Shown here: one piece after another, positions 1 to 64,000 of the stretch
How the letters are laid out: the number at the start of each line of letters is the position of its first letter
Position numbering within the stretch: position 1 is the stretch's first letter
Origin: Amphiscolops sp. MND2022
Taxonomy: Eukaryota
Length of the DNA stretch: 64,000 nt
NCBI GenBank assembly: GCA_964187785.1
Contig: OZ076409.1
Span: 50,842,001-50,906,000 of the forward strand
Direction: 5' to 3'
Translations under genes and position numbers: made by a program
The notes under the pieces: generated by a model
Databases searched by the model: none
Told to the model about the DNA's origin: nothing
The model's input: the letters and a program-made list of their open reading frames with translations, nothing else

Positions 1-215
1 ATAAAGTATCAAACGCCGAGCAAATCTCGCAATTGGCATTTTCCTGCCAACCAAATTCTTCTCGAGCATCTTCTGATATAGCATCATTCTAACCTTGCAT
101 ATGGCACTGCCAAAAACCTCGGTAGCGTTTGGCCTCCCCCGAATATCTCTGAGATTTCTTTGGGAAACTGGCCAATTTCAAATAGAGGACAAGCTGACAT
201 CTCGAACATCACTGA

Positions 216-1875
216 GTGGGTAGAGAACATGAGTGTAGGTATGACTTTATGAGGAGTTACGCCACAGTTGAGCATGGAAGCGGACCCGCTGGGTCCAAAG
301 CTCCGATGTTTAGTGCTAGCAGAAACGAATTTGCTGACACCGCAGTTATTCCTTCAGGATGTCACCTCCAGAATTTTTCTTTTACCACTGGACAACTGCT
401 AGGTCCTAGCACACTACGACTGGAACGCACGGCAATTTCTCAACATTCAGACTCAGATAGCATAACGTCCCCACGTTTGACCATTACTAGAGGCATCAAG
501 GAAACTGAAGCCATTAAGACTTGGGATGGAGAATGGCACAGTTTAAACAAGTCCAGGCCAAGTTAGTCCAAGAGAATAGTGACCATGCTCAGCGAGCTGA
601 AGTTTTAATGAAGGAAATGGAGGAACTGAGAAGCGTATTGATTGAAATAAAATAGAGGGACGCATCAACCAGGGCAAGCTAGATACGTCAATGGCATCAG
701 TCAAGCGCATATCCGAAATGACGACGATAATGGCGCAAAGAGATCGACAAGCTGATGCACGTCTGAAGCTCATGTCAGAAGCGATGCATCGCAGAGACAT
801 CGATTTCGACAAATGCATGGTGAACTTCATCACTACAGTTCAAGACATACCCCCTGGGGTAAAAGCGGTAGTGGCGACGGTACCACGTCGTCCTTCACCT
901 GTGCCAGTGGCACTAAACGCTGCCAATTTACTACCCACAAGTGCAATTTCGACTCAACAGCCCACCTATAGAGAAGTAGTTCACCGCCAAAGCGGAACAA
1001 AGCCCGACCAAAGAAATCTGAATCAAGAGACATTAGAATAGGCTGCAAAAGGCAATACACCGAACACAAAACACGGGCAAGCGTTAGCTGAAGCGATTAC
1101 CAATGCGATGTCCAAAAGTTTGGAACCGCTACTAGCGACAAAAATAAACCGACAAAATATTGCGGCACGCGCGATGGCATATTAGATGGTTCGCTAATGC
1201 TCATGAAACGCTATTTGGAGAAAGCACACGCAAATGATACTCCACTAGATAGAACATGGACCACCGTTGATTTCCTAGAGAATGAGGCACGAGACTATAT
1301 TACGAACAAATCCGAGGCTGAACGCGACACGGATGAAAAAGTCTTCGCGCTATTAGCGCGTCGCTTTGGAACGGGATCTAGTAAGATCCAAATACAGCAG
1401 CAATTCCAACTGCGCAATCAGTCCAACGACAAAGATTACATGCAATACCTAGACGCACTTGAAGGTTTGCGCAGCCAAGGTTTTCCGAATGAGGAGGTGA
1501 GAGTAAGCAGTAAGGCGCTTCGAGCTCATGCAAAAATTCATCGACGGTGTACGCAATGTTGAGTTGAAGCGAAATCTTGCACTCGTGTACGCACAAGGAC
1601 AGTATTTGGAGACACCTCCAACTGTGGAAGCGTTACGGTTCACGTTACAACAATACTTGCACATGCGCGGCCGTATCCGCTCTGAGAATTATCCAGCGCC
1701 TCAGCAACAGCAACAGTCTTTACTTGCAAACCAACAACACTCAATACCAGCAGTGGCTGCCCAAGTGCTTAACGTTCAACTACCCCCACAGCAGCATGCA
1801 GCTTATAAACAGCAACCGCAGCGAGCATGTTTTAACTGTGGTGACCCATCGCACATTGTGACAGATTGTCATTGA
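216..1875 (+). pseudogene. gag: Gypsy 1 gag remnant
   Basis: Broken ORFs 216-566, 691-1041, 1197-1562, 1528-1875 ending in a CCHC-type knuckle remnant. Confidence 0.8.
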
Positions 1876-2930
1876 AAGGATCGAGCATGAACACAGATGC
1901 AACTCATGTCGCTCGAAATTAGCCGGTGAATGGACTTGTCCTTCAAACTCTCTTGGCATGAATAATGACATTGTGCCTGCAACAATACCAGAATAAGGAA
2001 CAACGGCACTCAGCATCAATTGTGGTCGTACGCCTCTGTCATCACGAATTCCGCGGACTTTGATGGTTTTGATACAAGTATTCCCAACTTCACTACAGAA
2101 GAGGGAGGCCCCCTGTGGTCATGACTTGTAACGAAAAACAATTCTCGACAACGCTTGAAGCCCCAGCACTTGACTGTACTGAAGCTTTAATTTCTATTCA
2201 CTTACTTTTATCGGCAGAACATAAAGCACGTCCAAACCTCACATTAGCCCAACTGAAAGAGGAACTTTGTTGTAACAACAATCTCACGATAGCCTCGAGA
2301 CCATTACCACATTTCACTAGAAAAGATGAGACCAAGCTAGCCCAGATACAAAAGGTCAAAACAGTCGAGCCAGTCCCCATAGCGATCAAGGTCGACGGTG
2401 TCCACTTGAGGTTCGACGCGATTGGTGTCCTGGATGGAAACTTTCCGCAAGGATTGCATTTGGGCAAGCAAGAACTTCGCTCCTACAACATCGGAGTGCA
2501 GGATGCACAAGGAGAGGCCCGAATTGATGAGAGAGCCTCGCTAGTTGTTGCATTCGGAACACCTTTGCAAAAACCGTTGCATTCGGAACACCTTTGCATC
2601 TGCGCATGAGCTGAGTTCGTCACCATTTGACTCTGAGCTCTACGCTGCCAATGACAAAAGCATCATTACCGTTGGTATAGCCGAAGACGTAAGTTTTCAG
2701 CTTGGCGGACACACATTGAACACCAACTTTGTAGTCATAGCCGACCAGCCCATTGGTTCACAGGATTTTCTTCTCGGTAGAAACTTTCTGAGCACATACA
2801 ACGTGTTGGTGGACCTAACGCCGATGAAAGTAATCATTCGAGACCCCAAAACGCCGAAGATTTTCAAAGTAGTCCATGAGGTGAGTCACAAAGAACCATC
2901 ATTTGTAGTTTCTGCCGAAGTTGTCTTAGG

Positions 2931-3097
2931 ACCTTTCGAAAGAAAAATTGTGCGCGCAAACATCATAACGCAACAGCTCAATTAGTTTCATTTTCGCAAT
3001 GTAATGGTATACTCAGTATACCATTACATTGCGAAAATGAAACTCATTGAGCTGTTGCGTTATGATGTTTGCACGCACAATTTTTCTTTCGAAAGGT
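2931..3097. repeat. Near-perfect ~167-bp fold-back palindrome centred near 3014
   Basis: ACCTTTCGAAAGAAAAATTG...GCAATGTAATGGTATAC is followed by its reverse complement GTATACCATTACATTGC...TTTCGAAAGGT. Confidence 0.9.
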
Positions 3098-3101
3098 TTT
3101 T

Positions 3102-3583
3102 CGAAATTTTACACCTTACTATTTCAGACTTTTTTTTCATGAATAGATCTTCGTACCCATTTATTATAGTGTCTAGCTTGTCTCTCGCCCGTTCCCCCCA
3201 AGACGAAAGGACGGAAGAGAGGTCGGGACCAGAGACTCTTGTAGCATGAAATCCAATTCAGTATTTGTTTTTCTTGAGATACACTGACTTCCATGGGAGA
3301 AGAACGTATAATTTTCATAGCCCTGCGAAATCAAACTGATAAAGAACGGGTAAGAACTAAGATTTTTTTATCTTCAACTGAGCCGTCAGAGATAGGCCTA
3401 TAGGAAAATAAGAAGTGCAAAAGGACAGATCCTCGATTGCTGAAAAAAATTTCTGGCCCCGACCTCTCTTCCGTCCTTTCGTCTTGGGGGGAATGGGCGA
3501 GAGACAAGCTAGACACTATATTAAATGGGTACGAAGAACTATTCATGAAAAATAAGTCTGATATAGGCAGGTGTAAAATTGCG
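3102..3583. repeat. Inverted duplication, arms ~3102-3232 and ~3452-3583
   Basis: The peptide FFMN.SSYPF.IVSSLSLA.SPQDERTEERSGPE appears on both strands (ORFs 3004+ and 3331-). Confidence 0.9.
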
Positions 3584-6500
3584 AAACATAGAATATGGCT
3601 ATAGCCGGAGGCTGTACCACACTGAGAAGGAGCTAGACGAATGTCCCGTGATAAAGCAGCGAACGCCAATCAGGAAGTACAAAACTCATTGGCCCTGGTC
3701 TGATACAACCCTCCTACTCGCCGTGAGCTAGTGGGAATGTCATGTTAAAAAAAGAAATCAGGCGAGCTTCGCTCTTGCTGCGACTTCCGCCCGCAAAACG
3801 ATCTATTAGTGAAAGATGCGCTTCCATTGCCCAGGATAAATGAAAGCCTTTCAAGGATAGCGAATGCAAAAATCTTCACTAGCATCGATTTGGCGTGGTC
3901 CTCTTGGCAGATTCCGCTGAAAAAGCGTGATCGAAGAAAAAAACGTGAGGTTGGGTCGTTCGAAAGGCGGCGCATGCCCTTTGGGCTATGCAATGCATCG
4001 GCCACGTTGCCACGTTTCAGCGATCAATCACGAGAGCTCTTCAGAAAATTCAACAACGACATGGAAGTAGTGTCATGGCGTCCATTGGACTCCATACCAA
4101 GGTATCCAGAGGTACAAGGGGAATCAACTCCAACATCAACCGAAAATGATAAACCTAACTGTATCCTTAGTATAACAACCAAAATGCCGCCGGCACGTCT
4201 CGACACCACAAATCGCGTTCCAGCGTTGCGTAGATTTCCTACGCAGTGTCAAGAGCAAGCTGATGTCCTTGAGCCAGTTGGATGGGAGCTGCGCGAGCAT
4301 TAATCGACAATCCGTGGCCTGAAGGAGCTCAAAACATGGATGTACACCTTCTAGCGTGGAAAAAGCTCATGAAGAACGAACCATTGGATGACAACTTGTT
4401 CCCAGAAGACGTGCAAGACTTTGTCAAACGGTACTACCATCAGAAAAAAGACTTACTGTTCCTGAACAAGAACGACATTTAAGTGTCCGTTACATTCCGC
4501 AGAAACGCGCGATGCATATTCGACCATGTATGATCGTCATGCCCCAGCAGTACCAACATGAAATCTTGTACAGAGCGCATGATGAGTCAGGACAAAAAGG
4601 CGTTTGCAAAGTATTGGCAAGAATACAAGAGCGCCACACCCGGTCAGGCATGAAGCGTGATGTGGCCAACCATGTTAAGCACTGCTTAACGTGTCAACAG
4701 ACGAGGCATCCCACTGGGAATCACTGCTACCCTCTACAAAGTATCAACAGTAGCAATTGCAATGACCTAGTTCAATTTGACCACTTGAAACTGTGCAAGA
4801 CAAGGTCGGGAAACAATGGACTGCTAGTCGTCATCGACCATTTCACCAAGTTTGCAGAGGCAACCCCATGAGCACATGATGAGTACGATGCAAAGACAAC
4901 TGCAAAGATTATCTTGAACAAGTGGTTTGCCAGACATGGCACTTCTGACAGGATGCAACCTGACGATGCAAGGTATTTTACTGCGGGAATAGACCAGGAA
5001 CTCATGAAAGCGTCACAAATAACCAAACTGACATCCACTCCTGCACACCCAAGAGGCAATGGACTCGTAGAGACACACAACAAGACGCTAATTACTCCGA
5101 ATCTATACGTCGCGCAGAATGCAAGACTGGAATGAACACCTTGACGGAGTCCTATTCGCCTACAACTCAACTCGACACGCGACTACGGGATTCTCACCCT
5201 ACATGCTCCAGCATGGGGCAGAGAAGTCGACTCCATTATCCTTCAACTCCCCTGAGTTCGCAGTGCGAGGCTTCGACTCCAGGGAAGAGTTTGTAGAATA
5301 CCTACTTGCCAGGCAACAAAACATTCACGAGTTAGTCCGTAGGAACACGCACCAGGCACAATTGAGGCAGAAACTGATATTTGACTGTCACCTCAAAGCT
5401 AAAGCACACGCCGTCGGCGACGCAGTCTGGGTGTTTTGCCACATAATACCAAAAGGCGGCACCCGCAAACTAATACGCCTGTGGCGCGGACCTCACAAGG
5501 TAACCGGTGTGCTGCAGGACGGACGCCTCTATGTATTAGACACTGGTCAAAGAGTTCACTTCTGAGAGTAAGGATGCAGGTACCGCACCTTGGGATTGGC
5601 CAGCACATCAGCCATTTGGGCTGGATCAGAATGTAGCCATAAGAGCTGACCCATATGTGGAGGAGAGTCATGAAGAATTTGCAATGGACATTTCACGAGA
5701 TTCTTTCTTACCGGAACAGCTGTTAGAGGCATCATTCGAACTAGAACGAGTCAGACCGGTTCCACCGCGAACCATCCAAACCCGCGCGCAGACAGCCCTT
5801 GAAAAAGAGATACGACGACGTCGATTCAGTCACTTTGGTTATCCCTCCGACTCGGAGTCAGATCAATAAGTGACTGAAGCACCTATTCTAGATTCCGCCC
5901 AGCAGATAGTGTTCACTGAATAGGATGACATAGAACCGCTGTTCTCGGCACAAGAAGAAATCCAGCCAGAGGCACCAACAAGGAGTTTGATACCATCAAC
6001 TAAGAGAACATCCGCTCCGTTATTATCCAACACATCCCTGATGGACACCCTAAGCAACTTCCCATTGTTCGATTCCCAGGCTGGAAGCCCAAAAGGTCCC
6101 GAATCCTTTGCAGAAGATGATCCTCCGCAGGAAAGCCAATAAGGAGGGCGGAGCACAGGACCAGAACCCAATCCAAACTCCAGCACTACCCAGTACCTCG
6201 ACCAGAAGAGGTCGACCAAGAGGCAGACCACTCGAACGCAAAAAGGAGAGCAACACATTCTCAAGCAGAACCACCACGTCGTCTAGAGGGCCAGCAACAC
6301 TGCCAAGACAAGGCCCAAGGACCAGAGCCTGCACGAGAGCTCCTCATCGAACCCTGGACCGAGCCATGACAATACGACATCCCCGAAAGTCAGTCACCGA
6401 ATCAACAACGCGCCGAACAGGGCACCTCATTGCAAGCGCTACGCTACCAGCTGAGAAAAAATAGGGCACCACGGTACAAGTGTGGAACCTGTGGTTCCCG

Positions 6501-8199
6501 CAACTTCAGTTGCGTCCAACAAGTTGATAGCGAACCACCGGACCTTCGAATGGCCCGGGGAGCAGCCATTCCCGCCCGCGAACTCTAAATTGCACGAGCG
6601 CCAGAACACCTTCAACATAAGATCCTAACAATTCAGAACAGGCGACACGAACTTGAACCCCCTGCGATGGTACATCACGTAGTCATAACTGTGGAGAAAA
6701 CCTACACTAGCTTGGAACCAGGAGTGGTACCACCACTGGAAACCACGCTAATCGCAATGTACAACACCTCACCCTCAGATTGTCCAAACTACCGTTTCAA
6801 GGAGTGGACGCAACATGACCGAGGCGGTCTCGAATTCACCCGCCGTTAAACCACCTTTACCACCTTCAATGGTGTTCGGCAAGATGGACCCTGAGATGGG
6901 TAAAACGGAGATGATTCGCTGCATAACCGCACGCTAGCTGTGGGAATTGTACCGTGTTGCTTCCCCTCCGGGCGATTTATACAGACCCACCCAAGGTTGG
7001 TGGCTATTAGTCACCTCCTTAGATGAAACACCTTTCGTATCACCCACCACGCTGTTGATTCGTCTGTGAACCTGCGCACGGTAGTAGAGTTTGACGACAC
7101 CCTTTGCTTTCACCTAACGGACATTTACCGCGGAAAGTTCCTAAGTCAACAATGGCTGCAATTAACAGCAATTTTTTTCTCCTGGTCTTGCACCAACATG
7201 GGCGACCGGTTTTTGCGTCGTACGGTAAGGCAGGATCGCAGAGCGATTTTCGAACATTCAGCGCCTCAATCAACTGACGATTGTATAAACGTCACAGGTA
7301 AATCGCTGATAACGCTGCCTAGAACTAGACCGAACTTTCTGCCATGGATAACCTACGCCAACACGGACATATTGCATGCCTCCGGCACTGAAGTATTGTG
7401 TTGCCACGCGGATTTAGTGTCTTACTCGGCGACTACTCGCTACGTCATTCCAGAATATGGAGAAGAAGAAATTTTCCGACTAAGGCCGAGATAGGCGCGG
7501 CGGTACGCCTGGTTAACTCGCCAACTGCACCCTTGGACAATGAAATCTTCTTGTTGTGCACGACAGCCTCAAACAAACAACCAATATCGCACGAAGTCCT
7601 ACATTTGTGTCTCACCAACTTGATACTGAAATTGTTGAAGATTTGATATCGAAGCAGTAATTTTTTGAAGCGAGAAAATTTAACATAGTTCCCGCTGGGA
7701 CTGAAATTGAAAGTTTGTTTCTGGATAGCAACTAGTATCAACAATATCTGCTGAATTAATAACATCAGAACCATGCAAATCCCTATCGACGAAACTCTTT
7801 GTAACAGAAATCCTTTAATGCAGAAACAGCTCATAAACAACTAACAAAATTACCTTTTCATTTGCATCACTGTAACCTGGTTCGATTTTTTTGTTGAAAA
7901 CAAATCTCTGCTCTGTCACTTGCTGCAAACAAACGCTAACAAACACTGATAATGCTATACTGACATGGACAAAGCTGGGTTTTATGACTTCCCAGTTATA
8001 TTGAAATCTGACATTGCAAGCACTCTTAAGGGTGACGGAACTGTATTTCAAAACCATTTACTTCGTTATTTTCCGCGCATATTTCATAAAGGAAAGGAAA
8101 ATATTTGATTCAAACGGTTTTTTTTCACAAATATTGCCAAGCGCCAAATTTATATTTAACTTTAAGGGTGTTACACAAAGAATTCAACTCACATAAATT

Positions 8200-11050
8200 T
8201 AGCTTCGTGCGAATTGCATTTGTGGAGATTTCTGGACGTTTTTTAGTTGACCCCAAGGACCCTAGAATGACCCAAAAATGACCCCAAAATAAGTAAAAAC
8301 TGCAAAAATTTCCAATTTTTTTACGTTTTAATGCAATTTTTGTCAATTTTTATTGATAGATGTCGTAGATTAGAATGTTAAAAAGGTGCAACAAGGCAAA
8401 TATTTGTTGTCCAGTAGTTGTTTATGAAGAGATATTTGCGGTTTTTTTGAAAGAAAAAAAAACAAAACTGACAAAAACCAAAAAGTTCCCGATTTTGAAC
8501 GTTTTTATGCAGTTTTTGTCAGTTTCGTAAGACTTCGAGGATTAAAAGGTTGAAAACGCTCAACATGGCAATATTTTGTTGTCCAGTAGGCTTTTCTGTA
8601 GCGATAATTGCTGTTTTCGAAAAGAAAAAAAATCTCAAATTGACACCGAAAATGACAAAAAGTCCAAAACTCCATTTTTCAAATTTCATGCATTTTTGTT
8701 AAAGTTTTGACAGATTTCGTGGACTGGAAGGTTTTAACGGGTCAACAATGAAAAATTTGGTTGTCCAGTAGTCTTTTATACAGAGATAATTGCGATGGTT
8801 TGTATGAAAATGTCTCAAATTGTCACCGAAAATAACAAAAATCCCAAAACTCCATTTTTCAAAGTTTTTATGCATTTTTGTTAAAGTTTTGACAGATTTT
8901 GTGGGTTGGAATGTTTTAAAGGGTCACCAATGAACATTTTGGTTGTCCAGTAGTCTTTTATACAGAGATAATTGCGATAGTTTGTATGAAAATGTCTCAA
9001 ATTGTCACCGAAAAAAAAAACAAAAATCCCAAAATTTTCTAAGTTCGACAGGTTTTAGCATTTTTTCCAAAATTTTGATAGACTTCGTCAATTGGAACAA
9101 GGAAATGCGTCGAAAAAGAAAAAACTGTGTTATCAGTAGGAGTTTTTGAAAAGAAAAATATTGGAGTTTTTCAAGTGAAAATGTCTCAAATTGACACCGG
9201 AAATGACACAAAACCCGAAATTTTTATAATTTTCAAGTTTCGATAAACTTCGTCGTTTGAAATGTGTTAAAGGATAAACAAGGATTGGGTTGGTTGTCCA
9301 GTAGTCTTTTCTGTAGAGATAATTGCAATGTTCGGAATGAAAATGTTTCAAATTGACACCGAAAATGCCAAAAGTTTCCAATTTTCAAAGTTTTTACGCA
9401 TTTTTCGTCAAACTGTTGACAGTGTTCGTAAATTGGAACGTTGAAAAGGATCAACAATGAAAGAACTTATTGTCGATTATGCTATAAAGAAGAGAAAAGA
9501 AGCTTTTCAAACGGAAACTGTCCGGAATTTACATCGAAAAAGCCAAACTTCGGAATTTTTCCAATTTTCACTATTTTTTTGAATTTTTGTCAAAATGTCG
9601 ATTGATTTCGTGGACTGGAATGTTGAAACGCGTAAAGCTTGGGCAAACTTGTTGTTTCGATGAGCTTTCGTCTTGATATATGTTCATTTTGTTAAAGAAA
9701 ATGCCTCAAATTGACCCTGGATAGTCGACAAAACTTGACGTTTTGGTCGTTTTTGATGCATTTTCCGCACAATTTCTCAGCGATTTCAATTCAAGTTCTA
9801 ACACAATCAACGCGACAACGGAAGAACGAGTTATGCATTTTTTGAAGAAAACGTTGCAGCGTTTTGCTTCAAAAACACAGAATGATTCCAAAGCAGTCGA
9901 AAAATTTAAAATCATCGTTTTTAAAAATATCGTTTTTGTTCAACTTGTGTATTTTTTGAATCGTTTTGGGGTCAGAATGATGGCAAACATTCAACAAAGA
10001 CTGAACTCATTATTCAGTATGCTTTTAAAGGTATATTTGCAGACTTCGGTTGAAAAAAGGCGCAAAATTTGATGCAAAAAGTCGAAAATGTCGAAATTTC
10101 TGTCGATTTCTAACATTTTCAGTGCATTTTAAAGTTCGAAAAGCTCAAGGTGATTAAACTACTGGGTCCGAAACACACTTTGAAAAGAAAAAAGTGCCTA
10201 TTTTATGGTCAAAGTTTCATTCAGCATGACCCAAATAATTGAAAAACTTGAGAATTTTCAAAGTTTTAACCTTTTAATGCTGTTTTTTTTGTACAATTTT
10301 TGAGCTTCCTTGCATAAACTGGTTTAAAAAACTCACTACTGTCTAATCCGGGTATCTCCAGTAAGCAATTTTGAAGAGGTTACTGCATTGTTCTGTTGAA
10401 ATTGGCCTCGAAAACACCCAAGGATTCACAAAACAACAAAAAAGCACGTTGTTTGACAAGCTTATTCCAACGTTTGTTCAATCCACGAAAGTTTTTGAAA
10501 AGTAGAACTTCCAATGACCTGAGCGTTGAAACAATAAGGTATTCAAAACGCAAATGAGGAAAAATTGGATGAAATTCATCGGTTTTACAACAAGGTTGTC
10601 AAAGTTTCCGAACTTTCTTTTTTTTCGACAACATAGTCCCAATTTTGGACCCTCTAGGAAACCTTACTTCAATCAGAATTACCATAGGTTCAGGATTGAA
10701 ACTTTTAGCTACCGGTAGTGATTCGAAAAGATACCAGACATATTTATTTGCACAATTTTCAAAAACTTTACTGGAAAACGTAAATTTGGACCTCATATGT
10801 CCAAAACATAATTTTCAAAAACCTCCAAGCATAATCACTAGATATGGAGTACACCTTCCAAAGAAAAATGTTTCGAGCTACTTCGTGAGTTAGAATGGTG
10901 TGCACAATCAACAACAACTAAACTTGGTGTCCAGTAAGCTTGTTTTTGAAGATACGCCTGCAGATTTATGTTAAAAAGTTCCTCAAATTAACCCCAAAGT
11001 TGTCAAAACTATTTCCAATTTCTGACACTTCCGGTGAAACTATGTGCAAT
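8200..11050. repeat. Diverged AT-rich tandem array, ~170-190-bp unit
   Basis: TTGTCCAGTAG...AAATGTCTCAAATTGWCACCGAAA recurs at about 8408, 8579, 8761, 8943, 9133, 9294, then decays. Confidence 0.75.
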
Positions 11051-12013
11051 AATATAACAAACCAAGGTTACTCAACATTCCTAAAATTTCAAAGGACCTA
11101 GTTTCAATCATTTACCATTTTCTCAGTGCCAAAAAAAACCTAAAGAAACACGAGTGAGATTATGAAACCACTTTTCCCTCAAACGGAATCACAAAGAATA
11201 CAATTTTTAGTTTTTTTTCGGTGAAGTTCGATGATGGCAAAAGTGTTTCAGCTCGCAAAACTACTTTTCTCAAGCCGATATCAGCTATGAAAGCCAGGGG
11301 TACTGTTTGACCAAATGAATGTTTCAGAAAGACGCACAGAGCCGAAAAAACTGAAATGAGGTAATTTCCACAATCAATAGAAAATCTCGTCAATTCCATA
11401 TGATCAAATGTAGCAAAGAAGTCACCCTGAAGAATCGGGAAACTGTTTTCCTTCACAGGAAACCTCAAAAAATAAAAATACCGAAACCTTTTTTCTCAGA
11501 AATCATTTCCAGAAAACTTATTCAAAATTTTCTCTTTTCTCGGTAAGTTGCACAGTGCCGAAAACAGGAAAAGTGGCCAGCCATCGCCGAAAATAGGTGT
11601 TTCGTTTAAAATGGACCAAGATGAATGAAATCTTTCCTTATTTAGTTGTAGAACATTTTGGGGCGGAAAAAACCTCGCTGCTCACCGGGCGTCTTGTTCA
11701 ATAACTCGCTGTGTCTGACCACGTTTCTAGTTGATGCATTTTGCGTTGGAGAATCTTTTTTCCTGTCCCGGTGGTTTGAAACTCTAAACTTCATTTTGTT
11801 AGTTAACGATACGGTGAACGTTTCTAACGAAACTTCTTCCTCTGGTCTCGAACTGAGCAGCGGGCAAAAAATGTTATGCTGCTGTAATATTAATTACCTT
11901 TGTAAATAGTTGAAACTAATGGTTCTAGTACTTTTCATGGTCAACCATTACTTTTGTGCAGATTAGTTGCTAATCACTGTTGCTTAGTTTTAATAGATTA
12001 GTTTGTACGTCTC

Positions 12014-15000
12014 TGTTGGATAGAAATCACAGATTGTTCATCGGGCTAATTTCATGTAATGTTAAACAACATGCTATTGTAAAATTACGTTGATATGGAT
12101 GACCCTCTGACCACGCGTGTGAGCACGTGCCTGCTGAGGAATGGATTTTTAGGATGCTTAGAACGCGTGAGAGCTTTGAAGTTTTGATGTTATTTGTAAT
12201 CATATGATAATGATACGTAATTATTTTGAATTGTTTATGTCCATAACCGTTCAAAATCCTTCACTCCTCTAATGTATGCTAATCTTGTGACATTGGAATT
12301 TGATTCTTGCTAAAATGTTGATTTCCTGATATGTAAAAACTGTGAGTGTCATGCATCAAGGATTATATATACCTCCAACTCCTTGAGTTTGATACAATTT
12401 TCTCCGAGCTTATTAGTGTTCAAAACGAATGTTGAAAGTTTAGTTTTACGTTAAAAAAAGTCAATTGTTACAATCGGAATTTCTTGATGCCTACTACAAG
12501 AAAACAGAAAAAAGCTGGGAAATCTAGAAAAACGAGAATGTTATTTGATATTGAAAACCTTGACATATTGTTAGAGGGAAATAACTCAGAGAGAGATAGA
12601 GAAAACAAAGTGTGTCAAGCAACTTTGGCAAAAAGCCTGATAGTCCATTCTATGAAATTTCGGTGAATCAGAACACTTACTCTCACTCTAATTCACGTGA
12701 GGCTGAAATTAGAACTTGTGCCCAAAATGGCCAAAGTTTGAGGCAAACTGATTCTAATAGTGGGTTTAATAAACTGTCAGGAGAGTTGGATCAACGAATC
12801 ACACAAGGACTGTAAGTTCTCAGATCCAAAGGGTCATAACCGAAGCTATAAGTGATCAGCCTGAGATTTTGCCTCACATCCAAGCGACATTAAGGGCCGG
12901 ACAGGGACAAATGCCTGGAAGAAGATTGGAAGTTCCGGTTAGAGGACAGGGGTTCAGATCTGAAGAAGCCTTAAAGCGTAGATTCTGAAGTAACTCAAGA
13001 GATGAGTTTCCTATGTTCCCAAATAGGAACGAACACCTAGAGAGTACTCATGTCATGGTGACAGGAGACAACCAACCTCAAAACTTTTTCCCCGAGTACC
13101 TTACCAGATAAATCCCATCGCGAAATGCACTCAATCAACCAGCTCGTGATAACAATGAGCTCCCCGACACGACATTAGCTGCAACAGAACAAACCCCTCC
13201 AGTGGTCGCACACGGCCCAATTAATAGACTAGCTGACATTTCGACCAATCTCCAGAATCGTCCAACAACCCAACAGCTCACTATCCGCCTCATCAACTCT
13301 AACACGACGACTTTCGATAGCATAGACGAGAAATTTGAGCTGTTTGAGGATTTATTCCACACGATGATCAAGATGGAGCCAGAAATGTCTGCACAAATGA
13401 AGATTAACCACTATCACTCACTTCTCAGGAAGGGATATCTTCAGACCTTTAGAAATGTCAACCTGTTCAATAGACAGACTCTCGAAGTCGTATTAGTCAT
13501 TTCAAGGCGCAAAAACGTCAAACGAGAATCTCAAGCGACTGCCAAACATAAACCGCACCGTTTAGTCTGTGACCGGAACACGATGAAGCTACTAGACTTC
13601 CTCGAACAATTGAACAAAGGGGCAGAAAAGGCATTTGGAGACAATGCTCAAAAGATTATTGACAGCCTCTTATATTCAAAAAAGCCACCAAAACTAAAAA
13701 GATTAAACAACATGGCCAGACCAGAAAGTGGCTCTTACGACGAAATAGTTTACCATCTTGAGAGGGAACTAGAGCTTAACGTCCTTGAGGAATCAGACGA
13801 CCTACCAATAGCAACAATGACTTCCTCCACATCTAAACCCAAAGCCTTTCTCTCCAATGGACTATTATCCGATACCGTCTGCAATTACTGCAAGGAAAAG
13901 CTTTGTATGGTCAAAGACTGTGAGAAGTTTATGAAGAAAAAAGGAAATAGTGCCCAAAAAGGCAAACCAACTGAGAAGAAAACCTATCCTAAATGTGGAA
14001 CTTGTGGCACAACAAATCACCCCGAAAAACGATGATGGCAAGGTGCAGGCGCGCTTCTCAAGCCTAAATGCAACAGGCGTGAAGACTCATCGGATAACAA
14101 ACCGGACTCAAAAGCGCAAAAATCACAATACAACTCCACGTCGTCCGGCTCCCAGTCCTCGTCAAAAAAAGACGATCCAAAAAACTATTTTCGCCACGAC
14201 TCCAACATACCCATCTTGTATCAGTTCGACAATTCGTCATATCTGATCCTCCAACTAAAATCTTCCATGAATATCGACAACAATTGATGCGGTATCCCTT
14301 TGTTGTCTGGCAGCAACAGATGGACAAAGCAACTCTCATCACTTACAATAACACACATCTATACCAAAAAACAATTCCTATATGGGATCCTATTACACCA
14401 CAATCTTCACTAACCGATTCAGGCCGTTTCCTTTAAGCGATGATTACAACCCAACATACATCAATCCAGACCACGGCAGAGATCCCATCTGGGACACTGA
14501 AATCTAAAACCAAGATTCGCTACAAGTCCAGAACGTTCTAGAGGATATTGAACTATACAATAAATCAGCGCACGAAAATCCATCTATAACTCTTATTAAG
14601 AAACCTAGGGCACTCATGGAAAACTGGCAAATGAATGATGGCACCCCCATCCAGTGTTCTCAAACCCCTTGAATACCAACACAAACACTGATCCGACGCC
14701 TCAGTGGCTATTAGATGAAAACAATTCCAGAACGTCTTTATCACCATAGACGATGAGCCCGACTGTATTCCACTCTATACCAACATTGACCTCGAATGCA
14801 AGAAACGCATGCTCTATTTTCTAGTGGTCTTAGGGGAATTGACCGCAAACGGTTTCATCGAAACTGTGGCATTATCCAGTGTAATTCCTGAAATGGACCT
14901 CCGGAAAATCCGCTTACTTTCTAAACAAGCTTTCATCTGGGAAGATTCGCCTCCGAATTTTCAAACAATGGTCGCTAATGGACAGCTAGAGACTTCTAAG

Positions 15001-18000
15001 AGTACAATAGTTTTAGTGACCTTGAGTTCCATGAAATCTTCGGAGTAATGGAGAATCTGACATGACCGATAATTGGACCATTGTTCCTTCAGAGAAACAA
15101 TACAGTCCTAGATATGAGGCAAGGCATTTTGAATTTCACTTTCTTTTCAGTGCAGCTCAGAACAGCTCATCATCGATGCTCTAATGTTCTTGAACCAATC
15201 CTAAATCCAATTGATATTACTATTACGCCAAATGATAAAGTCCTAATCAGGACAAAATCCGGACTCTATTCTGAGAACGCAGTCACTGGCATCCTCAAGC
15301 CAAGAGACCTTCTACACGAAGACGGGGACATTACATTTTGCTCAGCATTAGTCACATTGACCAATGGTAACATTCAAATACCAGTGAATAAATTCACGCA
15401 TCACCCTTATAAACTCAAGAAGGGACTGCATATTGCTAACTTTTCAGTCGTGACGCAGGAACAGTTGAAACTGTCAAACCGGTCGACCCAGTATCAACAT
15501 GCCATTTACTACAAAAGGACCATGAACAAGCAGCCCTTTATTTCAGCAATCTAATCAAGACAAACAAGAATCCACAAAACTCTGAAAAGTATTGGTTTCC
15601 TCAGAGAATCCTGGAAACCCTGACGAACACACACTTATACAGAGGTGATTTCTACGGGAGTTACAGGCCCCACAAGACCTGGAGACACTTGATCCCACAA
15701 AAGATGAGGATTCCAGGGCAAAGTTCCTAGAAACTGGAAAGATTCCACTCTTGCGCCTGATGAAACAGCGAGGGTTGAAAAACTACTAGTGGAATTTTAT
15801 CTTTGCAAAACACCGATTTGACACTGGCATGAGCGAGGAATTCCAGGTGAAATTGACACCTAAGGACGATTCCCCAGCTGACAGACAACGTCTTCAAGCA
15901 CCGATCAACTTGAAAGAAGACATTCTCGTTGAACTAGCTGAGCTGCACAGATACGGCATAATCACAACACTTCTGTTTTCCGATATACTAGACCAATAAC
16001 TGCGCAGAAAAAAACAAATGGGAAACTCCGACTACTAATAGACTTGAGAAAAACTAACAACTTAACATCGGACGAATAGATTATAAAAATCACCCTGTCA
16101 GCACCCTAACCGATGCTGCCCGGCATATTGCAGGGAAAAAACTTTTTTGTAGTTTGGATTTCTCAAGCATATCATGGCTTACAGATGTTGACACTCAACT
16201 TTGCTAGCCGCACACTTGCATATAGACGTTTGGCGCAAAGCCTTAGCCCGGCGCTGTCCGCATTCACATGTTTCATGAGAGATTACCTTGACAAGGTCAT
16301 CAAGGCGGACCAATGAGCTCAATATGTGGACGACATCGGTATTGCAGCCAATGACGCTGACCACCTCATTGCCAACCTGAGAACAACTTTCAAACGCATT
16401 CAGGAGGCAGGCTTTAAGCTGACGATGGACAAATGTCATTTCGGTGAAACAGAAATTGACTTCCTCGGACGAACCATCGCCCCTCAAGGCGTCACAACCC
16501 CCAAAAGCAAAACGTACAAACTTTCTTCAAAAGACCAAACTTCCGAAGTCGAAAAAGACTTTGCAACGTTATTTCGGGTCCGAAATTATGTCCCAAGACT
16601 GTCGGAACACCTAACCCCATTCTACAGGATGCTCAAAAGTGACGAAAAAGTCCTAGTATCTAAAGAATTGGCTCAACAATTTGAAGAACTTAAGAAAGCA
16701 CTAGACAAATTTTGCGACCTAGCTCTCCAGCAACCTCTTCCCAGCAAGCAGATTGCCCTAATGACAGACTCAAGCTTCGCTGCTGCAGGATATGCAATCC
16801 TGATAGAAGATGACCCCAATCAGAAGTCTACCTAGCTCCGCAAGTCATACGCACCGGTCGCCTATGGTTCAAAAAACTTTACCCCAGCCCAAATCAAGAT
16901 GTCCATTTATGCAAAAGAATTTTTTGCAAATTACTTCGCATTAAAAGAATTTGGACACATTTTCTGCAGAGCGCCAAAGCCGGTCAATTTCCTCACTGAA
17001 ATTAAAATCGTGACACGATTCTTTCAGACAAAGATCGTACCTCCAGCCCTGTCGAAACGCATGTGACTACGTCATACTTTATATATATTTTGTCATATCT
17101 CACATCTCAGGAGTCCAAAACACAGCGGCGGTCTACCTATCTCGTCTAGAGGCGGATCCGAAAGACAAACTAGTCATGAAAAACCGTGAAGACATGCAGA
17201 CTTTGCCAATAGAAGTCAATGTCCAATCAGCAGGAGTGTCCCAAGAAGAACAAATTTTCTAAACAATGAACGACGATGAAACTGAAGAACAATACTGGGC
17301 GAGAAAAATACAATTCTAAAAAATCCCTCCACAGCAGAAACAACCATAACAATTCAGTCAGTTTCTACAAATTTAATAAAACAGTAACCTGAGATACAAG
17401 TCCGATTACGGAAAAGTAACCAGATCATCATCGAGCAATCTAAAGATCAGTGTTACAACAATTGAAAGTAAAACTCCTTCATGAGTAATACTCAGAAAAC
17501 GTACTGCAACAAGATGCGCGATATCGAAACTATGCTTACAATTTAGAGCGAATTGTAGTCAACGAAGAAATCCTGACTATGCAATACTTCGATGAAACAG
17601 GGAACGTAAAATACCATCAAATTCTTCTCCCGCAACGCGCACTCCAGTAAATGCTTCAGTCCCTTCACGGGACAGCCTATAGGCACCCTGGCATATCGAA
17701 AATGTTACAAGAGATCAGACAGAGTATTAATATTATTGTTACTAGTATTATTACCCTAGCATGGCGAAACATGTTAAAAGGTGGGAAGAATGGTGCGAAC
17801 AATGCGCGAAGAATAAACAAGTCCCCAGTTCAACAACCACGCCTGATCTACTCAATTTTTTGGAATGGAACCTTGGACCCGAAGACGCTATTAAAATCGA
17901 CCTATTGCCGAATATTTCCTCAAGTGGAGGATATGAAAATGTCCTAACAGCAATTGATGTCATCTCGTGATGTCTATTCGCTTATCCTCTTACGGATTCA

Positions 18001-18092
18001 TCAGCAATCAATGTAGCAAAAGTCATCATTGATATAATGACCAAACAAGTATACCTACCAACAACGCTGACTACAGACAGAGCAACGATGTT
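12014..18092 (+). mobile_element. Degenerate Ty3/Gypsy retrotransposon 2, 5' part (interrupted in integrase by element A)
   Basis: gag from ~12487 (MPTTRKQKKA) with knuckle-like CNYC and CGTCGTTNH motifs, then protease, RT (YVDDIGIAA at ~16323), RNase H (LMTDSSF), HHCC and integrase start (IDLLP...VLTAIDV). The 5' LTR (~12014-12470) is tentative. Confidence 0.9.
14809..18092 (+). pseudogene. pol: Gypsy 2 pol remnant, 5' part
   Basis: Fragmented ORFs 14809-15048, 15081-15554, 16113-16316, 16326-16835, 17651-17970. Ends ...YLPTTLTTDRATM(F) at the element A junction. Confidence 0.88.
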
Positions 18093-18115
18093 CATTACGA
18101 TACATATCCCCGCAA
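18093..18115 (+). repeat. Element A left terminal inverted repeat
   Basis: First 13 bp match the right end perfectly; one mismatch and one indel over 22-23 bp. Confidence 0.92.
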
Positions 18116-18414
18116 GCAAGTTCCAAGATCTTGCGACTTGCATTAATAACCAATCACAGTGAGTTATTACGATGTTGACTGTTTTACACACTTTTCTCCT
18201 ATTACACCAAGTGATAATTAGTTACACTGAATGACTAAAATTCACTAATTGACTGGTTTACACTATTTCCCGGTCCATAAATTTACACTAATTGACTGAA
18301 TTTCGCACTGATGCAGTACTACGCACTTTGACTAAATTACGCGATTTTCCACTACGCATTTTGACTGAATTACCCCGTCTTACTAATTACGTGGTGTAAA
18401 TTAGTCAAATAGTG

Positions 18415-18942
18415 TAGCACAGTAATGAACTTGACTATTTTACGCGTTTTGTGAGTCATTGGTTTACCTATATTAAAGATGGTTTTATAACCTTTGTTGT
18501 GAAGATTGAAATGCATTAATTTCAGTTCCGAAGATTGATGTTTGAGTTAATGTAAAAAAACATCAATGTTGGTTGATGATTTGTATTGGTGATCTAAGTG
18601 ATTCGAATTTATTCACGAGAATTCAAATCATAAAGTTTATGTTTAAAAATATTGCTTACTGTCATGATCAGTAAGAAATAGGTTCAAATCATAAGGTACC
18701 GTTGAAAATTTTGCTTACTGTCATGATCAGTAAGAAATTAGTTCAAATCATAAGTTACCGTTGAAAATTTTGCTTACAGTCATGATCAGTCAGAAAAAAG
18801 TTCAAATCATAAGGTACCGGTGAAAATTTTGCTTACTGTCATGATCAGTAAGAAATTAATTCAAACAAAGCAGTAAAACGAACTTAAGAGAATTTAGGTT
18901 AATTTTTTCTGAGAAATCATTTTAAATTGGAGAAGATTTGAT
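18415..18942 (+). repeat. ~530-bp subterminal direct repeat, copy 1 (contains ~59-bp tandem units)
   Basis: TAGCACAGTAATGAACTTGACT...GGAGAAGATTTGAT is nearly identical to 43282-43809. Confidence 0.92.
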
Positions 18943-19195
18943 ATTTAATATGATTTGATGGTTTGATGTTGAAGCATGTTTTGTAAGTGTTCCCCAGATT
19001 TGGAATATATTTGAATAACAAAATATTTGAATAACAAATATTGGAAGTTTTGACAACAAGTAGTCATGTTTTGTTTGTTTGACAGTGAGCAAAGTGACGA
19101 GAAACTCTTTGAAGTGAAGTGTCCAAAATGCAGATGGAAAAGCTTCATTCCCAAGAAAAACTGAAACTTCCAGAAATACCCAAATACTTCATTTT

Positions 19196-19395
19196 NNNNN
19201 NNNNNNNNNNNNNNNNNNNNNNNNNNNNNNNNNNNNNNNNNNNNNNNNNNNNNNNNNNNNNNNNNNNNNNNNNNNNNNNNNNNNNNNNNNNNNNNNNNNN
19301 NNNNNNNNNNNNNNNNNNNNNNNNNNNNNNNNNNNNNNNNNNNNNNNNNNNNNNNNNNNNNNNNNNNNNNNNNNNNNNNNNNNNNNNNNNNNNNN
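19196..19395. other. Assembly gap (200 N)
   Basis: Run of N. Confidence 1.
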
Positions 19396-20133
19396 CCCAG
19401 AAGAGTGTGCTTGCTATTTGTTTCTTGTAGGAGATAGCTTTCTAGAGAATAGAGTCATGGTCAGGAAGCAATTAAGTCAAATCATTAAAATACGATCGAG
19501 AAATTTGCTTACTGTCATGATCAGAACTGTTCATTTTAATATATCGTCAGCCAATTAAGTTCCTCCCGCTATATATTTATTCAATTAACGCAATTTGCTG
19601 AGCAGTGCAAGATTATAAGGTACTGAAATCCAATTGACTACAAGGATCGGTGGCATAAACGGTAGCATACAAGGCTGTCGATCTCTAGGACTGGGTTCAT
19701 TTCCCGGTGATGAAATTTTTTTTCATAATTGAAATTTAATTGGAATAAAAAATCAAAATTATACAAGATTACGGAACCAAAAATTGTCTAAATATTGTCA
19801 ATGCATACAGTGGGGGTAGAGGCTTTTCTTCTACAGTGGGGGAAATATCAGCCGGTGAAATTCTGAGAAAAGATCCTCAAGTTAACGTTGAGATCCGTTT
19901 TTCGAGAGAGAAATAAAAGATTTTGGCGAAAAAAAAGAATTAAATTGATCATTTTTTTTCATCATGACACCTTCAAGGGTCACCTTCGTCGTCATGTTTC
20001 TTTTCCAATGATTCTTTTTTTCTTTTCTTTTCACAACACATAATCATCATGATAATGATTATGATGATCAAATAAGCTCTTGATAAATGCAAATATTTCA
20101 AAAAATTCAAACATTTTTTACATTAAATGAACA

Positions 20134-20637
20134 CAGGCATGCGCAAAATACAATTGCCATAATATTTTCATCGAATATAAATAATGGTGTACGGTCCAAC
20201 CTGCCAGTGTGCAATAAATAATGGCCCTGAACCTCTTTCAAAAAATAAATAGTGGACATTATTTCAATTTTTTACCATTAACGGAATGAAAAAGCATGTT
20301 GTTCTCAGTATTTACAGACTAAAAATGTGTCTCTGTAGCGCACCGGGTCACCGTGATATCTTGATTTGTTTAACCAATCAGATTTCAATCAACATATCAG
20401 CGTTTGTGAGGAATTCAAACCACCAGATAACGTATTTCGAGACAACGTTACTGAGAAATAGGCCAGAGAGTAAATATTGGCCAATTCTGAAATAATGGGA
20501 AAGTATAGGAAACTCAGAAAACAATTTATGGCCCTGAAAAATTCTTTAAAAAGAAATAATGGATATGGTTTCGTTATCAGCAATAAAAAGTTTTATGGCC
20601 CTTATTTTTTCCCTACATGATTTTTTGCGCATGCCTG
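20134..20637. mobile_element. Non-autonomous hAT-type MITE
   Basis: 15-bp TIR CAGGCATGCGCAAAA and 8-bp TSD AATGAACA on both sides. Confidence 0.92.
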
Positions 20638-21426
20638 AATGAACAGTAATCACTCAAGGTCAGTTATTGCAGTAATAAAGGAATTTGAATAGGTCTATAG
20701 GCTATCATAACTAGCACTTTGAATTGATTTTCGACAAGCACTTAACTTAATGAAGGAGGAAAACTCAGCCGCGTTTACAGTAACTTGCGAAATTTGAGCC
20801 ATACCGGTCGAGTAAAAAAGTTAATTGCGTTGGTTCTTTTCTGCTTTCTCGGAAATAAATTTGTGAAATCATTAAAATAAAAAGACTTAGAACTGACTGA
20901 ATTAGAAACACTTACTTTTGTATTTATTCTCGGAAATCTTTGCACTTCTTATAGGTTAAGTTCTCATTTAACTTTTATTGAATGACTGGGGTCGTTATTA
21001 CTGCAATCCCTGGCTACAACCAATCTAAGTTTAACTAAAATAGGACGGACAACTAGTTTGGTACACTGTAGCAGCAGTTGTTTGATACACTGTTATTTGA
21101 TACACTGGCAGCCTGTTGTTTGATACACTGGAAAGGATACGACTTGACACTAATTGAGTTCGTAATAAGCCTGACTCCCAGATTGACACACATCAGCTAC
21201 TGGCACCAAGCTTGTACGCGCTGACTCATGATGGCGGCCAGAAAACGATTCCTCTGGGGCTTGAATTCTGGAAATTATAATTTCAGAATGATAATCTTTC
21301 AATAATTCGATGATGATTTTGCTTCTTTCAAAATCAAGAACGATAGCTTCAAAAAAGAAATATGAGTGGTAAGTAACATGACATCTGGTGACCAGATTTG
21401 ACTCAAGTTGAAAGAGTTCCTCAAAT

Positions 21427-24400
21427 TTACTTTGGAATGAATTTTGAAGTAGCCTCAAGATTAAATTTGTACGAATTACCTGTCTCGCGGGGAATGGAGG
21501 TGCATTTCAATATCCCGATTGACTTCATAGTCTCAGCCACGGAAGGGTGCTGGTATGCAACAACTTCAGGTGTTGAGATGTGTTGCTCGTACTGCCGCTC
21601 TGGGGGGGATGCTACTAAGGAGGAAAGCAAAGGGTAAGGGGCGAGAACGATCAGCTCATCATTTGTGAAGGCGCTGTCAGGAATTCTGTCACCATCATCG
21701 TTTCTCGTTGTCCACTTCGCAGGATAGTGAGCTCGGGACAGGTTCAAATAACGGGACAGGTCTGACAGGCAAGCTACAGAGACTTGGTTCTCAAATCTGC
21801 TGAGGGTGAATATCTGATCGTCAAGATATTCTCTGGAGAAACGAGGGTAGAGCTGAAAAATAAAAGATGTCAATACTAAAGATCTTCCTCAAATTGAATA
21901 CTTCAAGTTCTCATTCTGAAAATGTTTAGTCATTCAAAAAACAATGTTCCCGTTACATAATCGAAAACAACTTGTTCGCAACAACTAATCTCACCATTTG
22001 CACTTCCTGTTCATTGTAGATGCTGTCGATTGCCCTATGCATCACACGGAAGTCTCTAATCATCATACAGCCTGAGGACTGTGCAGCTTTGTGGAGCAAT
22101 ATGGCGAACAGCTCAGGAAGACCTGGGAACTTGTCATGCGCTGGAAAGGATGACTCATTCTCAATGGAAGATCGAATCAAATCGGAGTGGCCTTCTGCGA
22201 GAAAATTCGACCCCACAGCGATTGAGTTCCCTTTCGTGAGGACGAAGTGCAGGAATTGTGATGGCATCACAAGTATGTCACCAGGTTTCACAGTGATCAC
22301 TGCACATCCGCCCTCCAAACGTTTATGGCAAGCGAAAAATGTTGGCCTGTAACAAAACAGAAGAACATCAGTTTGTTTTGATATCCATAAACCAGAATGG
22401 TTGATAAATATTGGTTGAGAAATTTGAAAGATCGAAGAAAGCTTTCAAAGGTTCATTGTGCCTCAACTTGAATGTTTTGAATACATCAAAGTTTGAAGAG
22501 GTTTAATGAATTCATTTCATCGTTTTAAACAATATTATTTTTCCAGAACATCATTTATAAATCATTGAATTAACAAAACTTAACCATAAATTAAAAAAAC
22601 TGATTTGATTGATGTTTTTTTTAAAAAAATCGGATTTTAATTGATTCCTGATACTAAAACATTTTGAATACAATGAAATTCAGCAACATTTGGACTATTA
22701 TTAGCTATTAAAATTGGGTCCACTAACTGTGCATCTGTCTCTTGGCTAGTGTATTGATTGAATAGCTCAATATTACTCTGCGTCGGTGCCACTAGGAAAA
22801 AAATCTTCTCGCCCGTAAGTACAGTGTACTTCACGGACGTTGCAGAGAGGTCCTGGTGCCAAGTGGTCTGGCATCCATCGTTCGACACGAGCAGGTAATA
22901 TGAGGTAGCACAAGAGAACGGTTCTGATCTGTCTCCGAGGATCTCATCAACAAAGGGGTTGATGGATGTTTGCTGAATCATCGTCGGGACAGTGTACAAT
23001 TTCTGAAAAAAAAACCATAATTGGGATTAATCTCAAACCGATCATGACAGTAAACAAAATGGGTTGATACCATAATTGGGGTTAATCTCAAATCGATCAT
23101 GACAGTAAACAAAATGTGTTGATATCATAATTGGGATTAATCTCAAACCGATCATGACAGTAAACAAAATGGGTTGATACCATAATTGGGATTAATCTCA
23201 AAGTGATCATGACAGTAAACAAAACACAAAAATTGCACCTTTGGTTTCAATTGAATGTCGATTACATTCAGAGGGTAGAAAGGGCTGCTGGTGTCATCCC
23301 GGAGGAACTCATCCCGCACAGCGTCAAGGGTCAAATCACGTGTCTAAAAGTGAGAAAAAAGAGCAAATCACACCCCTGAATTAAACCATCAATTCAACTT
23401 TCTGTTTGAAATTTGAAATACTTTTTCGAATAGTATTTACTGTTTCGAGAAATTTTGTTTTGAAGTCACTTTGTTGTGAAATGAGCATGAATACTTGATC
23501 AATTTTACCTCTCCAAGTTTTGCTGACTTGACGTTGATGGTATGATCCGGATGCTGGAGATTCTGGGGTTGGAGAAGCTTCACCAGCTGATCGAAAAATG
23601 GCTTTTTGGCTTGAGGCAGTTTAATTTGCCGACAATGATCAACCCCATTCTGCCAAACTATGGGGATACCATTCCTGATCAACTGAGAGACTTTCCTCGC
23701 TTGATCTTTTATGGGACCATTCCATCTCGCAATAGGGAACTCCGGGGAACTTAGCGGTACGTCCAGACAAAATTGGAAGTATGCAGGAGAGCCAAAAACA
23801 TCAGGGGGCGTGGCATGAAAGTCACTTGGAGCGGGACACTCGCTTGATGAGGGGGAATCGGATAGGTCATCAACCTGTATAAGTAGAAAACGACACTTTA
23901 TGACACATAACAGCGGAATACGGGACAGTGAAAAAACGAACGAGCTGGGAAATTGAAGCCAAAATTATGTACTGTTGAAGTCTCCTGCATGTGAGCATGC
24001 TAATTATTCAATTCCCCAGAAGTATTTAAAACCTCCCACTTTAAAAAAAGAAATATATGCCTTCTACATCATAATGATTACGAATTAAAATTAAATTGAG
24101 TCAAGTTGATATTCAGTATTGGGGATGATTTTGGGTAATAACTGATCTTATGAGTCAATGATATAATGATTTAGTACCTTACTAATGATTTAGTGCCTTG
24201 CATAACTCACTTGTGTCTTGCAGCTCGGATGTTTGGAGATGTGGATTTGCAGGTCGTATGAATACGAAAACGTCTTGCCACATCCATAGCACTTGTGACT
24301 TTGGCGTCTCCCTCCGCGTGCTGCCTCTGTAAATTACAATCATATTTTGCACCGTGACGTTGAATCATGGATTAACAGATTTGATCTGATGTTCAAAGCT

Positions 24401-25108
24401 TAGATACAATTGTTTACTGGCGCGATAGGATCAAAGTAGCGATTTGATCTGATGTTAAAAGTTTAGATAATTTTGTTTATTGGTATGATCGGATCAAATT
24501 AGCGATTTGATTTGATGTTAAAAGTTTAGATAATTTTGTTTACTGGCATGATCGGATCAAATTAGCGATTTGATCTGATGTTCAAAGTTTAGATAATTTT
24601 GTTTACTGGCATGATCAGATCAAATTAGCGATTTGATCTTATGTTCAAAGTTTAGATAAATTTGTTTACTGGCATGATCAGATCAAAATAGCGAATTGAT
24701 CTGATGTTCAAAAGGTAAATAAATTTGTTTACTGGTATGAACAAATCACTTACTGTACTTGTACATGGTGATCGCTTCTCCTTTTCTTTTCAAGTCACGC
24801 TGCTTCACACAGTATTTGGTCAACTGATGCTTCTTCATGAACTTGGCCTGCATCAGTACCTGTCCACACTGCTCGCAAGTTCGCTGCCTGAGCTTCCACT
24901 CCTCTCTTGACTCATGGAGGCAGGTGGACTTCTGGTGGCGCGTGACGTTGCTTTTCACTTTGGACGAGTAGTCACAAGTTCCTTGTCCGCAGTGAAAAAG
25001 CTTGCTCGACGGAGAATATCGAGGTGTGGGTGCTGCCGGGGTAGAATCGGAACCCTGAGGGGATGCTGCTGAGGTAGAAGTGGCGAGAGCACTTTCACTT
25101 GGAAACAT
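21427..25108 (-). CDS. Spliced C2H2 zinc-finger (x3) + JmjC histone demethylase-like gene (KDM7/PHF8/KDM2 type), element A
   Basis: Phase-compatible GT-AG exons: 25108-24754 (two fingers), 24326-24211 (third finger CYGCGKTFSYSYDLQIHISKH), 23874-23509, 23343-23239, ~23002-22728 (WHQDLSATSV..GEKIFFLVAPT), ~22346-21996 (PGDILVMPSQFLHFVLT..GSNF), ~21852 onward. H-x-D...H iron triad is intact. The 3' end is uncertain and may continue to 21150 by frameshift. Confidence 0.88.
23006..23225. repeat. Intronic 55-bp tandem repeat x4 carrying the element A motif
   Basis: CATAATTGGGATTAATCTCAAACCGATCATGACAGTAAACAAAA repeated every 55 bp. Confidence 0.9.
24375..24740. repeat. Intronic ~63-bp tandem repeat x6 carrying the element A motif
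   Basis: GATTTGATCTGATGTTCAAAGTTTAGATAATTTTGTTTACTGGCATGATC units. Confidence 0.9.
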
Positions 25109-25189
25109 GAAAACTAAAAAATGGGATCATGAAGGTTTTCTCAAAATATTCTTAGGAAGAAATTGAAAAAGCTGAAAGACTATAGAAAA

Positions 25190-25625
25190 ACATGAAAAGG
25201 TCTGAGTGATCATGCCAAAACCATGAAAAGGCATGAGTCACCCTGTCAAAAACATGGAAAAGTCTGAGTGACCATGTCAAAAACAAGAATTGGTCTGATT
25301 GACAAGGTCAAAAACATAGGAGGGTCTGAGTGACCATGTCATAAACAAGAATAGGTCTGAGTGACCATGTCAAAACTTGAATAGGTCTGAGTGACCATGT
25401 CAAAACTTGAATAGGTCTGAGTGACCATGTCAAAAACATGAATATGTCTGAGTGACCAATTGAAAAACATGAAAAGGTCTGAGTGACCATGTCAAAAACA
25501 TGAAAAGATTTGACTGACAATGTCAAAAACATGAAAAGGTCTGAGTGACCAATTCAAAAACATGAAAAGGTCTGAGTGACCAATTCAAAAACATGAAAAG
25601 CCTTGGGGTCTGAGTGACCATGTCA
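25190..25625. repeat. ~30-33-bp minisatellite (GGTCTGAGTGACCATGTCAAAA)
   Basis: More than ten units. The same unit occurs inverted at 33515-33910, 37113-37388 and 37828-37870. Confidence 0.9.
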
Positions 25626-27447
25626 TGAAACAACATGAAAACACACGATGAACTAAATTTAAACTGAAACACTTTGATTCCTAGTGATTTTTTCTTTTGC
25701 ATGGCTTCGATAGCCAGACATTGTCTTATAATTAACATTTGACAATAGAGCGACGTGGACATTAATGTTTTTGTTGAAATTGAGGCTGCAGGATTTGTCA
25801 ACGTTGAACTTCAATGAAACGACCCAAGCTGTCCCGTCAGCAACTTTGTCCCATTCGTGTCCTAGAACAGTGTCCCACACAGCTGTTGAGTACTGTCCTT
25901 CTTCTTTCAAACTGTAAGTGACTGAACCTCCTCCAGCAGGAATACCAAATGCATGAATCAAAACGGAGCAGCTTGGAGCAATGTCTTTCTTGAAGTCCCT
26001 AATTCTAGATTGATCGCTATGAAAATGCATCAGCAAGTGCTTCAGGTTAGAGTACGCCCAGTATACTTTCGCATAATTATTGTCAAAAGGAACATCTGGG
26101 GTACTATGAAGTGGCAAAGTCCGATCTTTCTTCATGTAAGAAAGAGGTACCGTTGATTTGAAGAAAGGGTCATCTTCTTTCTCAACTTCGATGAATAGTC
26201 TCGAGTCTTCGATGAAAATCCCGAACACCCTCCACGAGAACTCAGTGCCCACCACGTTTACGATGTCTCATTTAACTGCAACCCCATTTTTGATTGGGAC
26301 GGAAACAAGCTCTACACGACCTTCAGGTTTCGTTAGGAAAGGTTCGGCTAGTCCTCCAGAAAGCACCTTCGCTAATTTCGGTTTCTTTCTAGAAGGCAGT
26401 TCAGTTCGGATGTTGCAATCGTCTTCTGTATCTTCTTCTGTTTCTTCTCGAAGCGTCACTCTCTTTTTCTTGTGAGATTCTTCATGCTTTCCCGGTCGTA
26501 GTTGAAAGTAAGAAATTGTCGTAGTCTTGGGGTCTGAGTGACCATGTCATGAAACAACATGAAAACACACGATGAACTAAATTTAAACTGAAACACTTTG
26601 ATTCCTAGTGATTTTTTCTTTTGCATGGCTTCGATAGCCAGACATTGTCTTATAATTAACATTTGACAATAGAGCGACGTGGACATTAATGTTTTTGCTG
26701 AAATTGAGGCTGCAGGATTTGTCAACGTTGAACTTCAATGAAACGACCCAAGCTGTCCCATCAGCAACTTTGTCCCATTCGTGTCCTAGAACAGTGTCCC
26801 ACACAGCTGTTGAGTACTGTCCTTCTTCTTTCAAACTGTAAGTGACTGAACCTCCTCCAGCAGGAATACCAAATGCATGAATCAAAACGGAGCAGCTTGG
26901 AGCAATGTCTTTCTTGAAGTCCCTAATTCTAGATTGATCGCTATGAAAATGCATCAGCAAGTGCTTCAGGTTAGAGTACGCCCAGTATACTTTCGCATAA
27001 TTATTGTCAAAAGGAACATCTGGGGTACTATGAAGTGGCAAAGTCCGATCTTTCTTCATGTAAGAAAGAGGTACCGTTGATTTGAAGAAAGGGTCATCTT
27101 CTTTCTCAACTTCGATGAATAGTCTCGAGTCTTCGATGAAAATCCCGAACACCCTCCACGAGAACTCAGTGCCCACCACGTTTACGATGTCTCATTTAAC
27201 TGCAACCCCATTTTTGATTGGGACGGAAACAAGCTCTACACGACCTTCAGGTTTCGTTAGGAAAGGTTCGGCTAGTCCTCCAGAAAGCACCTTCGCTAAT
27301 TTCGGTTTCTTTCTAGAAGGCAGTTCAGTTCGGATGTTGCAATCGTCGTCTGTATCTTCTTCTGTTTCTTCTCGAAGCGTCACTCTCTTTTTCTTGTGAG
27401 ATTCTTCATGCTTTCCCGGTCGTAGTTGAAAGTAAGAAATTGTCGTA
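25602..27447. repeat. 924-bp-period tandem duplication of the 3' part of the unknown cargo gene
   Basis: ORFs 25659-26255 and 26583-27179 are offset by 924 bp and differ by one residue. Confidence 0.95.
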
Positions 27448-27851
27448 AGATCAATTCCATCTAGCTGGTCGTCAAAAAATTTCCCGTCTTCAATTGGGAC
27501 GACTACAGGTGACACAAGCATCTGTTTTCTAAAGGGATCATTTTTCATGACATATCCCTCTTTCACGTTCCTCGTCAGTACTCCATCTCGTTCCATTGAT
27601 TCCGTGTAATGAATCGGATCATTTCTGACTCGCTTTTCTTTGAAGTAGCCAAGAACTTCAAGACTGAGGACCAACTCAATTCGCCTGCTGTAACTTGCGG
27701 CTGTGCCCTCGTTTTCTCTGATAGGCCATTTTTCAGGAAATTCGTGGAAGCGTGGTGGCGCTTCTACAATTCCGTTAGCGTACTTGCTTGAGTAGTTCAG
27801 CCATTGTACGGTGGCCTGAAAAAAAGCCATCATGGTCATGGTCATGATCAC
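26583..27851 (-). pseudogene. Unknown cargo gene of element A (~420 codons, one in-frame TGA at 27192-27194); homologue of 48327-49640
   Basis: ORFs 27192-27851 and 26583-27179 are in the same frame. Shared blocks with the B gene: NDPF, VP..NG....I....G.EF, D..LG..WD. True start may be further upstream or spliced. Confidence 0.78.
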
Positions 27852-28419
27852 CTGAATCTATTTGAATATAATTGGAAAATGGATATTGGTGGGAGTTTCC
27901 CAAAGTGTAAGGCTTCATTTATTGCTAGTTTTATGAACAAAAAAATGCTCCGCTCCCATTTTTTGTTTTCCCGGCGATTTTCACACACAAAAACTATCAC
28001 GGGATTGAGAAATGTATCATGATACATGTATCAAGATATCATTTTGAAGTTTATAAATTTAAAACATCTTGAAGCTTGAAGCTCATACTAATACAGTTTA
28101 CAGTGTTTTTAGGAAAAAACTATACCGCCAGAATCATATTGTTTGGGAAATTTTTCCGTCAAAATTTTTCTGGAATCAAAAATTTGTAAGTGGGTCAAAA
28201 AATGAAAAAAAAACTAAAGAATGATGTTTTGGAAATTGCTCTCGACCAATGAAATGAGCGCGTGAGGCATTGATCAGCAAAGGATATTTGTTTGTTTGGT
28301 TTCCTTCCGCATGAAATGTTGCTTCTTCCAGAATCACTACTGTTTAGTCACGAAACGTGAAAAATGAAAAAAAAATTCTGAAAAACTTCGGTAGTGGAAA
28401 AAACAGAAATGAGCAAAAA

Positions 28420-28487
28420 CACTCGCCCGGAATCGAACCCACACACAAGATATGAGAATAAAGGCAATTAACCACTGAGCTACCGAT
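28420..28487 (-). repeat. tRNA-derived (SINE-like) remnant
   Basis: Minus strand TAGCTCAGTGGTTAA (A box) ... GGTTCGATTCC (B box); no convincing cloverleaf. Confidence 0.5.
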
Positions 28488-29170
28488 GTTGCTCATGCAG
28501 CCATCAACAGCACATATAAATTACTGTGATTAGGAAATCGTCCCCTATGCGCTAAGCGTCGTTATCAACCAATTAGAATGATTAGGTACCACAAAAAATA
28601 AGAGCAAAAAACATAAAAACTAACTTTTGAAAAATTAGTTTCAAATAACATAAAAATGAACCCGAACACCTGGCTAAGAAATCAAATTCACGAAATTTTA
28701 TTTGTAATTTTCATACTTTTTTCAGTGAATCTTTTGAATTGTGAATGCTTTTGACAACTAAAACTTTCTCGTAAACTATTTTACTTTTATGTTTAGTAAA
28801 ACTCATTTCATTTTTATGTTATTTGAAACTAATTTTGTTTTTGTTATTTGCTCTATGTTCAACTAAGCTATTTGGGAATTCACCAATTAGAATGTGTATT
28901 TTCTCTCACTTTCAATTCTGATTGGCGCATCAAGTGAAATCTCTGGCGCAGAAAGGACACTTCTGGTATTTTCCCAGTTTTTCAAATTCAGCTAATTGTA
29001 ACTTTCTCAATTTTTGTACCAGAAAAATTTAAAAAAACACTTAGGCAAACTAGATGAAACTCCAAGAAACTTTTGTTTCTTATGTTTTTCAAAATTCTAG
29101 ACAACTTCGAAAAAATCGAGCTTAAAATCGCCCCGAGTGCCTTTTTCTTAATCACAGTACTGTATTTAGG

Positions 29171-29326
29171 AGAAATTTGATTTGATCATGCCAGTAAACA
29201 AAATTTTCATACATACGATTCTTATTTTGCCGGAAGATAGCAGTATCATATTGCTATCTTCAGCAGGAAAAATATGAATCGTATGTATAAAAAATTTGTT
29301 TACTGGCATGATCAAATCAAATTTCT
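29171..29326. repeat. ~156-bp hairpin with an inverted pair of element A motifs
   Basis: AGAAATTTGATTTGATCATGCCAGTAAACAAA...TTTGTTTACTGGCATGATCAAATCAAATTTCT. Confidence 0.9.
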
Positions 29327-30156
29327 GATTTGGTTATCCCTAACCAATATTTTTGCGGACCCTTGATTAGTTTTATCAGATATTCAGAATAACAAAATAA
29401 CTTACTTTATGCGTCCCGATGAACTCCGTAATGTACGCTGAACGCCAAAGGCCGCATTCTTCTTCAAAGCATTGGAGTAGTTTTCCACAGTTGAAGTTTT
29501 TTGAGAATTGCATTGTTGAATGGATGGACTTGGTATCGAGTTGAATTTATCAAGATTAGGAGTAGTTTAAATAAGTCTGGCAGGCAAATGTGTGAGTAAA
29601 AAGGCCAAAATCCAATGCATAGGTGTGATTTTGGTACTTGACTGGTTTGAGTTGATTTAATCTACTAACACCTAAATTTGAGGGTTATCCTTTAAGGCAA
29701 GAGTTTATTAGAGGTTATCCGTTAGTTAAATTATATAGGTGTCAATTTTGTTGGTAGTGAAAAGAGTTTATCACCTCTTGACATGAGGTAATCGCTTAAT
29801 TGCCTTTTTTTCTGGGTGTGTAACAAAATTTTCTGAAGATCAGTTCTTTACCTTTCTTGCTTCATATTGCTCGCTTCTAAACTTGACTCTACAACTCCAT
29901 CGAATTCTCAATTGTCAAATAATACCACATCTCAATTTCACTTCAAATTCAAATAGATTAGTTAACAAATTTCAAACATCACTTCTGCTCATCTTAATTT
30001 TGCTTTCAAAGATTTGAGCTTTCAAAAAATTTCAAATAATTTGAAGTTAACAAAATACCATTCAATTTTAGTAAGTTTTACAGTTGTCACTCTACTGTAA
30101 CTTTTCTTTAACGTTTCTTTCCTTTACGTTCATAATTTTCATTTGTTTCTTCAATC

Positions 30157-33100
30157 ATGAACGGCGATTCAATGTTCTCTTTTCCAAACAACTCGAATTC
30201 TGATTATCACAATCTCCGAGAAGTCGCTAATCAGGTTTTACAGGACGCCCCACCCACAACATCCGATTTCAGTTATTCGCAACCCATAGAGGAGCCCCCT
30301 AGGTACCATGAGATGCAACCACGGCAACCCCACCATCAACCCTCAACCCAACCAGCTGTCTATGATCCCTACGAATTTGTGTCATCCAATTCGGTCCCTC
30401 AGGCTTCCAACTCGCCTCATGACAGTGTTGTGTCCGGAAATCGGCAAGATTTAGGTAAAGTATGCAGATAAACAATATTTTAAAAGTACTAGATAGAAAA
30501 AACTTTTCTACATAAAAAAAGGTTAATAACTTCTTAATATTAAACAACTGAAAATCTAGGATTTCATATTTCGCAAGACTTGTTTTTGTTTTTTTTTCAA
30601 ACAAAGAGTTCGGCAAAGAGTTTTTCATGCAATTTAACATGTCTTTTGTTTCATATTGTTTTTTGAAAAACTTTCTACTTCAAACTGAAAAAAAAACGGA
30701 TGTTCTTGTTTCTTAATCTTCAATTATTTTGGATGAAAATTAAAGAAAAGTACTTGTTTAATTGGCTATACCTAAATCAGAGTTTGACGGCCTGTCAACT
30801 TTCAGTTGGCATCTCAGCTTTGAGCGGATTTGAACCCGAACGAATTTTTGAGCATACACGATATATCACATTCAAAAAAGGGGTGAAAACAGTAGAAACA
30901 AAAAAAACAATAAATTAGCTTATTCAAATCTCAAAATGTATTAAAAGGGTTCTATTGGCGTGTCTTAAAACATTGTTTTAAAACAGGCCAACCCTGATAT
31001 TACGAGTTGAATACTAGTGAAAGAATGGTTACTAGTCGAAATGGTTTTTCAAACAGCTGCGAATTGTTCTTGTGATAACTTATCGTTGAACGATTTTTCA
31101 TTTCCAACACAAACCACGACGTATTACCCTCCCCACGCGGTACCAGCGGAAAAAAAACCCTCGGTTTGATCCTGGATCGACATCAACTCCGATGTGACCT
31201 CCGCACCCGATGCATAGACCCCGCCTTGAGGCATTGACTTTGCGAGTGCCTCCGATAAGCACTGTTCTATTTCCGGGTGCAGGTAGCTGTCAGATGCCTA
31301 CCCCTTCCAAATTCCCACCAGCAATGCCGCCAAGTGATGAGCAATCCCAGGCGATGAAAAAGTGGGCTGAAGGTCGCGCCCACATTCAGCATCTGGTTGA
31401 CTGCGACAAGACGCCCCCAAAAGAGGATTGTCTGCTCGTCTTCCAATGCCTAATGATAATGTGGTGCTACATCAATAGCTACCCCTCGCGCCTTCTGAAG
31501 CGATTCACTGTCTATGATTTTGTGAATTTCAACGAAAATGGCAGTGGCAGCTTCGTGGTTGCCGTTGAAGACGGGACCAAGTACAAATATAGAACTGCCC
31601 TCAGGTTTACCAAATTCGAGAAAAGTGTTTTGACATTTTTTTTTCAAACGCATCACACCAGTTTGGACTAATGCACTGAGAGTCCTGAATGAAAGTTTTG
31701 ACGTTACAACAATTGTCGCAGATGTCGAAGAAAGAACCCAGTCCTTCTACAACTCACAGGGCAATAAACAATTGAATGTTTCAAGAGTCTGCGAAAACTT
31801 TCAAAGCAACATGAATGCGACTCACAAAAAGAAACGGAAAGCAATTGTTGCTGGCCCTGATGAGGAAAGGATAAACGACGATGACGAGAACCCTCGCCCA
31901 AGCACAATTGATGACCCGACCGTCAACTTGAAGAAAGCGCGCATTTCACAGAACGAGATGATGACCATGTCGCCGACTTCCAAGAAACGAGTTTTCTATT
32001 CGGATTCCGATTTTGTTGAAAGTTTTAATGGGGTAAGTTCTTGTGTTTTCACAACAAAAGACAATAGAAAATTATCAAGCGTTATCAAACGTTGATTTGT
32101 TAGTGAAAATGTTTTTGATTTAATTTTGTTTACTGGCATGATCAGATCATCAATGTATGATTAACCAATGATTTTCACAACTTACTGTTTCTATATGCAA
32201 CTCAATATTTTCTTGTTTTCGAAACATGGGACAATACAAAAATATCAAACGTTTTTGATTTGTTAGTGAAAAATTTTTGATTTAATTTTGTTTACTGGCA
32301 TGATCAGATCATCAAATTATGATTAGCCAATGATTTTCACATCTAAGATTTTCTAGGTGAAAAAGTACTTCCGACACCCAACGAACGTCGATGAAAAGAT
32401 CCCGACGCCTGCTCAATGTCGCAAAACGATCATGGAAAACACGTCTATGGACAAGGCTGTAGCGCAAGAGCTGGGGGAAAGAATCAACAATCATTTGCGT
32501 TACAAACTTGTTCAATTACGTGTCCAAAAGATGTTGCAAATTTTGGCTGGATCTACAGCTCCTTCCAAAACCACTGTTGTGAACAATGTGCGAAGCCGTG
32601 GTTTGACGGATCATGCGAGGATTGTAGATAGCACACTCGCTCTACGGAAACCAGCCCCTGTTTCCGAAAACAGAAGATCGACGCGCCACACTCCAACTGA
32701 GGACACGACTCCTCATTCACACAGTAGAGGACACAACATGTTCTACTGCAGTTTAACATCTGCTATCGTCAACATGCAGAAAGTGACTGAATTCGTGGCA
32801 AGTCAGCATTGGCCGTTCCTTCAGATATGCGAGAAGATCGTTTTCGACAATGGTGCTTCTGGACGAGGCGTAGTAGCAACGACCCCGATCAACAAACACG
32901 AAGTTGTCTGTGACTATCACACAGTCCGTAATGTGCCAACGTGAAAACACGCAATATTTTCTAGACTGTGGCGACATAGTCTTTGATGCAACTTTAGACA
33001 CTTGTGAATGCCACCCTGGACGAAGAACACTTGGAAGACTTTTAAATTATAGACCAGATAATCACCCCCAATGCAATGTCCGCAAGAAGCGCATGGTGAT

Positions 33101-33464
33101 AAACGGAAAGAACGCTATTTTATTCATCGCAAAGAGAGACATAGACGCGTTGGAAGAAATATGCTTCGATTACAAAGACCCAAAATGCAAAGGCGAATTT
33201 TGTTCGAGACCTACTGCTGTTACTGTGTCATCCGACCCACCAACCTCTGACCCACCAACCTCTGATCCGCCAACCTCTGATCCGCCAACCTCTGACCCGC
33301 CAACCTCTGACCCGCCAACCTTTGACCCTTCATCTAATACGCCATCCTCTGAGTCTGTATCCGACTCACCGACCGTTGCGCACGTCCTATTATCTGAGTC
33401 CCAAGAAACCTTCCCACCATTGTGCAACGACTCTACCATTTTTGACGATTCGCCAATTTATTAA
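30157..33464 (+). pseudogene. Spliced SET-domain methyltransferase-like gene (SETD8/PR-Set7-like), element A; disrupted
   Basis: Exon 30157-30454 (donor GTAAAG), broken middle exon(s) ~30987-32032, last exon from 32357. SET motifs SGRGVVAT..VVCDYH, FDAT, GRLLNY, LFIAKRDI..EEICFDY. Frameshift near 32930. (DPPTS)n tail. Confidence 0.82.
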
Positions 33465-33514
33465 ATTTCAGATCTACTAGGTCTTGTGGCAAACTTCTTT
33501 TTTGAAATCATTTG

Positions 33515-33910
33515 GTCACTCATCATTTAAATCACTCAGACCTACACTTTTTTGACAGGGTCACTCAGACCTACTAGGTAGTACAAAGTCTTTTTTTGAC
33601 ATGGTCACGCAGACCTACAAATTTCTTTTTTGACGTGGTCACCCCAACCTATAAATATATTTTTTTGAAATGGTCACTCAGCACTACAAATTTCTTTTTT
33701 GACATTGTCACGCAGACATACTCTTTTTTGACAGGGTCACTCAGACCTACTAGGTAGTACTAGGTAGTACAAAGTCCGTTTTTGACATGGTCACTTAGAC
33801 CTACAAATTTCTTTTTTGACATGGTCACTCCAACCTACAAATGTATTTTTTTGAAATATCATATACTCAGCACTACAAATCTCTTTTTTGACATTGTCAC
33901 TTTTTTGACA
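33515..33910. repeat. Minisatellite (TTTTGACATGGTCACTCAGACC) upstream of the transposase
   Basis: Reverse complement of the 25190-25625 unit. Confidence 0.88.
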
Positions 33911-33947
33911 TGACGTTTCATCCCAACGTTTTAAATTTTAGTTTGAC

Positions 33948-36900
33948 ATGTTCAAGCAAAACCCACCATCTCTGACGGGAAATCAAATTATGTGAAGCTT
34001 GTCTTCCTGAACATTCTCTTTCCAACGATGTTCCCCCTACATCCCGAGAAGAAAAATGGTCTCGAAAAAAATGGCCCACGAAAGATCAAAACATACATCG
34101 AGAAACATTTCAACGGGTCAAAAGTCCAGATCAATGATGTCTATAAGCCTAACGGGATCAAGTCCGAACGATCTGCTGCACTGCGAGAAGATATATTTGA
34201 CCTCATGATGATATCTGCCCCACCGTGCACACTTCCTTGGTCTCCCGAAAGACTACAATATTTGAGACATTTCTATCCAACTTTGCCCCTTGCTTGTATA
34301 GACGCACAAGAATTGAAGACTGTTGATGTATCGATCCTGAACGCACCTGATGCCCCAGCCGACTTATCGACAAACTTATCAATTCAATCAACTTGCCGTG
34401 ACATGGTTCCAAACACATCAAATGCTCTGACAAACGATGACATATCAATCGAGTATCGCCAGTTCAGGCTTGCTTTTGAGAAGTCGGAGAAGTCACAGTT
34501 CTGGTCTAATTCATTTAAACTTTTGACAGAGTCAGCCGACTTCCTGAATCAGTTCGCTTTGAGTTTGAGAGACTATCTCTACAAACAAAAAGATGTTTCA
34601 AAAAGAAAGAATACCATTGTCTGTCGACTCCTCGGAAAGCTACTTCAAAATTTTTTCAGTAAAGATAGAGACGAAACACAAATCGATATCCAATGCCTCC
34701 TTATGTTGAACAATCCTCAGGACCTTCTCGTGAAGATACGCCAGTTACTCAAGTGCCCATTCGTGAAAGCGACGATATTGCCATCACGACTCGAACTTTC
34801 AATCATCAATAGACGGATGAATGATTTATTCAGAACTATGCTTGAACCATCGAGAACGCATACCGACTTCCGTGTAAACCTTGTGAACTTTGTGAAGTTT
34901 GTTGCCCTTCATGTCTATGGAAAGAATTCCATCTCGGGATTGCGAATCGACGTTTATGGTGATGCAATGTCATGAGGCAAACGAGATGTCGTGAGAATGG
35001 CCTTCCGCATCTTAGATACTGGAATCGAAACTGAACAATCTTCGACGCATGTTTTCACTTTCGCAGTTTTCGACGTAAGTTTTGGCTTATGTGTTTTCCA
35101 ATTTTGCTTTCTGATTTGATCTTCAATGTGAATATATTTCTTAGAATTTTGCATACTGACGTCATCCTCCATGTGGTTTATGTTTTGTTTTCACTTTACT
35201 TACTGGCATGATCTTCCAAAAATTTTATGTTTCTTCAATTTTGCTCACTGGCATGATCTTCCATGTGGTGTATGTTTTCACAGGGGAAAGATGTACGAGT
35301 CAATTTAGAGTATAACCTGACAATGGCGAACGTATTAGAACACAATAGGTGGTTATACAATGAAACCAAAGCATTGCATGAAGAAGGAGCCATTTTGAGT
35401 TGTTCGGGTGATTCGCCTTTCCAGCTGAGATTACTGAAAGGAGTCAGTAGTGACGTTTCATGCCTTTCGAAAATGTGCCTGTATGTTCCTGATCCTCCCA
35501 TTTTGTCGCAAATTGTCCCAAAGCAGCAAGCGAAAAAGAACAGTGAAGCACACAAGAAGGAGAAAGAAGGGATGGGTGCGATTCTTCCTTCCACGGTTGA
35601 TCATTTCACTGGGAGACGAACTGTGCTGACTATTGATATCAACGAACAAATTCCAAACGAATCGCTTATGTTTTTGAAGTCCACATTCAACACGTGCCCT
35701 GATGTTCTTCACATGATTGTTCGATCTGTCGGAAGTGATCTGAAGCTACACGTCGATTCACTGATCCTATCTAATATGCTTGCGATATCGAAATTAGAAT
35801 GTAATATTACACAAAGAAATGTAAAGCCGCCTCGTTTCAGTTTTGAAATAGTTGATAAGCTTTGTAAGGCTGTTTCTTTGAGCTTTCGAGACGCTGAAGT
35901 CATCATCTCGGACTGTACACGGACGAGCGAATATGGAAGAATGGATATTCCTATATTCGAAGGTGTATATTCATTCGAAGAGGCACATGTTTACAAGGCT
36001 GATCAGGCGAATGAAAATACACCATATAATGTACTGATATCCTTGGTGGACGGTTTAGAAACATCGTTTCCGAAAGGCATTGGTAATTCACAACGGAAAT
36101 TGGCCAATCTGCAATTTCAATCGCTGTACCAACTGCTGGAGCTATTGCGACAACGGGAGTTGACTGATCTCCAAAGTTGTAAAGACCTTTACGAGACATA
36201 TTATCAAAGTACCATATGTTTATTTGGGGATCGTGCCTTGACTCCGTACAAACTGAAGATCGACATGCTGCTGAGGATATTCGAAAAGGGAGAGATTTTA
36301 GCCCCATTTAATAACATGACCGAAGGCACAGAAAAGAGTCACCATACAGCCAGCAAAGATTACAATTCGAGAACGATGCGCGACGGCGGTAACGATGCTT
36401 GGAATATGTCGTCAAATTATCTTGACATACGATTTTCATTCTTTCGAGCCATTGATGTGTCGTCGTCAAAGTCGAAGTTGCTTCAACAGTGCCCCGACCA
36501 AATAGCCAAGACGTATCTACAGATTTGCCAAGAGTCGATTGATGTGCCCTCTCTTGACATCGGAAGGACGAGCGATATTTTCAGATGCATGAACTTTGTT
36601 GTTCTCGGAACATATGGGCATTTGAAAGAAACTCAAGGAAGCTTGGAGAGGAAGATTTTGGAAAACGCTGGCATCGTTCTGAGCAATACAGACATCATTA
36701 ATCGAAGCAAGTTGAGTTTCCTAAGCCACCATTACTGTGTTCTCCCGAAAAGCAAGTTCATAGATACTTTGGTAAAAAACACGCCCGGCACGAACGAGAC
36801 ACTTGTTACCAAAGCGGTGTATCATACCACACTGGGCAATTGGATTTACTTGAAGGCAGAATTCATTACTGAATGTGTGAAGAGAAACATGTTGATGGAT

Positions 36901-37095
36901 CCCAAAGATTACACTTTTGAACTGGATGCCACAGCAAGGGCTAAATTGAGAAAAATACGTTTCCAGAACATCGCGCCGCAATTACAAAGACAATCACAAC
37001 CTCTCAGGACTGGGTCGATAACATACCATACCGCAATCAGGAAGTATAAAACCGCCCAGAAAGCATTGAAAAGGAAATTCAATAGCGTCGAATAA
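33948..37095 (+). pseudogene. RAG1/Transib/Chapaev-like DDE transposase fused to a C-terminal BRCT domain (~980 aa), element A
   Basis: D1 in IDVYGDA (34961), D2 in SCSGDSPF (35410), PDVLH (35710), LTPYKLK, E in MTEGTEKSH (36331), then BRCT-like FRCMNFVVLG...LERKILENAG...LKAEFITECVKRNMLMDPKDY. Phase-0 intron 35075-35283. In-frame TGA at 34973 and a 1-nt deletion just after ATG 33948. Confidence 0.82.
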
Positions 37096-37112
37096 TGATA
37101 CCACCACTTCCA

Positions 37113-37388
37113 CATTGTCACTCAGATCCCCTTTTGATTTTGACATGGTCACTCAGACCTACAATTTTTTTGACATGGTCACTCGGACCTACATATTTCT
37201 TTTTTGAAATGGTCACTCAGACCTACATATATCTTTTTTAACATGGTCACTAAGACCTACAAATTTCTTTTTTGACATGGTCACTCAGACCTAGAAATAT
37301 CTTTTTGACATGGTCACTCAGACCTACAATTTGTTTGACATGGTCACTCAGACATTCAAATTTCTTTTTTGACATGGTCACTCAGACC
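37113..37388. repeat. Minisatellite downstream of the transposase (same unit as 33515-33910)
   Basis: TTTTGACATGGTCACTCAGACCTAC units; the array resumes at 37828 after the MITE. Confidence 0.88.
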
Positions 37389-37827
37389 CAGGGCTGTTCA
37401 CAATTAAAATGCAATCATTTTTTGAGTCTACAATTTCATTTATATTTTTAACATTGCCAACAATTATAATTGCAATTATTGTTACATTTTTTCCTATATA
37501 AAACAATATATGTAAAACATTTGAAATTAAAAGAAAAACAGAAAGTCCCGGTTGAGTGCCTAGAAAATTTGACTTTCAAGATGGTGTGGTAGCCTGGATT
37601 TTCTGAAAAATGTCCTTTTCCAGACTTGAAATTTCCTCTCCGTTCTGATACTTTCTCAGCGCTGTTTCAAAAACCGGTGAATGAATTACACAGTGACGCA
37701 GGAACAAAATGTTCCATTTATTTACATGCGACAATTTTTATTGCATTTTTTTCAAATGGTCACATTTTCTAGTACCAGTAGAAAAATGACAATTATTCTT
37801 ATGACAATTCATTTTTGAACAGCCCTG
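37389..37827. mobile_element. Non-autonomous hAT-type MITE inserted in the minisatellite
   Basis: 12-bp TIR CAGGGCTGTTCA and 8-bp TSD CTCAGACC. A related left end occurs at 40484-40630. Confidence 0.92.
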
Positions 37828-37907
37828 CTCAGACCTACAAGTTTCTTTTTTACATGGTCACCTTTTGACATGACGTTTCATCCAAACATTTTTTATTTCA
37901 GTTTGAC

Positions 37908-38047
37908 ATGTTCAAGCAAAAACCCACAATATCTGACGGGAAAGCAAATTATGTGAAACTTGTGTTCTTGAACATTCTATTTCCAACGATGTTCCCCCTA
38001 CATCCCGAGAAGATAAATGGCCTCGAGAAAAATGGCCCACGAAAGAT
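37908..38047 (+). pseudogene. Truncated paralogous 5' end of the element A transposase
   Basis: Reads MFKQKPTISDGKANYVKLVFLNILFPTMFPLHPEKINGLEKNGPRK and matches 33948-34086. Confidence 0.88.
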
Positions 38048-39246
38048 ATATGCAAAAATCCATGAACTCATATGGTAGGATCGATGGAATAATTACACTC
38101 AAGTTTTGTTTACTGGAATGATCAGACAAGTATAATTTTGTTTACTGGCATGATCAGAAGACAACAATTATGGTAATTTTGGGACCATGTCAACTATTTT
38201 CCACCAGGTACACCTTGCAGGATTCTGTCATTTATTTTATTGGATCAAAATTTCAACGCAAACGATGTCGACATAATGGTATTTGAACCTTTTGTCTTAC
38301 TACCCCCGCCGTTTTTTGAGGGAAAATGACATGGTCCTAATTTTGTGTACTGGCATGATCATAATATACAAAAACCAAAAATGAAAAACAACAAAATGAT
38401 TACGTACCAAATAGCATAAGAGCAAATAACAGAAACAAAATTAGTTTCAAATAACATAAAATTGAAATTAGTTTCAAATAACAAAAAACCAAAAACCCGG
38501 TTAAACAATCGACATCAGAAAATTTCGTCTGTATTTGCCTCACAGAATCTTTTGTATTGTGAATTTTTTTGACCACTAAAACTTTCTCGTAAACAATTTT
38601 ATTTTTGTTAAGTGAAACTCATCATAAAAATAAAACTGTTTATGAGAATTTTTTTGTTTATATAGAAGTTTAGAAAATTGAAATTAGTTTCAAATGACAT
38701 ACAAATGAAATGACTTCATTTTTATGTCATTTGAAACTAATTTCAACTTTGTTATTTGCCAAATGCTCTTGTGTTATATGGGAATTCACCAACAAAAACT
38801 CAAAAATCAAACCTGTCTTCCTTTTTGGTTGTGCTTTGGATAAAACTGATCGTCGGTCTGGATAAATTGCAGTTCAGCAACGAAAAACTCAATTGGGCTC
38901 TGAATCAAATTGGATTCAAAAAGTTACGGATTTTATTGAAGCTAACAATTACAGTGTAATTACAGTGAATCAAAACAAGGTGCAAATTGGAAACGTCGAA
39001 CACGCACTTGCGGTATTGAACTGGAATTTGATTGGCTAATTTTATGCATTTTTAGTCACGTGACTGCGTGTAAACTGTTTTCGACGCTTTAAATATTCTA
39101 CGATTTGAATCGTCCTCGCAAAACGGTTACCATAGCAACAAGGTAAACAAATTAAGCGAGCTTGAATAACGTGTAAACTGTTTTCGACGCATTAATATTC
39201 TACGTTTTGAACCGTCCTCGCAAACGGTTACCATAGCAACAAACTA

Positions 39247-39770
39247 AACAAGACGGGAACGTCCCAAGTCGGCGCCATATCTTAGGCTCAAAAATATTCA
39301 AGGAACAACTATTGGAAAAATTTGGAAAAAAAAATTTTTCAAAAAAAAAATTTTGATTTTTTTTCGAAAAAAGTATTTTTTAGGTCGCACAATGCCGAAA
39401 AACTCAAAAAGAGGCCATTCAGGCTCATTCAACGTTTTCTACAAACCGAAAACTTCAAAAAAAATCAAGGGGGTACCCTTTGATAAATTTCGAAAGTTTT
39501 CGAAAAAAGTCACATAGTGCCGAAAAAAAACCCAAAGGGGGGACCCTTTGGTCTTACCTGTACTTTTGGAAGCATTAAAAAATTTATGGTTTAGTGCGGG
39601 ATTCGAACCCACGCTCTCCGGCTGGGTCGAAGATAGAAGATGAACAAATATGAAAGATGAACAAAAATTGTAAGAAAAGTGGACCACTCAGAGTGAGATT
39701 GTCAACTGAAAAAAAAAAACTACTCACTGTAAGAGTCGGGCTTTTTTCCTTAAGGGAAAAGGCGCCGACT
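39247..39770. mobile_element. Short non-autonomous insertion, Helentron/HINE-like
   Basis: Interrupts a local tandem repeat at AACAAG. Asymmetric subterminal inverted repeat AGTCGGCGCC (39267) / GGCGCCGACT (39761). Internal B-box-like GGATTCGAACC. Confidence 0.55.
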
Positions 39771-42664
39771 AACAAGTTAAGCGAGCTTGAATAACGTGTA
39801 GCTTTCGCGATGTAGCCAATACGGTCCATTCAGTAAACAGAAACCACTGCATGCAGAAATCAAAATTAGACTCTAATTTCAGAAGGTGAATTCCCAAATA
39901 ACATGAGAGCAAATAACATAAAAACAAAATTAGTTTCGAATAACATTAATATGAAATTGGTTTCTCTTATGTTATGAAGTTTGCTCTTATGTTGGATCTT
40001 CTCTGTTAATTCCCCCAGTGTTTTGATAAAGTTAAGCGGTTAAGAGAAGTTATTTTTGATTTGATAATAACAACCAATCAAATTGCAGTATTTCTAACTC
40101 TTACTGTAACTGAAACTTATCCCTCATAATCATTACCATGATGGTGGGGAATTAAAATTTCTGCGCTTGCTGCAGGGGGGGGGTTGTAATTATTAGAAAA
40201 GATCCCTTAAGTAATTTGGGAATCCACCAAAAAATCTTATTTCGTCATCTCAGATTAGCTTCGCATAACAATTTGAAGTTCGACGTTAAAGTTGCATTTT
40301 TAAACAGATTGTTAATTTGGCGAATTGTGGCTTTTGATTAACTCCCAAAGTAAGTCAACTACCTTCACGAGAGAAAACAACTAACAAGCCAGATGAAAGA
40401 AATGTTTTACTTTTGTTAACTGCCATGATTTGATTACTGGTATGATCTGCGAATAAAATCAGATTCAAATTAAGCATCACAAACAGGGCTGTTCACAATT
40501 AAAATGCGATCATTTTTTGATTCAACATTTTTCTTTACATTTTTTAACATTGTCAACAATTATAATAGCATTTATTGTTACATTTTTTTATACAAACAAT
40601 ATGTAAAACCTTTGAAATTAAAAGAAACAGTCACTTCTTTGACTGTTTGTATAACCCTCAATAATTTTAACGAAACTTCCTGAAAAGGTTTTTCTACACG
40701 ACTAGTAACTAAATCCGAATATTTAATAACATAATAAATTATATTGGCCGAAAACACAAATACATTGGATCAAAAAATAAATAAATTGCATCGTACAAAA
40801 CCACAAATAACTATATTTTCTTTATTTATTGTCAATATATTTAAATACAATATATTTTTTTACATCCCTGATCGTAATGGGCCCAAAATGTTTTCTTTTG
40901 ACTCTAATTCATTCAATAATCACTGATTGCTAATTCAGTATATATTTTTCAAAAGATTCGAATAGATTTTCAAAAGTATTTATATGTGTTCAATGCCTCA
41001 GCATAATGGGGATGGTGGCACAGTTGATAATTCCCTTGGGTATTTGAAGCTAAACGTGTTTAATAGTACCTCCGGATCGATCCCCGCCAACAACCCACTG
41101 GCTAGGCGATTCTATGCAGACAACCCTCATGAAGACTCCCTTCATATCAAAAGACATCGTTGTTGTTCCTCTTAACGACGATAGGAAGAGCCCATATCGA
41201 AGGATCACTGCGCCACTGCATCCCTTTTAATGTCCAATTTTTGATCTTACTAAATCTCGGATAAATTCAGATAAAAATGAATGGGTGAATTCCACATGAA
41301 ATGAATTCATATGGAATGAACTTTTTAAACCTAAATTCAATAAATGAAATTAAATTCAAGTTATATGAATTTTGTTCACTGGCATGGTCAGGTTTTGTCA
41401 TTGTGAAAATTCACATTCAAATGATGAATGAATGAACTTTGATTACTGGTATGATCAGATTCAAGTTGAATTCAGATGAATAAATGAGTTTATTCGCAGA
41501 TCTTTTCAGTAATCAAATCTAATCTTGCCAGTTATTCAAAATGAACTTCATTTTGAATTCAAATCACTTAGAATTCGATACAAACCAGCATTCAATACTG
41601 ATGTTATGTTGATGCTCAATACTGGCATTAACTAAAACATCAAGCATTGAAGTGAACTTTTGTTTGCAACATTGTATCAACACACGCGTGTCAATACATG
41701 TAAAATATTTTGTTGCCAGGTTTAACGAGTTGCGTAAATTCAATCTGATTTTACAGTGATCAAAAATCATTTATTCGCGCTCAACAATCAACAACTGATT
41801 CATCTTTTTTTCACATCAAAACGGGATGCAGTGGATCTTCAATTGTGCCTTCGTATCGCTGTGATAACAACAATCAACAACTGATTCATAATTTTTTCAA
41901 ATCAAAAAGGGATGGATTTTCAATTGTGCCTTCCTATTGCTGTGAAAGGGAATACCAACGATCAGCAACGGATTTTTTTTCATATCAAAAAGGTATGCAG
42001 TAGGGCAGTTAACTGGACCTTCAATTATACCTTCCAAATATGCCTTCTGATCGCTGTGAAGTGGTAATACAGAGTGGTCTGTATAGAGTCGCCGAGGAGT
42101 GTGTATGTGAAGGGATCGATCCGGCGGTAGACAACGGTGCTAGCTTCACTTCATACACAAGGAAAATATCAACTGCGCCACCATCCCCTACATGCCGTTG
42201 CATTGCAAACAAATATAAACTCACACAAACTTATCATTCGTTTCTCTGACTGTATTGCATAACTAACTGTATTGTGTAACTAACATACTGATATTTTTCA
42301 TGACTCCTAAATTCAATTACCAAGTTGTTAATTTGTAATTTGTCCTAACGTTGAATTGATTTTATTGATGATGACTTACATGATGTTTCTAATGATTTGT
42401 TATACATTTAAGAATTTTTTTGTTAAGAATAATTTATTATTCTGAATAACGCCTATGCATGATACAAAATAATTTAAATTTTTGAAATCAAAAACTTGAA
42501 TTGTATAATGTTTTGTAATTGAATTGTATAATTTTTCAAACAGTTCTAAGTAACGATTGCATTTTAAACAGCTTTACAATTACGCTTGTATTATTACAAT
42601 GCTTCACTCCAATGCGTTAATATTTCAGTAATCTCAGAAATCCAAACCATAAGGTTTATGTTTC

Positions 42665-42741
42665 AAAATTTTGCTTACTGTCATGATCAGTTTGATTAAT
42701 TATGATTTAATCAAACTGATCATGACAGTAAGCAAAATTTT
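42665..42741. repeat. 77-bp hairpin with an inverted pair of element A motifs
   Basis: AAAATTTTGCTTACTGTCATGATCAGTTTGATTAA...TTAATCAAACTGATCATGACAGTAAGCAAAATTTT. Confidence 0.92.
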
Positions 42742-43281
42742 TACGCACTAGAAGTTTTGTCAAAGTCAGTTTCGTAGGTGAAAGGAAAGTGGCGCTGCTT
42801 GTCGTTCACTTGTGGGTATATGTGGTGTATATATGCATATAATTAGTATCACTGTAGCTATTCTAAAATTTGGTTTAGCCTTTTAGCTTCAAATAACATA
42901 AAAATGAAATTACTTTCATTTAACATGAAAACTGATAACCCGGTGAAAAAAATGAACTCACGAAATTGTATTTGTAAATTCGTGACCACTTTCTCTTCAA
43001 CAATTTTTGTTTTGTGAAACTTTTCTATCAACTTTGTCGGGCACAAATTACTGCTGAGATTACAAATCTCAACGAAAAATAACTTTTGCCCAGTATAATT
43101 TAGTTTTAAAGAGGCTCTCAGTTAAGGGATCACATAGTGTCGCCCATAACAAGACCCACGCCGAGAACGTGGCCTCTGAAGGGTCTCAAAGATTGTAAAT
43201 ACAACTAAGTAACAATACTTCAACACTGTGCACTGTGGTGTGTTGGAAAATGAACACATGTTTAGTTCATGTTTAAACATC

Positions 43282-43809
43282 TAGCACAGTAATGAACTTG
43301 ACTATTTTACGCGTTTTGTGAGTCATTGGTTTACCTATATTAAAGATGGTGTTATAACCTTTGTTGTGAAGATTGAAATGCATTAATTTCACTTCCGAAG
43401 ATTGATGTTTGAGTTAATGTAAAAAAACATCAATATTGGATGATGATTTGTATTGGTGATCTAAGTGATTCGAATTTATTCACGAGAATTCAAATCATAA
43501 AATTTATGTTTAAAAATATTGCTTACTGTCATGATCAGTAAGAAATAGGTTCAAATCATAAGTTACCGTTGAAAATTTTGCTTACTGTCATGATCAGTAA
43601 GAAATTAGTTCAAATCATAAGTTACCGTTGAAAATTTTGCTTACTGTCATGATCAGTAAGAAATTAGTTCAAATCATAAGTTACCGTTGAAAATTTTTCT
43701 TACTGTCATGATCAGTGAGCAATTAATTCAAACAAAGCAGTAAAACGAACTTAAGAGAATTTTGGTTAATTTTTTCTGAGAAATTATGTTAAGTTGGAGA
43801 AGATTTGAT
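43282..43809 (+). repeat. ~530-bp subterminal direct repeat, copy 2
   Basis: Near-identical to 18415-18942. Confidence 0.92.
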
Positions 43810-44506
43810 GTTTATTGATTTTTTTCACTTGCTAGATGTTTCCGTTATTCCGTTTTGATTCAATGATGACTAGTATTGGATTATGAGTGATTTGAATTCA
43901 ATCACGAATTCAAATCATAAAGTTTCTATTTAAAAGTTTTGCTTACTGGCATGATCAGTGAGCAATTAGTTAAAATCATTAAACTCTAAATTGACTTAAT
44001 TAGTTAGTCACACTAAATGATTAGAATTCTTTTGCATGCATGTGTCATCCATCGTAAACTTTGGTGTATGTATGTATGTGTTAATGTACGTATGCGTTAA
44101 TTGTTTAATCGCGTAATTCAGTCAAAGTTAATGCGTAATTTAGTCAAAGTAATTAAACTCCAAGCAACTATCCAATGTAAATTTATGTGTTTGAAGCAAC
44201 TATTATATTGCCGTAAACTAGTCAAATTTTGACTACTTTACACTTTTCGGTAGTTTAGTAAATGAATACCTCATTAAAAGTGGAATTTAATCAAACTTTG
44301 ACTGAATTACACCTTACTAAATTAGCTTGTAAATTTTGACTGTTTTACACTATTTACTAACTACGCATTTTGACTGGAATTCACCGCGTTCATATTACAC
44401 TGTGCTGCACCACTACACGAGTGGATTACTACAGTCTTTGATCAATTTACAGTAATTGACTATTTTACCCAAAATACTATTTACACCAAGTGATCACTTT
44501 CCACGT

Positions 44507-44528
44507 TTGCGGGACATGTATCGTAATG
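44507..44528 (-). repeat. Element A right terminal inverted repeat
   Basis: TTGCGGGACATGTATCGTAATG, followed by TT and resumed integrase sequence. Confidence 0.92.
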
Positions 44529-44792
44529 TTCACTTCCACGATTATTGCGGAAAGTACACGAATTTTGGGAATTACCACTGGAACGTGCAACAACCAAACA
44601 TACGCAGACGATCGGGAAACTAGAGCGAATACATCCAACACTCAAAACGAATCTCAAAACGGCATGTGGGGAATATCGCCGACAATGGCATAAATACTTG
44701 CCACTTGCAGTTCTGAATCATAATACAAGTTATCATGCAACCATTGGCGGCGAGCCAACACGGATATTTCATAGTCGAGTACCATATATTAT
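44529..44792 (+). pseudogene. pol: Gypsy 2 integrase, resumed 264-bp segment between elements A and B
   Basis: TSTIIAESTRILGIT/LERATTKHTQTIGKLERIHPTLK...WHKYLPLAVLNHNTSYHATIGGEPTRIFHSRVPY, containing the integrase catalytic Glu region. Confidence 0.92.
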
Positions 44793-45914
44793 CAATACAG
44801 TGCCAAAAGTGGGCATTTTGAATTTTTGCAACGGATTTCGCTGGACTGCAGTTTTGGAAAGCGTGCAGCGTAATCCACTAACAAATGCTATTACGTTGCA
44901 GTCGATTCCACTCTTTTGGCGATTTTTCTGCAGCGAATTTCGCTGCAAAGCATTGGATTCCACTATCAAATACCTTAAACATTCGGATCTCGCAGTGGAT
45001 TCCATTAAACACTGCCGTGGATTCCACTGAACGCTGCAGTGGACTCCACCGATGGCCGCAATGGACTCCACCGATAGCCGCAGTGGAATCCACTATCGGC
45101 TGCAGTGGACTCCACTGCAGTGTTTTAGTGGAATTCACTGAAATTTTTCACTGAATTATTTCACTGAATTATTTCAATACCAATCTACAAAACTATCAAC
45201 CATCGAAAGAAAGTGGAGTTCATGTACTTCAGTGCCTGAAAGTTCTTCCTTCACGAGTTCAGTTTTGAGAATGAGAAACTTTTTCAGAATGAGCAAGTGT
45301 CACAAAAAGAAGGATTCAGAATTTCTTCATTTGGCAAATTATTCCCAGTGAGTTTTTACCGCAATCAAGCACCGTTTTACCGCTCTAGTTCCACTGTTAT
45401 TTTTTCATACTTTGATTGAATCATAGTGGGCATCAAAATTTCACACACAGTTCCTGCTAGTTACCTTGTTATACACACATACCTTTAGGTATAACTAGCT
45501 TTCATTTTTCATTTACCTCATGGTGGATACCAAAATTTGGTTCCGAAAATTCACTTCAAGCATACTGCTGACTGCAACGGAGACCTTATCAATTCTACAT
45601 CAAAATTCACACACCGCTCTTTCGTGTATTTTAGGTACAACTAGTTTCCATTTTTCAAGTACCTCAAGGCGGATACCAAAGTTTCTTTCAAATTGAATTA
45701 CAAGCCGAATGATGAATGGAAAACTAAACTCAGGTGAAGAAGACAAGGCAAGGGAAAGTGTTATTCACGGTGTTTTGTTTCGATATTACGAAAAACAAGC
45801 ATTTGTACTTGTAGCAACAGTGTTTAAATACAAGTGAAACTAAAACGAAAGTAGTGAAAAATTGAATCACAACAACGAAAAGTGTTTTGTAAACGGTGTT
45901 TTCTGACAATTCCA

Positions 45915-47644
45915 TCAGTCAAATATCGGTTGAGAATCTTCCTGGAAAAGTTGATTGGCAATGAGGTCATTGTAATCAAAACGGAGCTGCTCAAATGGTA
46001 GATTATCACGTGTAGCTCGGAACACTACAATTTTTTTGCCAATTTGAAACAATTCGATCACTGTGGGCTTCATGTTGGCGCCGTTTGATTTCAATTGCGA
46101 GTGGTTGGCAAGGCGTCCAGGGCAGCGAATATTTGGGTGAAGGGGGCAAATCTCTTTGGAGGCATCAATGATTCTTCTAGAGGCGCCACTTCTAACCTCC
46201 AGAACAAACTCTTGCTTCACACCTTCTTTCTCAAGGACTTGGCTCAATGACATGTTCAAATACACCTCGCCATGGTAATCCATTAAAATGTCGTCCTTTG
46301 AAAATTTCTGTGTGGCAATCACACATCTCCCAAATTTTGACATTTTGGCTAAACAGATTCCAGGCCACAGCTGCGTCTCACATTGTTGCGACAACAAAAT
46401 TTGTTCTTCATATGGCAAATTATGAGCAAGTCCAGCATACCGAGTTCCACTGCTATCAGGTACCTGCGAGGATTTTCTAATTGACTGGTTGTTAGAGAGA
46501 ATCAATAACTGCGCTGTCACTTTTTTCACGTCCTGAATCTTATCCTCCAGCGAAGTCCACAATTGTCGCTGAAAAAATGCCGCCACTCTTGACTCAAGAC
46601 AGTTAATAGCAACTTTCCCAAAAACGTGTTCAAAGTGTAGCAAAGCCCTGGCTGACTGGCGAGTGTACCTTTGCTGGTCTTGGCGGGCGCGAACAGCGTT
46701 TCTCACATCGTCTTTGTCGAAACCTTCAACATTCGAAAAAACCAAATTCATTGCATGTCTCAGCTTGGCGATTTTGAAGCATGGGTCATTGGAAAAGGGC
46801 ATCAGTTCCGCGACTTTACATTTAAAGGTATATTGATCTTTTGTTTCTGCTTTTTTGCTTGAAATGAAAAGATCCACAACAGATTTAACGCGGAAGTCCG
46901 TTTTACCAATTGAATTCACAAAGAATAACTCGGTATTAATTGGACGTTTGTCGGACTTTTCGTATCGAGCAATGGCTAACTTGGTGTGATTGGTAACAAA
47001 AATGGCCGAATTGTGTAAAATACACTTTCAATGCTGCAACAAGACTTCCGGATACTTTGTGAACTGTTCGTTCCGTTGATCCATTTGTGTGTTCCACACA
47101 GATTGAAGGCGTCGCTCAGTGAATCGTCTTCGTGATCCATCACGATTTGCACAACTGAGTGTACCGAGACATACGGATAGACTCCGGATAGTTCGGAACT
47201 TTCAAGCATAGGTGGTACCGCATAATTGAACAGGGTTGTAACTATGCATCGAAAGAGTTCCAACTTAGCATTTTGTACTAGTCCCACATTTTCTTTCGAT
47301 GCCTGCACATGTTTAGCCAACGTTCTTTCGTACATGTTGTTGTCAAAGTAAGTAACTTTCGCACATTTGGATTGGCTGTTACTTAAATTATCCTCACTGC
47401 ACTGGGAGTCAAATGGACGCTTCCCGGGTGGCCCATTGAGCTGGGGTGACACATTGGTCCCGGGCACATTGCTCTGGGGTGGCAAGTTCTGGTGAGGCAG
47501 TGAATTCTGTGACGGGGGGTCCTGTTGTATTGGGTTCTTAGGCAGCAAAGGAATATGAGTCAGATTGTGAGCATTCTGCAGTAAATGTTCTAGAGCTTCT
47601 GTGGGCGTATGTTCAATCAAGTGCTCGATCCCATCGGAGTTCAT
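45915..47644 (-). pseudogene. SET-domain methyltransferase-like gene, element B
   Basis: FGRCVIAT..LMDYHGE, IDAS, GRLANHS, VFRATRD..EQLRFDY in ORF 45915-46919. Upstream ORF 46976-47644 is separated by a stop and frame change (lesion or small intron). Confidence 0.85.
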
Positions 47645-48326
47645 GATTCTAGTTGCACTGAAGAAACCCTCCTCGGGGGCCGATGGAATTGGCGAATAAG
47701 CTGGCGGACAAAAAAAAACATGGATGCATTACTGAGGAAATTCCAGTCGGTAGATCGTCGATGTGGCTGTTGCACAGGTGTAGAAGTCTGGGATGGACAC
47801 AAGCGTGTCGATTCGAGATTTGAAATTTTGTCAGGCATGCTAGAATTATTCACGAACCTAGGAGCACAAATCTTGACAACGGACTTTGCTGAATGAATCA
47901 AAACAATGATGTAAAAAGAAATGACAATTTTGTACTTAATTTTTTTGATAAAACGTCGTTTTACAAATTAGCAGAGACTCGATTTCACCTATTGCACTTC
48001 ACAGTGACTAAATTAATAATTTCAACCAGTAAGTGTTATCAGGTTTATTACGGTGGTTGAGTCCTTTCGGGACTCAAATGCCTGTTCAAATATATTAACA
48101 CTCACGAGATGAGTTTAAAAACTAATTGCTAGTAATAATTTCCTTTTATTGAGCGCTCAAAATGGAATGACACCTTCTTTTTGGATCATCACCGTAAAAT
48201 TAGCTTCTTTTTTGCGCAGTTTATGTGTTGACACCTGGTAATCGCTTTGCACAAATTTGAACAGTTTGTGCTCAAAGGAAGCTCAAGTGTCTTTTTCTGT
48301 TGAAGTCAACTTTAAACTCCACTACA

Positions 48327-49640
48327 ATGCTTCTGCAAACTTTTAAATTATATGAAATTGTCCAAATCCTCGACCCTGGAGCCTATATTTGGGAGTCTGC
48401 GAAGATAATAGCGTTCATAAGTGATTGGTCTCTGAAAATCCAATTGATCGACTGGAACAATCGTCTGCAGAAAATTGAAATTCCCCTAGAACTGCGTCCT
48501 GACCCAAACAGGTGGAACATTAGAAAAGCACGACATTCGCAACCAGTCAAGTCGAAAAAGCGTTCTAAACCCCTGTCATATAACCCAAACCGACTGCAAA
48601 AGAACGAGCCTGTGACATTCTGGCTACCCAATTGTGAGTGTGTGGGGCATTGTTTTATTGATTCCCATGGAAAAATCAAAACAGGAACTATTTCGACGAA
48701 TGACCCATTTACCCATGAGTGTGTCGTGGAGATGGAGGAAATGTTTAGATTTATCCCCTATTGCTATTTGAAGAACTCAGTGGAAGACACCCATGTTGAC
48801 GATGAGAAAGCAGAAGACGACAAGGAAGCTGAAGAGACGAGGCAGGAACATCGGGAAGAACCAAAACAGAAAAGACCTAAAACACAAATACCAGAAACAG
48901 ACTTTTCAGCATTGATACCGCAAACCGATGTTGATGTCAAATTAAGCTATGTACCATGTGTCAATGGAATTTGTCAAAGAGGATCCATTATTACTTTGTC
49001 TGGAATGGAATTCAAAGTGGAGGATTTCTACTACAGTGCACAGAAGTTGAAACAATTTGCAAAAATGGTATCCATGGACGACGAAGACTGCGAACTTAGG
49101 ATGCCAGTAAACAATTGATCGTTAAAGATCTCGGACTATTTAAAAAACGTGGAAATCAATTTTTTTACTCTTGATAATGATGTTGATAGAACGTTTGCAG
49201 TCTTTTCTGCAATTAAGAGATGTGTTGGTTTGTCGTTCAAGAAATCATCAACTGTGACAAACATGATGCCTGCAACAGAGCTCACAAAACGTGTCTGTGG
49301 GTTCAAGTCGGACTCAAGCAGAGAAAACGTGAAATTTTCAATAGAAGTTGAAACGGGAAACTTGGGAAGCTACAACAGCTTAGATTTTATTTTAGGCCAG
49401 AACTGGGACATCATTCTAGATACGCTTGAAGGTGAGCCTGCAACATTGATCAAGACTTTGAAATTCACGAAACATCGCGACTTTATCATGTTCTCACTCA
49501 GGTGCCACATAACTACAACTGAAGGCCACCACAAAAAAATGGAGACCATCGACAAAGCTTTAGGCAAAACATTCAACATGCGCACATTGAATACTTTGTT
49601 GACCAATAGGGGTAGCAATTTTGGTATCCACCGTGAGTAA
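48327..49640 (+). pseudogene. Unknown cargo gene of element B (one in-frame TGA at 49116-49118); possible Tudor/chromo-barrel N-terminus
   Basis: ORFs 48300-49118 and 49149-49640 are in the same frame and homologous to 26583-27851. N-terminus FKLYEIVQILD...WESAKII...LKIQLIDW resembles a Tudor-like barrel. Confidence 0.75.
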
Positions 49641-49967
49641 ATGTGCAAATACATCTTGAAAAAACGTCTGTTTTGTTACCCTAAATAAACTGAATAGTAT
49701 TTTTGTTGGTATTGCACTGATAAAGTTCTTTTTCTTAATTCGATTGTTACAGTAATATTGTCCTTGTTACAATAAATGATGTCAAAAAACTTTTTTCACT
49801 TGCGACTACTTTCTTGAAAAATTCTCGCCAGTAGATAATTTCAAATTATTATTCAGAACGTCCCGATACGTAATAATGCTTTGGTACTTTGGTTTTTGCA
49901 CATTCAAATTTTTGGTACAAACGTTCTACTAAACCTAAATGCATCTAGCCAGAAACAGTAGGTGTAT

Positions 49968-50410
49968 TTGACTAACGTATACCATTACATTGACAGTGGA
50001 TTCCTCAAACAAATGCTTAAACATTTGCGAACCAATTCAAAAGGGGTACATTCAGTGAACTATTGGTTCTAAATAGACTCAAGTTTCTATTGCAGTGGAT
50101 TCCGCTATTCTGGAAAGTATTCTTCATCCTGCGAAAAGCGATATGCGGAATTGACTAACATATACCAATACATTTACTGTGGATTCCACAAACAAATTCT
50201 TAAACATTTGCAAACCAATCCAAAAGGGGTACATTCAGTAACTTATTAGTTCTGAATAGACTCAAGTTTCTATTGTAGTGGATTCCACTATTCTGGAAAA
50301 ATTTCTTCATCCTGCGAAAAGCGATATGCGGAATCGACAGACGTATTTCAATACATTTTAAGTGAGTTCCACAAACAAATGCTCGAACATTTGCAAACCA
50401 ATATAAAAGA
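49968..50410. repeat. ~183-bp tandem repeat with GTGGATTCCAC motif; inverted copies at ~55470-55700 and ~57797-58025
   Basis: TTGACTAACATATACCAATACAT...GTGGATTCCACAAACAAAT...GGGGTACATTCAGT units. Confidence 0.85.
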
Positions 50411-50469
50411 GTAAATTCTAAACTAAATTCTGTTCATTTCTAAACTAAAGAATTTGATAAAGAACAATA

Positions 50470-53453
50470 AACTATAAAAGTTTGCTCCAGGCAGCTTCTT
50501 CGTTCACCATAGTGAATTTTTCTCAAGGCTTCTTTTGCAATGTAGGCTCGTTGCGAAGGCCAGCTTGTAGAGAGCAATTTTCTTGCTCAAAAAGGTTTCG
50601 AATGTGTCGCAGCTTGCAATTAGAGGCGGCAGGGTGTCTAAACAGATCATAATGATGGGGTTTGTGATTTTTTTTCAACAGATTCAATTTCAAGGTTTTC
50701 CGATAGACTAGTGGTCAAATATCTATGTAAAGTTTAACATCAAGATTTCTAATATTATGACATCAACAATTGCGGCTCCTAATCTATATCGAAGACGTCC
50801 TTCTCCCTTTGAAGGATGCTGCGGTCACGTGTGCAGGTCTTCTGCATTGCTTCGGGGATTTCGGGCTGGTGCAATGGTCCAATTCGCACTTCTTTGACAG
50901 GCCCCGTGAAGGCGTACACTGGCCCTTTTGGGTCGCGATAGGGCTTCTCCGGACCCCTCAATCCCAGTTGAGTTAAATTGAAAACTGGATACACCTGGTA
51001 ACAAAAGGCATTGACAATGATGAATAGAGCGAATTCAATGAGAAATGTGGAAAGTTACAATTACATTTGCAGAAAATACGTTTAAATTGTTAGGCAGTTC
51101 GAAACGAGAACCAATAAAATCCGTAGTTCACAACCCAGTCCGTGGAAGAGATTAGTTTTTTTTCTACATTATCAGCTACCATTCATAATCAACAAACATT
51201 GATTACCATTTTGATGGCGTCGAGCTCACTGCTGATCTGCTCTTTCAGAAGAGTCAGTTGTGGGCTGGAGAAGAGGGGGCTCCATGATCCTCTCAGGGAA
51301 TTGAGTTTCCGCTGGAGTTGTCGTATTTTGAACTGTAGCACAGCATAAACACGAACAACTCCGGGAAAAACCTCTTCGTCGTCTATTTCCGGCTGACTGG
51401 CGTTGAGGTGACTGTCCACAATCAGAGGGAAATGTGTGACAGCGAGGAAGTTGGAGGCAAAAGCAATGGCATCTCCCTTTGTTGCCACTATATGTGGTCA
51501 GCGTGCAGGCAAAACGAGGATGTCGCCTGCCTCCACCACAAGTTTGTGGACCCCACCTGTCAGGGCCTTCAGGTTCCCGAAGGAAGTTGGTCTAAATAAA
51601 AACAAATTAGTATATATTTGAACGAAACAACTGGTTCAATGATTTTGAATCATGTGCATGATTGATAATGTGCTCTTCGCAAAAGGATGACTTTGAGATG
51701 AGTATGTTTTCAGTACATGATGTGAGTACATTTACTTTTTTGTGGGGATATTGCTCCACTCCTCAAAGAGCTGCAAATTTGAGCTTGTCGGCTCCACCAG
51801 CCAGAAGATCTTCTGCCCTCGGGCGACAGTATAAAAGGCAGTCGTGCTGGAAAAGTCGACATGCCACGGCGTGAGACACTGGTCATTTGAGACCAGCAAA
51901 TAATTGGAAGTAGCCTGAGTGAAATGCCCTGCTACATCCACACACTTATCTGCAAGTTGGTCAGCCGCACAGAATCGGACAAAGTCTGGTACTTGGAAAA
52001 ACTAAACGAAAACGACAAGACATCAGCAACCGGTTTCAGAACAAAGACTCTTTACAGTGGTCGCCATTTTCAACATCCATTTAGTTGCTAAAAATTTGAA
52101 CAATAGAAGGGTGCATCATGTATTTCACTGACTTTTGGCACTGTACAGACACCAAATTCAAAGAGTAATTTTTTCCAATATGAGCCCTTCCAAGATATGA
52201 TAAGAAAACTTACATTCCGTTCGAGTGCAATGTCAATGACATTGACAGGAAATGTCCCAGTGAGTGCTGCTGAGGGCCCCGCTCGCTGCTCGTCCAGGTA
52301 CCCGCTCACTGTTAAAGACCTGACCTGAAATTCAAAAAAATATATATTTTAAGCATACTCCTCTGATATTACTTTACCAATGTTTAGATAACTTACAGTG
52401 AAAACCACTGCCAACGATGACTTAGTGGATACTAAATCTCAATATGTTTTGATTCAACGTATACAATAATTTTTATCACTAATGGTAAAACGCTATACTT
52501 GAATGAAGTTTGTGAAATTCGAAAAAAAAAGAATGGCGGGATATGTTCACCTGTTGGTCATGTGGCAGCCGTGATGAATTTGCAGCAGGCTTCGCTGCAG
52601 GATTAGCCAAGTGCTGCAGCAAGAACTCCACTTGGTGGACGAAGTCCTCAGCGGGCAAAACTGGGAGCTTCAAACCTCGCGAGTTCATAGCCCCCTTCTT
52701 CCACAATATCGGCTGGCCACGAGAGAGTGCTTTCAGGACCATGCCGTTTTCGTCTTCTTGCTGATTTTCCCACCTGCAGCAGTTCCAGGGCTCCTCTGAA
52801 AGCGGCATGTCCTCTAAGTACTTTACGAAGAGACTTGATCCTTCGTACGCCCGTCGACTAGGCTCGCTCGTCATTGCCATGTCGTTTTCTTTGTGGAGGG
52901 GAAATCGTTCCAGGTGTCTCTGTAGGGAGTCACTCCGGGGAAATTCCTCACCACGGGATGTGCAAGGATATTTTTTGCTGGGGTTGGCAGTTCCTATAAA
53001 GTTTTATTGAAAAAAATTTAAACTAAAAACTTTGATCGCACATTTTGACTAAACTTATGTTCGTATTATGTTCGTATTTATTTGTACCTAAATCCTAAAC
53101 TGTCACACTAAGAATTAATATAAGTTTGAGGCTTTCTTGTTTGTATTCACGGCTTTGTGATATAAGTTTTTCACATTTTTTTTAAGAAAAATGTGGTGGG
53201 GGTACGAAAAGAGCCGCAAATCGTTGACATAGTTGATCTACTTACTATACTTTCTTTCATTTTGGGGTATGTCTGTCGTGCAGTACCTCGCTTTCTCGAT
53301 GTGGCGCTTGAGCGTTAGAAGGGTGGCGAAGACCCTCTTGCAACGGGGACATGCTTTGTTTTGCGGCTGCTTTGTACCGCAGGTTTTTTGGTGCCTCTCA
53401 AAATTCGTGCGGCGGTTCGACTTGTAAGAACAGTTGGGGCAACTGTATTCAGT
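50470..53453 (-). pseudogene. Spliced C2H2 zinc-finger + JmjC demethylase-like gene, element B
   Basis: Exons 53453-53246 (two fingers), 52993-52551 (degenerate third finger plus JmjC N-flank), 52324-52214, ~51980-51736 (WHVDFSSTTAFYTVARGQKIFWLVEPT), 51591 onward (GDILVLPAR*PHIVATKG..ASNF). TGA at a normally Trp position. 5' and 3' ends uncertain. Confidence 0.85.
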
Positions 53454-53725
53454 CTGTAGAAGCAAAAACAACATTATAGTTTATCCTCGAAGCGTCTTAC
53501 ATGTAAACGCCAAAATTTCAAACCGCTAAAAGATTTTACAACCTCCCATTTCAAATAAAAACCTGTTTTTCCAATCAGAAAAAGGAGGAAACGAACAAGC
53601 AAAAAAATGGAACATGCCAAAATTGCTAAACCACAAATGAATTTAGAACGCCACCATTTTAAAATGGAGATAAATATCTCGGTTGTTTAACAATATGGTT
53701 AAATAAAAACAAACAAATAACAAAG

Positions 53726-53795
53726 CGCTATGGCCGAGTGGTAACCAACTAGACTATGAAGCCATAGATCGTGGGTTCGAATCTCTATCGTGTCG
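53726..53795 (+). repeat. tRNA-derived (SINE-like) remnant; duplicated at 56291-56360
   Basis: A box TGGCCGAGTGG and B box GGTTCGAATC; stems pair poorly. Confidence 0.55.
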
Positions 53796-53969
53796 ATCTT
53801 ATGTTATCACAGAAAAACTGAGTATACCTAATTTTTCAATTAATATGTAAAACTTTGATCTTGCTATCGCGAATTTTAGTTTGATTGTCTATGTTAACAA
53901 CAACTTTTAATCTTTTCTTCATATCGTATCATTACTTTCTGATTGGAACAATAACTAATTGATTACAAT

Positions 53970-54510
53970 AATTTACTCACGGTAAGTACCAAAACCAAAG
54001 CGCTGTTTCTTAAAATTGACTTTTTTTACTCACGGTGGATACTTGAATTTTTTCCAACTGAAACTAACATTTTTGCTGACAGTAGGTACAATTTTTTTTC
54101 TAACTCAGGTTTTTCCACGGCTCACGGTGGATACAAAAAATTTCTATACAAATGAAGGACAATACTTTACTCACCGTGTGTACCAAAAACGAGTACAATA
54201 ATTTACTCACGGTAAGTACCAAAACCAAAGCGGTGTTTCTTAAACTGAGTTTATTTTACTGACGGTGGATACTAGAACTTTTCCAACCGAAACTAACAAT
54301 TTTGCTGACAGTGTGTAAAAAATTTTTTCTAACTAAGGATTTTTCCACTACTCACGGTGGATACAAAAAATTTCTATACAAATGCAGGATAATACTTTAC
54401 TCACGGTGTGTACCAAAAACGAGTAGAAGAACTTACTCACGGTAAGTACCAAAACCAAAGCGGTGTGTATTAAAACTGAGTTTTTTTTTCTACTCACAGT
54501 GGATACTCAA
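53970..54510. repeat. ~230-bp tandem units rich in TTACTCACGGT
   Basis: TTACTCACGGTAAGTACCAAAACCAAAGCG at ~53973, 54203, 54433. The motif also occurs inverted (ACCGTGAGT) at 63383-63470. Confidence 0.85.
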
Positions 54511-57500
54511 ATTTTTCCAACTGAAAATGACATTTTTATTTCGTATCCCAAATTGTAGATTTTCATGAAAGAAACTAACCATTGTGAAATGAGGAAACAG
54601 GCAACGTTTAGGGAATCTAGATTTTAAATACTAATTAGACAAAGGTAAGAGAAAGGCTTAAAAAATGCTTCTTGAATTAAACAAAACTAGCAAGCGGTTG
54701 AATTGAAAGGTCGAACGACAAAGAATCAATTTCCTGACTAGAAGAACATTTCCTACATCCACTTCGGCAGCCAATTAAAATCGATTTAGCATTCTCGGTT
54801 CCGTAAACGTATGTAACAGTTTTGTTTTATACCGCTACATTTGCACACAAGTTTACTAAATTGACACTTCCGTCAGATTCATTCTAATTGTGCTGAGTGA
54901 ACGAATAGTGTTGAACAAATGAATGGTAAACAAAATATTGAAGCAAAATGAAAAACGGAAAGAGAGCAAACTCCTTCTAGAATACAAAATGACTCAAGTT
55001 TTAACATACCAAAATTTTTGGAAATGCACTTTAGATAATTGAATGTCATCAAGAAAAATAAAAGGAAATAAAAGTTCAATAAGTGTCAATTGAATGAACT
55101 TTCTTGGGATAAATTCAATTTTCAATTCTCAGGGACTAAAAGTGGAGTTTAAAAATCATCTGTCATTTCTTTGGGCTCTGAAACTTCTTATAAAAGAAAA
55201 TCAACTGCAACGTCCTCTAAAATCATGCCAAACTTTTGATTCCGAAAAAAACGGTCTTCGTTTTATGTTCATCGTATAAGCCCCCTCCCCAAACTTTTGA
55301 CCACCAAAACTTCAAAAAAGGGGAGGGGGCTCCTTTGCTGGAATATACGGTATGTTGATTTTGATCATTAACTTTGTTCAAGATTTCTTTCGTCACGACT
55401 ATGAGGGAGTTAATTGTCAATTTTTCTTTAATGTAGTCTGATTTGATTTTTTTGCTGGATATACCAATAATTCACTGAATGTACCCCTTCTGAATTGGTT
55501 TGCAATTGTTTAAGCATTTGTTTGTGGAATCCACTGTCAATGTATTGGTATATGTTAGTCAATTCCGCATATCGCTTTTCGCAGGATGAAGAATACTTTT
55601 CAGAATAGTGGAATCCACTGCAAGAGAAACGTAAGTCTATTTAGAACTAATGCTTTACTGAATGTACCCTTTTGAATTGGTTTACAAATGTTTAAGCTTT
55701 CTTGTCTAAGTTTCCGAGAAAAAAATGTTCAAAAACTAAATTAGTACCACAAGCAAAGATTAAAACATATGTCTTCGAAATCATTTATTGTAACAAGCAT
55801 TTGCAGAAATCAGAGTAAAAGTCGATCATCTGCTGGAGTTTTGTTATGTTTCACTAGGCCGTTTCGGTATCTTTTCAAGGCCACAATGGCTGACGTATTC
55901 GCTATCGATTTGTTATCATCTATTTGATCCATCAAGAGTGGTCGCATGTCATTAATTTTCATCGGGTTGATCAAGAGTCCAGGCCTTATGATATACTTTT
56001 CAGGGTCTAGAATGACGTTACTTTTCATCATTTCGAGTCCGTATTCAACAGTGATGAACATGAAACCCACCGACGCAAATCTTTTGCAGGCCAAAGCTGC
56101 AGGAGACAACTTCTTTTTTGTTGAACACTTTTCATCTTCTCTACTTTCGGCGTCTGTTGACAACTCGCTTTGTTGACAACAGCCAAAATTGCTAAACCAC
56201 AAATGAATTTAGAACGCCACCATTTTAAAATGGAGATAAATATCTCGGTTGTTTAACAATATGGTTAAATAAAAACAAACAAATAACAAAGCGCTATGGC
56301 CGAGTGGTAACCAACTAGACTATGAAGCCATAGATCGTGGGTTCGAATCTCTATCGTGTCGATCTTATGTTATCTCAGAAAAACTGAGTATACCTATTTT
56401 TTCAATTAATATGTAAAACTTTGATCTTGCTATCGCGAAATTTAGTTTGATTGTCTATGTTAACAACAACTTTTAATCTTTTCTTCATACCGTATCATTA
56501 CTTTCTGATTGGAACAATAACTAATTGATTACAATAATTTACTCACGGTAAGTACCAAAACCAAAGCGGTGTTTCTTAAAATTGACTTTTTTTACTCACG
56601 GTGGATACTTGAATTTTTTCCAACTGAAACTAACATTTTTGCTGACAGTAGGTACAATTTTTTTCTAACTAAGGATTTTTCCACTACTCACGGTGGATAC
56701 AAAAAATTTCTATACAAATGCAGGATAATACTTTACTCACGGTGTGTACCAAAAACGAGTAGAAGAACTTACTCACGGTAAGTACCAAAACCAAAGCGGT
56801 GTGTATTAAAACTGAGTTTTTTTTCTACTCACAGTGGATACTCAAATTTTTCCAACTGAAAATGACATTTTTTTTCGTATCCCAAATTGTAGATTTTCAT
56901 GAAAGAAACTAACCATTGTGAAATGAGGAAACAGGCAACGTTTAGGGAATCTAGATTTTAAATACTAATTAGACAAAGGTAAGAGAAAGGCTTAAAAAAT
57001 GCTTCTTGAATTAAACAAAACTAGCAAGCGGTTGAATTGAAAGGTCGAACGACAAAGAATCAATTTCCTGACTAGAAGAACATTTCCTACATCCACTTCG
57101 GCAGCCAATTAAAATCGATTTAGCATTCTCGGTTCCGTAAACGTATGTAACAGTTAGGTTTTATACCGCTACATTTGCACACAAGTTTACTAAATTGACA
57201 CTTTCGTCAGATTCATTCTAATTGTGCTGAGTGAACGAATAGTGTTGAACAAATGAATGGTAAACAAAATATTGAAGCAAAATGAAAAACGGAAAGAGAG
57301 CAAACTCCTTCTAGAATACAAAATGACTCAAGTTTTAACATACCAAAATTTTTGGAAATGCACTTTAGATAATTGAATGTCATCAAGAAAAATAAAAGGA
57401 AATAAAAGTTCAATAAGTGTCAATTGAATGAACTTTCTTGGGATAAATTCAATTTTCAATTCTCAGGGACTAAAAGTGGAGTCATCATCTGTCATTTCTT

Positions 57501-58137
57501 TGGGCTCTGAAACTTCTTATAAAAGAAAATCAACTGCAACGTCCTCTAAAATCATGCCAAACTTTTGATTCCGAAAAAAACGGTCTTCGTTTTATGTTCA
57601 TCGTATAAGCCCCCTCCCCAAACTTTTGACCACCAAAACTTCAAAAAAGGGGAGGGGGCTCCTTTGCTGGAATATACGGTATGTTGATTTTGATCATTAA
57701 CTTTGTTCAAGATTTCTTTCGTCACGACTATGAGGGAGTTAATTGTCAATTTTTTTTAATGTAGTCTGATTTGATTTTTTTGCTGGATATACCAATAATT
57801 CACTGAATGTACCCCTTCTGAATTGGTTTGCAATTGTTTAAGCATTTGTTTGTGGAATCCACTGTCAATGTATTGGTATATGTTAGTCAATTCCGCATAT
57901 CGCTTTTCGCAGGATGAAGAATACTTTTCAGAATAGTGGAATCCACTGCAAGAGAAACGTAAGTCTATTTAGAACTAATGCTTTACTGAATGTACCCTTT
58001 TGAATTGGTTTAGAAATGTTTAAGCTTTCTTGTCTAAGTTTCCGAGAAAAAAATGTTCAAAAACTAAATTAGTACCACAAGCAAAGATTAAAACATATGT
58101 CTTCGAAATCATTTATTGTAACAAGCATTTGCAGAAA

Positions 58138-61100
58138 TCAGAGTAAAAGTCGATCATCTGCTGGAGTTTTGTTATGTTTCACTAGGCCGTTTCGGTATCT
58201 TTTCAAGGCCACAATGGCTGACGTATTCGCTATCGATTTGTTATCATCTATTTGATCCATCAAGAGTGGTCGCATGTCATTAATTTTCATCGGGTTGATC
58301 AAGAGTCCAGGCCTTATGATATACTTTTCAGGGTCTAGAATGACGTTACTTTTCATCATTTCGAGTCCGTATTCAACAGTGATGAACATGAAACCCACCG
58401 ACGCAAATCTTTTGCAGGCCAAAGCTGCAGGAGACAACTTCTTTTTTGTTGAACACTTTTCATCTTCTCTACTTTCGGCGTCTGTTGACAACTCGCTTGC
58501 GGTACAATGTCTATGGAGCTTCAGTTTTGTTCTCATGGCTTCCAATTGATGTTTATCGCCAGTCGCGTTTATTAGGTCCCTTTCGTCTTTGACAATAACG
58601 TAAATATTCAAGATATTTGAATGGGATTTCATTATGTTCTCCGCATTTTCTTTCTCATAAACGACACCTTCCATTTCGAAAATTCTATCTTTGAGGAAAT
58701 CCTGTGTGAGCCCACGCTTGAACCTACCTACAATTGTAAATCTCAATCCTCGTAGAAGGTCACAAAATGTTCTCTTTTCGCCAACGGCAAGGCAGGGTAG
58801 CGTCAAGGGAGTTCTACAAATGTCTAGATAAGTTTTGGCACCCTCTAAAGTCTCTTCAGTCGTGAGTGTTTTCCTTACATGTTCAATCACATTGGATATT
58901 TTTTTTCGGAACTTGTTGAAGAAATATCCAGGAACCGGCAAAACGAAAATCCAGTATCCAGAAATATTGGGTCTTGATGGTAAATGGAGCCACCGCCTCT
59001 CATGGTTCGGGATTGAAAATTTCTGTTCGCATTGAGGTTCGATTTTTCCAAGCCTTCGCAGAGGTGATTCCATGGATTCTCGATGTATCCGCTCTCCACT
59101 AGTTGGGCTATCAATGGAAGCTTGAGCTTGTATGGTGACAGCCCCTTTCGCCCAAAGAGGAGCGAATTGATTTGAAAGTATGTTTCAGCCCATCGTTTGT
59201 AAGTGTCGACATCAAATGTTCCCTGAGTTCTCAACAGAATAGCACACTGGTTTAAACTTTGTCGTAGAAGCTCACAAGCGTCATAAATTGTTATATATCT
59301 TTCTTCGTTTCTTGGATTAATGGGGTCCCGTTTGTCAAATAAATGTGGATGTAAAGACTTAAGTACTTTTGCAGCCCCCAAGTTGTATCCATCCTCACTT
59401 CCAAGTAGTATCTCGGTCGTCCAAACTCCGTCATAAAGGTTCATGATTGTCCCAAATTGAGCACTTCTAAGTTCTTCTGTTTCAGCTATAACTGTAAGTG
59501 CATTCGACCCCGCTAATGACAAAGGTCCTACTGTTCCTGGGGTTTTACCTACGTTCTTGTGGGTGATATTGAACTGAAAAGACGGTCTTTTAGCTTCTCG
59601 GCTGGTCAAATTTTTCTCAAAGCGCTGTATGCTCAAAGCTTCCCAGGGATGTTTGTTGTTAATTACCTTCTGAGCCACTCTTCTAATATCATTCTCGGTG
59701 CAACGCGTTATCATGTGTGTAGCGTCTGGGCAGATTGTTCTGACATCGATTATGCTTGCTAATGCTTCTCTGGGAACATGTTGTCTGAAAGGGATCTTCA
59801 AAGATGTTCGTCTTCCATCGACATCTGAGCAGCGGGTGGGGAGGAAATTTTCATCGCATACATATATCGGAAGTTGTGACGGATGAGAACTTGAACGTTC
59901 AGTTGAAAATCCAAGGACCAAACGCGTCAAGGATGTAATTTCAACGCCCAACGCTTGTAGTACTTTTGTCTGGCGGTGTAGCCATCCACATTCTTGCTTA
60001 CCCAGGATAGACGGGCCAAAGTTTTGTTCCATTGCATATCGGCCATCTTTGCCACGATATGATGCAAAACAGAAGGCAGCTTTCGATGATTGGCTGCTAA
60101 CTGTGGTGTTCAAAATTCTGAATGCTAGACGCGTTACCTCAACCCCCCCCATTTCGCAACCGTCACCCCAAATATCAATTTTGAGGCCTTGAAGATTGGT
60201 TTTTTGCAGTTAAACTAATGACGCAAACGTCATTGCTTTCAGTAAACTGACTCGAAATCCAGAATAGGTTCGCTCAGGCTCGCAAATTGTAACAAACAAT
60301 TTCATTATGAGGCTAGTAGCTCTTTTGATGTGACGAATTGACGGTACTAGGCTGCCACTTCCTAAACCAACCGGAACTAGCCTTTGTCGAATTGCATTGA
60401 GGATATCATCCATGTTGCAGGTTTCATTTTGTTTGAAAGTTCGTACCTAAACCACTCGGAGGAACCCCTGTCGTCCAAAAAACCCGTGAACTAGTTTCGA
60501 ATGTGATTACCGCTTGCGCGTTACCGCATAAACGACACCTTCCATTTCGGAAATTCTATCTTTGAGGAAATCCTGTGTGAGCCCACGCTTGAACCTACCT
60601 ACAATTTTAAATCTCAATCCTCGTAGAAGGTCGCAAAGTTTTCTCTTTTCGCCAACGGCAAGGCAGGATAGCGCCAAGGGATTTCTACAAATGTCTAGAT
60701 AAGTTTTGGCACCCTCTAAAGTCTCTTCAGTCGTGAGTGTTTTCCTTACATGTTCAATCACATTGGATATTTTTTTTCGGAACTTGTTGAAGAAATATCC
60801 AGGAACCGGCAAAACGAAAATCCAGTATCCAGAAATATTGGGTCTTGATGGTAAATGGAGCCACCGCCTCTCATGGTTCGGGATTGAAAATTTCTGTTCG
60901 CATTGAGGTTCGATTTTTCCAAGCCTTCGCAGAGGTGATTCCATGGATTCTCGATGTATCCGCTCTCCACTAGTTGGGCTATCAATGGAAGCTTGAGCTT
61001 GTATGGTGACAGCCCCTTTCGCCCAAAGAGGAGCGAATTGATTTGAAAGTATGTTTCAGCCCATCGTTTGTAAGTGTCGACATCAAATGTTCCCTGAGTT

Positions 61101-63210
61101 CTCAACAGAATAGCACACTGGTTTAAACTTTGTCGTAGAAGCTCACAAGCGTCATAAATTGTTATATATCTTTCTTCGTTTCTTGGATTAATGGGGTCCC
61201 GTTTGTCAAATAAATGTGGATGTAAAGACTTAAGTACTTTTGCAGCCCCCAAGTTGTATCCATCCTCACTTCCAAGTAGTATCTCGGTCGTCCAAACTCC
61301 GTCATAAAGGTTCATGATTGTCCCAAATTGAGCACTTCTAAGTTCTTCTGTTTCAGCTATAACTGTAAGTGCATTCGACCCCGCTAATGACAAAGGTCCA
61401 ACTGTTCCTGGGGTTTTACCTACGTTCTTGTGGGTGATATTGAACTGAAAAAACGGTCTTTTAGCTTCTCGGCTGGTCAAATTTTTCTCAAAGCGCTGTA
61501 TGCTCAAAACTTCCCAGGGATGTTTGTTGTTAATTACCTTCTGAGCCACTCTTCTAATATCATTCTCAGTGCAACGCGTTATCATGTGTGTAGCGTCTGG
61601 GCAGATTGTTCTGACATCGATTATGCTTGCTAATGCTTCTCTGGGAACATGTTGTCTGAAAGGGATCTTCAAAGATGTTCGTCTTCCATTGACATCTGAG
61701 CAGCGGGTGGGGAGGAAATTTTCATCGCATACATACATCGGAAGTTGTGACGGATGAGAACTTGAACGTTCAGTTGAAAATCCAAGGACCAAACGCGTGA
61801 AGAATGTAATTTCAACGCCCAGCGCTTGTAGTTCTTTTGTCTGGCGGTGTAGCCATCCACATTCTTGCTTACCCAGGATAGACGGGCCAAAGTTTTGTTC
61901 CATTGCATATCGGCCATCTTTGCCACGATATGATGCAAAACAGAAGGCAGCTTTCGATGATTGGCTGCTAACTGTGGTGTTCAAAATTCTGAATACTAGA
62001 CGCGTTACCTCAACCCCCCTATTTTGCAACCGTCACCCCAAATATCAATTTTAAGGCCTTCAAGAGTGGTTTTTTGCAGTAAAACTAATGACGCAAACGT
62101 CATTGCTTTCAGTAAACTGACTCGAAATCCAGAATAGGTTCGCTCAGGCTCGCAAATTGTAACAAACAATTTCATTATGAGGCTAGTAGCTCTTTTGATG
62201 TGACGAATTGACGGTACTAGGCTGCCACCTCCTAAACCAACCGGAACTAGCCTTTGTCGAATTGCATTGAGGATATCATCCATTTTGCAGGTTTCATTTT
62301 GATTGAAAGTTCGTACCTAAACCACTCGGAGGAACCCCTGTCGTCCAAAAAACCCGTGAACAAGTTTCGAATGTGATTACCGCTTGCGCTTCTTTTTCGC
62401 CACATGCTACGTTTTTGATGCTGATCTTTGAGAATTGTGGCTAATCCGTGAATAGGTATACCATGCATTCTAGCAAAACTCAGGACTTTGGTCCAAAAAG
62501 TTTTCCTATTAGTTCTGTGCCACCTTTTGAGTTGTCATTGCATAATATTCATATCTGATCGTTACTGGTCTTCTGCATTATTAACTTCTGGTGTCTTCTG
62601 TAGCACTTCCTCTTCTTGGAATGTTACTTCAAGGGGTGTTTCTTCGTTTCTTTAACCATCTCATGTTGAGAAGAAAACTTATCATTTGTAAAAGTACCGA
62701 CATCGGGAAAAAATCTGGTGTTAAAGTATTTTGCAACGAATTTTCTTCTCTTCTCGTTCCAAGGTAAGTCTTTATAGCCCCGCAGAATTAAAAGTTTCAT
62801 TATTTTCGATGCAACAAAAACAGATCCCTGGGGCTGTCCTTTAATTGGTATTTTTTGAAAAAGATCGTCTGTCTTCAGAGTGGTCCCTACGACCATTTCA
62901 GCAACGATTGAAGTAAGTTTCCGTTGACGATTTTGTAACGTGTTTCCTGATATAAAGTCTAGTATTTTGGAATCTATGAATTCTTTCCCATCATCAAGTG
63001 ATAGATTGAACTTTTCGAATTCTGACAATTCTGAACTTTTAGACAATGAAAATGAGCGTGTCAATGGTGTATCAAATCGTCGATAATGATGAAGCCGAAA
63101 AACTATCAAAATCCATTTCTTTGTGTTTCCCTCCTTTTGCGTCTTCTGATACCCCTCAATTTTAGCCTCAACTTCAAATAAATTTAATCTTGCAACATTT
63201 TTCTCACAGT
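58138..63210 (-). pseudogene. RAG1/Transib-like transposase-BRCT of element B with an internal 1871-bp tandem duplication; disrupted
   Basis: IDIWGDG, PDATHM, LSPYKLK, LCEGLEKSN, RTMRGG, BRCT-like LRGLRFTIVGRF...LDPEKY. Several stops and frameshifts; second catalytic Asp segment missing; start uncertain. Confidence 0.82.
58656..62389. repeat. 1871-bp-period tandem duplication within transposase B (58656-60519 / 60527-62389)
   Basis: ORFs 58887-60152 and 60758-62029 are near-identical and offset by 1871 bp. Confidence 0.95.
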
Positions 63211-64000
63211 ATTACCGCACGCTGTTTAAATAATTCTTCAACACCTGTTTGAAACTATTTGATTGCACGCGTTGAACTAAAACTACAAGGTCATACGTGC
63301 GCTCACTAGTAGGTGATAAAATTAGGTGTGATTGTTCCCAAAAAATCATGAGGAAGGATTTTCCAGTGATTTTTTTGTCTCCACCGTGAGTCGGTTGTCA
63401 ACCGTGAGTCGGTTGACATTGCATAGAGTATTTGCCAGCAAATGATTCTGTTGTTTTTTGACCGTGAGTTGACCGTGAACACAGTTCAAGCACTACAACT
63501 TCTTGGCAAAAAATGGTGAAGAAAATTTTTTCAATTGAAGAAACTACACTTTATCATGACAAAAAAAAAGACGTAAACCAAATTTTTAACAAACTTTTTG
63601 TACTAAGGAAAGAATTTTATAATAATAGAGAAGAGAGGAACGCATCAGGTGTGAGTTGTAACCATTGAAGTTGTAAACATTGCAACTATAAAGAGTGATT
63701 TTGAAGTTCCTACCATTTGCCAATTGCTTCACAGAATTTGTATGAATTTGACATGAAACAAAGAAAAATGAAAAAGACTGGAACTTTTTCCTTTTCCCTA
63801 CACTTTTCAAGATGTTGTTTTTGCAATTACAGTAGACTTCGGATAATCGAATATCAGCTAAATATCGAAATCAAAATTTCGGGTAAACGAATAAAAATCT
63901 TCGGCAGTATAGATCATACTAGCATGTTTTCGTTTTATCGAATTTTTTGCTGAATCGAAAATTTTTCGCCGTTCCTGCATAATTTGAACCGAACCTAAGT

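Follow-up and report, generated by a model that had tools for sequence, protein, structure and literature searches.

The genome of Amphiscolops sp. MND2022 contains a decayed Gypsy retrotransposon whose integrase region is interrupted by a block of about 26 kb with intron-containing genes (element A). This raises the questions of whether the block moved as one unit, what kind of enzyme moved it and what its chromatin-enzyme-like genes might do for it. The window, i.e. the whole stretch of DNA analysed (64,000 nucleotides of contig OZ076409.1), has the following features at and around the insertion:

16243–18092, plus strand: insertion target, the 5' section of a Gypsy pol (RT/RNase H/integrase) that has decayed; Pfam RVT_1 at 16317–16832
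18091–18092, no strand: left copy of the target-site duplication (TSD), TT
18093–44528, no strand: element A, 26,436 bases, of which 200 are N; colinear full-length copies elsewhere
18093–18115, plus strand: left terminal inverted repeat (TIR) of element A, 13 bp perfect, ~22 bp imperfect
18415–18947, plus strand: subterminal direct repeat, copy 1, 533 bp, containing a 59-bp tandem array; 96% identical to 43282–43814 and present in other copies too
19196–19395, no strand: scaffold gap of 200 N; the homologous stretch in ungapped copies is ~200–225 bp with a (TA)n run
39253–39770, no strand: 518-bp insert, a break in colinearity
43282–43814, plus strand: subterminal direct repeat, copy 2, 533 bp
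44507–44528, minus strand: right TIR of element A
44529–44530, no strand: right TSD copy, TT
44529–44792, plus strand: Gypsy integrase resumed, as far as the insertion of element B
44793–64000, minus strand: element B, a distant relative of 19,906 bp that reaches 698 bases beyond the window; TSD AT

The left junction reads ...ACGATGTT|CATTACGATACAT, with base 18093 as the first of the element, and the right junction reads ATGTATCGTAATG|TTCACTTCC, with base 44528 as the last. The termini are CATTAC...GTAATG, and the TIR is perfect over 13 bp and extends to ~22 bp if one mismatch and one indel are allowed. The window has the terminal 13-mer once on each strand and the genome has it 1322 + 1255 times, compared with 45 + 36 occurrences of the reversed control. 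The left and the right flank were each aligned on their own to 14 natural Gypsy copies without an interruption, an empty-site comparison that the initial annotation had proposed. The alignments cover 16243–18079 and resume at 44528, and the two flanks overlap by exactly 2 nt in 12 of the copies; the remaining two give 7 and −3 nt because of local indels of their own. These results bear out the earlier claims that the ends of element A can be defined to the base, with TT duplicated, and that the integrase was split precisely. Its reading frame, which had been described as continuing across the insertion, is not unbroken: there is an in-frame TGA at 17968–17970 inside the integrase, and in 13 of the 14 comparisons the Gypsy alignment breaks 46–48 nt past the right junction. 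The Gypsy frame is already decayed, and the nearest of the copies compared is ~83% identical.

The empty site cannot separate TSDs of 2, 4 or 6 bp because all three readings yield an identical empty site; the length was settled by the flanks of other insertions, an alignment also suggested by the initial annotation. A 2-bp TSD was present in 5/6 full-length family-A copies, 2/2 family-A derivatives of 11–12 kb, 13/16 long and 3/3 shorter (3.4–12.2 kb) end pairs of a sister family, and 17/19 short elements, compared with 0/6 arbitrary end pairs picked without family matching as a control (expected chance match ~0.076). The pair L204/L205, in which an inverted duplication shows a single end twice, was left out of this tally. 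Exceptions were the full-length copy C11a, whose flanks mismatch (TC/CA), and three of the 16 long sister pairs, one of which matches at 3 bp. Matches at 3 bp were found in 3 of 42 end pairs, one of them also matching at 2 bp. A 4-bp TSD fits 1 of the 42 pairs and a 6-bp TSD none, and both were ruled out, in agreement with the earlier preference for 2 bp. All 16 dinucleotides are present among 160 flanks, and no shared similarity was found among the flanks of six long copies. The TSD of element A is confirmed as 2 bp without a fixed sequence. The CA-starting ends noted before are likewise present in both elements (CATTAC..GTAATG in element A and CAATAC..GTAATG in element B).

Colinear full-length copies of family A with 89–97% identity are found on C3, C2 (two copies), C5 and C11. 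Independent colinear copies of 21–25 kb, one of them gap-free, carry matching 2-bp duplications of their own (TA, CG, TT and AT), which upholds the proposal that the whole block, intron-containing genes included, moved as a unit. The scaffold gap that had been raised as a caveat is present, and two ungapped copies, C11a and C5, read through the homologous stretch. Mis-joins do occur at such gaps elsewhere: the left ends on C10 and C2 (38.7 Mb) run into unrelated sequence past a 200-N gap, and bodies that begin after a gap and have no left end are present on C11, C4 and C10. That the two ends of element A belong to separate insertions mis-joined over the gap by a scaffolding error is nevertheless extremely improbable, since the Gypsy target resumes in register with a 2-nt overlap and the window is colinear with the ungapped copies on C5 (TSD AT/AT) and C11a. 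We regard the transposon anatomy of element A as almost certain. The window copy also has a 924-bp tandem duplication (25599–27447); none of the other long copies aligned has either this or the 518-bp insert, and therefore both probably arose after element A had inserted. Inverted 31/34-bp arrays lie at 25186–25600 and 37112–37390. An inversion of the transposase block with respect to the JmjC block by these arrays would be compatible with the window but is unproven, the sister family having nothing that matches the 31/34-bp array.

Element A contains the following genes:

21480–25108, minus strand: C2H2 zinc finger plus PHF8/KDM7/KDM2-like JmjC gene, seven predicted exons with GT-AG introns
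25662–27857, minus strand: conserved gene with no assigned function; pN 0.29 and pS 0.78 relative to the sister family
31198–32095, plus strand: conserved open reading frame upstream of the SET gene; pN 0.25 and pS 0.81 relative to the sister family
32357–33464, plus strand: SETD8/PR-SET7-like SET-domain gene; Pfam SET E 4.5e-6
33947–37095, plus strand: DDE transposase with a C-terminal BRCT; intron 35075–35283; predicted D 34961–34963, D 35410–35412 and E 36331–36333

The catalytic D (WGD), D (SGD) and E of the transposase are invariant in an alignment of 50 relatives, of which 20 have the BRCT. This was the sole Pfam domain found in the 50 relatives, none of which matched a Pfam transposase family. 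A PDB sequence search returned weak BRCT matches and nothing else, and the Atlas leads were RAG1/Plavaka, all below 0.9. The transposase family comprises 327 clusters at 50% identity; homolog searches returned 16 transposase, 16 SET and 3 JmjC proteins, and the transposase tree contains family members only, with no outgroup. The evidence on fold is an AlphaFold model (pLDDT 83.5) of the 30%-identical relative P0015, and not of element A's own protein; an earlier model from 10 sequences had been set aside (pLDDT 36). The best structural matches of P0015 were Transib, RAG1 and RAG1L (PDB 6xny, 6pqx and 6b40; Z 16–19, ~410 residues, ~10% identity), with RAG1 at Z 19.1 (rmsd 4.0, 417 aligned) and HzTransib at Z 17.0, and the transposase BRCT matched the BRCT folds of 53BP1 and BRCA1 at Z ~10. 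For the family transposase the prediction is a RAG1/Transib fold. In the stretch that separates the second D from the final E, the 50 aligned relatives have no conserved C-x2-C and no H(3-4)H. The alignment contains a partial C-x-C (19 and 29 of 42) adjoining D-x-x-H, and TPYKLK has no His; single His columns fall at 510, 632 and 727 of P0015, and a His cluster lies after E only. The family apparently does not have the zinc motifs C(2)C and H(3-4)H of the CMCT clade of transposons.

The predicted exons of the JmjC gene (25108–24754, 24320–24211, 23874–23509, 23343–23239, 23002–22728, 22346–21995 and 21852–21480) give a stop-free spliced frame that is open over at least 645 codons. Its best PDB match is PHF8 (E 8e-8), and the Pfam matches to Cupin_8, JmjC and zf-C2H2 are sub-threshold. 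The iron ligands H-x-D...H are kept in three lineages, as WHQD...FLHF in family A, WHTD...YIHT in the sister family and WHVD...PHI in element B; the zinc-finger exon is under weaker constraint (dN/dS ~0.5, 59 codons). Substrates of the PHF8/KDM7 group are H3K9me1/2, H3K27me2 or H4K20me1, and that of the element protein is unreadable from its sequence because the scores of PHF8, KDM2A and KDM7 lie within a factor of ten.

The window copy is slightly decayed, with a premature TGA at 34973–34975 in the transposase and a frameshift in the SET gene (a 17-bp deletion at 32915/32916 relative to the C3 copy). For the intact SET reading frame of the sister family, the 14 best PDB matches are all SETD8 (E 1.3e-6 to 2.6e-5). 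Catalysis is not assured in family A and the sister family because N-Y-R replaces the N-H-S of the SETD8 cofactor motif R-x-x-N-H-S, which element B retains. The catalytic Tyr positions (DYH and FDY) are kept, and a Phe occupies the position of the SETD8 Tyr334 switch. The reading frame at 31198–32095 possibly represents earlier exons of the SET gene. The gene at 25662–27857 has its last exon within the 924-bp duplication seen only in the window copy; it has no Pfam or Atlas match, and a relative of it adjoins a transposase in metagenome locus L320.

Between family A and the sister family, pS is saturated (0.73–0.84) and pN is 0.18 for transposase exon 2, 0.28 for SET and 0.30 for JmjC; the accessory genes are evidently under purifying selection. 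Sister transposase loci are 99.4–100% identical in 36 of 36 pairs. The sister family has evidently spread recently, and includes near-identical 27–28 kb copies with intact genes. Element B also carries transposase, zinc finger-JmjC and SET genes (SET Pfam E 3.8e-7), with a transposase ~30% identical to that of element A and a different gene order, and the same kit is found in a third subfamily. SET and JmjC queries each match 150 of 150 scored genomic candidates. Neither gene was found beside the transposase at 15 metagenome loci, each of which is short (1.1–7.4 kb), and therefore the kit may be restricted to this host lineage.

We consider it likely that element A is a 26-kb copy of a multi-copy DNA transposon family with a RAG1/Transib-fold transposase and with cargo genes that alter histone methylation in the element's favour. 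The transposase would bind the CATTAC ends, excise the entire 21–28 kb unit by cut-and-paste and insert it with a 2-nt stagger and little target preference, and short and mid-size derivatives sharing the ends would be mobilised in trans. At element copies the zinc finger-JmjC protein may strip repressive methyl marks; the SET protein, with its Phe at the Tyr334 switch, may add methyl groups to H4K20, possibly more than one. Judged from sequence, an anti-silencing or chromatin-steering role of the PHF8-like and SETD8-like genes is somewhat favoured. More tentatively, and with slightly less than even probability, the family may represent an undescribed giant lineage, RAG1-fold, zinc-free and BRCT-tailed, with a catalytically active writer and eraser of histone methylation, each in well over 100 genomic copies, that rewrites the chromatin of its own copies or of its excision breaks.

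The same SET, JmjC and BRCT set could steer double-strand-break repair and not silencing, with repair of the excision gap biased toward copy-back from the sister chromatid. The methylation state of H4K20 decides whether 53BP1 (end joining) or BRCA1-BARD1 (homologous repair) is recruited, which is how the element would exert this bias; PHF8 erases H4K20me1. The best matches being the H4K20 writer SETD8 and PHF8, and the likeness of the transposase BRCT to those of 53BP1 and BRCA1, fit such a role, which we hold to be unlikely given that BRCT folds are generic and that the similar scores of PHF8, KDM2A and KDM7 do not reveal a substrate. Marginally less probable still is that SET and JmjC, though conserved, are non-catalytic proteins, or have non-histone targets such as the transposase, and serve as readers, decoys or scaffolds. 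This would agree with the change from N-H-S to N-Y-R in two lineages and with the low overall identity to host-type enzymes, against which stand the JmjC iron ligands retained in three lineages and the retained catalytic Tyr positions of SET. Passive capture of host fragments with no role for the element, as in Pack-type cargo, would account for the spliceosomal introns, the resemblance to host chromatin enzymes and the broken SET of the window copy. It is largely refuted, and we give it very little credence, as the families differ to saturation at synonymous sites but remain constrained at amino-acid sites, and the kit persists, in changed gene order, beside a ~30%-identical transposase.

The main interest of the locus, which goes beyond the scope of the initial annotation, lies in the conserved chromatin-enzyme genes, a predicted writer-eraser pair that selection has retained in lineages with transposases only ~30% identical. 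The preferred anti-silencing role is directly testable because the near-identical sister copies supply intact genes. A RAG1-fold enzyme apparently without a zinc site, as modelled, would bear on the evolution of RAG1/Transib-type recombinases, and the family transposase is relevant to enzymes that move more than 25 kb of cargo.

According to the accessible text of Kojima 2025 (PMC12730594), the CMCT clade comprises EnSpm/CACTA, Mirage, Chapaev, Transib, Plavaka and ESTA, as well as Lanisha. The element family resembles this clade, as described there, in its CA..TG termini, a TSD inside the 2–5 bp range and a DDE transposase with a RAG1-like fold (modelled on P0015), and differs from it in missing the defining C(2)C and H(3-4)H motifs. 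Of the CACTA/Mirage-type kinship suggested earlier, a relationship to CA-ended CMC/CMCT elements stands; the transposase has a predicted RAG1/Transib fold, is not clearly a CACTA or Mirage enzyme, and is missing both motifs. The TSD of ESTA is specific to TA (PMC12730594, accessible text), unlike the varied dinucleotides in the element family. PlavakaB has CATCA..TGATG termini and a TSD of 2–3 bp, and the CATTA of element A differs by one base; Plavaka had no Pfam match in the 50 members and an Atlas lead of 0.86, under the 0.9 mark. Transib has a 5-bp TSD and CAC ends, whereas the element family has a 2-bp TSD and CAT ends and, unlike Transib/RAG1, is missing the zinc ligands; no RAG2-like partner was seen in the element. 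The TSD of Chapaev is 3–4 bp, unlike that of the element family. Mirage and animal EnSpm/CACTA have a 2-bp TSD, which element A shares along with CA-starting ends, Mirage being compared by TSD and ends. EnSpm/CACTA termini are of the CACTA/CACTG type, unlike the CATTAC ends of element A, and Transposase_21 (TnpD) matched 0 of 50 members at E 0.05, with a weak Atlas lead of 0.84.

Transposon-encoded epigenetic countermeasures are known in plants, fungi and oomycetes and, as cited in the accessible text of PMC12730594, include HarbingerS and MuDR elements that carry SET in Phytophthora, fungal transposons with TET/JBP and VANDAL anti-silencing elements. The accessible text of the literature searched (including PMC12730594, PMC4455052 and PMC9911081) contains no report of JmjC-carrying transposons or of a writer-eraser pair, and places SET cargo in oomycetes only; that of PMC9911081 mentions neither JmjC, SET domain nor CMC, and Repbase/Dfam or the supplements of PMC12730594 could name the family otherwise. 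Like the Phytophthora, fungal and VANDAL elements, as far as these are described in the accessible text, element A is a DNA transposon encoding a modifier of chromatin or DNA marks with a proposed anti-silencing role. Unlike them, it belongs to another transposase lineage and another host, and combines a predicted writer (SETD8-like) with a predicted eraser (PHF8-like JmjC).

Element A, a DNA transposon copy inside a Gypsy retrotransposon, extends from 18093 (CATTACGATACAT) to 44528 and is flanked by TT at each end, in agreement with the junctions proposed in the initial annotation. Its inverted repeat is perfect over 13 bp and imperfect out to ~22 bp, and the terminal 13-mer occurs once per strand in the window and 2577 times in the 1.07-Gb genome, compared with 81 times for a reversed control. 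As the empty site is identical under target site duplications (TSDs) of 2, 4, or 6 bp, the length had to be decided by other insertions. We observed a 2-bp match in 5 of 6 full-length copies of family A, the window copy included.

Flanking dinucleotides of full-length family-A copies
Window copy: TT/TT
C3 copy, 25,037 bp: TA/TA
C2 copy (first), 24,576 bp: CG/CG
C2 copy (second), 23,977 bp: TT/TT
C5 copy, 21,294 bp, without gap: AT/AT
C11a copy: TC/CA, mismatched

The 2-bp match was also present in both family-A derivatives of 11-12 kb, in 13 of 16 long and 3 of 3 shorter pairs of the sister family (related, younger, long elements), and in 17 of 19 short elements, but in none of six arbitrary end pairs used as control (~0.076 expected by chance per pair; one extra end pair, an inverted duplication of a single end, was left out of the tally). 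A 4-bp TSD fits 1 of 42 end pairs and a 6-bp TSD none. All 16 dinucleotides are present among 160 flanks. The duplication is thus 2 bp, as had been favored. At many unrelated sites, such duplications flank insertions of a unit that has defined ends and several genes, which bears out the earlier view that the whole block moved as one.

For the empty site, 14 natural uninterrupted Gypsy copies served as references, and each flank was aligned to them on its own. The two flanks overlapped by exactly 2 nt in 12 of the copies, the other two having local indels of their own; hence, the target was split precisely, as reported. This Gypsy copy had already decayed, with a stop at 17968-17970, and in all but one of the 14 comparisons the alignment breaks 46-48 nt past the right junction. 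Element B, a distant relative, splits the same Gypsy again at 44792, and the Gypsy resumes 698 bases beyond the window. Upstream of it, window 1-7500 and 8275-9680 hold another decayed Gypsy-like element, together with a ~180-bp satellite-like array.

A 200-N gap sits at the same place in several family-A copies. Two copies read through it with ~200-225 bp including a (TA)n run, the likely cause of the contig breaks. Joins at the gap can be wrong, with unrelated DNA following left ends on C10 and C2. Left ends and bodies of family-A copies are separated or mis-oriented across 200-N gaps at C10:57,486,990, C10:57,562,000-57,590,000, and C2:38,712,063, pointing to scaffolding errors at the (TA)n run. 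A mis-join in the window is very unlikely, because the Gypsy is in register and the element is colinear with ungapped copies.

Main features
33947-37095: transposase gene, intron 35075-35283, 979 codons once spliced
25108 to 21480, minus strand: C2H2 finger and JmjC gene, seven predicted exons, GT-AG introns, open frame of 645 codons
44793-64000 plus 698 bases: element B, in the target Gypsy 264 bp downstream of element A, TSD AT/AT, ends CAATAC/CATTAC

The window copy is incapable of making a full transposase or a full SET protein. Its transposase frame is cut short by a TGA at 34973, shortly after the first catalytic Asp, where CGA is present in 6/6 other family-A copies caught by a motif scan (which did not catch the C3 copy), and its plus-strand SET gene is frameshifted by a 17-bp deletion. 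An intact SET ORF from the sister family best matches SETD8 (E 1.3e-6), with N-Y-R replacing N-H-S and Phe at the position of the Tyr334 multiplicity switch. The JmjC domain is closest to PHF8 (E 8e-8), KDM2A, and KDM7, and its H-x-D...H is intact. Searches of Pfam and the Atlas found no known family for two further conserved genes. The ACTGKCATGATC motif is present 26 times in element A and absent from the sister element and window 1-18092; it may be bound by a protein that the element itself encodes. With its spliceosomal introns, the host is eukaryotic and probably an animal.

The sister-family transposase is 70% identical to that of family A. Synonymous sites between the families are saturated (pS 0.73-0.84), with pN of 0.18-0.30 for the transposase, SET, JmjC, and both genes without known family; the zinc-finger exon is looser. 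Among family-A copies, the ratios are based on small counts and spread over ~0.25-2.5, with most at 0.45-0.9, consistent with post-insertion decay. Identity is 99.4-100% among sister transposase loci (36 pairs) and 97.2-98.8% among family-A loci (15 pairs). The SET and JmjC queries each matched at least 150 genomic loci, lower bounds since all 150 scored candidates matched. None of 15 short metagenome loci had SET or JmjC beside the transposase, and one had a relative of a conserved gene without known family.

In the sister family, the transposase gene is followed by the JmjC gene in the same orientation; in family A the block is inverted. The block that differs in orientation from the sister family is flanked by inverted 31/34-bp minisatellite arrays (25186-25600, 33532-33901, 37112-37390). 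In element B (19,906 bp), transposase and zinc finger-JmjC genes are joined by a SET gene, which comes last and keeps N-H-S; its transposase region is duplicated and broken (58656-60519/60527-62389; 53611-56170/56178-58498). Sister elements are 27-28 kb and near-identical (e.g., C1:88877654-88905900, C13:55360124-55387650, and many others), with a third TIR-like end inside the element, ~10 kb from one terminus, and, on C7, a 54-kb tandem dimer. Direct repeats near each end (element A, 533 bp, window 18415-18947 and 43282-43814; sister element, 194 bp, 720-913 and 26869-27062) may favor internal deletions or the formation of tandem arrays. Sister-family ends and 2-bp TSDs are also present on a 12.2-kb element (C1:71175020-71187264, 74708302-74720549), which has several copies of equal length and whose interior bears little relation to the full-length sister element. 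At C8:37.51-37.56 Mb, a rearranged family-A variant forms a large inverted duplication in which the transposase points toward the left-type end; a JmjC block was not detected there. ORFs at C1 ~50,922,000-50,933,000 (protein-primed polB-like, integrase, ATPases, capsid-like) presumably resemble Maverick/Polinton.

A transposase profile search recovered 327 clusters with E of 0.001 or lower. In a 50-sequence alignment, little or no variation is seen at WGD, SGD, D-x-x-H, the Y of TPY, E-x-x-E, and H. The modeled relative P0015 (pLDDT 83.5), ~80% identical to the element B enzyme and 30% to that of element A, matched RAG1 (Foldseek E 1.4e-7; Z 19.1, rmsd 4.0, 417 aligned), HzTransib (Z 17.0), BbRAG1L (16.2), the P element (11.0), and BRCT domains (~10). 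This predicted RAG1/Transib fold suggests that the unit would move by cut-and-paste and could mobilize short derivatives in trans. From selection and motifs, the predicted demethylase and methyltransferase may act on chromatin in the element's favor, most likely by relieving silencing. As the main alternative, break repair would be steered by way of H4K20 marks and the BRCT tail; BRCT was the sole Pfam hit for the transposase and its relatives, in 20 of 50 relatives.

Overall, the initial observation is confirmed, and its interpretation is supported and extended. The papers searched contained neither a transposon with JmjC cargo nor a transposon-borne writer-eraser pair. Kojima 2025 (PMC12730594) cites SET cargo in oomycete HarbingerS and MuDR elements, TET/JBP cargo in fungal elements, and VANDAL proteins in plant elements. 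It defines CMCT, a clade with RAG1-like transposases, by CA..TG ends, TSDs of 2-5 bp, and C(2)C and H(3-4)H motifs. Element A shares the ends and a TSD within this range, although these zinc motifs are absent from the 50-sequence alignment, and we do not file it as a CMCT member. Element A operates like a CMCT/RAG1-type element, and its family is possibly a new lineage.

Follow-up and report, generated by a model that had tools for sequence, protein, structure and literature searches.

Among the closest described systems, Transib transposons and RAG produce a 5 bp target duplication and have ends with the heptamer CACAGTG or CACAATG, and the PHD finger of RAG2 is a reader of a histone mark. 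The passages of PMC12730594 on the CACTA-Mirage-Chapaev-Transib (CMCT) clade name EnSpm/CACTA, Mirage, Chapaev and Transib, along with Plavaka, ESTA and Lanisha, as members, and give CA...TG ends, a 2-5 bp duplication and conserved C(2)C and H(3-4)H motifs as features. An animal CACTA element is described in part of PMC6004678 with CA...TG ends and a 2 bp target duplication. Chromatin-related genes on transposons are also covered in passages of PMC12730594, namely SET genes in oomycete HarbingerS and MuDR transposons, TET/JBP genes in fungal Kyakuja/Dileera/Zisupton, Plavaka, EnSpm and other transposons, and anti-silencing factors in plant VANDAL transposons.

The window analysed here is a stretch of 64,000 nucleotides of OZ076409.1 from Amphiscolops sp. 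MND2022. It contains two elements, A and B, which are decayed copies of two families in one diverse, recently active autonomous group of cut-and-paste transposons. Both carry a transposase gene with a predicted C-terminal BRCT domain, a ZnF-JmjC gene, a SET gene and a fourth gene, called unknown in an earlier sequence-only reading, that probably encodes a barrel protein. The best explanation of the whole, which we hold to be fairly probable, is an autonomous four-gene group with a chromatin-reading partner and methylation-rewriting enzymes.

Element A is a decayed copy of an autonomous element, and its 26,436 bp, TT duplication and empty sites bear out the sequence-only reading of a 26.4 kb insert with both ends. 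The inverted ends are 22-24 bp long and imperfect, start with CATTACGATACAT and match at 19 of 24 positions. An empty site with a single TT was found in all four uninterrupted paralogues of the host retroelement. Both ends were read for ten further copies of the A family; nine of these have a matching 2-bp duplication, for which chance would give about 1 in 16, and one does not. The termini CATTACG...CGTAATG were present in all 20 end loci fetched, with one end mutated to CGT. More than 400 candidate matches were found for each A end, among them gene-free derivatives of 0.7-4 kb. With the duplications and empty sites, these counts confirm the proposal that CA(T/A)TAC...GTA(A/T)TG are the ends of mobile elements. 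A run of N is located inside element A.

Element B, previously put at more than 19 kb, measures 19,905 bp, of which 19,208 bp lie in the window and the right end 697 bp beyond it. Its left terminus starts with CAATACAGTGCC, and a sister copy on contig C3 is 16,614 bp long with the target duplication AA. Families B and E have the termini CAWTACAGTG...CACTGTAATG; the flanks of the single E copy read show no matching 2-bp duplication. The two elements had been described as adjacent, and they are indeed neighbours in one highly repeated retroelement, but 264 bp of it separate them. The RVT_1 domain of this interrupted retroelement lies upstream, at 16317-16835. The repeat array of B listed in Table 1 is inverted relative to arrays at 55463-55700 and 57791-58028, and together they flank the JmjC gene. 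Both within B and next to it there are tandem and segmental duplications.

Table 1. Positions of the elements, their ends and their genes in the window.
Feature	Position	Strand	Observation
Element A	18093-44528		sister copies full-length, 24.6 and 25.0 kb, on contigs C2 and C3
A left target-site duplication, TT	18091-18092		single TT in 4/4 uninterrupted paralogues
A left terminal inverted repeat, CATTACGATACATATCCCCGCAAG	18093-18116	+	451 candidate matches in genome, 95-97% identity
A ZnF-JmjC gene	21427-25126	-	five or more exon-like ORFs; Cupin_8 and zf-C2H2 match weakly
A JmjC ORF	21427-21888	-
A JmjC ORF, putative second His: LHFV	21953-22444	-
A JmjC ORF, putative HxD: WHQD	22637-23026	-
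A JmjC ORF	23437-23964	-
A JmjC ORF, C2H2 fingers	24746-25126	-
A putative barrel-protein gene	25659-27857	-	homology to B-type gene by hhalign; fold predicted from E-family orthologue
A SET gene	31198-33464	+	N-terminal ORFs 31198-32095, SET domain 32357-33464; PF00856 27.5 bits vs cut-off 22.4
A transposase, two exons, BRCT-like C-terminal part	33947-37095	+	intron about 35042-35280; 193 homologues
A right terminal inverted repeat, ...TTGCGGGACATGTATCGTAATG	44505-44528	-	411 candidate matches, 98-100% identity
A right target-site duplication, TT	44529-44530		flank comparison with left TT and empty paralogous sites
Interrupted retroelement piece, 264 bp	44529-44792	+	continues sequence ending at 18092; >2,500 candidate paralogues
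Element B	44793-64000 (continues past window)		left CAATACAGTGCCAAAAGTGGG, right ...GGCACTGTAATG, target duplication AT
B SET gene	45915-47728	-	SET domain in ORF 45915-47027; PF00856 30.9 bits; 1,165 candidate matches in genome
B putative barrel-protein gene	48261-49640	+	divergent from SET
B array of ~183-bp repeats, each opening with end-like word CAATACATTGACAGTGG	49942-50418		inverted relative to two further arrays in B
B ZnF-JmjC gene	51189-53432	-	putative HxD = WHVD; second His in PHIV
B transposase	58138-63211	-	broken by frameshift and 1.87-kb tandem duplication (58656-60519 repeated at 60527-62389)

The window copies of both elements are decayed, and intact copies exist elsewhere in the genome. 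In A, the transposase has a premature TGA at 34973-34975 where other copies encode Arg, the SET gene has a frameshift near 32877-32944 (a sister copy is a single ORF of 372 aa), and 924 bp of the barrel-protein gene are duplicated in tandem (25599-26523 appears again at 26523-27447). In B, an in-frame stop at 51498-51500 immediately precedes the second His (PHIV) of the JmjC gene, and the transposase is additionally disrupted by a 2.3 kb tandem duplication; among its sister copies, the open frame can reach 881 aa. Each of the four genes has more than 1,000 candidate matches in the genome, many of the copies have intact reading frames, and every one of the 13 large contigs has copies. Recent activity is indicated by the 25 of 97 scored transposase matches in which the open frame is 1,000 aa or longer, and by the A' family, where 59 of 62 matches had no stop across the matched 612-residue stretch.

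An AlphaFold2 model of the C-family transposase (pLDDT 83.2, pTM 0.76) gave 47 Foldseek matches with E <= 1e-3 (best E 3.3e-7), and those listed are all RAG1, BbRAGL or HzTransib. With VIA-align, model residues 221-744 were superimposed on RAG1 459-1008 (Z 19.1, rmsd 3.9 A, 414 residues), and Z was 16.8 for HzTransib and 16.6 for BbRAGL; sequence identity to RAG1/Transib-type proteins is only 10-14%. The modelled RNase H domain contains an inserted zinc-binding region and is flanked by dimerisation and C-terminal domains. The predicted architecture of the transposase is thus that of a complete RAG1/Transib core, after which comes a BRCT domain. The latter (model residues 826-971) aligns with 53BP1 and MDC1 at Z 11-11.7 and rmsd 2.2-2.3 A over 92-94 residues, and its best structural matches are 53BP1, MDC1, BRCA1 and Rev1. 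PF00533 (BRCT) scored 22.7 bits in homologue P0022 (cut-off 21.3), and BRCT_2 matched weakly in four others. The assignment as a DDE-BRCT transposase is therefore upheld by a high-confidence model. Conservation and secondary-structure order point to D316, D400 and E692 (C-family numbering) as the probable catalytic residues.

The fold, the CA...TG ends and the short duplication point to a place for the elements in or beside the CMCT clade, so they are not of a wholly new kind. They share with this clade 5'-CA...TG-3' termini, a target duplication within its 2-5 bp range (2 bp here), a DDE transposase with a predicted RAG1/Transib-type fold and a large insertion ahead of the catalytic Glu, repeat arrays in subterminal and internal positions, and many short non-autonomous derivatives. 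In contrast to the clade, the termini are CAT/CAA instead of CAC, the transposase carries a predicted C-terminal BRCT domain, and there are four conserved genes rather than just one or two. Conservation does not extend to the C(2)C and H(3-4)H motifs of the clade: in an alignment of 63 transposase sequences, Cys and His are conserved at C468, H473, H689, H699 and C814, and no conserved CxxC or Hx3-4H column pair was found there. No Pfam transposase family, whether CACTA or RAG1, matched with E <= 0.01 in the window ORFs, the intact ORFs of 1,017-1,175 aa or 18 homologues, in which Transposase_21 and its relatives (the plant-type CACTA Pfam models) were also unmatched.

The whole RAG1 core of HzTransib, ProtoRAG BbRAGL and RAG1-RAG2 aligns with the modelled transposase, and as in amphioxus ProtoRAG, the transposase is accompanied by a second gene, whose product here looks like a histone-mark reader in its model, comparable to the RAG2 PHD finger. 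Transib and RAG differ in their 5 bp duplication (2 bp here) and in the CACAGTG heptamer (CATTACG or CAWTACAGTG here), and both the BRCT tail and the low sequence identity set the present transposase apart. RAG2 has a Kelch propeller and a PHD finger, whereas the partner here is predicted to consist of Tudor/BAH-like barrels. Since there is no solved structure of a CMC transposase, the RAG1-core fold cannot separate Transib from CMC. It is possible, as a tentative reading, that the elements form an undescribed superfamily-level branch of RAG1/Transib-CACTA, in which the transposase always has a dedicated reader (the RAG2 counterpart) and the writer and eraser were acquired in the host lineage. 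If so, they would carry a complete write-read-erase circuit setting the chromatin state for expression, targeting or break repair.

The elements could also be EnSpm/CACTA- or Mirage-type families already listed in Repbase or Dfam for the present or a related species, the gap being one of annotation only. Their CA...TG ends and 2-bp duplication do fit the animal CACTA element and the CMCT clade as described in the relevant parts of PMC6004678 and PMC12730594, and SET genes on oomycete HarbingerS and MuDR have already been published, as passages of the latter report. We nevertheless find this doubtful, as a search of full-text literature found no transposon described as carrying both SET and JmjC, the 20 transposase homologue clusters looked up contained no named transposase record (NCBI or UniRef), and Pfam transposase matches and conserved C(2)C and H(3-4)H motifs are absent. 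One of the 20 homologue clusters contains a named bacterial hypothetical protein of 48 residues.

The identities proposed for the SET and ZnF-JmjC genes are supported by Pfam, PDB sequence matches and retained motifs. PF00856 scored above its cut-off of 22.4 bits in five ORFs of families A, A', B and C (27.5-41.8 bits), and all 14 PDB sequence matches of the SET protein are KMT5A/SETD8 (E 2e-5 to 2.5e-4), which by sequence is its nearest relative. The motifs NHS/NHC and FDY are retained in B, C, D and E; NYR replaces NHS in A and A', and the SET enzyme of these two families may be inactive or atypical. The 14 phmmer PDB matches of the JmjC protein are PHF8, KDM2A, KDM7 and PHF2 (E 1.4e-7 to 5.8e-5), and as judged from these it is nearest to PHF8/KDM2A/KDM7; its Pfam Cupin_8 match is under the cut-off. 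The putative iron ligands HxD...H are kept in all six families, as WH(Q/T/V)D and (L/I/P)H(F/T/I)V. KMT5A/SETD8 (PR-Set7) and PHF8/KDM2A/KDM7 are host enzymes and the best sequence matches among solved structures, and they share the NHS/FDY motifs and HxD...H ligands with the transposon genes. The latter differ in being multi-copy, in the NYR of A and A', and in the C2H2 fingers found where the PHD, CXXC and F-box modules of the host enzymes were not detected. With only 20-35% identity to KMT5A and PHF8, the sequences of the SET and JmjC proteins do not reveal which substrates they prefer.

The fourth gene probably encodes Tudor/BAH-like barrels that would act as a histone-mark reader, judging from the model of an E-family orthologue (pLDDT 72.8, Atlas score 0.78). 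Foldseek matches of this model (E 1e-4 to 6e-3) were Spt5 KOW repeats, AGDP3/ADCP1 Agenet, SETDB1 triple Tudor, FMRP and UHRF1 tandem Tudor. In a wide search with VIA, residues 5-73 matched Tudor domains with Z 6-8, and residues 212-282 matched BAH/PWWP/Tudor domains with Z 7-9. Values of Z 6-9 are compatible with a common arrangement, Z 7-9 is middling, and SH3-like barrels are common. The gene adjoins the transposase at 5 of 20 metagenome loci; no SET or JmjC gene was found beside the transposase in the 20 metagenome contigs (each <=7.4 kb). With the barrel protein as the sole companion of the transposase in these distant relatives, it appears to be a long-standing partner, and SET and JmjC may be later additions.

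With the anatomy of the elements unchanged, the accessory genes could instead serve break repair rather than anti-silencing. Excision leaves double-strand breaks. In this reading, H4K20me1 would be written by a KMT5A-like enzyme and then read, in the manner of 53BP1, by a Tudor-like protein; the BRCT domain would provide docking to phosphorylated repair factors, and resetting the mark would fall to the demethylase, so that repair of the donor site or of integration gaps would be steered. 53BP1 reads H4K20 methylation at breaks, and PHF8 also removes H4K20me1. The reading gains from KMT5A, to which all 14 PDB matches of the SET protein belong, being an H4K20 monomethyltransferase, from the repair proteins among the best BRCT matches, and from the Tudor-like model of the N-terminal barrel; its specificities, however, are guessed from distant similarity, and BRCT and Tudor folds are common in non-repair proteins. 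We regard it as unlikely, bearing in mind that sequence does not tell break repair and anti-silencing apart and that the two are not mutually exclusive.

That all four genes of A recur in B was also claimed before and is confirmed, including their order and strands (JmjC(-), unknown(-), SET(+), transposase(+) in A; SET(-), unknown(+), JmjC(-), transposase(-) in B) and their low similarity. Identity between A and B is about 29% over about 430 residues for the transposase, 34-45% for the JmjC exons and 32% over 69 residues for SET (E 1e-6). Homology of the fourth gene is visible only between profiles, with hhalign giving 95% probability (E 3.8e-8) for the N-terminal and 88.6% (E 2.6e-6) for the C-terminal part. 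All four genes occur together in the six of six families sampled (A, A', B, C, D, E) of the 1.07-Gb genome, in elements of 16-26 kb with the ends and 2-bp duplications described above, and the divergent SET/barrel-gene pair is kept in each. The three accessory genes, present in every sampled family, are under purifying selection; a comparison of E with C gave dN/dS values of 0.128 (transposase), 0.120 (barrel-protein gene) and 0.15-0.22 (JmjC exons), against 0.36-1.18 between decaying copies within one family. The identity matrices of the transposase, SET and barrel-protein genes are concordant, (A,A') vs (B,(D,(C,E))). The JmjC pattern is discordant, with B as the outlier, so that inheritance of the set was not strictly joint. 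Together, the co-occurrence, the concordant patterns and dN/dS values of 0.12-0.22 point to a functional set that was inherited together and speak against capture by chance, as the sequence-only reading had proposed. Fragments of host genes do get picked up by large DNA transposons and the genes are broken in both window copies, but that SET, JmjC and barrel genes are captured passengers useless to the element is very improbable: the full set persists in families with transposases as little as 33-37% identical, selection separates families from decaying copies, the iron ligands and NHS/FDY motifs are retained, and the barrel gene lies beside the transposase in other organisms too. A segmentally duplicated host gene cluster without any transposon, which the duplications in and beside B might suggest, is refuted by the precise inverted ends, 2-bp duplications and empty paralogous sites, as well as by the copies on every large contig and by short derivatives that share these ends.

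In the four-gene group that we favour, the barrel protein would most likely couple the transposase to a particular histone-methylation state, as the RAG2 PHD finger does for RAG1. Presumably added in this lineage, the SET and JmjC enzymes would most likely alter the lysine methylation of the element or its surroundings: they would remove a silencing mark of the host (H3K9 or H4K20 methylation), write the mark of the reader, or do both, so that the element would stay expressed and able to transpose. The BRCT domain plausibly connects excision breaks to the host break-repair machinery, and the gene-free short derivatives would be moved in trans. The HarbingerS/MuDR, TET/JBP and VANDAL elements, as the passages of PMC12730594 describe them, likewise carry their own enzyme or regulator for host silencing marks, retained across related families. 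These elements have one such gene each, whereas a putative methyltransferase, demethylase and reader-like protein are combined here; the target here would be histone lysine methylation instead of DNA methylation, and the transposase belongs to a different lineage.

The presence of more than 1,000 candidate matches per gene implies spurious SET, JmjC and BRCT "host genes" in annotations of this genome and its relatives. Since intact copies and short derivatives both exist, the elements offer a testable system. Transposons are usually viewed as targets of histone methylation, and a few are known with one counter-measure, be it VANC, TET/JBP or a SET gene. The putative methyltransferase, demethylase and reader-like protein, all under purifying selection, would form the most complete transposon-borne chromatin kit that we found referenced. 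The combination of a predicted RAG1-core transposase with a probable chromatin reader may parallel RAG1-RAG2, and would provide an independent comparison for the origin of their cooperation.

Elements A and B, two neighbouring large DNA transposons, occupy the right 46 kb of the window, in which reading frames are broken up in the manner of spliced genes; the assembly that holds it is eukaryotic and comprises 1.07 Gb. Both are cut-and-paste elements with a RAG1-type transposase and a 2-bp staggered integration. The sequence-only reading had described two large inserts, A of 26.4 kb with both ends and B of more than 19 kb, and this agrees with the boundaries found here. The termini of A are CATTACGATACAT(A/G)TCCC... 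and its reverse complement, identical at 19 of 24 positions, and TT borders the element at either end. The host sequence cut by A is a highly repeated retroelement with more than 2,500 candidate paralogues, whose reverse-transcriptase domain lies 1.3 kb upstream of the insertion. In all four paralogues fetched, the retroelement is uninterrupted and has a single TT at this site, so A inserted precisely and duplicated 2 bp of its target. The reading frame across the site is uninformative about the size of the duplication, since the retroelement is frameshifted nearby. B is bordered by AT on each side. A sister copy on another contig of the genome (C3) measures 16,614 bp, has a duplication of AA and bears termini that agree at 21 of 24 positions; the copy in the window owes its extra length to two tandem duplications inside it, of 2.3 and 1.87 kb. 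A and B are independent insertions into one retroelement copy, with 264 bp between the end of A and the start of B, and this closeness could reflect chance or a preference for that sequence or its chromatin. About 5.4 kb downstream there is a second copy of the final 1.2 kb of the window, of the right end of B and of its flank, in which GTAGTG replaces GTAATG; it represents either a segmental duplication or an artefact of the assembly.

Features of the two elements and their surroundings (window positions unless stated otherwise)
Feature	Position	Length	Remarks
Element A	18093-44528	26,436 bp	Insertion at 18092/44529
Element B	44793 to 697 bp beyond window	19,905 bp	Insertion at 44792; left end CAATACAGTGCCAAAAGTGGG, right end ...GGCACTGTAATG
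Both occurrences of the stretch with B right end	62810-64000; 4181-6070 of the 10 kb after window end		
Duplicated start region of A transposase	33866-34086; 37828-38047		89% identity
SET region of A with NYR	32877-33464		
Assembly gap in A (run of N)	about 19190-19430		
Word of about 20 nt in A (examples)	18648, 24406-24761, 29292, 32122, 32284, 38102-38379, 41368-41475, 43515		Inverted at 23016-23279
Subterminal segment of A	18415-18947; 43282-43814	533 bp	Direct, 96% identity
183-bp repeat arrays of B	49942-50418, 55463-55700, 57791-58028		Also listed for the sister copy of B
AT-rich tandem repeats outside A and B	8275-9732	units of about 180 bp	GC about 33%

Each end of A, queried genome-wide as a 300-bp piece, gave more than 400 candidate places at 95–100% identity. 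From 20 A-family end loci fetched, ten elements were read at both ends: seven short gene-free derivatives of 0.7–4 kb, which would be mobilised in trans, and three long copies of 24.6–30 kb. The flanking dinucleotides match in nine of these ten (AA, CT, AA, CG, TC, CG, CT, TA and CG), the exception being a 30-kb pair on contig C11. Queries with the transposase, SET, JmjC and putative barrel-protein genes yielded 1,092–1,199 first-look candidates each. Of 97 scored transposase hits, 25 have an open frame of 1,000 residues or more, and 59 of 62 hits from a family 71–72% identical to A had no stop across the matched 612-residue stretch. The intact transposase frames and the abundance of matching ends indicate that this group of elements was active recently. 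Both copies in the window are dead. The transposase of A has a TGA at a position that reads Arg in sister copies, its SET gene is frameshifted, a piece of its barrel-protein gene is duplicated and an assembly gap lies within the element; B has a stop in the JmjC gene and a transposase split by duplication. The start region of the A transposase also recurs about 0.7 kb past the end of the gene. Within the 30–36 kb fetched, families C and D gave no convincing end pairs. The end pair found for family A' leaves its barrel-protein gene outside, and that of family E matches at 22 of 24 positions but has differing flanks (TC versus AG).

A also contains about 19 occurrences of a word of about 20 nt, TTTG(T/C)TTACTG(G/T)CATGATCAG, in both orientations, between and inside genes and partly arranged as 55–63 bp tandem arrays. 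This word may be bound by a protein of the element or serve as a promoter element that genes share. The subterminal segment near both ends of A, direct rather than inverted, holds 59-bp tandem units. Outside the two elements, the AT-rich tandem repeats lie between retroelement-like ORFs.

The transposase matched no Pfam transposase family, whether the ORFs of the window, intact ORFs or 18 homologues were searched. Against solved structures, a single-sequence query found nothing and a profile gave weak BRCT matches alone (E 0.66–2.2). A scan of 1.84 billion representatives yielded 193 homologues; a named transposase was absent from all 20 homologue clusters looked up, which derive from metagenome or Logan assemblies, one of them also holding a named bacterial hypothetical protein of 48 residues. 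An AlphaFold2 model of an intact 1,017-residue transposase of family C, based on 63 sequences, was confident (pLDDT 83.2, pTM 0.76). Foldseek returned 47 matches at E <= 1e-3, and all those listed were RAG1, amphioxus RAG1-like proteins or Helicoverpa Transib. With VIA-align, model residues 221–744 were superposed on mouse RAG1 459–1008 (Z 19.1, rmsd 3.9 Å, 414 residues), spanning the entire RAG1 core from the dimerisation domain through the C-terminal domain; the Z score against Transib was 16.8. Residues 826–971 form a predicted BRCT domain (Z 11–11.7, rmsd 2.2–2.3 Å against 53BP1 and MDC1; BRCA1 and Rev1 follow closely). The predicted structure, with a RAG1-core fold and a C-terminal BRCT domain, supports the DDE-BRCT transposase that had been proposed from the DNA. 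Among the acidic residues that are invariant or nearly so are D316 (first strand), D400 (where the fourth strand ends), D470, E692 and E695, of which D316, D400 and E692 probably form the catalytic triad, as judged by position. The available excerpts of two papers describe C(2)C and H(3-4)H motifs as common to CACTA, Mirage, Chapaev, Transib and RAG1 (PMC12730594, PMC4079192). The CA...TG ends and short duplication of the present elements fit this CACTA-Mirage-Chapaev-Transib clade as excerpted there (PMC12730594), but neither motif is conserved in their transposase, in which C468, H473, H689 and H699 are conserved instead. An animal CACTA element with a 2-bp duplication is on record in the excerpted text of PMC6004678.

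For each of six families of this genome (A, A', B, C, D and E), a single copy was examined with 26–36 kb fetched around it, and all six hold all four genes. The order is JmjC-, barrel-, SET+, transposase+ in A and SET-, barrel+, JmjC-, transposase- in B, as first read from the sequence; it is JmjC-, transposase-, SET-, barrel+ in A' as fetched, SET-, barrel+, transposase+, JmjC- in C and E, and transposase-, SET-, barrel+, JmjC- in D. Gene order thus varies, and the SET and barrel-protein genes are always divergently transcribed neighbours. When the genome-wide hit lists of the four genes were compared, 94 clusters contained a transposase; 84 of them included one or more of the other genes, and the full set was present in 15. 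These counts are lower bounds rather than a fair test, since scoring covered about 100 candidates per list out of more than 1,000 and the lists lean to the query's own family. Pairwise identities of the transposase, SET and barrel proteins give one shared grouping, (A,A') versus (B,(D,(C,E))), with transposase identity of 33–37% over the deepest split. The JmjC identities are discordant, with B as the outlier (42–51% to all others, versus 53–57% between A/A' and C/D/E), possibly through faster evolution or through exchange of the gene. The JmjC gene of B is bracketed by inverted arrays of a 183-bp repeat that opens with an end-like CAATAC word, and may be moved or exchanged as a cassette. Between families E and C, dN/dS was 0.128 for the transposase (989 codons), 0.120 for the barrel-protein gene and 0.15–0.22 for JmjC exons, whereas decaying copies inside one family gave 0.36–1.18. 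For SET, dS was saturated between E and C (dN 0.19), and between A and A' it was saturated in seven of eight segments, so that no ratio could be calculated. Low values between families and higher ones within are expected if transposing lineages need all four genes. Chance capture of host genes is poorly compatible with the presence of the set in all six families, the concordant identities of three genes and the low dN/dS between E and C, which support the co-inherited set postulated by the sequence-only reading.

Profile comparison shows homology between the A-type and B-type barrel-protein genes, the unknown gene of the sequence-only reading. Several small barrels are seen in a model of the E-family protein (434 residues, pLDDT 72.8), for which Foldseek matched Spt5 KOW repeats, Agenet arrays, the SETDB1 triple Tudor, FMRP and UHRF1. 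An independent structure search placed Tudor on residues 5–73 (Z 6–8) and BAH/PWWP/Tudor on residues 212–282 (Z 7–9); these scores are suggestive, not decisive, of a Tudor/BAH-type fold. The ESM Atlas gave a top score of 0.78, which falls short of the useful range, and a weak pointer to Tudor/Agenet at 0.76. The SET and ZnF-JmjC identities also held. SET scored above its Pfam threshold in ORFs from four families (A, A', B and C), and all 14 matches among solved structures were KMT5A/SETD8. The NHS and FDY motifs are retained in B–E; in A and A' the usual NHS is replaced by NYR, although sister copies have intact ORFs, and the A/A' proteins may be inactive or atypical enzymes. The JmjC exon with HxD matches PHF8, KDM2A, KDM7 and PHF2 (E 1.4e-7 to 5.8e-5), its iron ligands (two histidines and an aspartate) are retained in all six families, and weak C2H2 fingers precede the domain.

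Metagenome contigs, scanned with an alignment of 12 sequences, contained 20 loci with transposase relatives (27–48% identity), every contig being at most 7.4 kb long. The barrel-protein gene adjoins the transposase on the opposite strand at five of them, one with a retroelement integrase directly beyond it; SET or JmjC was seen at none of the 20, which have little flank. It therefore seems that the barrel protein has long accompanied the transposase and that the two enzymes were added. In viral contigs, 38 stretches fitted a pattern and none encodes a relative. Transposons with one epigenetic gene are already known, according to the excerpted text of PMC12730594. A transposon with both SET and JmjC, or with the whole set, was not found in full-text searches of the literature, which cover neither subscription journals nor Repbase Reports; possibly, the families are already catalogued in Repbase or Dfam.

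The main alternative for the function of the set centres on repair, combining H4K20me1 writing, Tudor reading and BRCT docking, and it is compatible with the favoured reading. In that reading, the most likely one, the barrel protein would guide or activate the transposase via methylated histone tails, and the BRCT tail would provide a connection to break repair. To oppose silencing by the host, the SET and JmjC enzymes would reset the lysine methylation of the element, or else they would deposit the mark that is recognised.

Follow-up and report, generated by a model that had tools for sequence, protein, structure and literature searches.

Introduction

Among the described systems that come close to the locus reported here, the first is that of the VANDAL transposons of Arabidopsis and their VANC proteins, in which short family-specific motifs are packed into non-coding tandem repeats, introns included (PMC5735166; PMC10398659). 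The Spm/CACTA elements with their TnpA protein resemble the present families in having termini of the broad CMCT clade and family-specific clustered motifs, and TnpA activates cognate copies in a sequence-specific manner, a logic to which the one proposed here can be likened (10.64898/2026.08.24.746577). However, TnpA is transposase-derived, binds the termini only and recruits host DNA demethylases (10.64898/2026.08.24.746577), whereas most of the sites described here are internal and the enzyme borne by the element is histone demethylase-like. The Arabidopsis protein REF6/JMJ12 is likewise a JmjC demethylase whose own zinc fingers direct it to a DNA motif (PMC6497721; PMC7105484; PMC12264921). 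REF6 is encoded by the host, has four fingers and acts at host loci (PMC6497721; PMC7105484), whereas here three N-terminal C2HC fingers stand before a KDM2/7-like JmjC domain on a transposon, and the proposed target is the transposon itself. Mobile DNA that bears epigenetic writers or erasers as cargo is known as well, namely fungal TET/JBP transposons and oomycete SET transposons (PMC12730594) and giant-virus insertions of Amoebidium with KDM4-like bare JmjC domains (PMC11244446); the available parts of these sources describe no DNA-reading module with a co-evolving self-address for these enzymes (PMC12730594; PMC11244446). Our literature search found no transposon-encoded finger-JmjC system; Repbase Reports lay outside its reach, and the families may be catalogued there.

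In this work, we analysed a 64-kb stretch of DNA (the window) from Amphiscolops sp. MND2022. It contains a transposon, element A, for which an initial annotation had drawn the analogy with VANDAL. The logic of that analogy, a family motif in non-coding repeats, was borne out, but the element is not a VANDAL. Nine families were compared (A, B, C, D, E, F, G, J and K; the sequences of J and K are partial). As in the VANDAL/VANC system, the motif of the A-type families is family-specific, dense in non-coding DNA and rare in sister families; it accumulates in tandem repeats, introns included; and the motif and an element-encoded protein appear to diverge together. VANDAL elements belong to Mutator, whereas here the transposase is RAG1/Transib-like by language-model features and the target site duplication (TSD) measures 2 bp. 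Unlike VANC, the candidate reader consists of three fingers fused to JmjC, with a specificity that can be read from the sequence. The most probable reading is a VANDAL-like system of anti-silencing, self-targeted and based on a fusion of reader and eraser.

Results

Element A is a 26.4-kb DNA transposon bearing inverted repeats at its termini (TIR; 18093..44528), ends of the form 5'-CATTAC..GTAATG-3' and a 2-bp TSD (TT). It is inserted in a Gypsy-like integrase remnant, and both of its ends align with another full copy. A 2-bp TSD was seen in all six complete short copies and in 8 of the 12 long copies with both flanks seen, the other four having unmatched flanks. The termini and the TSD match the definition of the CMCT clade, which has 5'-CA..TG-3' termini and a TSD of 2-5 bp (PMC12730594). 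The DDE transposase gene (33942..37095, plus strand) has a stop in its first exon in this copy, and its product is RAG1/Transib-like by language-model features, the transposase of a relative reaching 0.93 to RAG1 clusters in Atlas features. The residues D, D and E can be seen in the transposase consensus, where the C(2)C and H(3-4)H zinc motifs of the CMCT clade are not apparent, so that we name no superfamily; the C-terminus has a weak BRCT match. A PDB profile search with the transposase gave no match, and a MULE match to it was lacking in Pfam. The Mutator (MuDR) superfamily, and VANDAL with it, is ruled out by the 2-bp TSD, the CA..TG ends, the RAG1-nearest transposase features and the missing MULE match.

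The three-finger JmjC gene (21430..25107, minus strand) has about seven exons, with limits set by eye and an uncertain start codon. Its C2HC fingers lie at 24920..24991 (finger 1), 24809..24877 (finger 2) and, about 30 amino acids past finger 2, at 24220..24291 (finger 3), all on the minus strand. The best PDB hits of the JmjC exon were PHF8 (E 1.4e-7), KDM2A (E 3.5e-7) and KDM7A. Its H-x-D..H and K residues are intact; H-x-D..K was matched in A, B, D, G and J, and the distal H is kept in all nine families and in a further family, H. The PHD or CXXC targeting domain of KDM2/KDM7 is absent from the JmjC protein of A, which has C2H2-type finger matches instead. Judged by similarity and by its intact Fe(II)/2-oxoglutarate residues, the JmjC domain of A is KDM2/KDM7-like and putatively catalytic. 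The SET gene (30157..33464, plus strand) encodes a SETD8/KMT5A-like domain and has a frameshift near 32930 in this copy, whereas copy C3 is in frame; when the copy of family E was tested, its SET domain was nearest to SETD8. ORF-X (25662..27820, minus strand), conserved in all nine families, has an internal duplication and a stop in this copy. ORF-X and other ORFs gave no match in Pfam or Atlas. Between sister families, dN/dS was about 0.06-0.2 for JmjC, fingers and SET, with synonymous sites saturated between A and B; by these ratios the cargo is under purifying selection.

The motif TTACTG[G/T]CATGATC is present in 24 exact copies in the window, spanning 18656-43956, against a mean of 0.00 in shuffled sequences (n=100). 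With up to two mismatches there were 34 matches, where 1.0 was expected by chance, 33 of them in 18093-44528 and one, with two mismatches, at 48184. The 14-mer exists as described, but the conserved unit is longer, since a T-run ending in TTTG lies just upstream of it.

Our scans confirmed the sites in the subterminal regions, the JmjC, SET and transposase introns, the spacers and two hairpins, as well as the repeat units of 55, 59 and 63 bp. A left subterminal array (18646..18865, plus strand; mismatch scan and tandem-unit check) holds four sites in 59-bp units, and a right one, with 59-bp units at 43513-43732, holds four more, followed by a site at 43943 (43513..43956 together, plus strand). 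A lone site was found by exact scan at 19509..19522 (plus strand). Within the JmjC gene, four sites occupy an array of 55-bp units in an intron (23014..23224, minus strand; exact scan and tandem-unit check), and five, with up to two mismatches, occupy an array (24378..24742, plus strand) of 63-bp units (24378-24740) in the intron between fingers 2 and 3. Both hairpins, one at 29171..29326 and a perfect 35-bp one at 42665..42741, carry the motif in each arm (exact scan and hairpin check). Two sites lie in the SET intron (32130..32305, plus strand) and two in the transposase intron (35200..35258, plus strand); the matching introns of family B hold that family's own motif, with three sites in the transposase intron. 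Six dispersed spacer sites with unrelated flanks lie at 38110, 38142, 38347, 40434, 41376 and 41443 (range 38110..41456, plus strand). The core is kept among single sites whose flanks cannot be aligned, and the same places are occupied in two other A copies. With a longer seed, none of 37 sites in element A overlapped coding sequence, which makes up 36% of the element, in accordance with the claim that exons are free of the motif; counted as 12 clusters, the avoidance has P ~0.005, with exon limits set by eye. More than 2 kb from both ends lay 25 of the 37 sites.

A genome-wide scan, which had been proposed with the initial annotation, returned 667 matches of the A motif in 1.07 Gb against 11 for a reversed control. 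Among 16 isolated matches sampled on contig 1, 13 lay in A-derived short copies, instead of in an unrelated small repeat, and three were unrelated to A. The motif is also carried by a 61-bp satellite, at least 91 units long, that arose inside an A left end; the most variable positions of this satellite fall inside the core. Outside full elements the motif is therefore present both in this satellite and in A-derived short copies. The genome has about 200 A left ends, of which we took 20 by their TIR, eight picked as lacking a nearby exact motif and 12 from contig 2. Six of these 20 belonged to complete short copies with a 2-bp TSD, four without the motif and two with four sites; among the remaining 14, three had a motif site. 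Apart from the copy itself, the junction of one motif-free short copy had a single match, at 81%.

The transposases of the nine families are 32-85% identical; among 72 scored matches there were about ten transposase copies of A (89-100%) and at least 60 of B (71-72%). Homology of the three-finger JmjC gene and of ORF-X was found in 9/9 families, and the SET gene was seen in all nine, for K in a deletion derivative. A supposed family I, considered as a candidate lacking the finger-JmjC gene, turned out to be family J, in which this gene lies further upstream. Family H, known from partial sequence, has a JmjC gene with one different finger. Loci M, N, O and P are degraded variants of C or G and were excluded from all counts. 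Family B has no A sites and 24 sites of its own (up to three mismatches) of TCCCTGTCGTGAGC, in register with the A motif, also in the SET and transposase introns that match those of A. The B motif has 2302 matches genome-wide versus 1, and the G motif 171 versus 0, clustered at G copies. Outside the closely related D/J/K and E/F, cross counts of the motifs were zero except for two A sites, which lie nested in an E copy, and one G-like site in J. The motif is thus family-specific, as first described, and with 13 of the 16 isolated matches in A-derived sequence, neither equal abundance throughout the genome nor membership of an unrelated small repeat, which the initial annotation had named as refuting, came about. 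In the nine families pooled, 5 of 185 motif sites fell in coding DNA, and 124 of 185 lay over 2 kb away from the ends of the analysed sequence, which is partial for J and K. A second dispersed motif, of GTGGA type, occurs in families C to J and is subterminal-heavy in C; the top motif of H is a palindrome of this second class.

The published C2H2 code assigns G to R/K/H, A to N/Q and C to D/E (PMC12264921), and with this code alone we scanned all offsets on both strands. Finger 1 peaked at motif positions 11-13 of the top strand with 25.4/26 contacts (next register 0.56), and finger 3 at positions 7-6-5 of the bottom strand with 11.5/13 (next register 0.60). When fingers were shuffled among the nine families, ignoring relatedness, the peak was reached in 9/2000 cases for finger 1 and 0/2000 for finger 3; with seven families (F and K omitted) these values were 49/2000 and 5/2000. 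In the same scan finger 2 had no significant register (shuffles 201/2000), and it is probably a spacer or a backbone binder. For finger 1, helix residues -1/3/6 and the triplet at 11-13 were VNR-GAT in A, KNR-GAG in B and E, RNR-GAG in C, F, G and J, and RHR-GGG in D and K. For finger 3 and the bottom-strand triplet 7-6-5 they were YDI-MCA in A, YDV-ACA in B, RSR-GTG in C, YSN-ATT in D and K, SNR-GAG in E and F, HSR-GTT in G, and YVN-ATT in J.

Over 36 non-independent pairs of families, triplet distance followed finger-residue distance with rho 0.91 (partial 0.79) and transposase distance with rho 0.53 (partial 0.05). On the transposase tree we counted, by eye, about five separate joint changes of finger and motif. 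In finger 1, a change of N to H accompanies one of A to G on the D+K stem, and in family A one of K to V accompanies one of G to T; in finger 3, a change of S to N accompanies one of T to A on the stem of E+F, families A and B combine D with C, and at position 6 R versus N is paired with G versus A. One contact is discordant, H at -1 of finger 3 in G facing T, and Y or S at this position face differing bases. The T-run and motif positions 1-4, which are conserved, are explained by no finger.

Motifs were also predicted from the fingers. In family C, predicted from A, B and D, GAG held; placing finger 3 on the top strand failed, and the bottom-strand rule was then set post hoc. Of five further families predicted before looking, four (E, F, G and J) had both triplets, at the right spacing, in a top-ranked dispersed motif, each family having more than one such motif from which the analysed one was chosen; the finger-1 end served to align E, F and G, and F is a close kin of E. 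In the J motif the left half is D-like and the right half carries GAG, matching the prediction from the J fingers. In K one triplet held, that of finger 3; the finger-1 half failed, because an extra finger upstream had been read as finger 1, and the true finger 1 of K fits post hoc. A universal TTTG prefix had also been predicted and was absent in E, F and G, which is why the strict pattern for E gave 0 matches. The finger-1 half of these predictions has little power, because 6/9 finger-1 helices predict GAG. Overall, motif and fingers diverge in step between families, and the motif looks like a functional, family-specific address. The proposal that the zinc fingers read the motif gains strong support from these comparisons, with nine family motifs in register and two triplets that track fingers 1 and 3.

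Discussion

We consider that the whole is best explained by self-targeted, VANDAL-like anti-silencing by the finger-JmjC protein, to which we give a probability of roughly 0.6. The motif would be the site to which the three-finger JmjC protein of the same element binds, with finger 1 reading positions 11-13 on the top strand, finger 3, set off by a long linker, reading the bottom strand at positions 7-6-5, and finger 2 spanning the variable three bases between the two triplets. Yeast Fzf1 is a partial precedent for a finger that reads the other strand (PMC12852955). Tandem duplication and local inversion would have multiplied the sites to dozens, in introns, subterminal arrays and spacers, and these would load the KDM2/7-like demethylase along the whole element. 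The docked JmjC domain would then remove a repressive histone methyl mark, and copies of the same family, and only those, would remain expressible. From the sequence comparisons, binding of the motif by the finger protein seems very likely; if the fingers do bind, anti-silencing is the likely outcome. The CpG observed/expected ratio was 0.86-0.94, and CpG transitions (60/2756) were 1.5 times as frequent as other C/G transitions (203/13775). With a ratio of about 0.9 and so slight an excess, histone silencing is a likelier target than DNA methylation.

The alternative that survives best, which we hold to be rather unlikely, is that the finger-JmjC protein binds the motif without lifting silencing. 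It would either damp the expression of the element itself or enter an H4K20/H3K36 cycle with the SET8-like enzyme, by which copies would be prepared for replication-timed excision and repair. All the evidence for binding of the motif by the fingers fits equally well here; the JmjC exon matches KDM2A (E 3.5e-7) nearly as well as PHF8 (E 1.4e-7), and all the full families examined have a SETD8-like writer alongside JmjC. The mark removed by KDM2-type enzymes, H3K36me2, is an active one, which leaves either direction of effect possible; PHF8 and SET8 have one mark in common, H4K20me1. However, the sites cover internal genes as well as the ends, and private, fast-diverging motifs in non-coding tandem repeats are the anti-silencing signature of VANDAL and Spm (PMC5735166; 10.64898/2026.08.24.746577).

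We regard as improbable that the motif is bound by the transposase, by ORF-X or by the N-terminal part of the SET protein, the finger match being coincidence and shared descent. Transposases and proteins of the TnpA type can activate cognate copies in a sequence-specific way (10.64898/2026.08.24.746577), subterminal arrays are present, many short derivatives retain a site, and ORF-X is found in all nine families without a known fold. But the triplets track finger residues after transposase distance is removed, and not vice versa; most sites are far from the ends; and the GTGGA-type second motif of families C to J is a better candidate for these proteins. Moreover, four of the six complete short A copies with an intact TSD are without the motif, though they may not have moved in that form. 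Binding by the transposase, which the initial annotation had named as the alternative, is therefore weakened. That the motif arose neutrally, by gene conversion and tandem duplication within the element, or is the core of an unrelated small repeat, is very improbable and already largely refuted: many sites do lie in tandem arrays, an array-derived satellite is most variable inside the core and 3 of 16 isolated matches are unrelated to A, but the core persists where flanks cannot be aligned, each family's own version sits in introns that match between A and B, and the motif avoids exons and changes with the finger residues.

Returning to self-targeted anti-silencing by the finger-JmjC protein, we lean slightly towards a clade-wide, self-addressed kit, consisting of a finger reader-demethylase fusion and a SET writer, in which families would re-code fingers and sites in step and so keep private channels. 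The logic of KRAB-ZFP and PRDM9 would be mirrored here, with the transposon holding the fingers. In plants, sequence-specific anti-silencing by transposons is established and the VANC recognition code is unpredictable; here the predicted finger contacts are readable, the reader is joined to the eraser and nine families coexist. Since the fingers can be read and nine families are at hand, the joint change of protein specificity and dispersed-site specificity is directly testable. The families also offer natural, mutually orthogonal targeting modules with an unusual, predicted two-strand binding mode. If this reading is true, one genome would house many families side by side, on private channels of anti-silencing that are readable from sequence alone.

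Structure of element A and its surroundings

In the subterminal regions of transposon A, a direct rather than inverted repeat of about 500 bp is common to the left (window 18415-18947) and right (43282-43814) sides. Because this repeat is direct, the motif arrays at both ends of the element have the same orientation. The copy in the window also carries changes of its own. An ORF-X block of about 920 bp is duplicated at about 25600-27450, a duplication absent from the two other A copies compared, and an insertion at 39252-39771 is likewise missing in those copies. The 5' part of the transposase occurs a second time at 37828-38047.

Element A has, in addition, a second A-specific repeat that is distinct from the finger-type motif, the proposed target of the zinc fingers of its JmjC protein. 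It forms arrays of 31-34-bp units in one place upstream of the JmjC gene and at others flanking the transposase on both sides (25186-25630, 33532-33901 and 37112-37390), and it was not found in families B, C and D when these were compared with A.

About 270 bp beyond the right end of A lies a decayed element of the related family C, on the minus strand at about 44795-64000. Within it, a 230-bp repeat at 53964-54537 holds the finger-type motif of family C itself, and a 22-bp array at 44992-45115 holds the second-class (GTGGA-type) palindrome of that family.

Elsewhere in the genome, a 61-bp satellite (stretch L044, positions 4439-10000; contig G000:C2 near 2.05 Mb) arose from a subterminal unit of A. 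Variation within the satellite is greatest at motif positions 2 and 7, and a code-type contact is predicted at neither of them.

Related families, their fingers and motifs

Gene order and orientation vary between the families. In family B, the JmjC gene is located downstream of the transposase, and the SET gene region contains a copy of the B left terminal sequence (region of stretch L015). Derivatives without transposase, with ends and TSD intact, were observed in families K (8.3 kb, L083-L084) and G (5.5 kb, L120-L121), and both still contain the exons for the fingers and a portion of the JmjC gene.

In family K (L085-L088), a separate stretch that resembles an exon carries an additional C2HC finger, some 480 bp upstream of finger 2. 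The JmjC gene of family H (L091-L092) encodes one differing finger and a degenerate second finger, and the dominant dispersed motif of this family is a second-class palindrome. A further dispersed motif, with no relation to the finger-type or second-class motifs, was seen in family J (L079-L082), in about 15 flanks unrelated to one another.

In all families, motif positions 8-10, which lie under finger 2, are mostly C-R-T or C-R-G, and therefore a CpG alternates there with its deaminated form.

What the first reader, a model, noticed from the sequence alone, without database searches (positions are those of the whole stretch)
21427..25108. Zinc-finger exons splice in frame to the JmjC domain: one C2H2x3-JmjC fusion, with a finger exon missed by the ORF track
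Seen: exon 1 ends TAC A|GTAAGT, a 116-bp exon (24326-24211) encodes a third finger, and the next exon (from 23874) leads without a stop into the JmjC N-flank. The H-x-D...H triad and the K of GEKIF are intact, and I found no lesion up to the end of the JmjC core. This may be the best preserved gene in the element. Established: host KDM7/PHF8 proteins use a PHD finger and KDM2 a CXXC domain; C2H2-targeted JmjC is known mainly from plant REF6/ELF6, a different JmjC subfamily. Inference: a DNA-sequence-targeted demethylase.
Basis: partly seen in the sequence, partly recalled or inferred. Interest (0 to 1): 0.8.

Follow-up and report, generated by a model that had tools for sequence, protein, structure and literature searches.

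The report
Transposon-borne zinc-finger histone demethylase
A 26-kb cut-and-paste jumping gene carries a seven-exon gene predicted to splice three zinc fingers onto a domain most like the KDM2/7 histone demethylases, so the element likely makes its own DNA-aimed eraser of silencing marks, although this particular copy may already be decaying.

Summary
The gene model holds: seven exons (25108-21427, minus strand), all GT-AG introns, 664 aa, no stop. A 31%-identical paralogue in the same window shares 4 of its 5 introns and has finger 3 and the JmjC flank in one exon; database proteins carry a finger-pattern and the JmjC HxD in one unspliced frame. No RNA data were available. Corrections: fingers 1-2 are C2HC, with long linkers; yeast Rph1/Gis1 are further finger-JmjC precedents. 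The JmjC is KDM2/7-like, in a separate divergent clade, with metal and 2OG residues intact. The gene lies in a 26.4-kb transposon (18093-44528; CA..TG inverted ends, TT duplication) with a SET gene and a transposase-like gene, both broken. This copy has three private changes at conserved sites, so it may be decaying. Best reading: an element-encoded, finger-aimed eraser of repressive histone methylation (about 0.5). Substrate, DNA target and activity are untested. The scan noted this family at four other places in this genome, and similar fusions in fungal retrotransposons.

The parts
24754..25108 (-). Exon 1 (from the first in-frame ATG; true 5' end uncertain): Ser/Pro-rich stretch, finger 1 (C2HC, aa 40-63), finger 2 (C2HC, aa 78-100)
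24211..24326 (-). Exon 2, 116 bp: finger 3 (C2H2, aa 131-151)
   Evidence: (PF00096 E 5e-7)
23509..23874 (-). Exon 3: linker and N-terminal flank of the JmjC domain
   Evidence: 4 relatives at 79-94% identity
23239..23343 (-). Exon 4: JmjC flank with N305 and I307 (LNVID; PHF8 N189/I191-like)
22728..23002 (-). Exon 5: JmjC core first half, T360, H363, D365, Y373, K380; private changes P330, L366, K372
21995..22346 (-). Exon 6: JmjC core second half, H439, N453, and the helices after the core
21427..21852 (-). Exon 7: poorly conserved C-terminal tail, stop at 21429-21427
18093..18117 (+). Left terminal inverted repeat of the host element (begins CA), preceded by TT
44505..44528 (-). Right terminal inverted repeat (ends TG), followed by TT; 22 of 25 aligned columns match the left end
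18093..44528 (.). Whole element A, 26,436 bp including a 200-N gap, inserted in a Gypsy integrase reading frame
33947..37095 (+). Transposase-like gene (DDE-like acidic motifs, weak BRCT at the C-terminus), intron about 35075-35283, in-frame stop at 34973-34975
32357..33464 (+). SET-domain gene, frameshifted near 32940
   Evidence: (PF00856 E 4.5e-6)
25659..27857 (-). Upstream gene of unknown family; in-frame stop at 27194-27192 and a 925-bp tandem duplication
25186..25600 (-). 31-bp tandem array of motif B directly upstream of exon 1 (candidate finger target, untested)
24378..24740 (.). 63-bp tandem array with motif A inside intron 1
23014..23224 (.). 55-bp tandem array with motif A inside intron 4
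50779..53453 (-). Paralogue B: same finger-finger-finger-JmjC layout in 6 exons, 31% identical, one in-frame stop (aa 374) and a lost Cys in finger 3; belongs to a second, related element

Best explanation
This is a cargo gene of a large DNA transposon with inverted ends, predicted to splice into one protein whose three N-terminal zinc fingers likely bind the element's own DNA and whose KDM2/7-like JmjC domain likely removes repressive lysine methylation from the histones there. Steps: (1) SHOWN: open 7-exon frame, finger-JmjC order conserved in a 31%-identical paralogue, location inside a TIR/TSD-bounded element with SET and transposase-like genes. (2) INFERRED from residues and fold: Fe(II)/2OG dioxygenase with a PHF8-like methyl-lysine pocket, hence mono/dimethyl-lysine demethylation; H3K9me2/1 is the most likely mark because PHF8 does this and it would serve a transposon, but H3K27me2, H3K36me2 and H4K20me1 are not excluded. 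(3) INFERRED: the fingers replace the PHD or CXXC module of host KDM7/KDM2 and aim the enzyme at motifs repeated only inside the element (core CATG(A/G)TCA is the candidate). (4) INFERRED: the effect is anti-silencing that keeps the transposase expressed. This applies to the family; this copy sits in a dead element and has about even odds of being impaired.
For: Gene model. Paralogue B shares 4 of 5 introns within 1 alignment column and in the same phase; random placement reached 4 or more in 1 of 200,000 trials; the fifth intron has the same M|xYP context but did not align; B has no intron 2, so finger 3 and JmjC flank are one exon. P0083/P0165/P0166 have a C-x2-C-x12-H-x5-C pattern at the N-terminus and, for P0083/P0165, the JmjC HxD and K in the same unspliced frame. 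Family: 14 of 14 PDB matches to exon 5 are KDM2/7 proteins; the profile scores them E 2e-52 to 3e-41 against 4e-4 for JMJD7/JMJD6; the model of relative P0085 (pLDDT 78) matches PHF8 best, E 6e-20, JMJD6 at rank 31. Residues matching PHF8 H247, D249, H319, N189, T244, Y257, K264, I191, Y234, N333 are all present (roles of all but Y234 from PMC9516565 passages, a computational study; Y234 recalled) and are conserved across the divergent clade (H1 89 of 92, D 90 of 92, K 88 of 92, H2 23 of 23). Recognition-helix positions carry typical base-reading residues (A finger 1 N3/R6; B finger 1 R-1/N3/R6; B finger 3 R-1/D2/R6; P0083 R-1/R6; the code itself is recalled). Element; 29 of 29 motif A and 25 of 25 motif B matches in the window lie inside it, chance mean 0.05 and 0.00. 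Two diverged elements in the window keep the same trio of transposase-like, SET and finger-JmjC genes. Precedent: VANC binds tandem repeats in its own element (PMC5735166, abstract); transposon-borne SET and TET/JBP (PMC12730594, Introduction).
Against: No transcript evidence could be examined. B's splice sites were picked by eye knowing A's, so the random test overstates the case. Fingers 1-2 are C2HC and the linkers are 14 and 30 residues, unlike classical DNA-reading arrays; A's finger 3 has Y-1, Y2, D3, I6, not a typical set. Pfam did not recognise the finger of P0083/P0165, and only 1 of 158 proteins held showed the pattern (most are single-exon fragments). The clade has lost the FGGTSVWYH signature (G251 to S/T, W256 to F/M, H258 to T), so substrate choice may have shifted. 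This copy: P330 (H in 47 of 73 clade rows and 6 of 6 close relatives), L366 at the PHF8 F250 site (F in 68 of 92), K372 (0 of 92 clade, 0 of 66 canonical rows); against over-reading these, L occurs at the F250 site in 3 of 66 canonical rows and Arg at the 372 site in P0028, P0029, P0032. The motif arrays could be transposase sites or terminators instead. A SET writer in the same element does not fit a pure eraser model without further assumptions.
Confidence: 0.5

Rival explanations
1. Active histone demethylase, but the fingers are protein- or RNA-binding adaptors (for instance to the transposase or the SET protein) or bind DNA without sequence preference.
For: Two of three fingers are C2HC; linkers are long and vary between paralogues (14/30 against 9/21 residues). 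That isolated C2HC fingers often bind proteins is recalled, not tested.
Against: Base-reading residues at -1, 3, 6 recur in A, B and P0083; element-confined motif arrays exist.
Confidence: 0.15
2. The enzyme acts on another mark or protein: it works as a pair with the element's SET protein (a write/erase switch on H4K20 or on the transposase), or removes an active mark such as H3K36me2 to keep the element quiet in the soma.
For: SET and finger-JmjC genes occur together in both elements; KDM2A, an H3K36 demethylase, scores close to PHF8; the loop after HxD has diverged.
Against: PHF8/KDM7 rank above KDM2 by profile and fold, though the margin is small; no shared substrate is shown.
Confidence: 0.15
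3. Passive cargo: a captured host gene that gives the element no benefit and is merely decaying.
For: Many relatives at 70-94% identity are broken; B has a stop; by rough arithmetic 4 lesions in about 6 kb of neighbouring coding DNA give about a 1 in 4 chance that a 2-kb gene escapes, so this copy's open frame shows no selection.
Against: Catalytic residues, finger spacing and intron positions survive at 31% identity between two element families, which needs long purifying selection at family level.
Confidence: 0.08
4. Non-enzymatic anti-silencing factor of the Epe1 kind: it binds methylated histone or HP1 and blocks silencing without catalysis.
For: Epe1 precedent (PMC7192584, search listing only); pocket changes in this copy.
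Against: All metal and 2OG residues are kept across the clade.
Confidence: 0.05
5. Finger exons and JmjC exons belong to separate transcripts.
For: No RNA evidence seen; the 5' end is unresolved.
Against: Paralogue B has finger 3 and JmjC flank in one exon; P0083/P0165 fuse them in one frame; exon 2 is the only frame-keeping bridge.
Confidence: 0.04

Closest known systems
KDM7 family (PHF8/KDM7B, KIAA1718/KDM7A, PHF2) and KDM2A
   Same: Best sequence, profile and fold matches; same metal, 2OG and most pocket residues. PHF8 demethylates H3K9me2/1 and binds the finger protein ZNF711 in trans (PMC2989439, abstract).
   Different: No PHD, CXXC, F-box or LRR; N-terminal C2HC-C2HC-C2H2 fingers instead; separate long-branched clade in the tree; transposon-borne and multi-copy.
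Plant REF6/ELF6 and yeast Rph1/Gis1
   Same: Zinc fingers and JmjC in one chain; REF6 is a DNA-sequence-specific demethylase (PMC7105484, abstract); Rph1 is an active H3K36 demethylase with fingers (PMC4085034, abstract).
   Different: Those are JmjN-bearing KDM4-related host genes with C-terminal fingers (recalled; Atlas row 3 shows JmjN+JmjC+C2H2). Here the fingers are N-terminal, no JmjN was detected, and the domain is KDM2/7-like.
VANC anti-silencing proteins of Arabidopsis VANDAL transposons
   Same: Transposon-encoded, acts on its own element, targets form tandem repeats that differ between related elements (PMC5735166, abstract). Motif arrays here are confined to element A.
   Different: No homology tested or expected; the protein here has its own enzyme domain; anti-silencing is not shown here.
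Transposon-borne TET/JBP (fungi) and SET (HarbingerS, oomycete MuDR)
   Same: DNA transposons, including CMCT-clade ones, carrying chromatin enzymes (PMC12730594, passages and Introduction).
   Different: Those act on DNA methylation or write histone marks; a JmjC eraser is not listed in the parts read.
KDM4-like JmjC genes in endogenised giant viruses of Amoebidium
   Same: Divergent, multi-exon histone-demethylase paralogues in selfish DNA that lost the host reader domains; proposed to avoid silencing (PMC11244446, passages).
   Different: KDM4-derived, JmjC only without fingers, viral; no viral link was found here.
[quoted passage not shown]
   Same: CA..TG ends and a 2-bp duplication; weak Atlas likeness of the transposase-like protein to RAG1, Plavaka and Transposase_21 clusters (0.75-0.77, lead only).
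   Different: The C(2)C and H(3-4)H motifs are not seen in either transposase-like protein; no PDB match.

Membership tests
KDM2/7 JmjC demethylases | H-x-D...H metal triad | tested here: met
   H363, D365, H439 align to PHF8 H247, D249, H319
KDM2/7 JmjC demethylases | 2OG residues N189, T244, Y257, K264 (PHF8 numbering) | tested here: met
   N305, T360, Y373, K380 (PMC9516565 passages)
KDM2/7 JmjC demethylases | Methyl-lysine pocket I191, F250, N333 | tested here: inconclusive
   I307 and N453 kept; F250 site is L366 in this copy, F in 68 of 92 clade rows
KDM2/7 JmjC demethylases | Nearest sequence and fold neighbours are KDM2/7 | tested here: met
   fold tested on relative P0085, not on this protein
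KDM2/7 JmjC demethylases | Groups inside the canonical clade | tested here: inconclusive
   Falls in a 64-row clade split from 47 canonical-type rows (SH-aLRT 100); quick tree, no outgroup, so sister versus derived is open
KDM2/7 JmjC demethylases | PHD (KDM7) or CXXC/PHD/F-box/LRR (KDM2) domains | tested here: not met
   No such Pfam hit on any of the 7 exon frames
KDM2/7 JmjC demethylases | Demethylates histone lysines | not testable with these tools
   needs assay
REF6/ELF6/Rph1-type finger demethylases | JmjN plus KDM4-related JmjC | tested here: not met
   No JmjN hit; no KDM4 among 30 PDB matches at E up to 10
REF6/ELF6/Rph1-type finger demethylases | Sequence-specific DNA binding by the fingers | not testable with these tools
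   helix residues suggestive only
Classical tandem C2H2 array | Cys2-His2 ligands in each finger | tested here: not met
   1 of 3 fingers
Classical tandem C2H2 array | Short TGEKP-type linkers (recalled definition) | tested here: not met
   14 and 30 residues
CMCT DNA transposons (host element) | 5'-CA..TG-3' termini | tested here: met
   definition from PMC12730594 passage
CMCT DNA transposons (host element) | 2-5 bp target duplication | tested here: met
   TT on both sides, inside a Gypsy integrase frame
CMCT DNA transposons (host element) | C(2)C and H(3-4)H motifs between second D and last E | tested here: not met
   Not visible in the 3-row alignment
CMCT DNA transposons (host element) | RAG1/EnSpm-like DDE transposase | tested here: inconclusive
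   Atlas leads 0.75-0.77; 0 PDB matches; no transposase Pfam hit; D, D, E candidates read by eye

The most novel reading that the evidence does not exclude
A lineage of large, unclassified CA..TG DNA transposons has rebuilt a KDM2/7 demethylase into a sequence-programmed eraser by swapping the histone-reading PHD for DNA-reading fingers that co-evolve with tandem motifs inside each element family, and runs it together with its own SET writer: an enzymatic counterpart of plant VANC, drawn from a broad undescribed JmjC clade.
Probability: 0.4. Interest if true: 0.85.

Novelty: new variant of a known kind. Interest (0 to 1): 0.68.

Why it matters
Transposons are known to carry DNA demethylating enzymes, SET writers and non-enzymatic anti-silencers; a DNA transposon with its own finger-aimed histone demethylase was not found in six literature searches (open-access library only, Repbase Reports not held). 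If true it makes a direct test possible of how DNA transposons escape histone-based silencing, gives a compact natural sequence-targeted eraser, and warns that 'extra KDM2/7 paralogues' in genome surveys may be transposon cargo.

Tried and rejected
No genome is held, so no copy census or dN/dS. No RNA holder listed; this is no evidence either way. Word-index searches for long relatives gave 0 of 38 candidates and 1 canonical-type protein; full-length architectures of the clade are therefore mostly unseen. Metagenome scan: 6 loci of 1.1-2.1 kb, too short for context. Viral origin rejected for lack of support: the one viral locus is a chance motif match in a long phage-like ORF, 0 of 103 candidate stretches for the transposase-like proteins, and viral folds match far worse than PHF8 (E 7e-9 against 6e-20). 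Non-histone hydroxylase clade rejected. The 533-bp direct repeat 18415-18947/43282-43814 was first taken for the element ends and dropped for the TIR/TSD ends. An inverted 18-mer alone is not significant (8 of 100 shuffles give one); the ends rest on the 22-of-25 match, the CA..TG ends, the TT duplication and the split integrase together. Tree: 111 of 164 profile-matching rows kept (110 or more profile positions), quick method only, the one-clade test did not finish; 2 rows that my motif rule called divergent fell among canonical ones. Two further locus scans could not run because the alignments were too diverse. One paper on fungal TET/JBP transposons, sought by an id recalled from memory, is not held. 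The supplement of bioRxiv 10.1101/2021.11.30.470311 (823 chromatin-transposon fusions) and that of PMC12730594 were not seen and may bear on novelty. The spliced protein itself was not folded. No complex prediction was run.
Full report
Observation. Extending them gives seven exons on the minus strand, 25108-24754, 24326-24211, 23874-23509, 23343-23239, 23002-22728, 22346-21995 and 21852-21427, with six GT..AG introns of 142-427 nt, 664 codons and no internal stop. Exons are GC 0.47-0.51, introns 0.26-0.33, and every intron has stops in all three frames. Between exon 1 and exon 3 only three AG..GT segments of 60-250 nt keep the frame; all share the donor at 24210 and encode finger 3. Fingers 1 and 2 end in Cys, so the array is C2HC-C2HC-C2H2, with linkers of 14 and 30 residues; only finger 3 passes the Pfam cut-off. 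The ATG at 25108 may not be the true start.

Is it one gene? No genome is held and no RNA run was listed, so transcripts could not be checked. Two independent lines stand in. First, a tblastn of the model found a second JmjC gene in the window. This paralogue B (53453-50779) has the same three fingers and JmjC, 166 of 534 aligned residues identical, and almost no DNA similarity (one 43-bp hit, E 0.03). Four of its five introns fall within one column of A's and in the same phase; random placement did this in 1 of 200,000 trials; the fifth has the same local context but did not align. I chose B's sites knowing A's, so the figure is generous. B lacks intron 2: its finger 3 and the JmjC flank lie in one exon. 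B is broken by a stop at codon 374 and a Cys-to-Arg change in finger 3. Second, database proteins P0083 and P0165 begin with a finger-2-like C2HC pattern and run without a break to the JmjC HxD and K; Pfam does not recognise that finger and their genomic context is unknown.

What kind of JmjC? Exon 5 matches only KDM2/7 proteins among solved structures (14 of 14 at E up to 1), exon 6 likewise (12 of 13). A 33-row profile scores them at E 2e-52 to 3e-41, and JMJD7/JMJD6 at 4e-4 or worse. A model of the full-core relative P0085 (pLDDT 78, pTM 0.79) matches PHF8 best (E 6e-20), JMJD6 at rank 31. The residues that bind iron (H247, D249, H319), the 2OG/succinate carboxylate (N189, T244, Y257, K264) and two of three second-shell substrate residues (I191, N333) in PHF8 (PMC9516565, passages) are present; the third, F250, is Leu here. 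A search of 1.84 billion representatives gave 326 hits, 150 listed. In a quick tree of 111 rows, genes A and B sit together (SH-aLRT 99) in a 64-row clade separated from 47 canonical-type rows by a long branch with support 100; there is no outgroup. The clade keeps the catalytic residues but replaces FGGTSVWYH by forms such as FSATSVFYT. None of the 20 proteins looked up carried a name. So it works like a KDM2/7 enzyme but fails membership on domain content.

Where does it sit? The gene lies inside a stretch 18093-44528 whose ends are inverted repeats (22 of 25 columns, starting CA and ending TG), flanked on both sides by TT, and which interrupts a Gypsy integrase frame: the left flank ends ...TTDRATM and the right flank resumes FTSTII.... 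Inside are a SET gene (PF00856), a two-exon transposase-like gene with a weak BRCT hit, and two genes of unknown family. A second element further right has homologues of the transposase-like gene (29%, E 3e-41), the SET gene and the finger-JmjC gene. The ends and duplication fit the CMCT clade as defined in PMC12730594, but its C(2)C and H(3-4)H motifs are not visible, and likeness to RAG1/Plavaka/EnSpm proteins is only an Atlas lead (no PDB match); I do not file it there. Two motifs sharing the core CATG(A/G)TCA occur 29 and 25 times, all inside element A and none in element B or the Gypsy DNA, many as tandem arrays in introns and next to genes.

State of this copy. The element is dead: stop in the transposase-like gene, frameshift in the SET gene, probable frameshift near 31640, stop and 925-bp duplication in the upstream gene; some could be assembly errors. 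The finger-JmjC gene is the one open frame, but about four lesions in 6 kb of neighbouring coding DNA leave roughly a 1 in 4 chance of that under neutral decay (my arithmetic). It differs from all close relatives (13 rows at 70% or more) at 8 positions, one an exon-edge artefact; three hit conserved sites: P330, L366, K372. Leu at the F250 site occurs in 3 of 66 canonical rows and Arg at the 372 site in three clade members, so none is surely fatal. Many close relatives are frameshifted fragments on long ENA contigs, as expected of a multi-copy transposon.

Mechanism. Most likely (0.5) the family makes a finger-aimed Fe(II)/2OG demethylase that strips repressive mono/dimethyl-lysine, most plausibly H3K9me2/1 as PHF8 does (PMC2989439, abstract), from nucleosomes on the element. 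For DNA binding: helix positions -1, 3, 6 hold V/N/R, Q/F/K, Y/D/I in A, R/N/R, T/T/R, R/S/R in B, and R/G/R in P0083, mostly the residues that read bases in classical fingers (recalled). Against: C2HC ligands and long linkers. The logic parallels VANC, whose targets form element-specific tandem repeats (PMC5735166, abstract), and PHF8's partnership with the finger protein ZNF711. Rivals are adaptor-type fingers (0.15), another substrate or a switch with the SET protein (0.15), passive cargo (0.08), non-enzymatic action (0.05), separate transcripts (0.04).

Novelty. Finger-JmjC fusions are known (REF6, PMC7105484 abstract; Rph1/Gis1, PMC4085034 abstract), as are chromatin enzymes in selfish DNA (SET and TET/JBP, PMC12730594 passages and Introduction; KDM4-like JmjC in endogenised giant viruses, PMC11244446 passages; chromatin-transposon fusions, bioRxiv 10.1101/2021.11.30.470311 passages). 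A DNA-transposon-borne KDM2/7-like enzyme with fingers did not appear in six searches. The Atlas shows a JmjC cluster of 174 members with C2H2 on 27% of them (score 0.85, lead only), so unstudied relatives exist. Earlier notes of this scan describe the same kind of element at four other places in this genome and C2H2-JmjC genes in fungal LTR elements; these are unchecked notes, not support. Verdict: real gene, new variant of transposon-encoded chromatin enzymes, function inferred; interest 0.68.

Noticed in passing
window 53453-50779 (-): Second finger-JmjC paralogue, 31% identical, one stop; its finger 3 helix reads RSDSLQRH, close to a classical GC-reading finger.
   Followed up: yes
window about 45900-63211: A second related element: SET gene 45915-47027 (-), transposase-like gene in pieces 55810-63211 (-) with 1.9-2.0 kb tandem duplications, ORFs 48261-49640 (+). 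Its ends were not found.
   Followed up: partly
window 25186-25626 (-), 26532-26550 (-), 33552-33901 (+), 37112-37390 (+): Motif B arrays lie directly downstream of stop codons and always in the sense of the gene before them; could be a shared terminator or 3' UTR signal rather than a protein site.
   Followed up: partly
window 35257-37095 (+), 58887-60209 (-), 60758-62032 (-): Transposase-like proteins have RAG1-like spacing of acidic motifs by eye but lack the zinc-binding C(2)C and H(3-4)H motifs, and A's has a weak C-terminal BRCT hit: possibly an unclassified DDE lineage.
   Followed up: partly
window 48261-49118 (+) and 27192-27857 (-): ORFs with aromatic-rich beta-strand patterns that look Tudor/chromo-barrel-like by eye; no Pfam hit at E 0.05.
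   Followed up: no
window 18415-18947 and 43282-43814: 533-bp, 96% identical direct repeat just inside both ends of element A, each holding a 59-bp motif A array.
   Followed up: partly
window 18150-18440 and 44100-44470: Subterminal clusters of TTGACT-type repeats in both orientations, as expected of transposase binding sites.
   Followed up: partly
window 29171-29326 and 42665-42741: Motif A pairs form near-perfect palindromes (61-bp arms at 93%; 35-bp arms at 100%).
   Followed up: no
window 1-7500 and 13100-18092, 44529-44800: Two decayed Gypsy retrotransposons; the second is the one split by element A.
   Followed up: partly
L001-L006; P0013-P0138 (divergent rows): The divergent KDM2/7-like clade extends to unrelated eukaryotic contigs with few introns, all unnamed; whether those are transposon-borne is unknown.
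   Followed up: partly

What the first reader, a model, noticed from the sequence alone, without database searches (positions are those of the whole stretch)
44950..63480. Element B uses different private motifs (GTGGA[T/A/C]TCCAC and TTACTCACGGT) in a similar architecture
Seen: palindromic GTGGAWTCCAC variants cluster at 44950-45135 just inside the left end and recur in internal tandem repeats (49996-50370, 55524, 55608, 57852, 57936). TTACTCACGGT is dense at 53970-54510 and 56540-56840 and inverted at 63383-63470. I did not see the element A motif here, and the B zinc fingers differ from those of A in the recognition helices. Inference: motif and binding protein have co-diverged between subfamilies, as expected for a self-recognition system.
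Basis: partly seen in the sequence, partly recalled or inferred. Interest (0 to 1): 0.72.

Follow-up and report, generated by a model that had tools for sequence, protein, structure and literature searches.

The report
Private motifs in chromatin-enzyme-carrying transposon
A large jumping gene in an animal genome carries its own histone-modifying enzymes and is studded with short DNA words not found in its sister family next door, which may let each family recognise and keep open its own copies, although no binding has been shown.

Summary
The motifs are real, above chance and exclusive. Element A and the rest of the window hold none, and A's motifs are absent from B. The two B motifs share a GTGGATWC core.

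B is a decayed copy of a multi-copy DNA transposon of about 14 kb. It carries a RAG1/Transib-fold transposase with a weak BRCT match, a KMT5A-like SET gene, an unknown gene, and a three-finger zinc-finger/KDM2-7-like JmjC fusion. The finger/JmjC gene travels with its own transposase subfamily, and the left motif cluster recurs in another B copy.

The claimed co-divergence of motif and fingers is not shown. The fingers differ no more than the rest of the protein, the recognition code does not match fingers to motifs, and only two subfamilies could be read as DNA.

It most likely works like plant VANDAL/VANC or Spm/TnpA self-recognition. I found no description of such a system, or of this carrier, in animals. 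Rivals are transposase binding, 3'-end signals and neutral repeats.

The parts
44796..44810 (+). Left terminus of element B (TACAGTGCCAAAAGT): 6/7 match to the RSS heptamer, or CAGTG after a TA; no nonamer at 12 or 23 spacing
   Evidence: In another B copy the read-through protein P0331 matches this end up to here and then switches to a different flank; nonamer check
44868..45138 (.). M1 left cluster: 10 copies of the palindrome (A)GTGGANTCCAC(T), partly as a 22-bp tandem array; strongly self-folding
   Evidence: fold z=-8.98 for 44797-45200; present in another copy at 93% amino-acid identity when read in the reverse frame
45484..45771 (+). Three degenerate M2 sites 3' of the SET gene (45516, 45662, 45763), two of them in a 146-bp duplication
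45915..47728 (-). SET-domain gene, KMT5A/SET8-like; in two frames here
   Evidence: Pfam SET E=3.8e-7; PDB hits are a SET-domain protein (4ldg) and SETD8/KMT5A, E 2.4e-6 to 5e-3; weak match to A's SET ORF, E=1e-4
48330..49640 (+). Gene U, unknown function, one in-frame stop at 49116-49118; weakly and collinearly similar to A's 26583-27857 gene; its stop codon lies inside an exact M2 15-mer (49624-49638, minus strand)
   Evidence: E=0.001; E=0.009; no significant Pfam or PDB hit, and no usable Atlas hit
49942..50418 (+). 183-bp tandem unit (2.4 copies), two M1 sites per unit, downstream of the poly(A) signals of U
51189..53453 (-). Zinc-finger/JmjC gene: 3 fingers (C2HC/C2H2-like) fused to a KDM2/KDM7-like JmjC domain; five exons at GT-AG sites give 476 codons with one premature stop; finger 3 lacks its second Cys; first and last exons not fixed
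   Evidence: (KDM2A E=1.4e-11, PHF8 5.6e-11); 154 of 499 columns identical to A's intact 536-aa gene, with several matching intron positions; 27 members at 90% identity
52131..52145 (-). Exact inverted copy of the 15-bp left terminus inside a JmjC intron
   Evidence: 1.6e-4 expected by chance
53961..54537 (+). M2 array: 230-bp unit (2.5 copies), four ACTCACGGT-NNN-TAC sites per unit, between the transposase 3' end and the finger gene 5' end
53611..58498 (.). Tandem duplication 1 (53611-56170 / 56178-58498), 99.7% identical outside the array; it duplicates the M2 array, the inverted 183-bp unit and the transposase tail
   Evidence: junction filler resembles adjacent sequence
57791..58028 (-). 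183-bp unit (1.3 copies, M1 at 57852 and 57936) just 3' of the transposase poly(A) signal; duplicate at 55463-55700
58138..63030 (-). RAG1/Transib-fold DDE transposase with a weak C-terminal BRCT match; this copy is frameshifted, lacks the second catalytic Asp block and carries tandem duplication 2 (58656-60519 / 60527-62389, 98.4%)
   Evidence: model of relative P0066 (92% identical to this core) has pLDDT 88, Foldseek RAG1 E=1.1e-7, VIA Z 18.3 RAG1, 17.9 BbRAGL, 12.9 HzTransib; BRCT_2 below cut-off in relatives
63377..63478 (-). Right M2 cluster (three exact ACTCACGGT and one partial) upstream of the transposase; the right terminus itself was not found

Best explanation
The motifs are family-specific cis-sites of a large RAG1-fold DNA transposon. 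They were multiplied by short tandem duplications and by copying of units between the non-coding parts of the element (shown). They are kept because a protein of the element binds clustered sites, most likely the zinc-finger/JmjC fusion (inferred). Binding would bring a KDM2/7-type histone demethylase, helped by the SET8-like methyltransferase, to the element's own ends and gene boundaries and keep them active against host silencing, without freeing other families (inferred by analogy to VANC/TnpA and REF6). A and B use different words but the same 5+1+5 (quasi-)palindromic geometry. Shown: motifs, exclusivity, gene set, mobility as one cassette. Not shown: binding, the binder, catalytic activity, co-divergence.
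For: Reciprocal exclusivity and top de novo rank. Non-coding placement. The exact M2 15-mer in three contexts with near-background flanks. Fingers in frame with a JmjC that keeps HxD...H and the 2-oxoglutarate Lys in both elements, A's gene being intact. Finger/JmjC ORFs share contig lengths only with their own transposase subfamily: A 3 of 4, B 3 of 13 (2.5 expected if all are linked, as only 15 of 77 members were listed), 0 cross-matches among 103 and 107 other lengths. Motif arrays recur in other copies: P0331/P0338 read through B's left cluster, and P0322 reads through A's intron array. CpG observed/expected is 0.87-0.89, so histone marks rather than DNA methylation are the likelier target (inference). 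The same pattern is proven for VANC21 (PMC5735166, passages) and Arabidopsis TnpA (bioRxiv 10.64898/2026.08.24.746577, abstract and one section).
Against: The recognition code gives no fit or discrimination (24 finger-set by motif pairs, smallest p 0.19-0.20). Helix divergence is not above background (p=0.23). M1 is a perfect palindrome, which suits a dimer better than a tandem three-finger array (established knowledge). Within recent repeat units the motif is not clearly better conserved than its flanks (142/155 vs 613/699, p=0.21; p=0.017 only with one poorly aligned pair included). Some flanks are shared between clusters (2 of 24 M1 comparisons at p=0.0075), so copying alone explains part of the spread. 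There are no exact sites in the SET-U promoter region. A's motif 1 also lies outside A's gene cluster (13 exact copies). This B copy is dead.
Confidence: 0.45

Rival explanations
1. The sites are bound by the element's own transposase (a dimer), as subterminal recognition sites for end synapsis and for autoregulation; the finger/JmjC protein is incidental.
For: Clusters sit within 70-350 bp of the left end and upstream of the transposase. The sites are palindromic. There is no RSS-type nonamer at the left end, so specificity must come from elsewhere. The transposase has a conserved N-terminal region of no known family. A deletion derivative breaks at an M1 site. Transposases can act as sequence-specific activators (bioRxiv 10.64898/2026.08.24.746577, abstract).
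Against: Most sites are 5-13 kb from either end, between genes, and A's are in introns. The two ends carry different words (M1 left, M2 right).
Confidence: 0.2
2. Neutral minisatellites: short units amplified by slippage and spread inside each element by gene conversion or gap-repair copying, so that each family drifts to its own words with no binder.
For: The element is prone to tandem duplication (P0172). Whole 183-bp units and a 24-bp poly(A) block were copied between gene ends. No excess conservation of the motif inside recent units. Palindromes and hairpins promote such events (fold z=-9).
Against: The same 15-bp core persists where the flanks have decayed to background. Two families that are 34% identical in the transposase both show short-word arrays of similar geometry at matching non-coding positions.
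Confidence: 0.18
3. The arrays are directional 3'-end signals (terminators, roadblocks, insulators or 3'-UTR elements) that separate tightly packed genes.
For: A's motif 2 arrays follow three stop codons in the gene's sense (3 of 3). B's M2 sites follow the SET, U and transposase stops in one gene-relative orientation (3 of 3). 183-bp units follow the poly(A) signals of U and the transposase.
Against: Small numbers (about 1 in 16 by chance). M1 is symmetric. The right M2 cluster is upstream of a gene, and A's motif 1 is intronic. A host termination factor would not need family-private words. No Rfam match.
Confidence: 0.12
4. The words are sites for host proteins: a germline activator that the element exploits, or a host repressor that targets it.
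For: Transposons often carry host factor sites (established knowledge). A's TGAC-N3-GTCA-like core resembles dimeric transcription-factor sites (recalled, untested).
Against: The element amplified the words itself, which a repressor site would not favour. The words are absent from the other 44 kb of the window.
Confidence: 0.05

Closest known systems
VANDAL transposons and VANC anti-silencing proteins (Arabidopsis; PMC5735166, passages read)
   Same: Short family-specific motif accumulated by tandem repeat formation in introns, intergenic and terminal non-coding DNA; different motifs in related families; an accessory gene as candidate binder
   Different: The carrier is a RAG1-fold, not a Mutator-like, transposase; the accessory protein is a zinc-finger/JmjC enzyme, not VANC; animal-type host with little CpG depletion; motifs partly palindromic; binding and effect not shown here
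En/Spm (CACTA) TnpA with clustered terminal motifs (bioRxiv 10.64898/2026.08.24.746577, abstract and one section read)
   Same: Motif clusters near the ends, family-specific words, co-diversification of specificity with lineage; transposases of the same broad fold group
   Different: No TnpA homologue; most sites are internal; the C(2)C and H(3-4)H motifs of that clade are missing
Transib and RAGL transposons, RAG1 (PMC1131882 and PMC10629977, passages read)
   Same: Best structural matches (Z 18.3, 17.9, 12.9); conserved DDE triad; left end reads (T)ACAGTG
   Different: About 14 kb with four genes rather than 3-4 kb; second D to E spacing about 295-298; no CxxC or Hx3-4H; no nonamer; BRCT-like tail; no recognisable RAG2L
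TET/JBP-carrying fungal DNA transposons, including ESTA (PMC12730594, passages and two parts of the text read)
   Same: DNA transposons carrying a chromatin or DNA-modifying dioxygenase; ESTA is RAG1-like with TA duplications and CA..TG ends, compatible with TA|CAGTG here
   Different: The cargo here is histone-directed (JmjC, SET) with its own fingers; animal host; zinc motifs absent
REF6/JMJ12 (Arabidopsis; PMC6497721, abstract read)
   Same: A JmjC demethylase targeted to a short DNA word by its own zinc fingers
   Different: REF6 is a host gene acting on H3K27me3; here the JmjC is KDM2/KDM7-like, transposon-borne, and the fingers precede it

Membership tests
Transib | RAG1-core-like transposase fold | tested here: met
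   Foldseek RAG1 E=1.1e-7 and HzTransib 6.8e-7; VIA Z 18.3 (rmsd 3.8, 383 aligned) and 12.9 (rmsd 7.7, 351 aligned); the model is of relative P0066
Transib | DDE catalytic triad | tested here: met
   D 74 of 76, D 96 of 97, E 98 of 101 rows with a residue in alignment A3; the window's own B copy lacks the second D block
Transib | Second D to E distance 206-214 aa (RAG1 253) | tested here: not met
   D287 to E582/E585 in P0066, 295-298 aa; reference values from PMC1131882
Transib | TIR: CAC-starting heptamer, spacer, A-rich nonamer | tested here: not met
   The left end reads TACAGTG with no nonamer at 12 or 23 spacing; the right end was not found, so only one end was tested
Transib | 5-bp target site duplication | not testable with these tools
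   Right end and DNA of other copies unavailable
Transib | 3-4 kb element with one gene | tested here: not met
   14.5 kb after collapsing duplications, four genes
RAGL transposons | RAG2-like gene facing RAG1L | tested here: inconclusive
   No kelch or PHD hit in the ORFs scanned; gene U is unassigned and was not folded
[quoted passage not shown] | [quoted passage not shown] | tested here: not met
   CxxC in 1 of 90 rows, Hx3-4H in 0 of 96 rows; feature taken from PMC12730594
CMCT clade / ESTA | CA..TG termini, TA duplication | tested here: inconclusive
   The left end fits TA|CAGTG; the other end is unknown
VANDAL/VANC anti-silencing system | Family-private short motif at high density in non-coding tandem repeats | tested here: met
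   for two families only
VANDAL/VANC anti-silencing system | VANC protein and Mutator-like transposase | tested here: not met
   No such Pfam hit; the fold is RAG1-like
VANDAL/VANC anti-silencing system | The accessory protein binds the motif and relieves silencing | not testable with these tools
   Only a code-based prediction was possible, and it was uninformative
En/Spm TnpA system | TnpA homologue | tested here: not met
   No Pfam hit among the B and A ORFs scanned
En/Spm TnpA system | Motif clusters confined to the termini | tested here: not met
   Clusters also at 49.6-50.4 kb and 53.9-58.0 kb
REF6-type finger-targeted demethylase | JmjC and zinc fingers in one protein, with the metal ligands kept | tested here: met
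   In-frame splicing in A (intact) and B (one stop); HxD...H present; no transcript evidence
REF6-type finger-targeted demethylase | The fingers bind a defined DNA word | not testable with these tools
   inconclusive

The most novel reading that the evidence does not exclude
An undescribed lineage of large RAG1-fold transposons in animals runs a family-specific anti-silencing system. Each subfamily's zinc fingers read its own amplified DNA word and deliver a captured KDM2/7-like demethylase, with a SET8-like writer, to its own copies, and word and fingers change together between subfamilies. It would be an animal counterpart of VANC in which the enzyme itself is transposon-encoded.
Probability: 0.33. 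Interest if true: 0.88.

Novelty: new variant of a known kind. Interest (0 to 1): 0.66.

Why it matters
[quoted passage not shown] It treats this scarcity as a puzzle. If the reading holds, this is an animal case with an obvious enzymatic mechanism.

The family also offers a natural test panel. At least eight transposase clusters have 17 to 216 members, and the main groups are 32-67% identical. Whether binding words and finger helices co-evolve can therefore be tested directly from one assembly.

Even if the motifs are neutral, a RAG1-fold transposase without the usual zinc motifs, carrying histone writer and eraser genes, widens the known range of the RAG/Transib group.

Tried and rejected
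Searches for DNA of other copies
- No whole genome is held.
- Transposase scans of metagenome, viral and prokaryote collections confirmed no relative; the deep alignment was too diverged to scan with.
- A 17-mer M2 scan of metagenomes gave 19 loci with no BLAST similarity to the window and no arrays, rejected as chance.
- Motif scans of viral and prokaryote collections gave 0, 2 single matches (not examined further) and 0.
- No sequencing run was listed, so no reads were laid.

Protein and structure work
- A search for longer relatives of the finger-3/JmjC exon found none among 245 candidates, so finger helices of other subfamilies and of intact B copies were not obtained.
- 7 of 10 exact look-ups were not in the collection.
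- The single-sequence fold of P0015 failed (pLDDT 33). Sequence searches of the PDB missed RAG1.
- Atlas hits for gene U had a low recognition value and were rejected. Atlas hits for the transposase were RAG1 leads under 0.9.
- A Tudor-like look of U's N-terminus and a Bro-N-like look of the transposase N-terminus are recalled resemblances that Pfam and PDB did not support.
- The maximum-likelihood tree run was killed and replaced by FastTree on 41 of 42 chosen rows.

Motif tests
- The zinc-finger code test was negative; the code table was recalled, not fetched.
- Rfam gave nothing. The tRNA-SeC call inside U was rejected as lying in coding sequence.
- Reading 44796-52145 as a separate TIR-bounded element was rejected, because JmjC exons continue on both sides of 52131-52145.
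- The GTGAGT/GTAAGT likeness of M2 to splice donors was considered, but the sites are not at the mapped intron borders.

Earlier findings and literature
- Five look-ups of earlier scan findings returned nothing.
- Searches for a description of this element found none in the listings. The library lacks Repbase and most subscription papers, and no supplements were read, so absence from print is not established.
- PMC9911081 (passages) was read as background on a recalled resemblance to acoel repeats; the host species was not determined.


Full report
1. Observation. GTGGANTCCAC (M1) is exact 10 times and TTACTCACGGT (M2) 10 times in the window. With one mismatch M1 occurs 19 times against 1.40 expected, 18 of them in B. 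At 63383-63471 only the 9-mer ACTCACGGT is exact. Self-alignment shows two tandem duplications in B, 53611-56170/56178-58498 and 58656-60519/60527-62389, 99.7% and 98.4% identical. Their short junction fillers resemble neighbouring sequence, which argues for real events rather than assembly error (inference). The sites at 55524/55608 and 57852/57936, and the two dense M2 clusters, are therefore the same sites twice. In the collapsed 14.5-kb element there remain 8 exact M1 and 10 M2 9-mers, against at most 1 in 200 shuffles. There are none in element A (15.3 kb) or the remaining 28.6 kb, and A's words are absent from B. Unbiased 8-mer counting puts these words on top.

2. The motifs. M2 is longer than reported: ACTCACGGT-GGA/AAG/GTG-TAC, usually T-rich before and A-rich after. 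It is an imperfect palindrome around a central G, and its commonest right arm, GTGGATAC, is nearly the M1 half-site GTGGATTC. The shared core GTGGATWC has 17 hits in collapsed B (both strands counted; shuffle mean 0.64), 0 in A and 2 elsewhere. A's two words likewise share TG[GTA]CATG[AG]TCA (24 in collapsed A, 0 in B). All can be written as 5+1+5 (quasi-)palindromes (read from the sequence). 15 of 16 M1 sites and 14 of 15 M2 sites are non-coding, in an element 47% non-coding (the sites are not independent). The exact 15-mer occurs at 49624 (minus strand), 54028 and 54350 with flanks agreeing at 10-12 of 30 positions, against a background of 8.1. This is the best sign of constraint. Against it, within recent repeat units the motif is not significantly better kept than the rest (142/155 vs 613/699, p=0.21). 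Two left-end M1 sites share flanks with the 183-bp unit (15 of 30, p=0.0075 each, 2 of 24 comparisons), so units were copied about the element.

3. The carrier. B encodes, from the left: a SET gene (Pfam E=3.8e-7; PDB hits SETD8/KMT5A), an unknown gene U, a finger/JmjC gene and a transposase. Five exons of the finger gene joined at GT-AG sites give 476 codons with one premature stop. A's gene gives an intact 536-aa protein, 154 of 499 columns identical, with matching introns between fingers 2 and 3 and in the JmjC part. The JmjC exon matches KDM2A and PHF8 (E about 1e-11), and HxD...H is kept. The transposase has no significant Pfam or PDB sequence match. A model of a 92%-identical relative built on 150 homologues (pLDDT 88, pTM 0.84) matches RAG1 (Foldseek E=1.1e-7; VIA Z 18.3), BbRAGL (17.9), HzTransib (12.9) and P transposase (12.6). 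The DDE triad is near-invariant in the family, but the C(2)C and H(3-4)H motifs are absent (1 of 90, 0 of 96). BRCT matches at the C-terminus are below cut-off but recur. A has the same four genes in a different order, and the two transposases are about 30-34% identical. B's copy is dead: frameshifts, loss of the second Asp block, and stops in U and JmjC. The host is a eukaryote with short spliceosomal introns and retroelement-like debris, probably an invertebrate animal (inference); the species was not determined.

4. It is a mobile, multi-copy cassette. Clusters at 90% identity hold 216, 128, 98, 93, 77, 72, 28, 21 and 17 transposase ORFs, and 608 representatives score at E of 0.001 or better. 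B's finger/JmjC exon has 27 members and A's finger exon 5. Using contig length as a label, 3 of 4 other A-finger contigs carry an A-type transposase and 3 of 13 B-finger contigs a B-type one (2.5 expected if all do, since 15 of 77 were listed). There is no cross-match among 103 and 107 other lengths. Two stored ORFs from one other contig are deletion fusions of B's finger/JmjC exon to the reverse strand of the left cluster, 93% and 86% identical to window 45020-44799 and 45020-44910. The longer one leaves homology at 44796-44798 and enters a different flank. This places the left terminus at (T)ACAGTGCCAAAAGT and shows the M1 cluster in another copy. An A copy likewise reads into its intron array. 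The right terminus was not found.

5. Architecture. In A, motif 2 arrays follow the stops of SET, U and the transposase, always in the gene's sense, and motif 1 arrays fill introns. In B, M2 sites follow the same three genes in one gene-relative orientation, and 183-bp M1 units follow the poly(A) signals of U and the transposase, which share a 24-bp block. The matching B introns have no arrays. A's motif 1 also occurs 13 times exactly outside A's gene cluster, whereas B's words stay inside B.

6. Do the fingers read the motifs? Helices (positions -1 to 6) are RRTNFER, TLLTLKR and RSDSLQR in B, and VKSNVTR, QAKFMKK and YSYDLQI in A. Two of 12 contact residues are identical, which is not below the protein's 31% background (p=0.23). 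With a simple recalled code, B fingers 3+2 fit GTGGAT at 5 of 6 positions and A fingers 2+1 fit TCAGAC at 4 of 4. Chance reaches these scores in about 19-33% of controls, and B fingers 2+1 fit A's motif equally well. The linkers are non-canonical and M1 is symmetric. The direction is compatible but this is no evidence. No helices or DNA from further subfamilies could be obtained.

7. Mechanism. Most likely (0.45) the clusters are landing pads for an element-encoded protein, probably the finger/JmjC fusion, which keeps the element's own chromatin open. Weak CpG depletion (observed/expected 0.87-0.89) points to histone marks as the contested layer. Rivals: transposase binding (0.20), neutral amplification (0.18), directional 3'-end signals (0.12), host factors (0.05).

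8. Known systems. It works, if at all, like VANDAL/VANC, where a short motif accumulates in non-coding tandem repeats and differs between families (PMC5735166, passages). It also resembles Spm TnpA with family-specific motif clusters (bioRxiv 10.64898/2026.08.24.746577, abstract and one section), and the protein recalls REF6 (PMC6497721, abstract). It is a member of none of these. It fails several defining features of Transib (PMC1131882, passages) and of the CMCT clade (PMC12730594, passages and two parts of the text), and RAG2L was not recognised (PMC10629977, passages). Seven literature searches listed no such element, within a library that lacks Repbase; no supplements were read. A 2019 review knew anti-silencing factors only from plants (PMC6719617, passages).

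9. Verdict. Observation confirmed with corrected counts; interpretation partly supported. New variant of a known kind, on a carrier that looks like an undescribed lineage. Interest 0.66; the boldest reading has probability about 0.33 and would merit 0.88.

Noticed in passing
window 21953-25108 (-): Element A's finger/JmjC gene splices to an intact 536-aa frame over six exons, so it is a ready natural candidate for binding and activity assays.
   Followed up: partly
window 52053-52145: Inside a JmjC intron, an exact inverted copy of B's 15-bp left terminus faces a TACAGTG 93 bp away, like a tiny TA-flanked element; the second end may be chance.
   Followed up: partly
window 18415-18947 and 43282-43814: A 533-bp direct repeat (96%) 24.9 kb apart brackets element A and carries 59-bp arrays of A's motif 1; A may be larger than its gene cluster, or a non-autonomous family shares the motif.
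   Followed up: no
window 56171-56177 and 60520-60526: Both duplication junctions hold short fillers that resemble adjacent sequence, a pattern recalled from polymerase-theta end joining; A has a 924-bp duplication too (25599/26523), and homologue P0172 an internal one.
   Followed up: partly
window 49763-49786 and 58102-58125: Gene U and the transposase share a 24-bp block around AATAAA (92%), each followed by the 183-bp unit: a copied 3' module.
   Followed up: partly
protein P0331/P0338 contig; window 45017-45027: The deletion joining the finger exon to the left end in another copy breaks at or within an M1 palindrome.
   Followed up: no
window 45129-45170, 50054, 52122, 55470: A third word, TTCACTGAA or close variants, accompanies M1 (5 in collapsed B, shuffle mean 0.38, max 2).
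   Followed up: partly
window 18150-18400 and 44020-44487: Two short regions share words such as TTGACTG..TTTACAC and GCGTAATT.AGTCAAAG without aligning over length: possibly another motif-rich repeat family.
   Followed up: no
window 646-6464, 13112-18130, 44487-44795: Decayed retroelement-like gag/pol/integrase fragments (recalled resemblance; the last had no Pfam hit); B's left end abuts the last.
   Followed up: no
window 8339-9732: A diverged array of about 180-bp units unrelated to A or B.
   Followed up: no
window 53730-53790 (copy 56296-56356), 39600-39623, 28430-28500: tRNA-like fragments (GGTTCGAATC type) upstream of the finger genes and elsewhere, not called by ARAGORN; possibly SINE pieces.
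   Followed up: no
window 21057-21130: Tandem TTTGATACACTG words just beyond A's JmjC gene, possibly a further A end motif.
   Followed up: no
proteins P0191, P0195, P0196, P0199, P0200, P0206: Distant full-length relatives (25-29% identity to the B type) keep the DDE core and often the BRCT-like tail, so the lineage is deep and diverse.
   Followed up: partly
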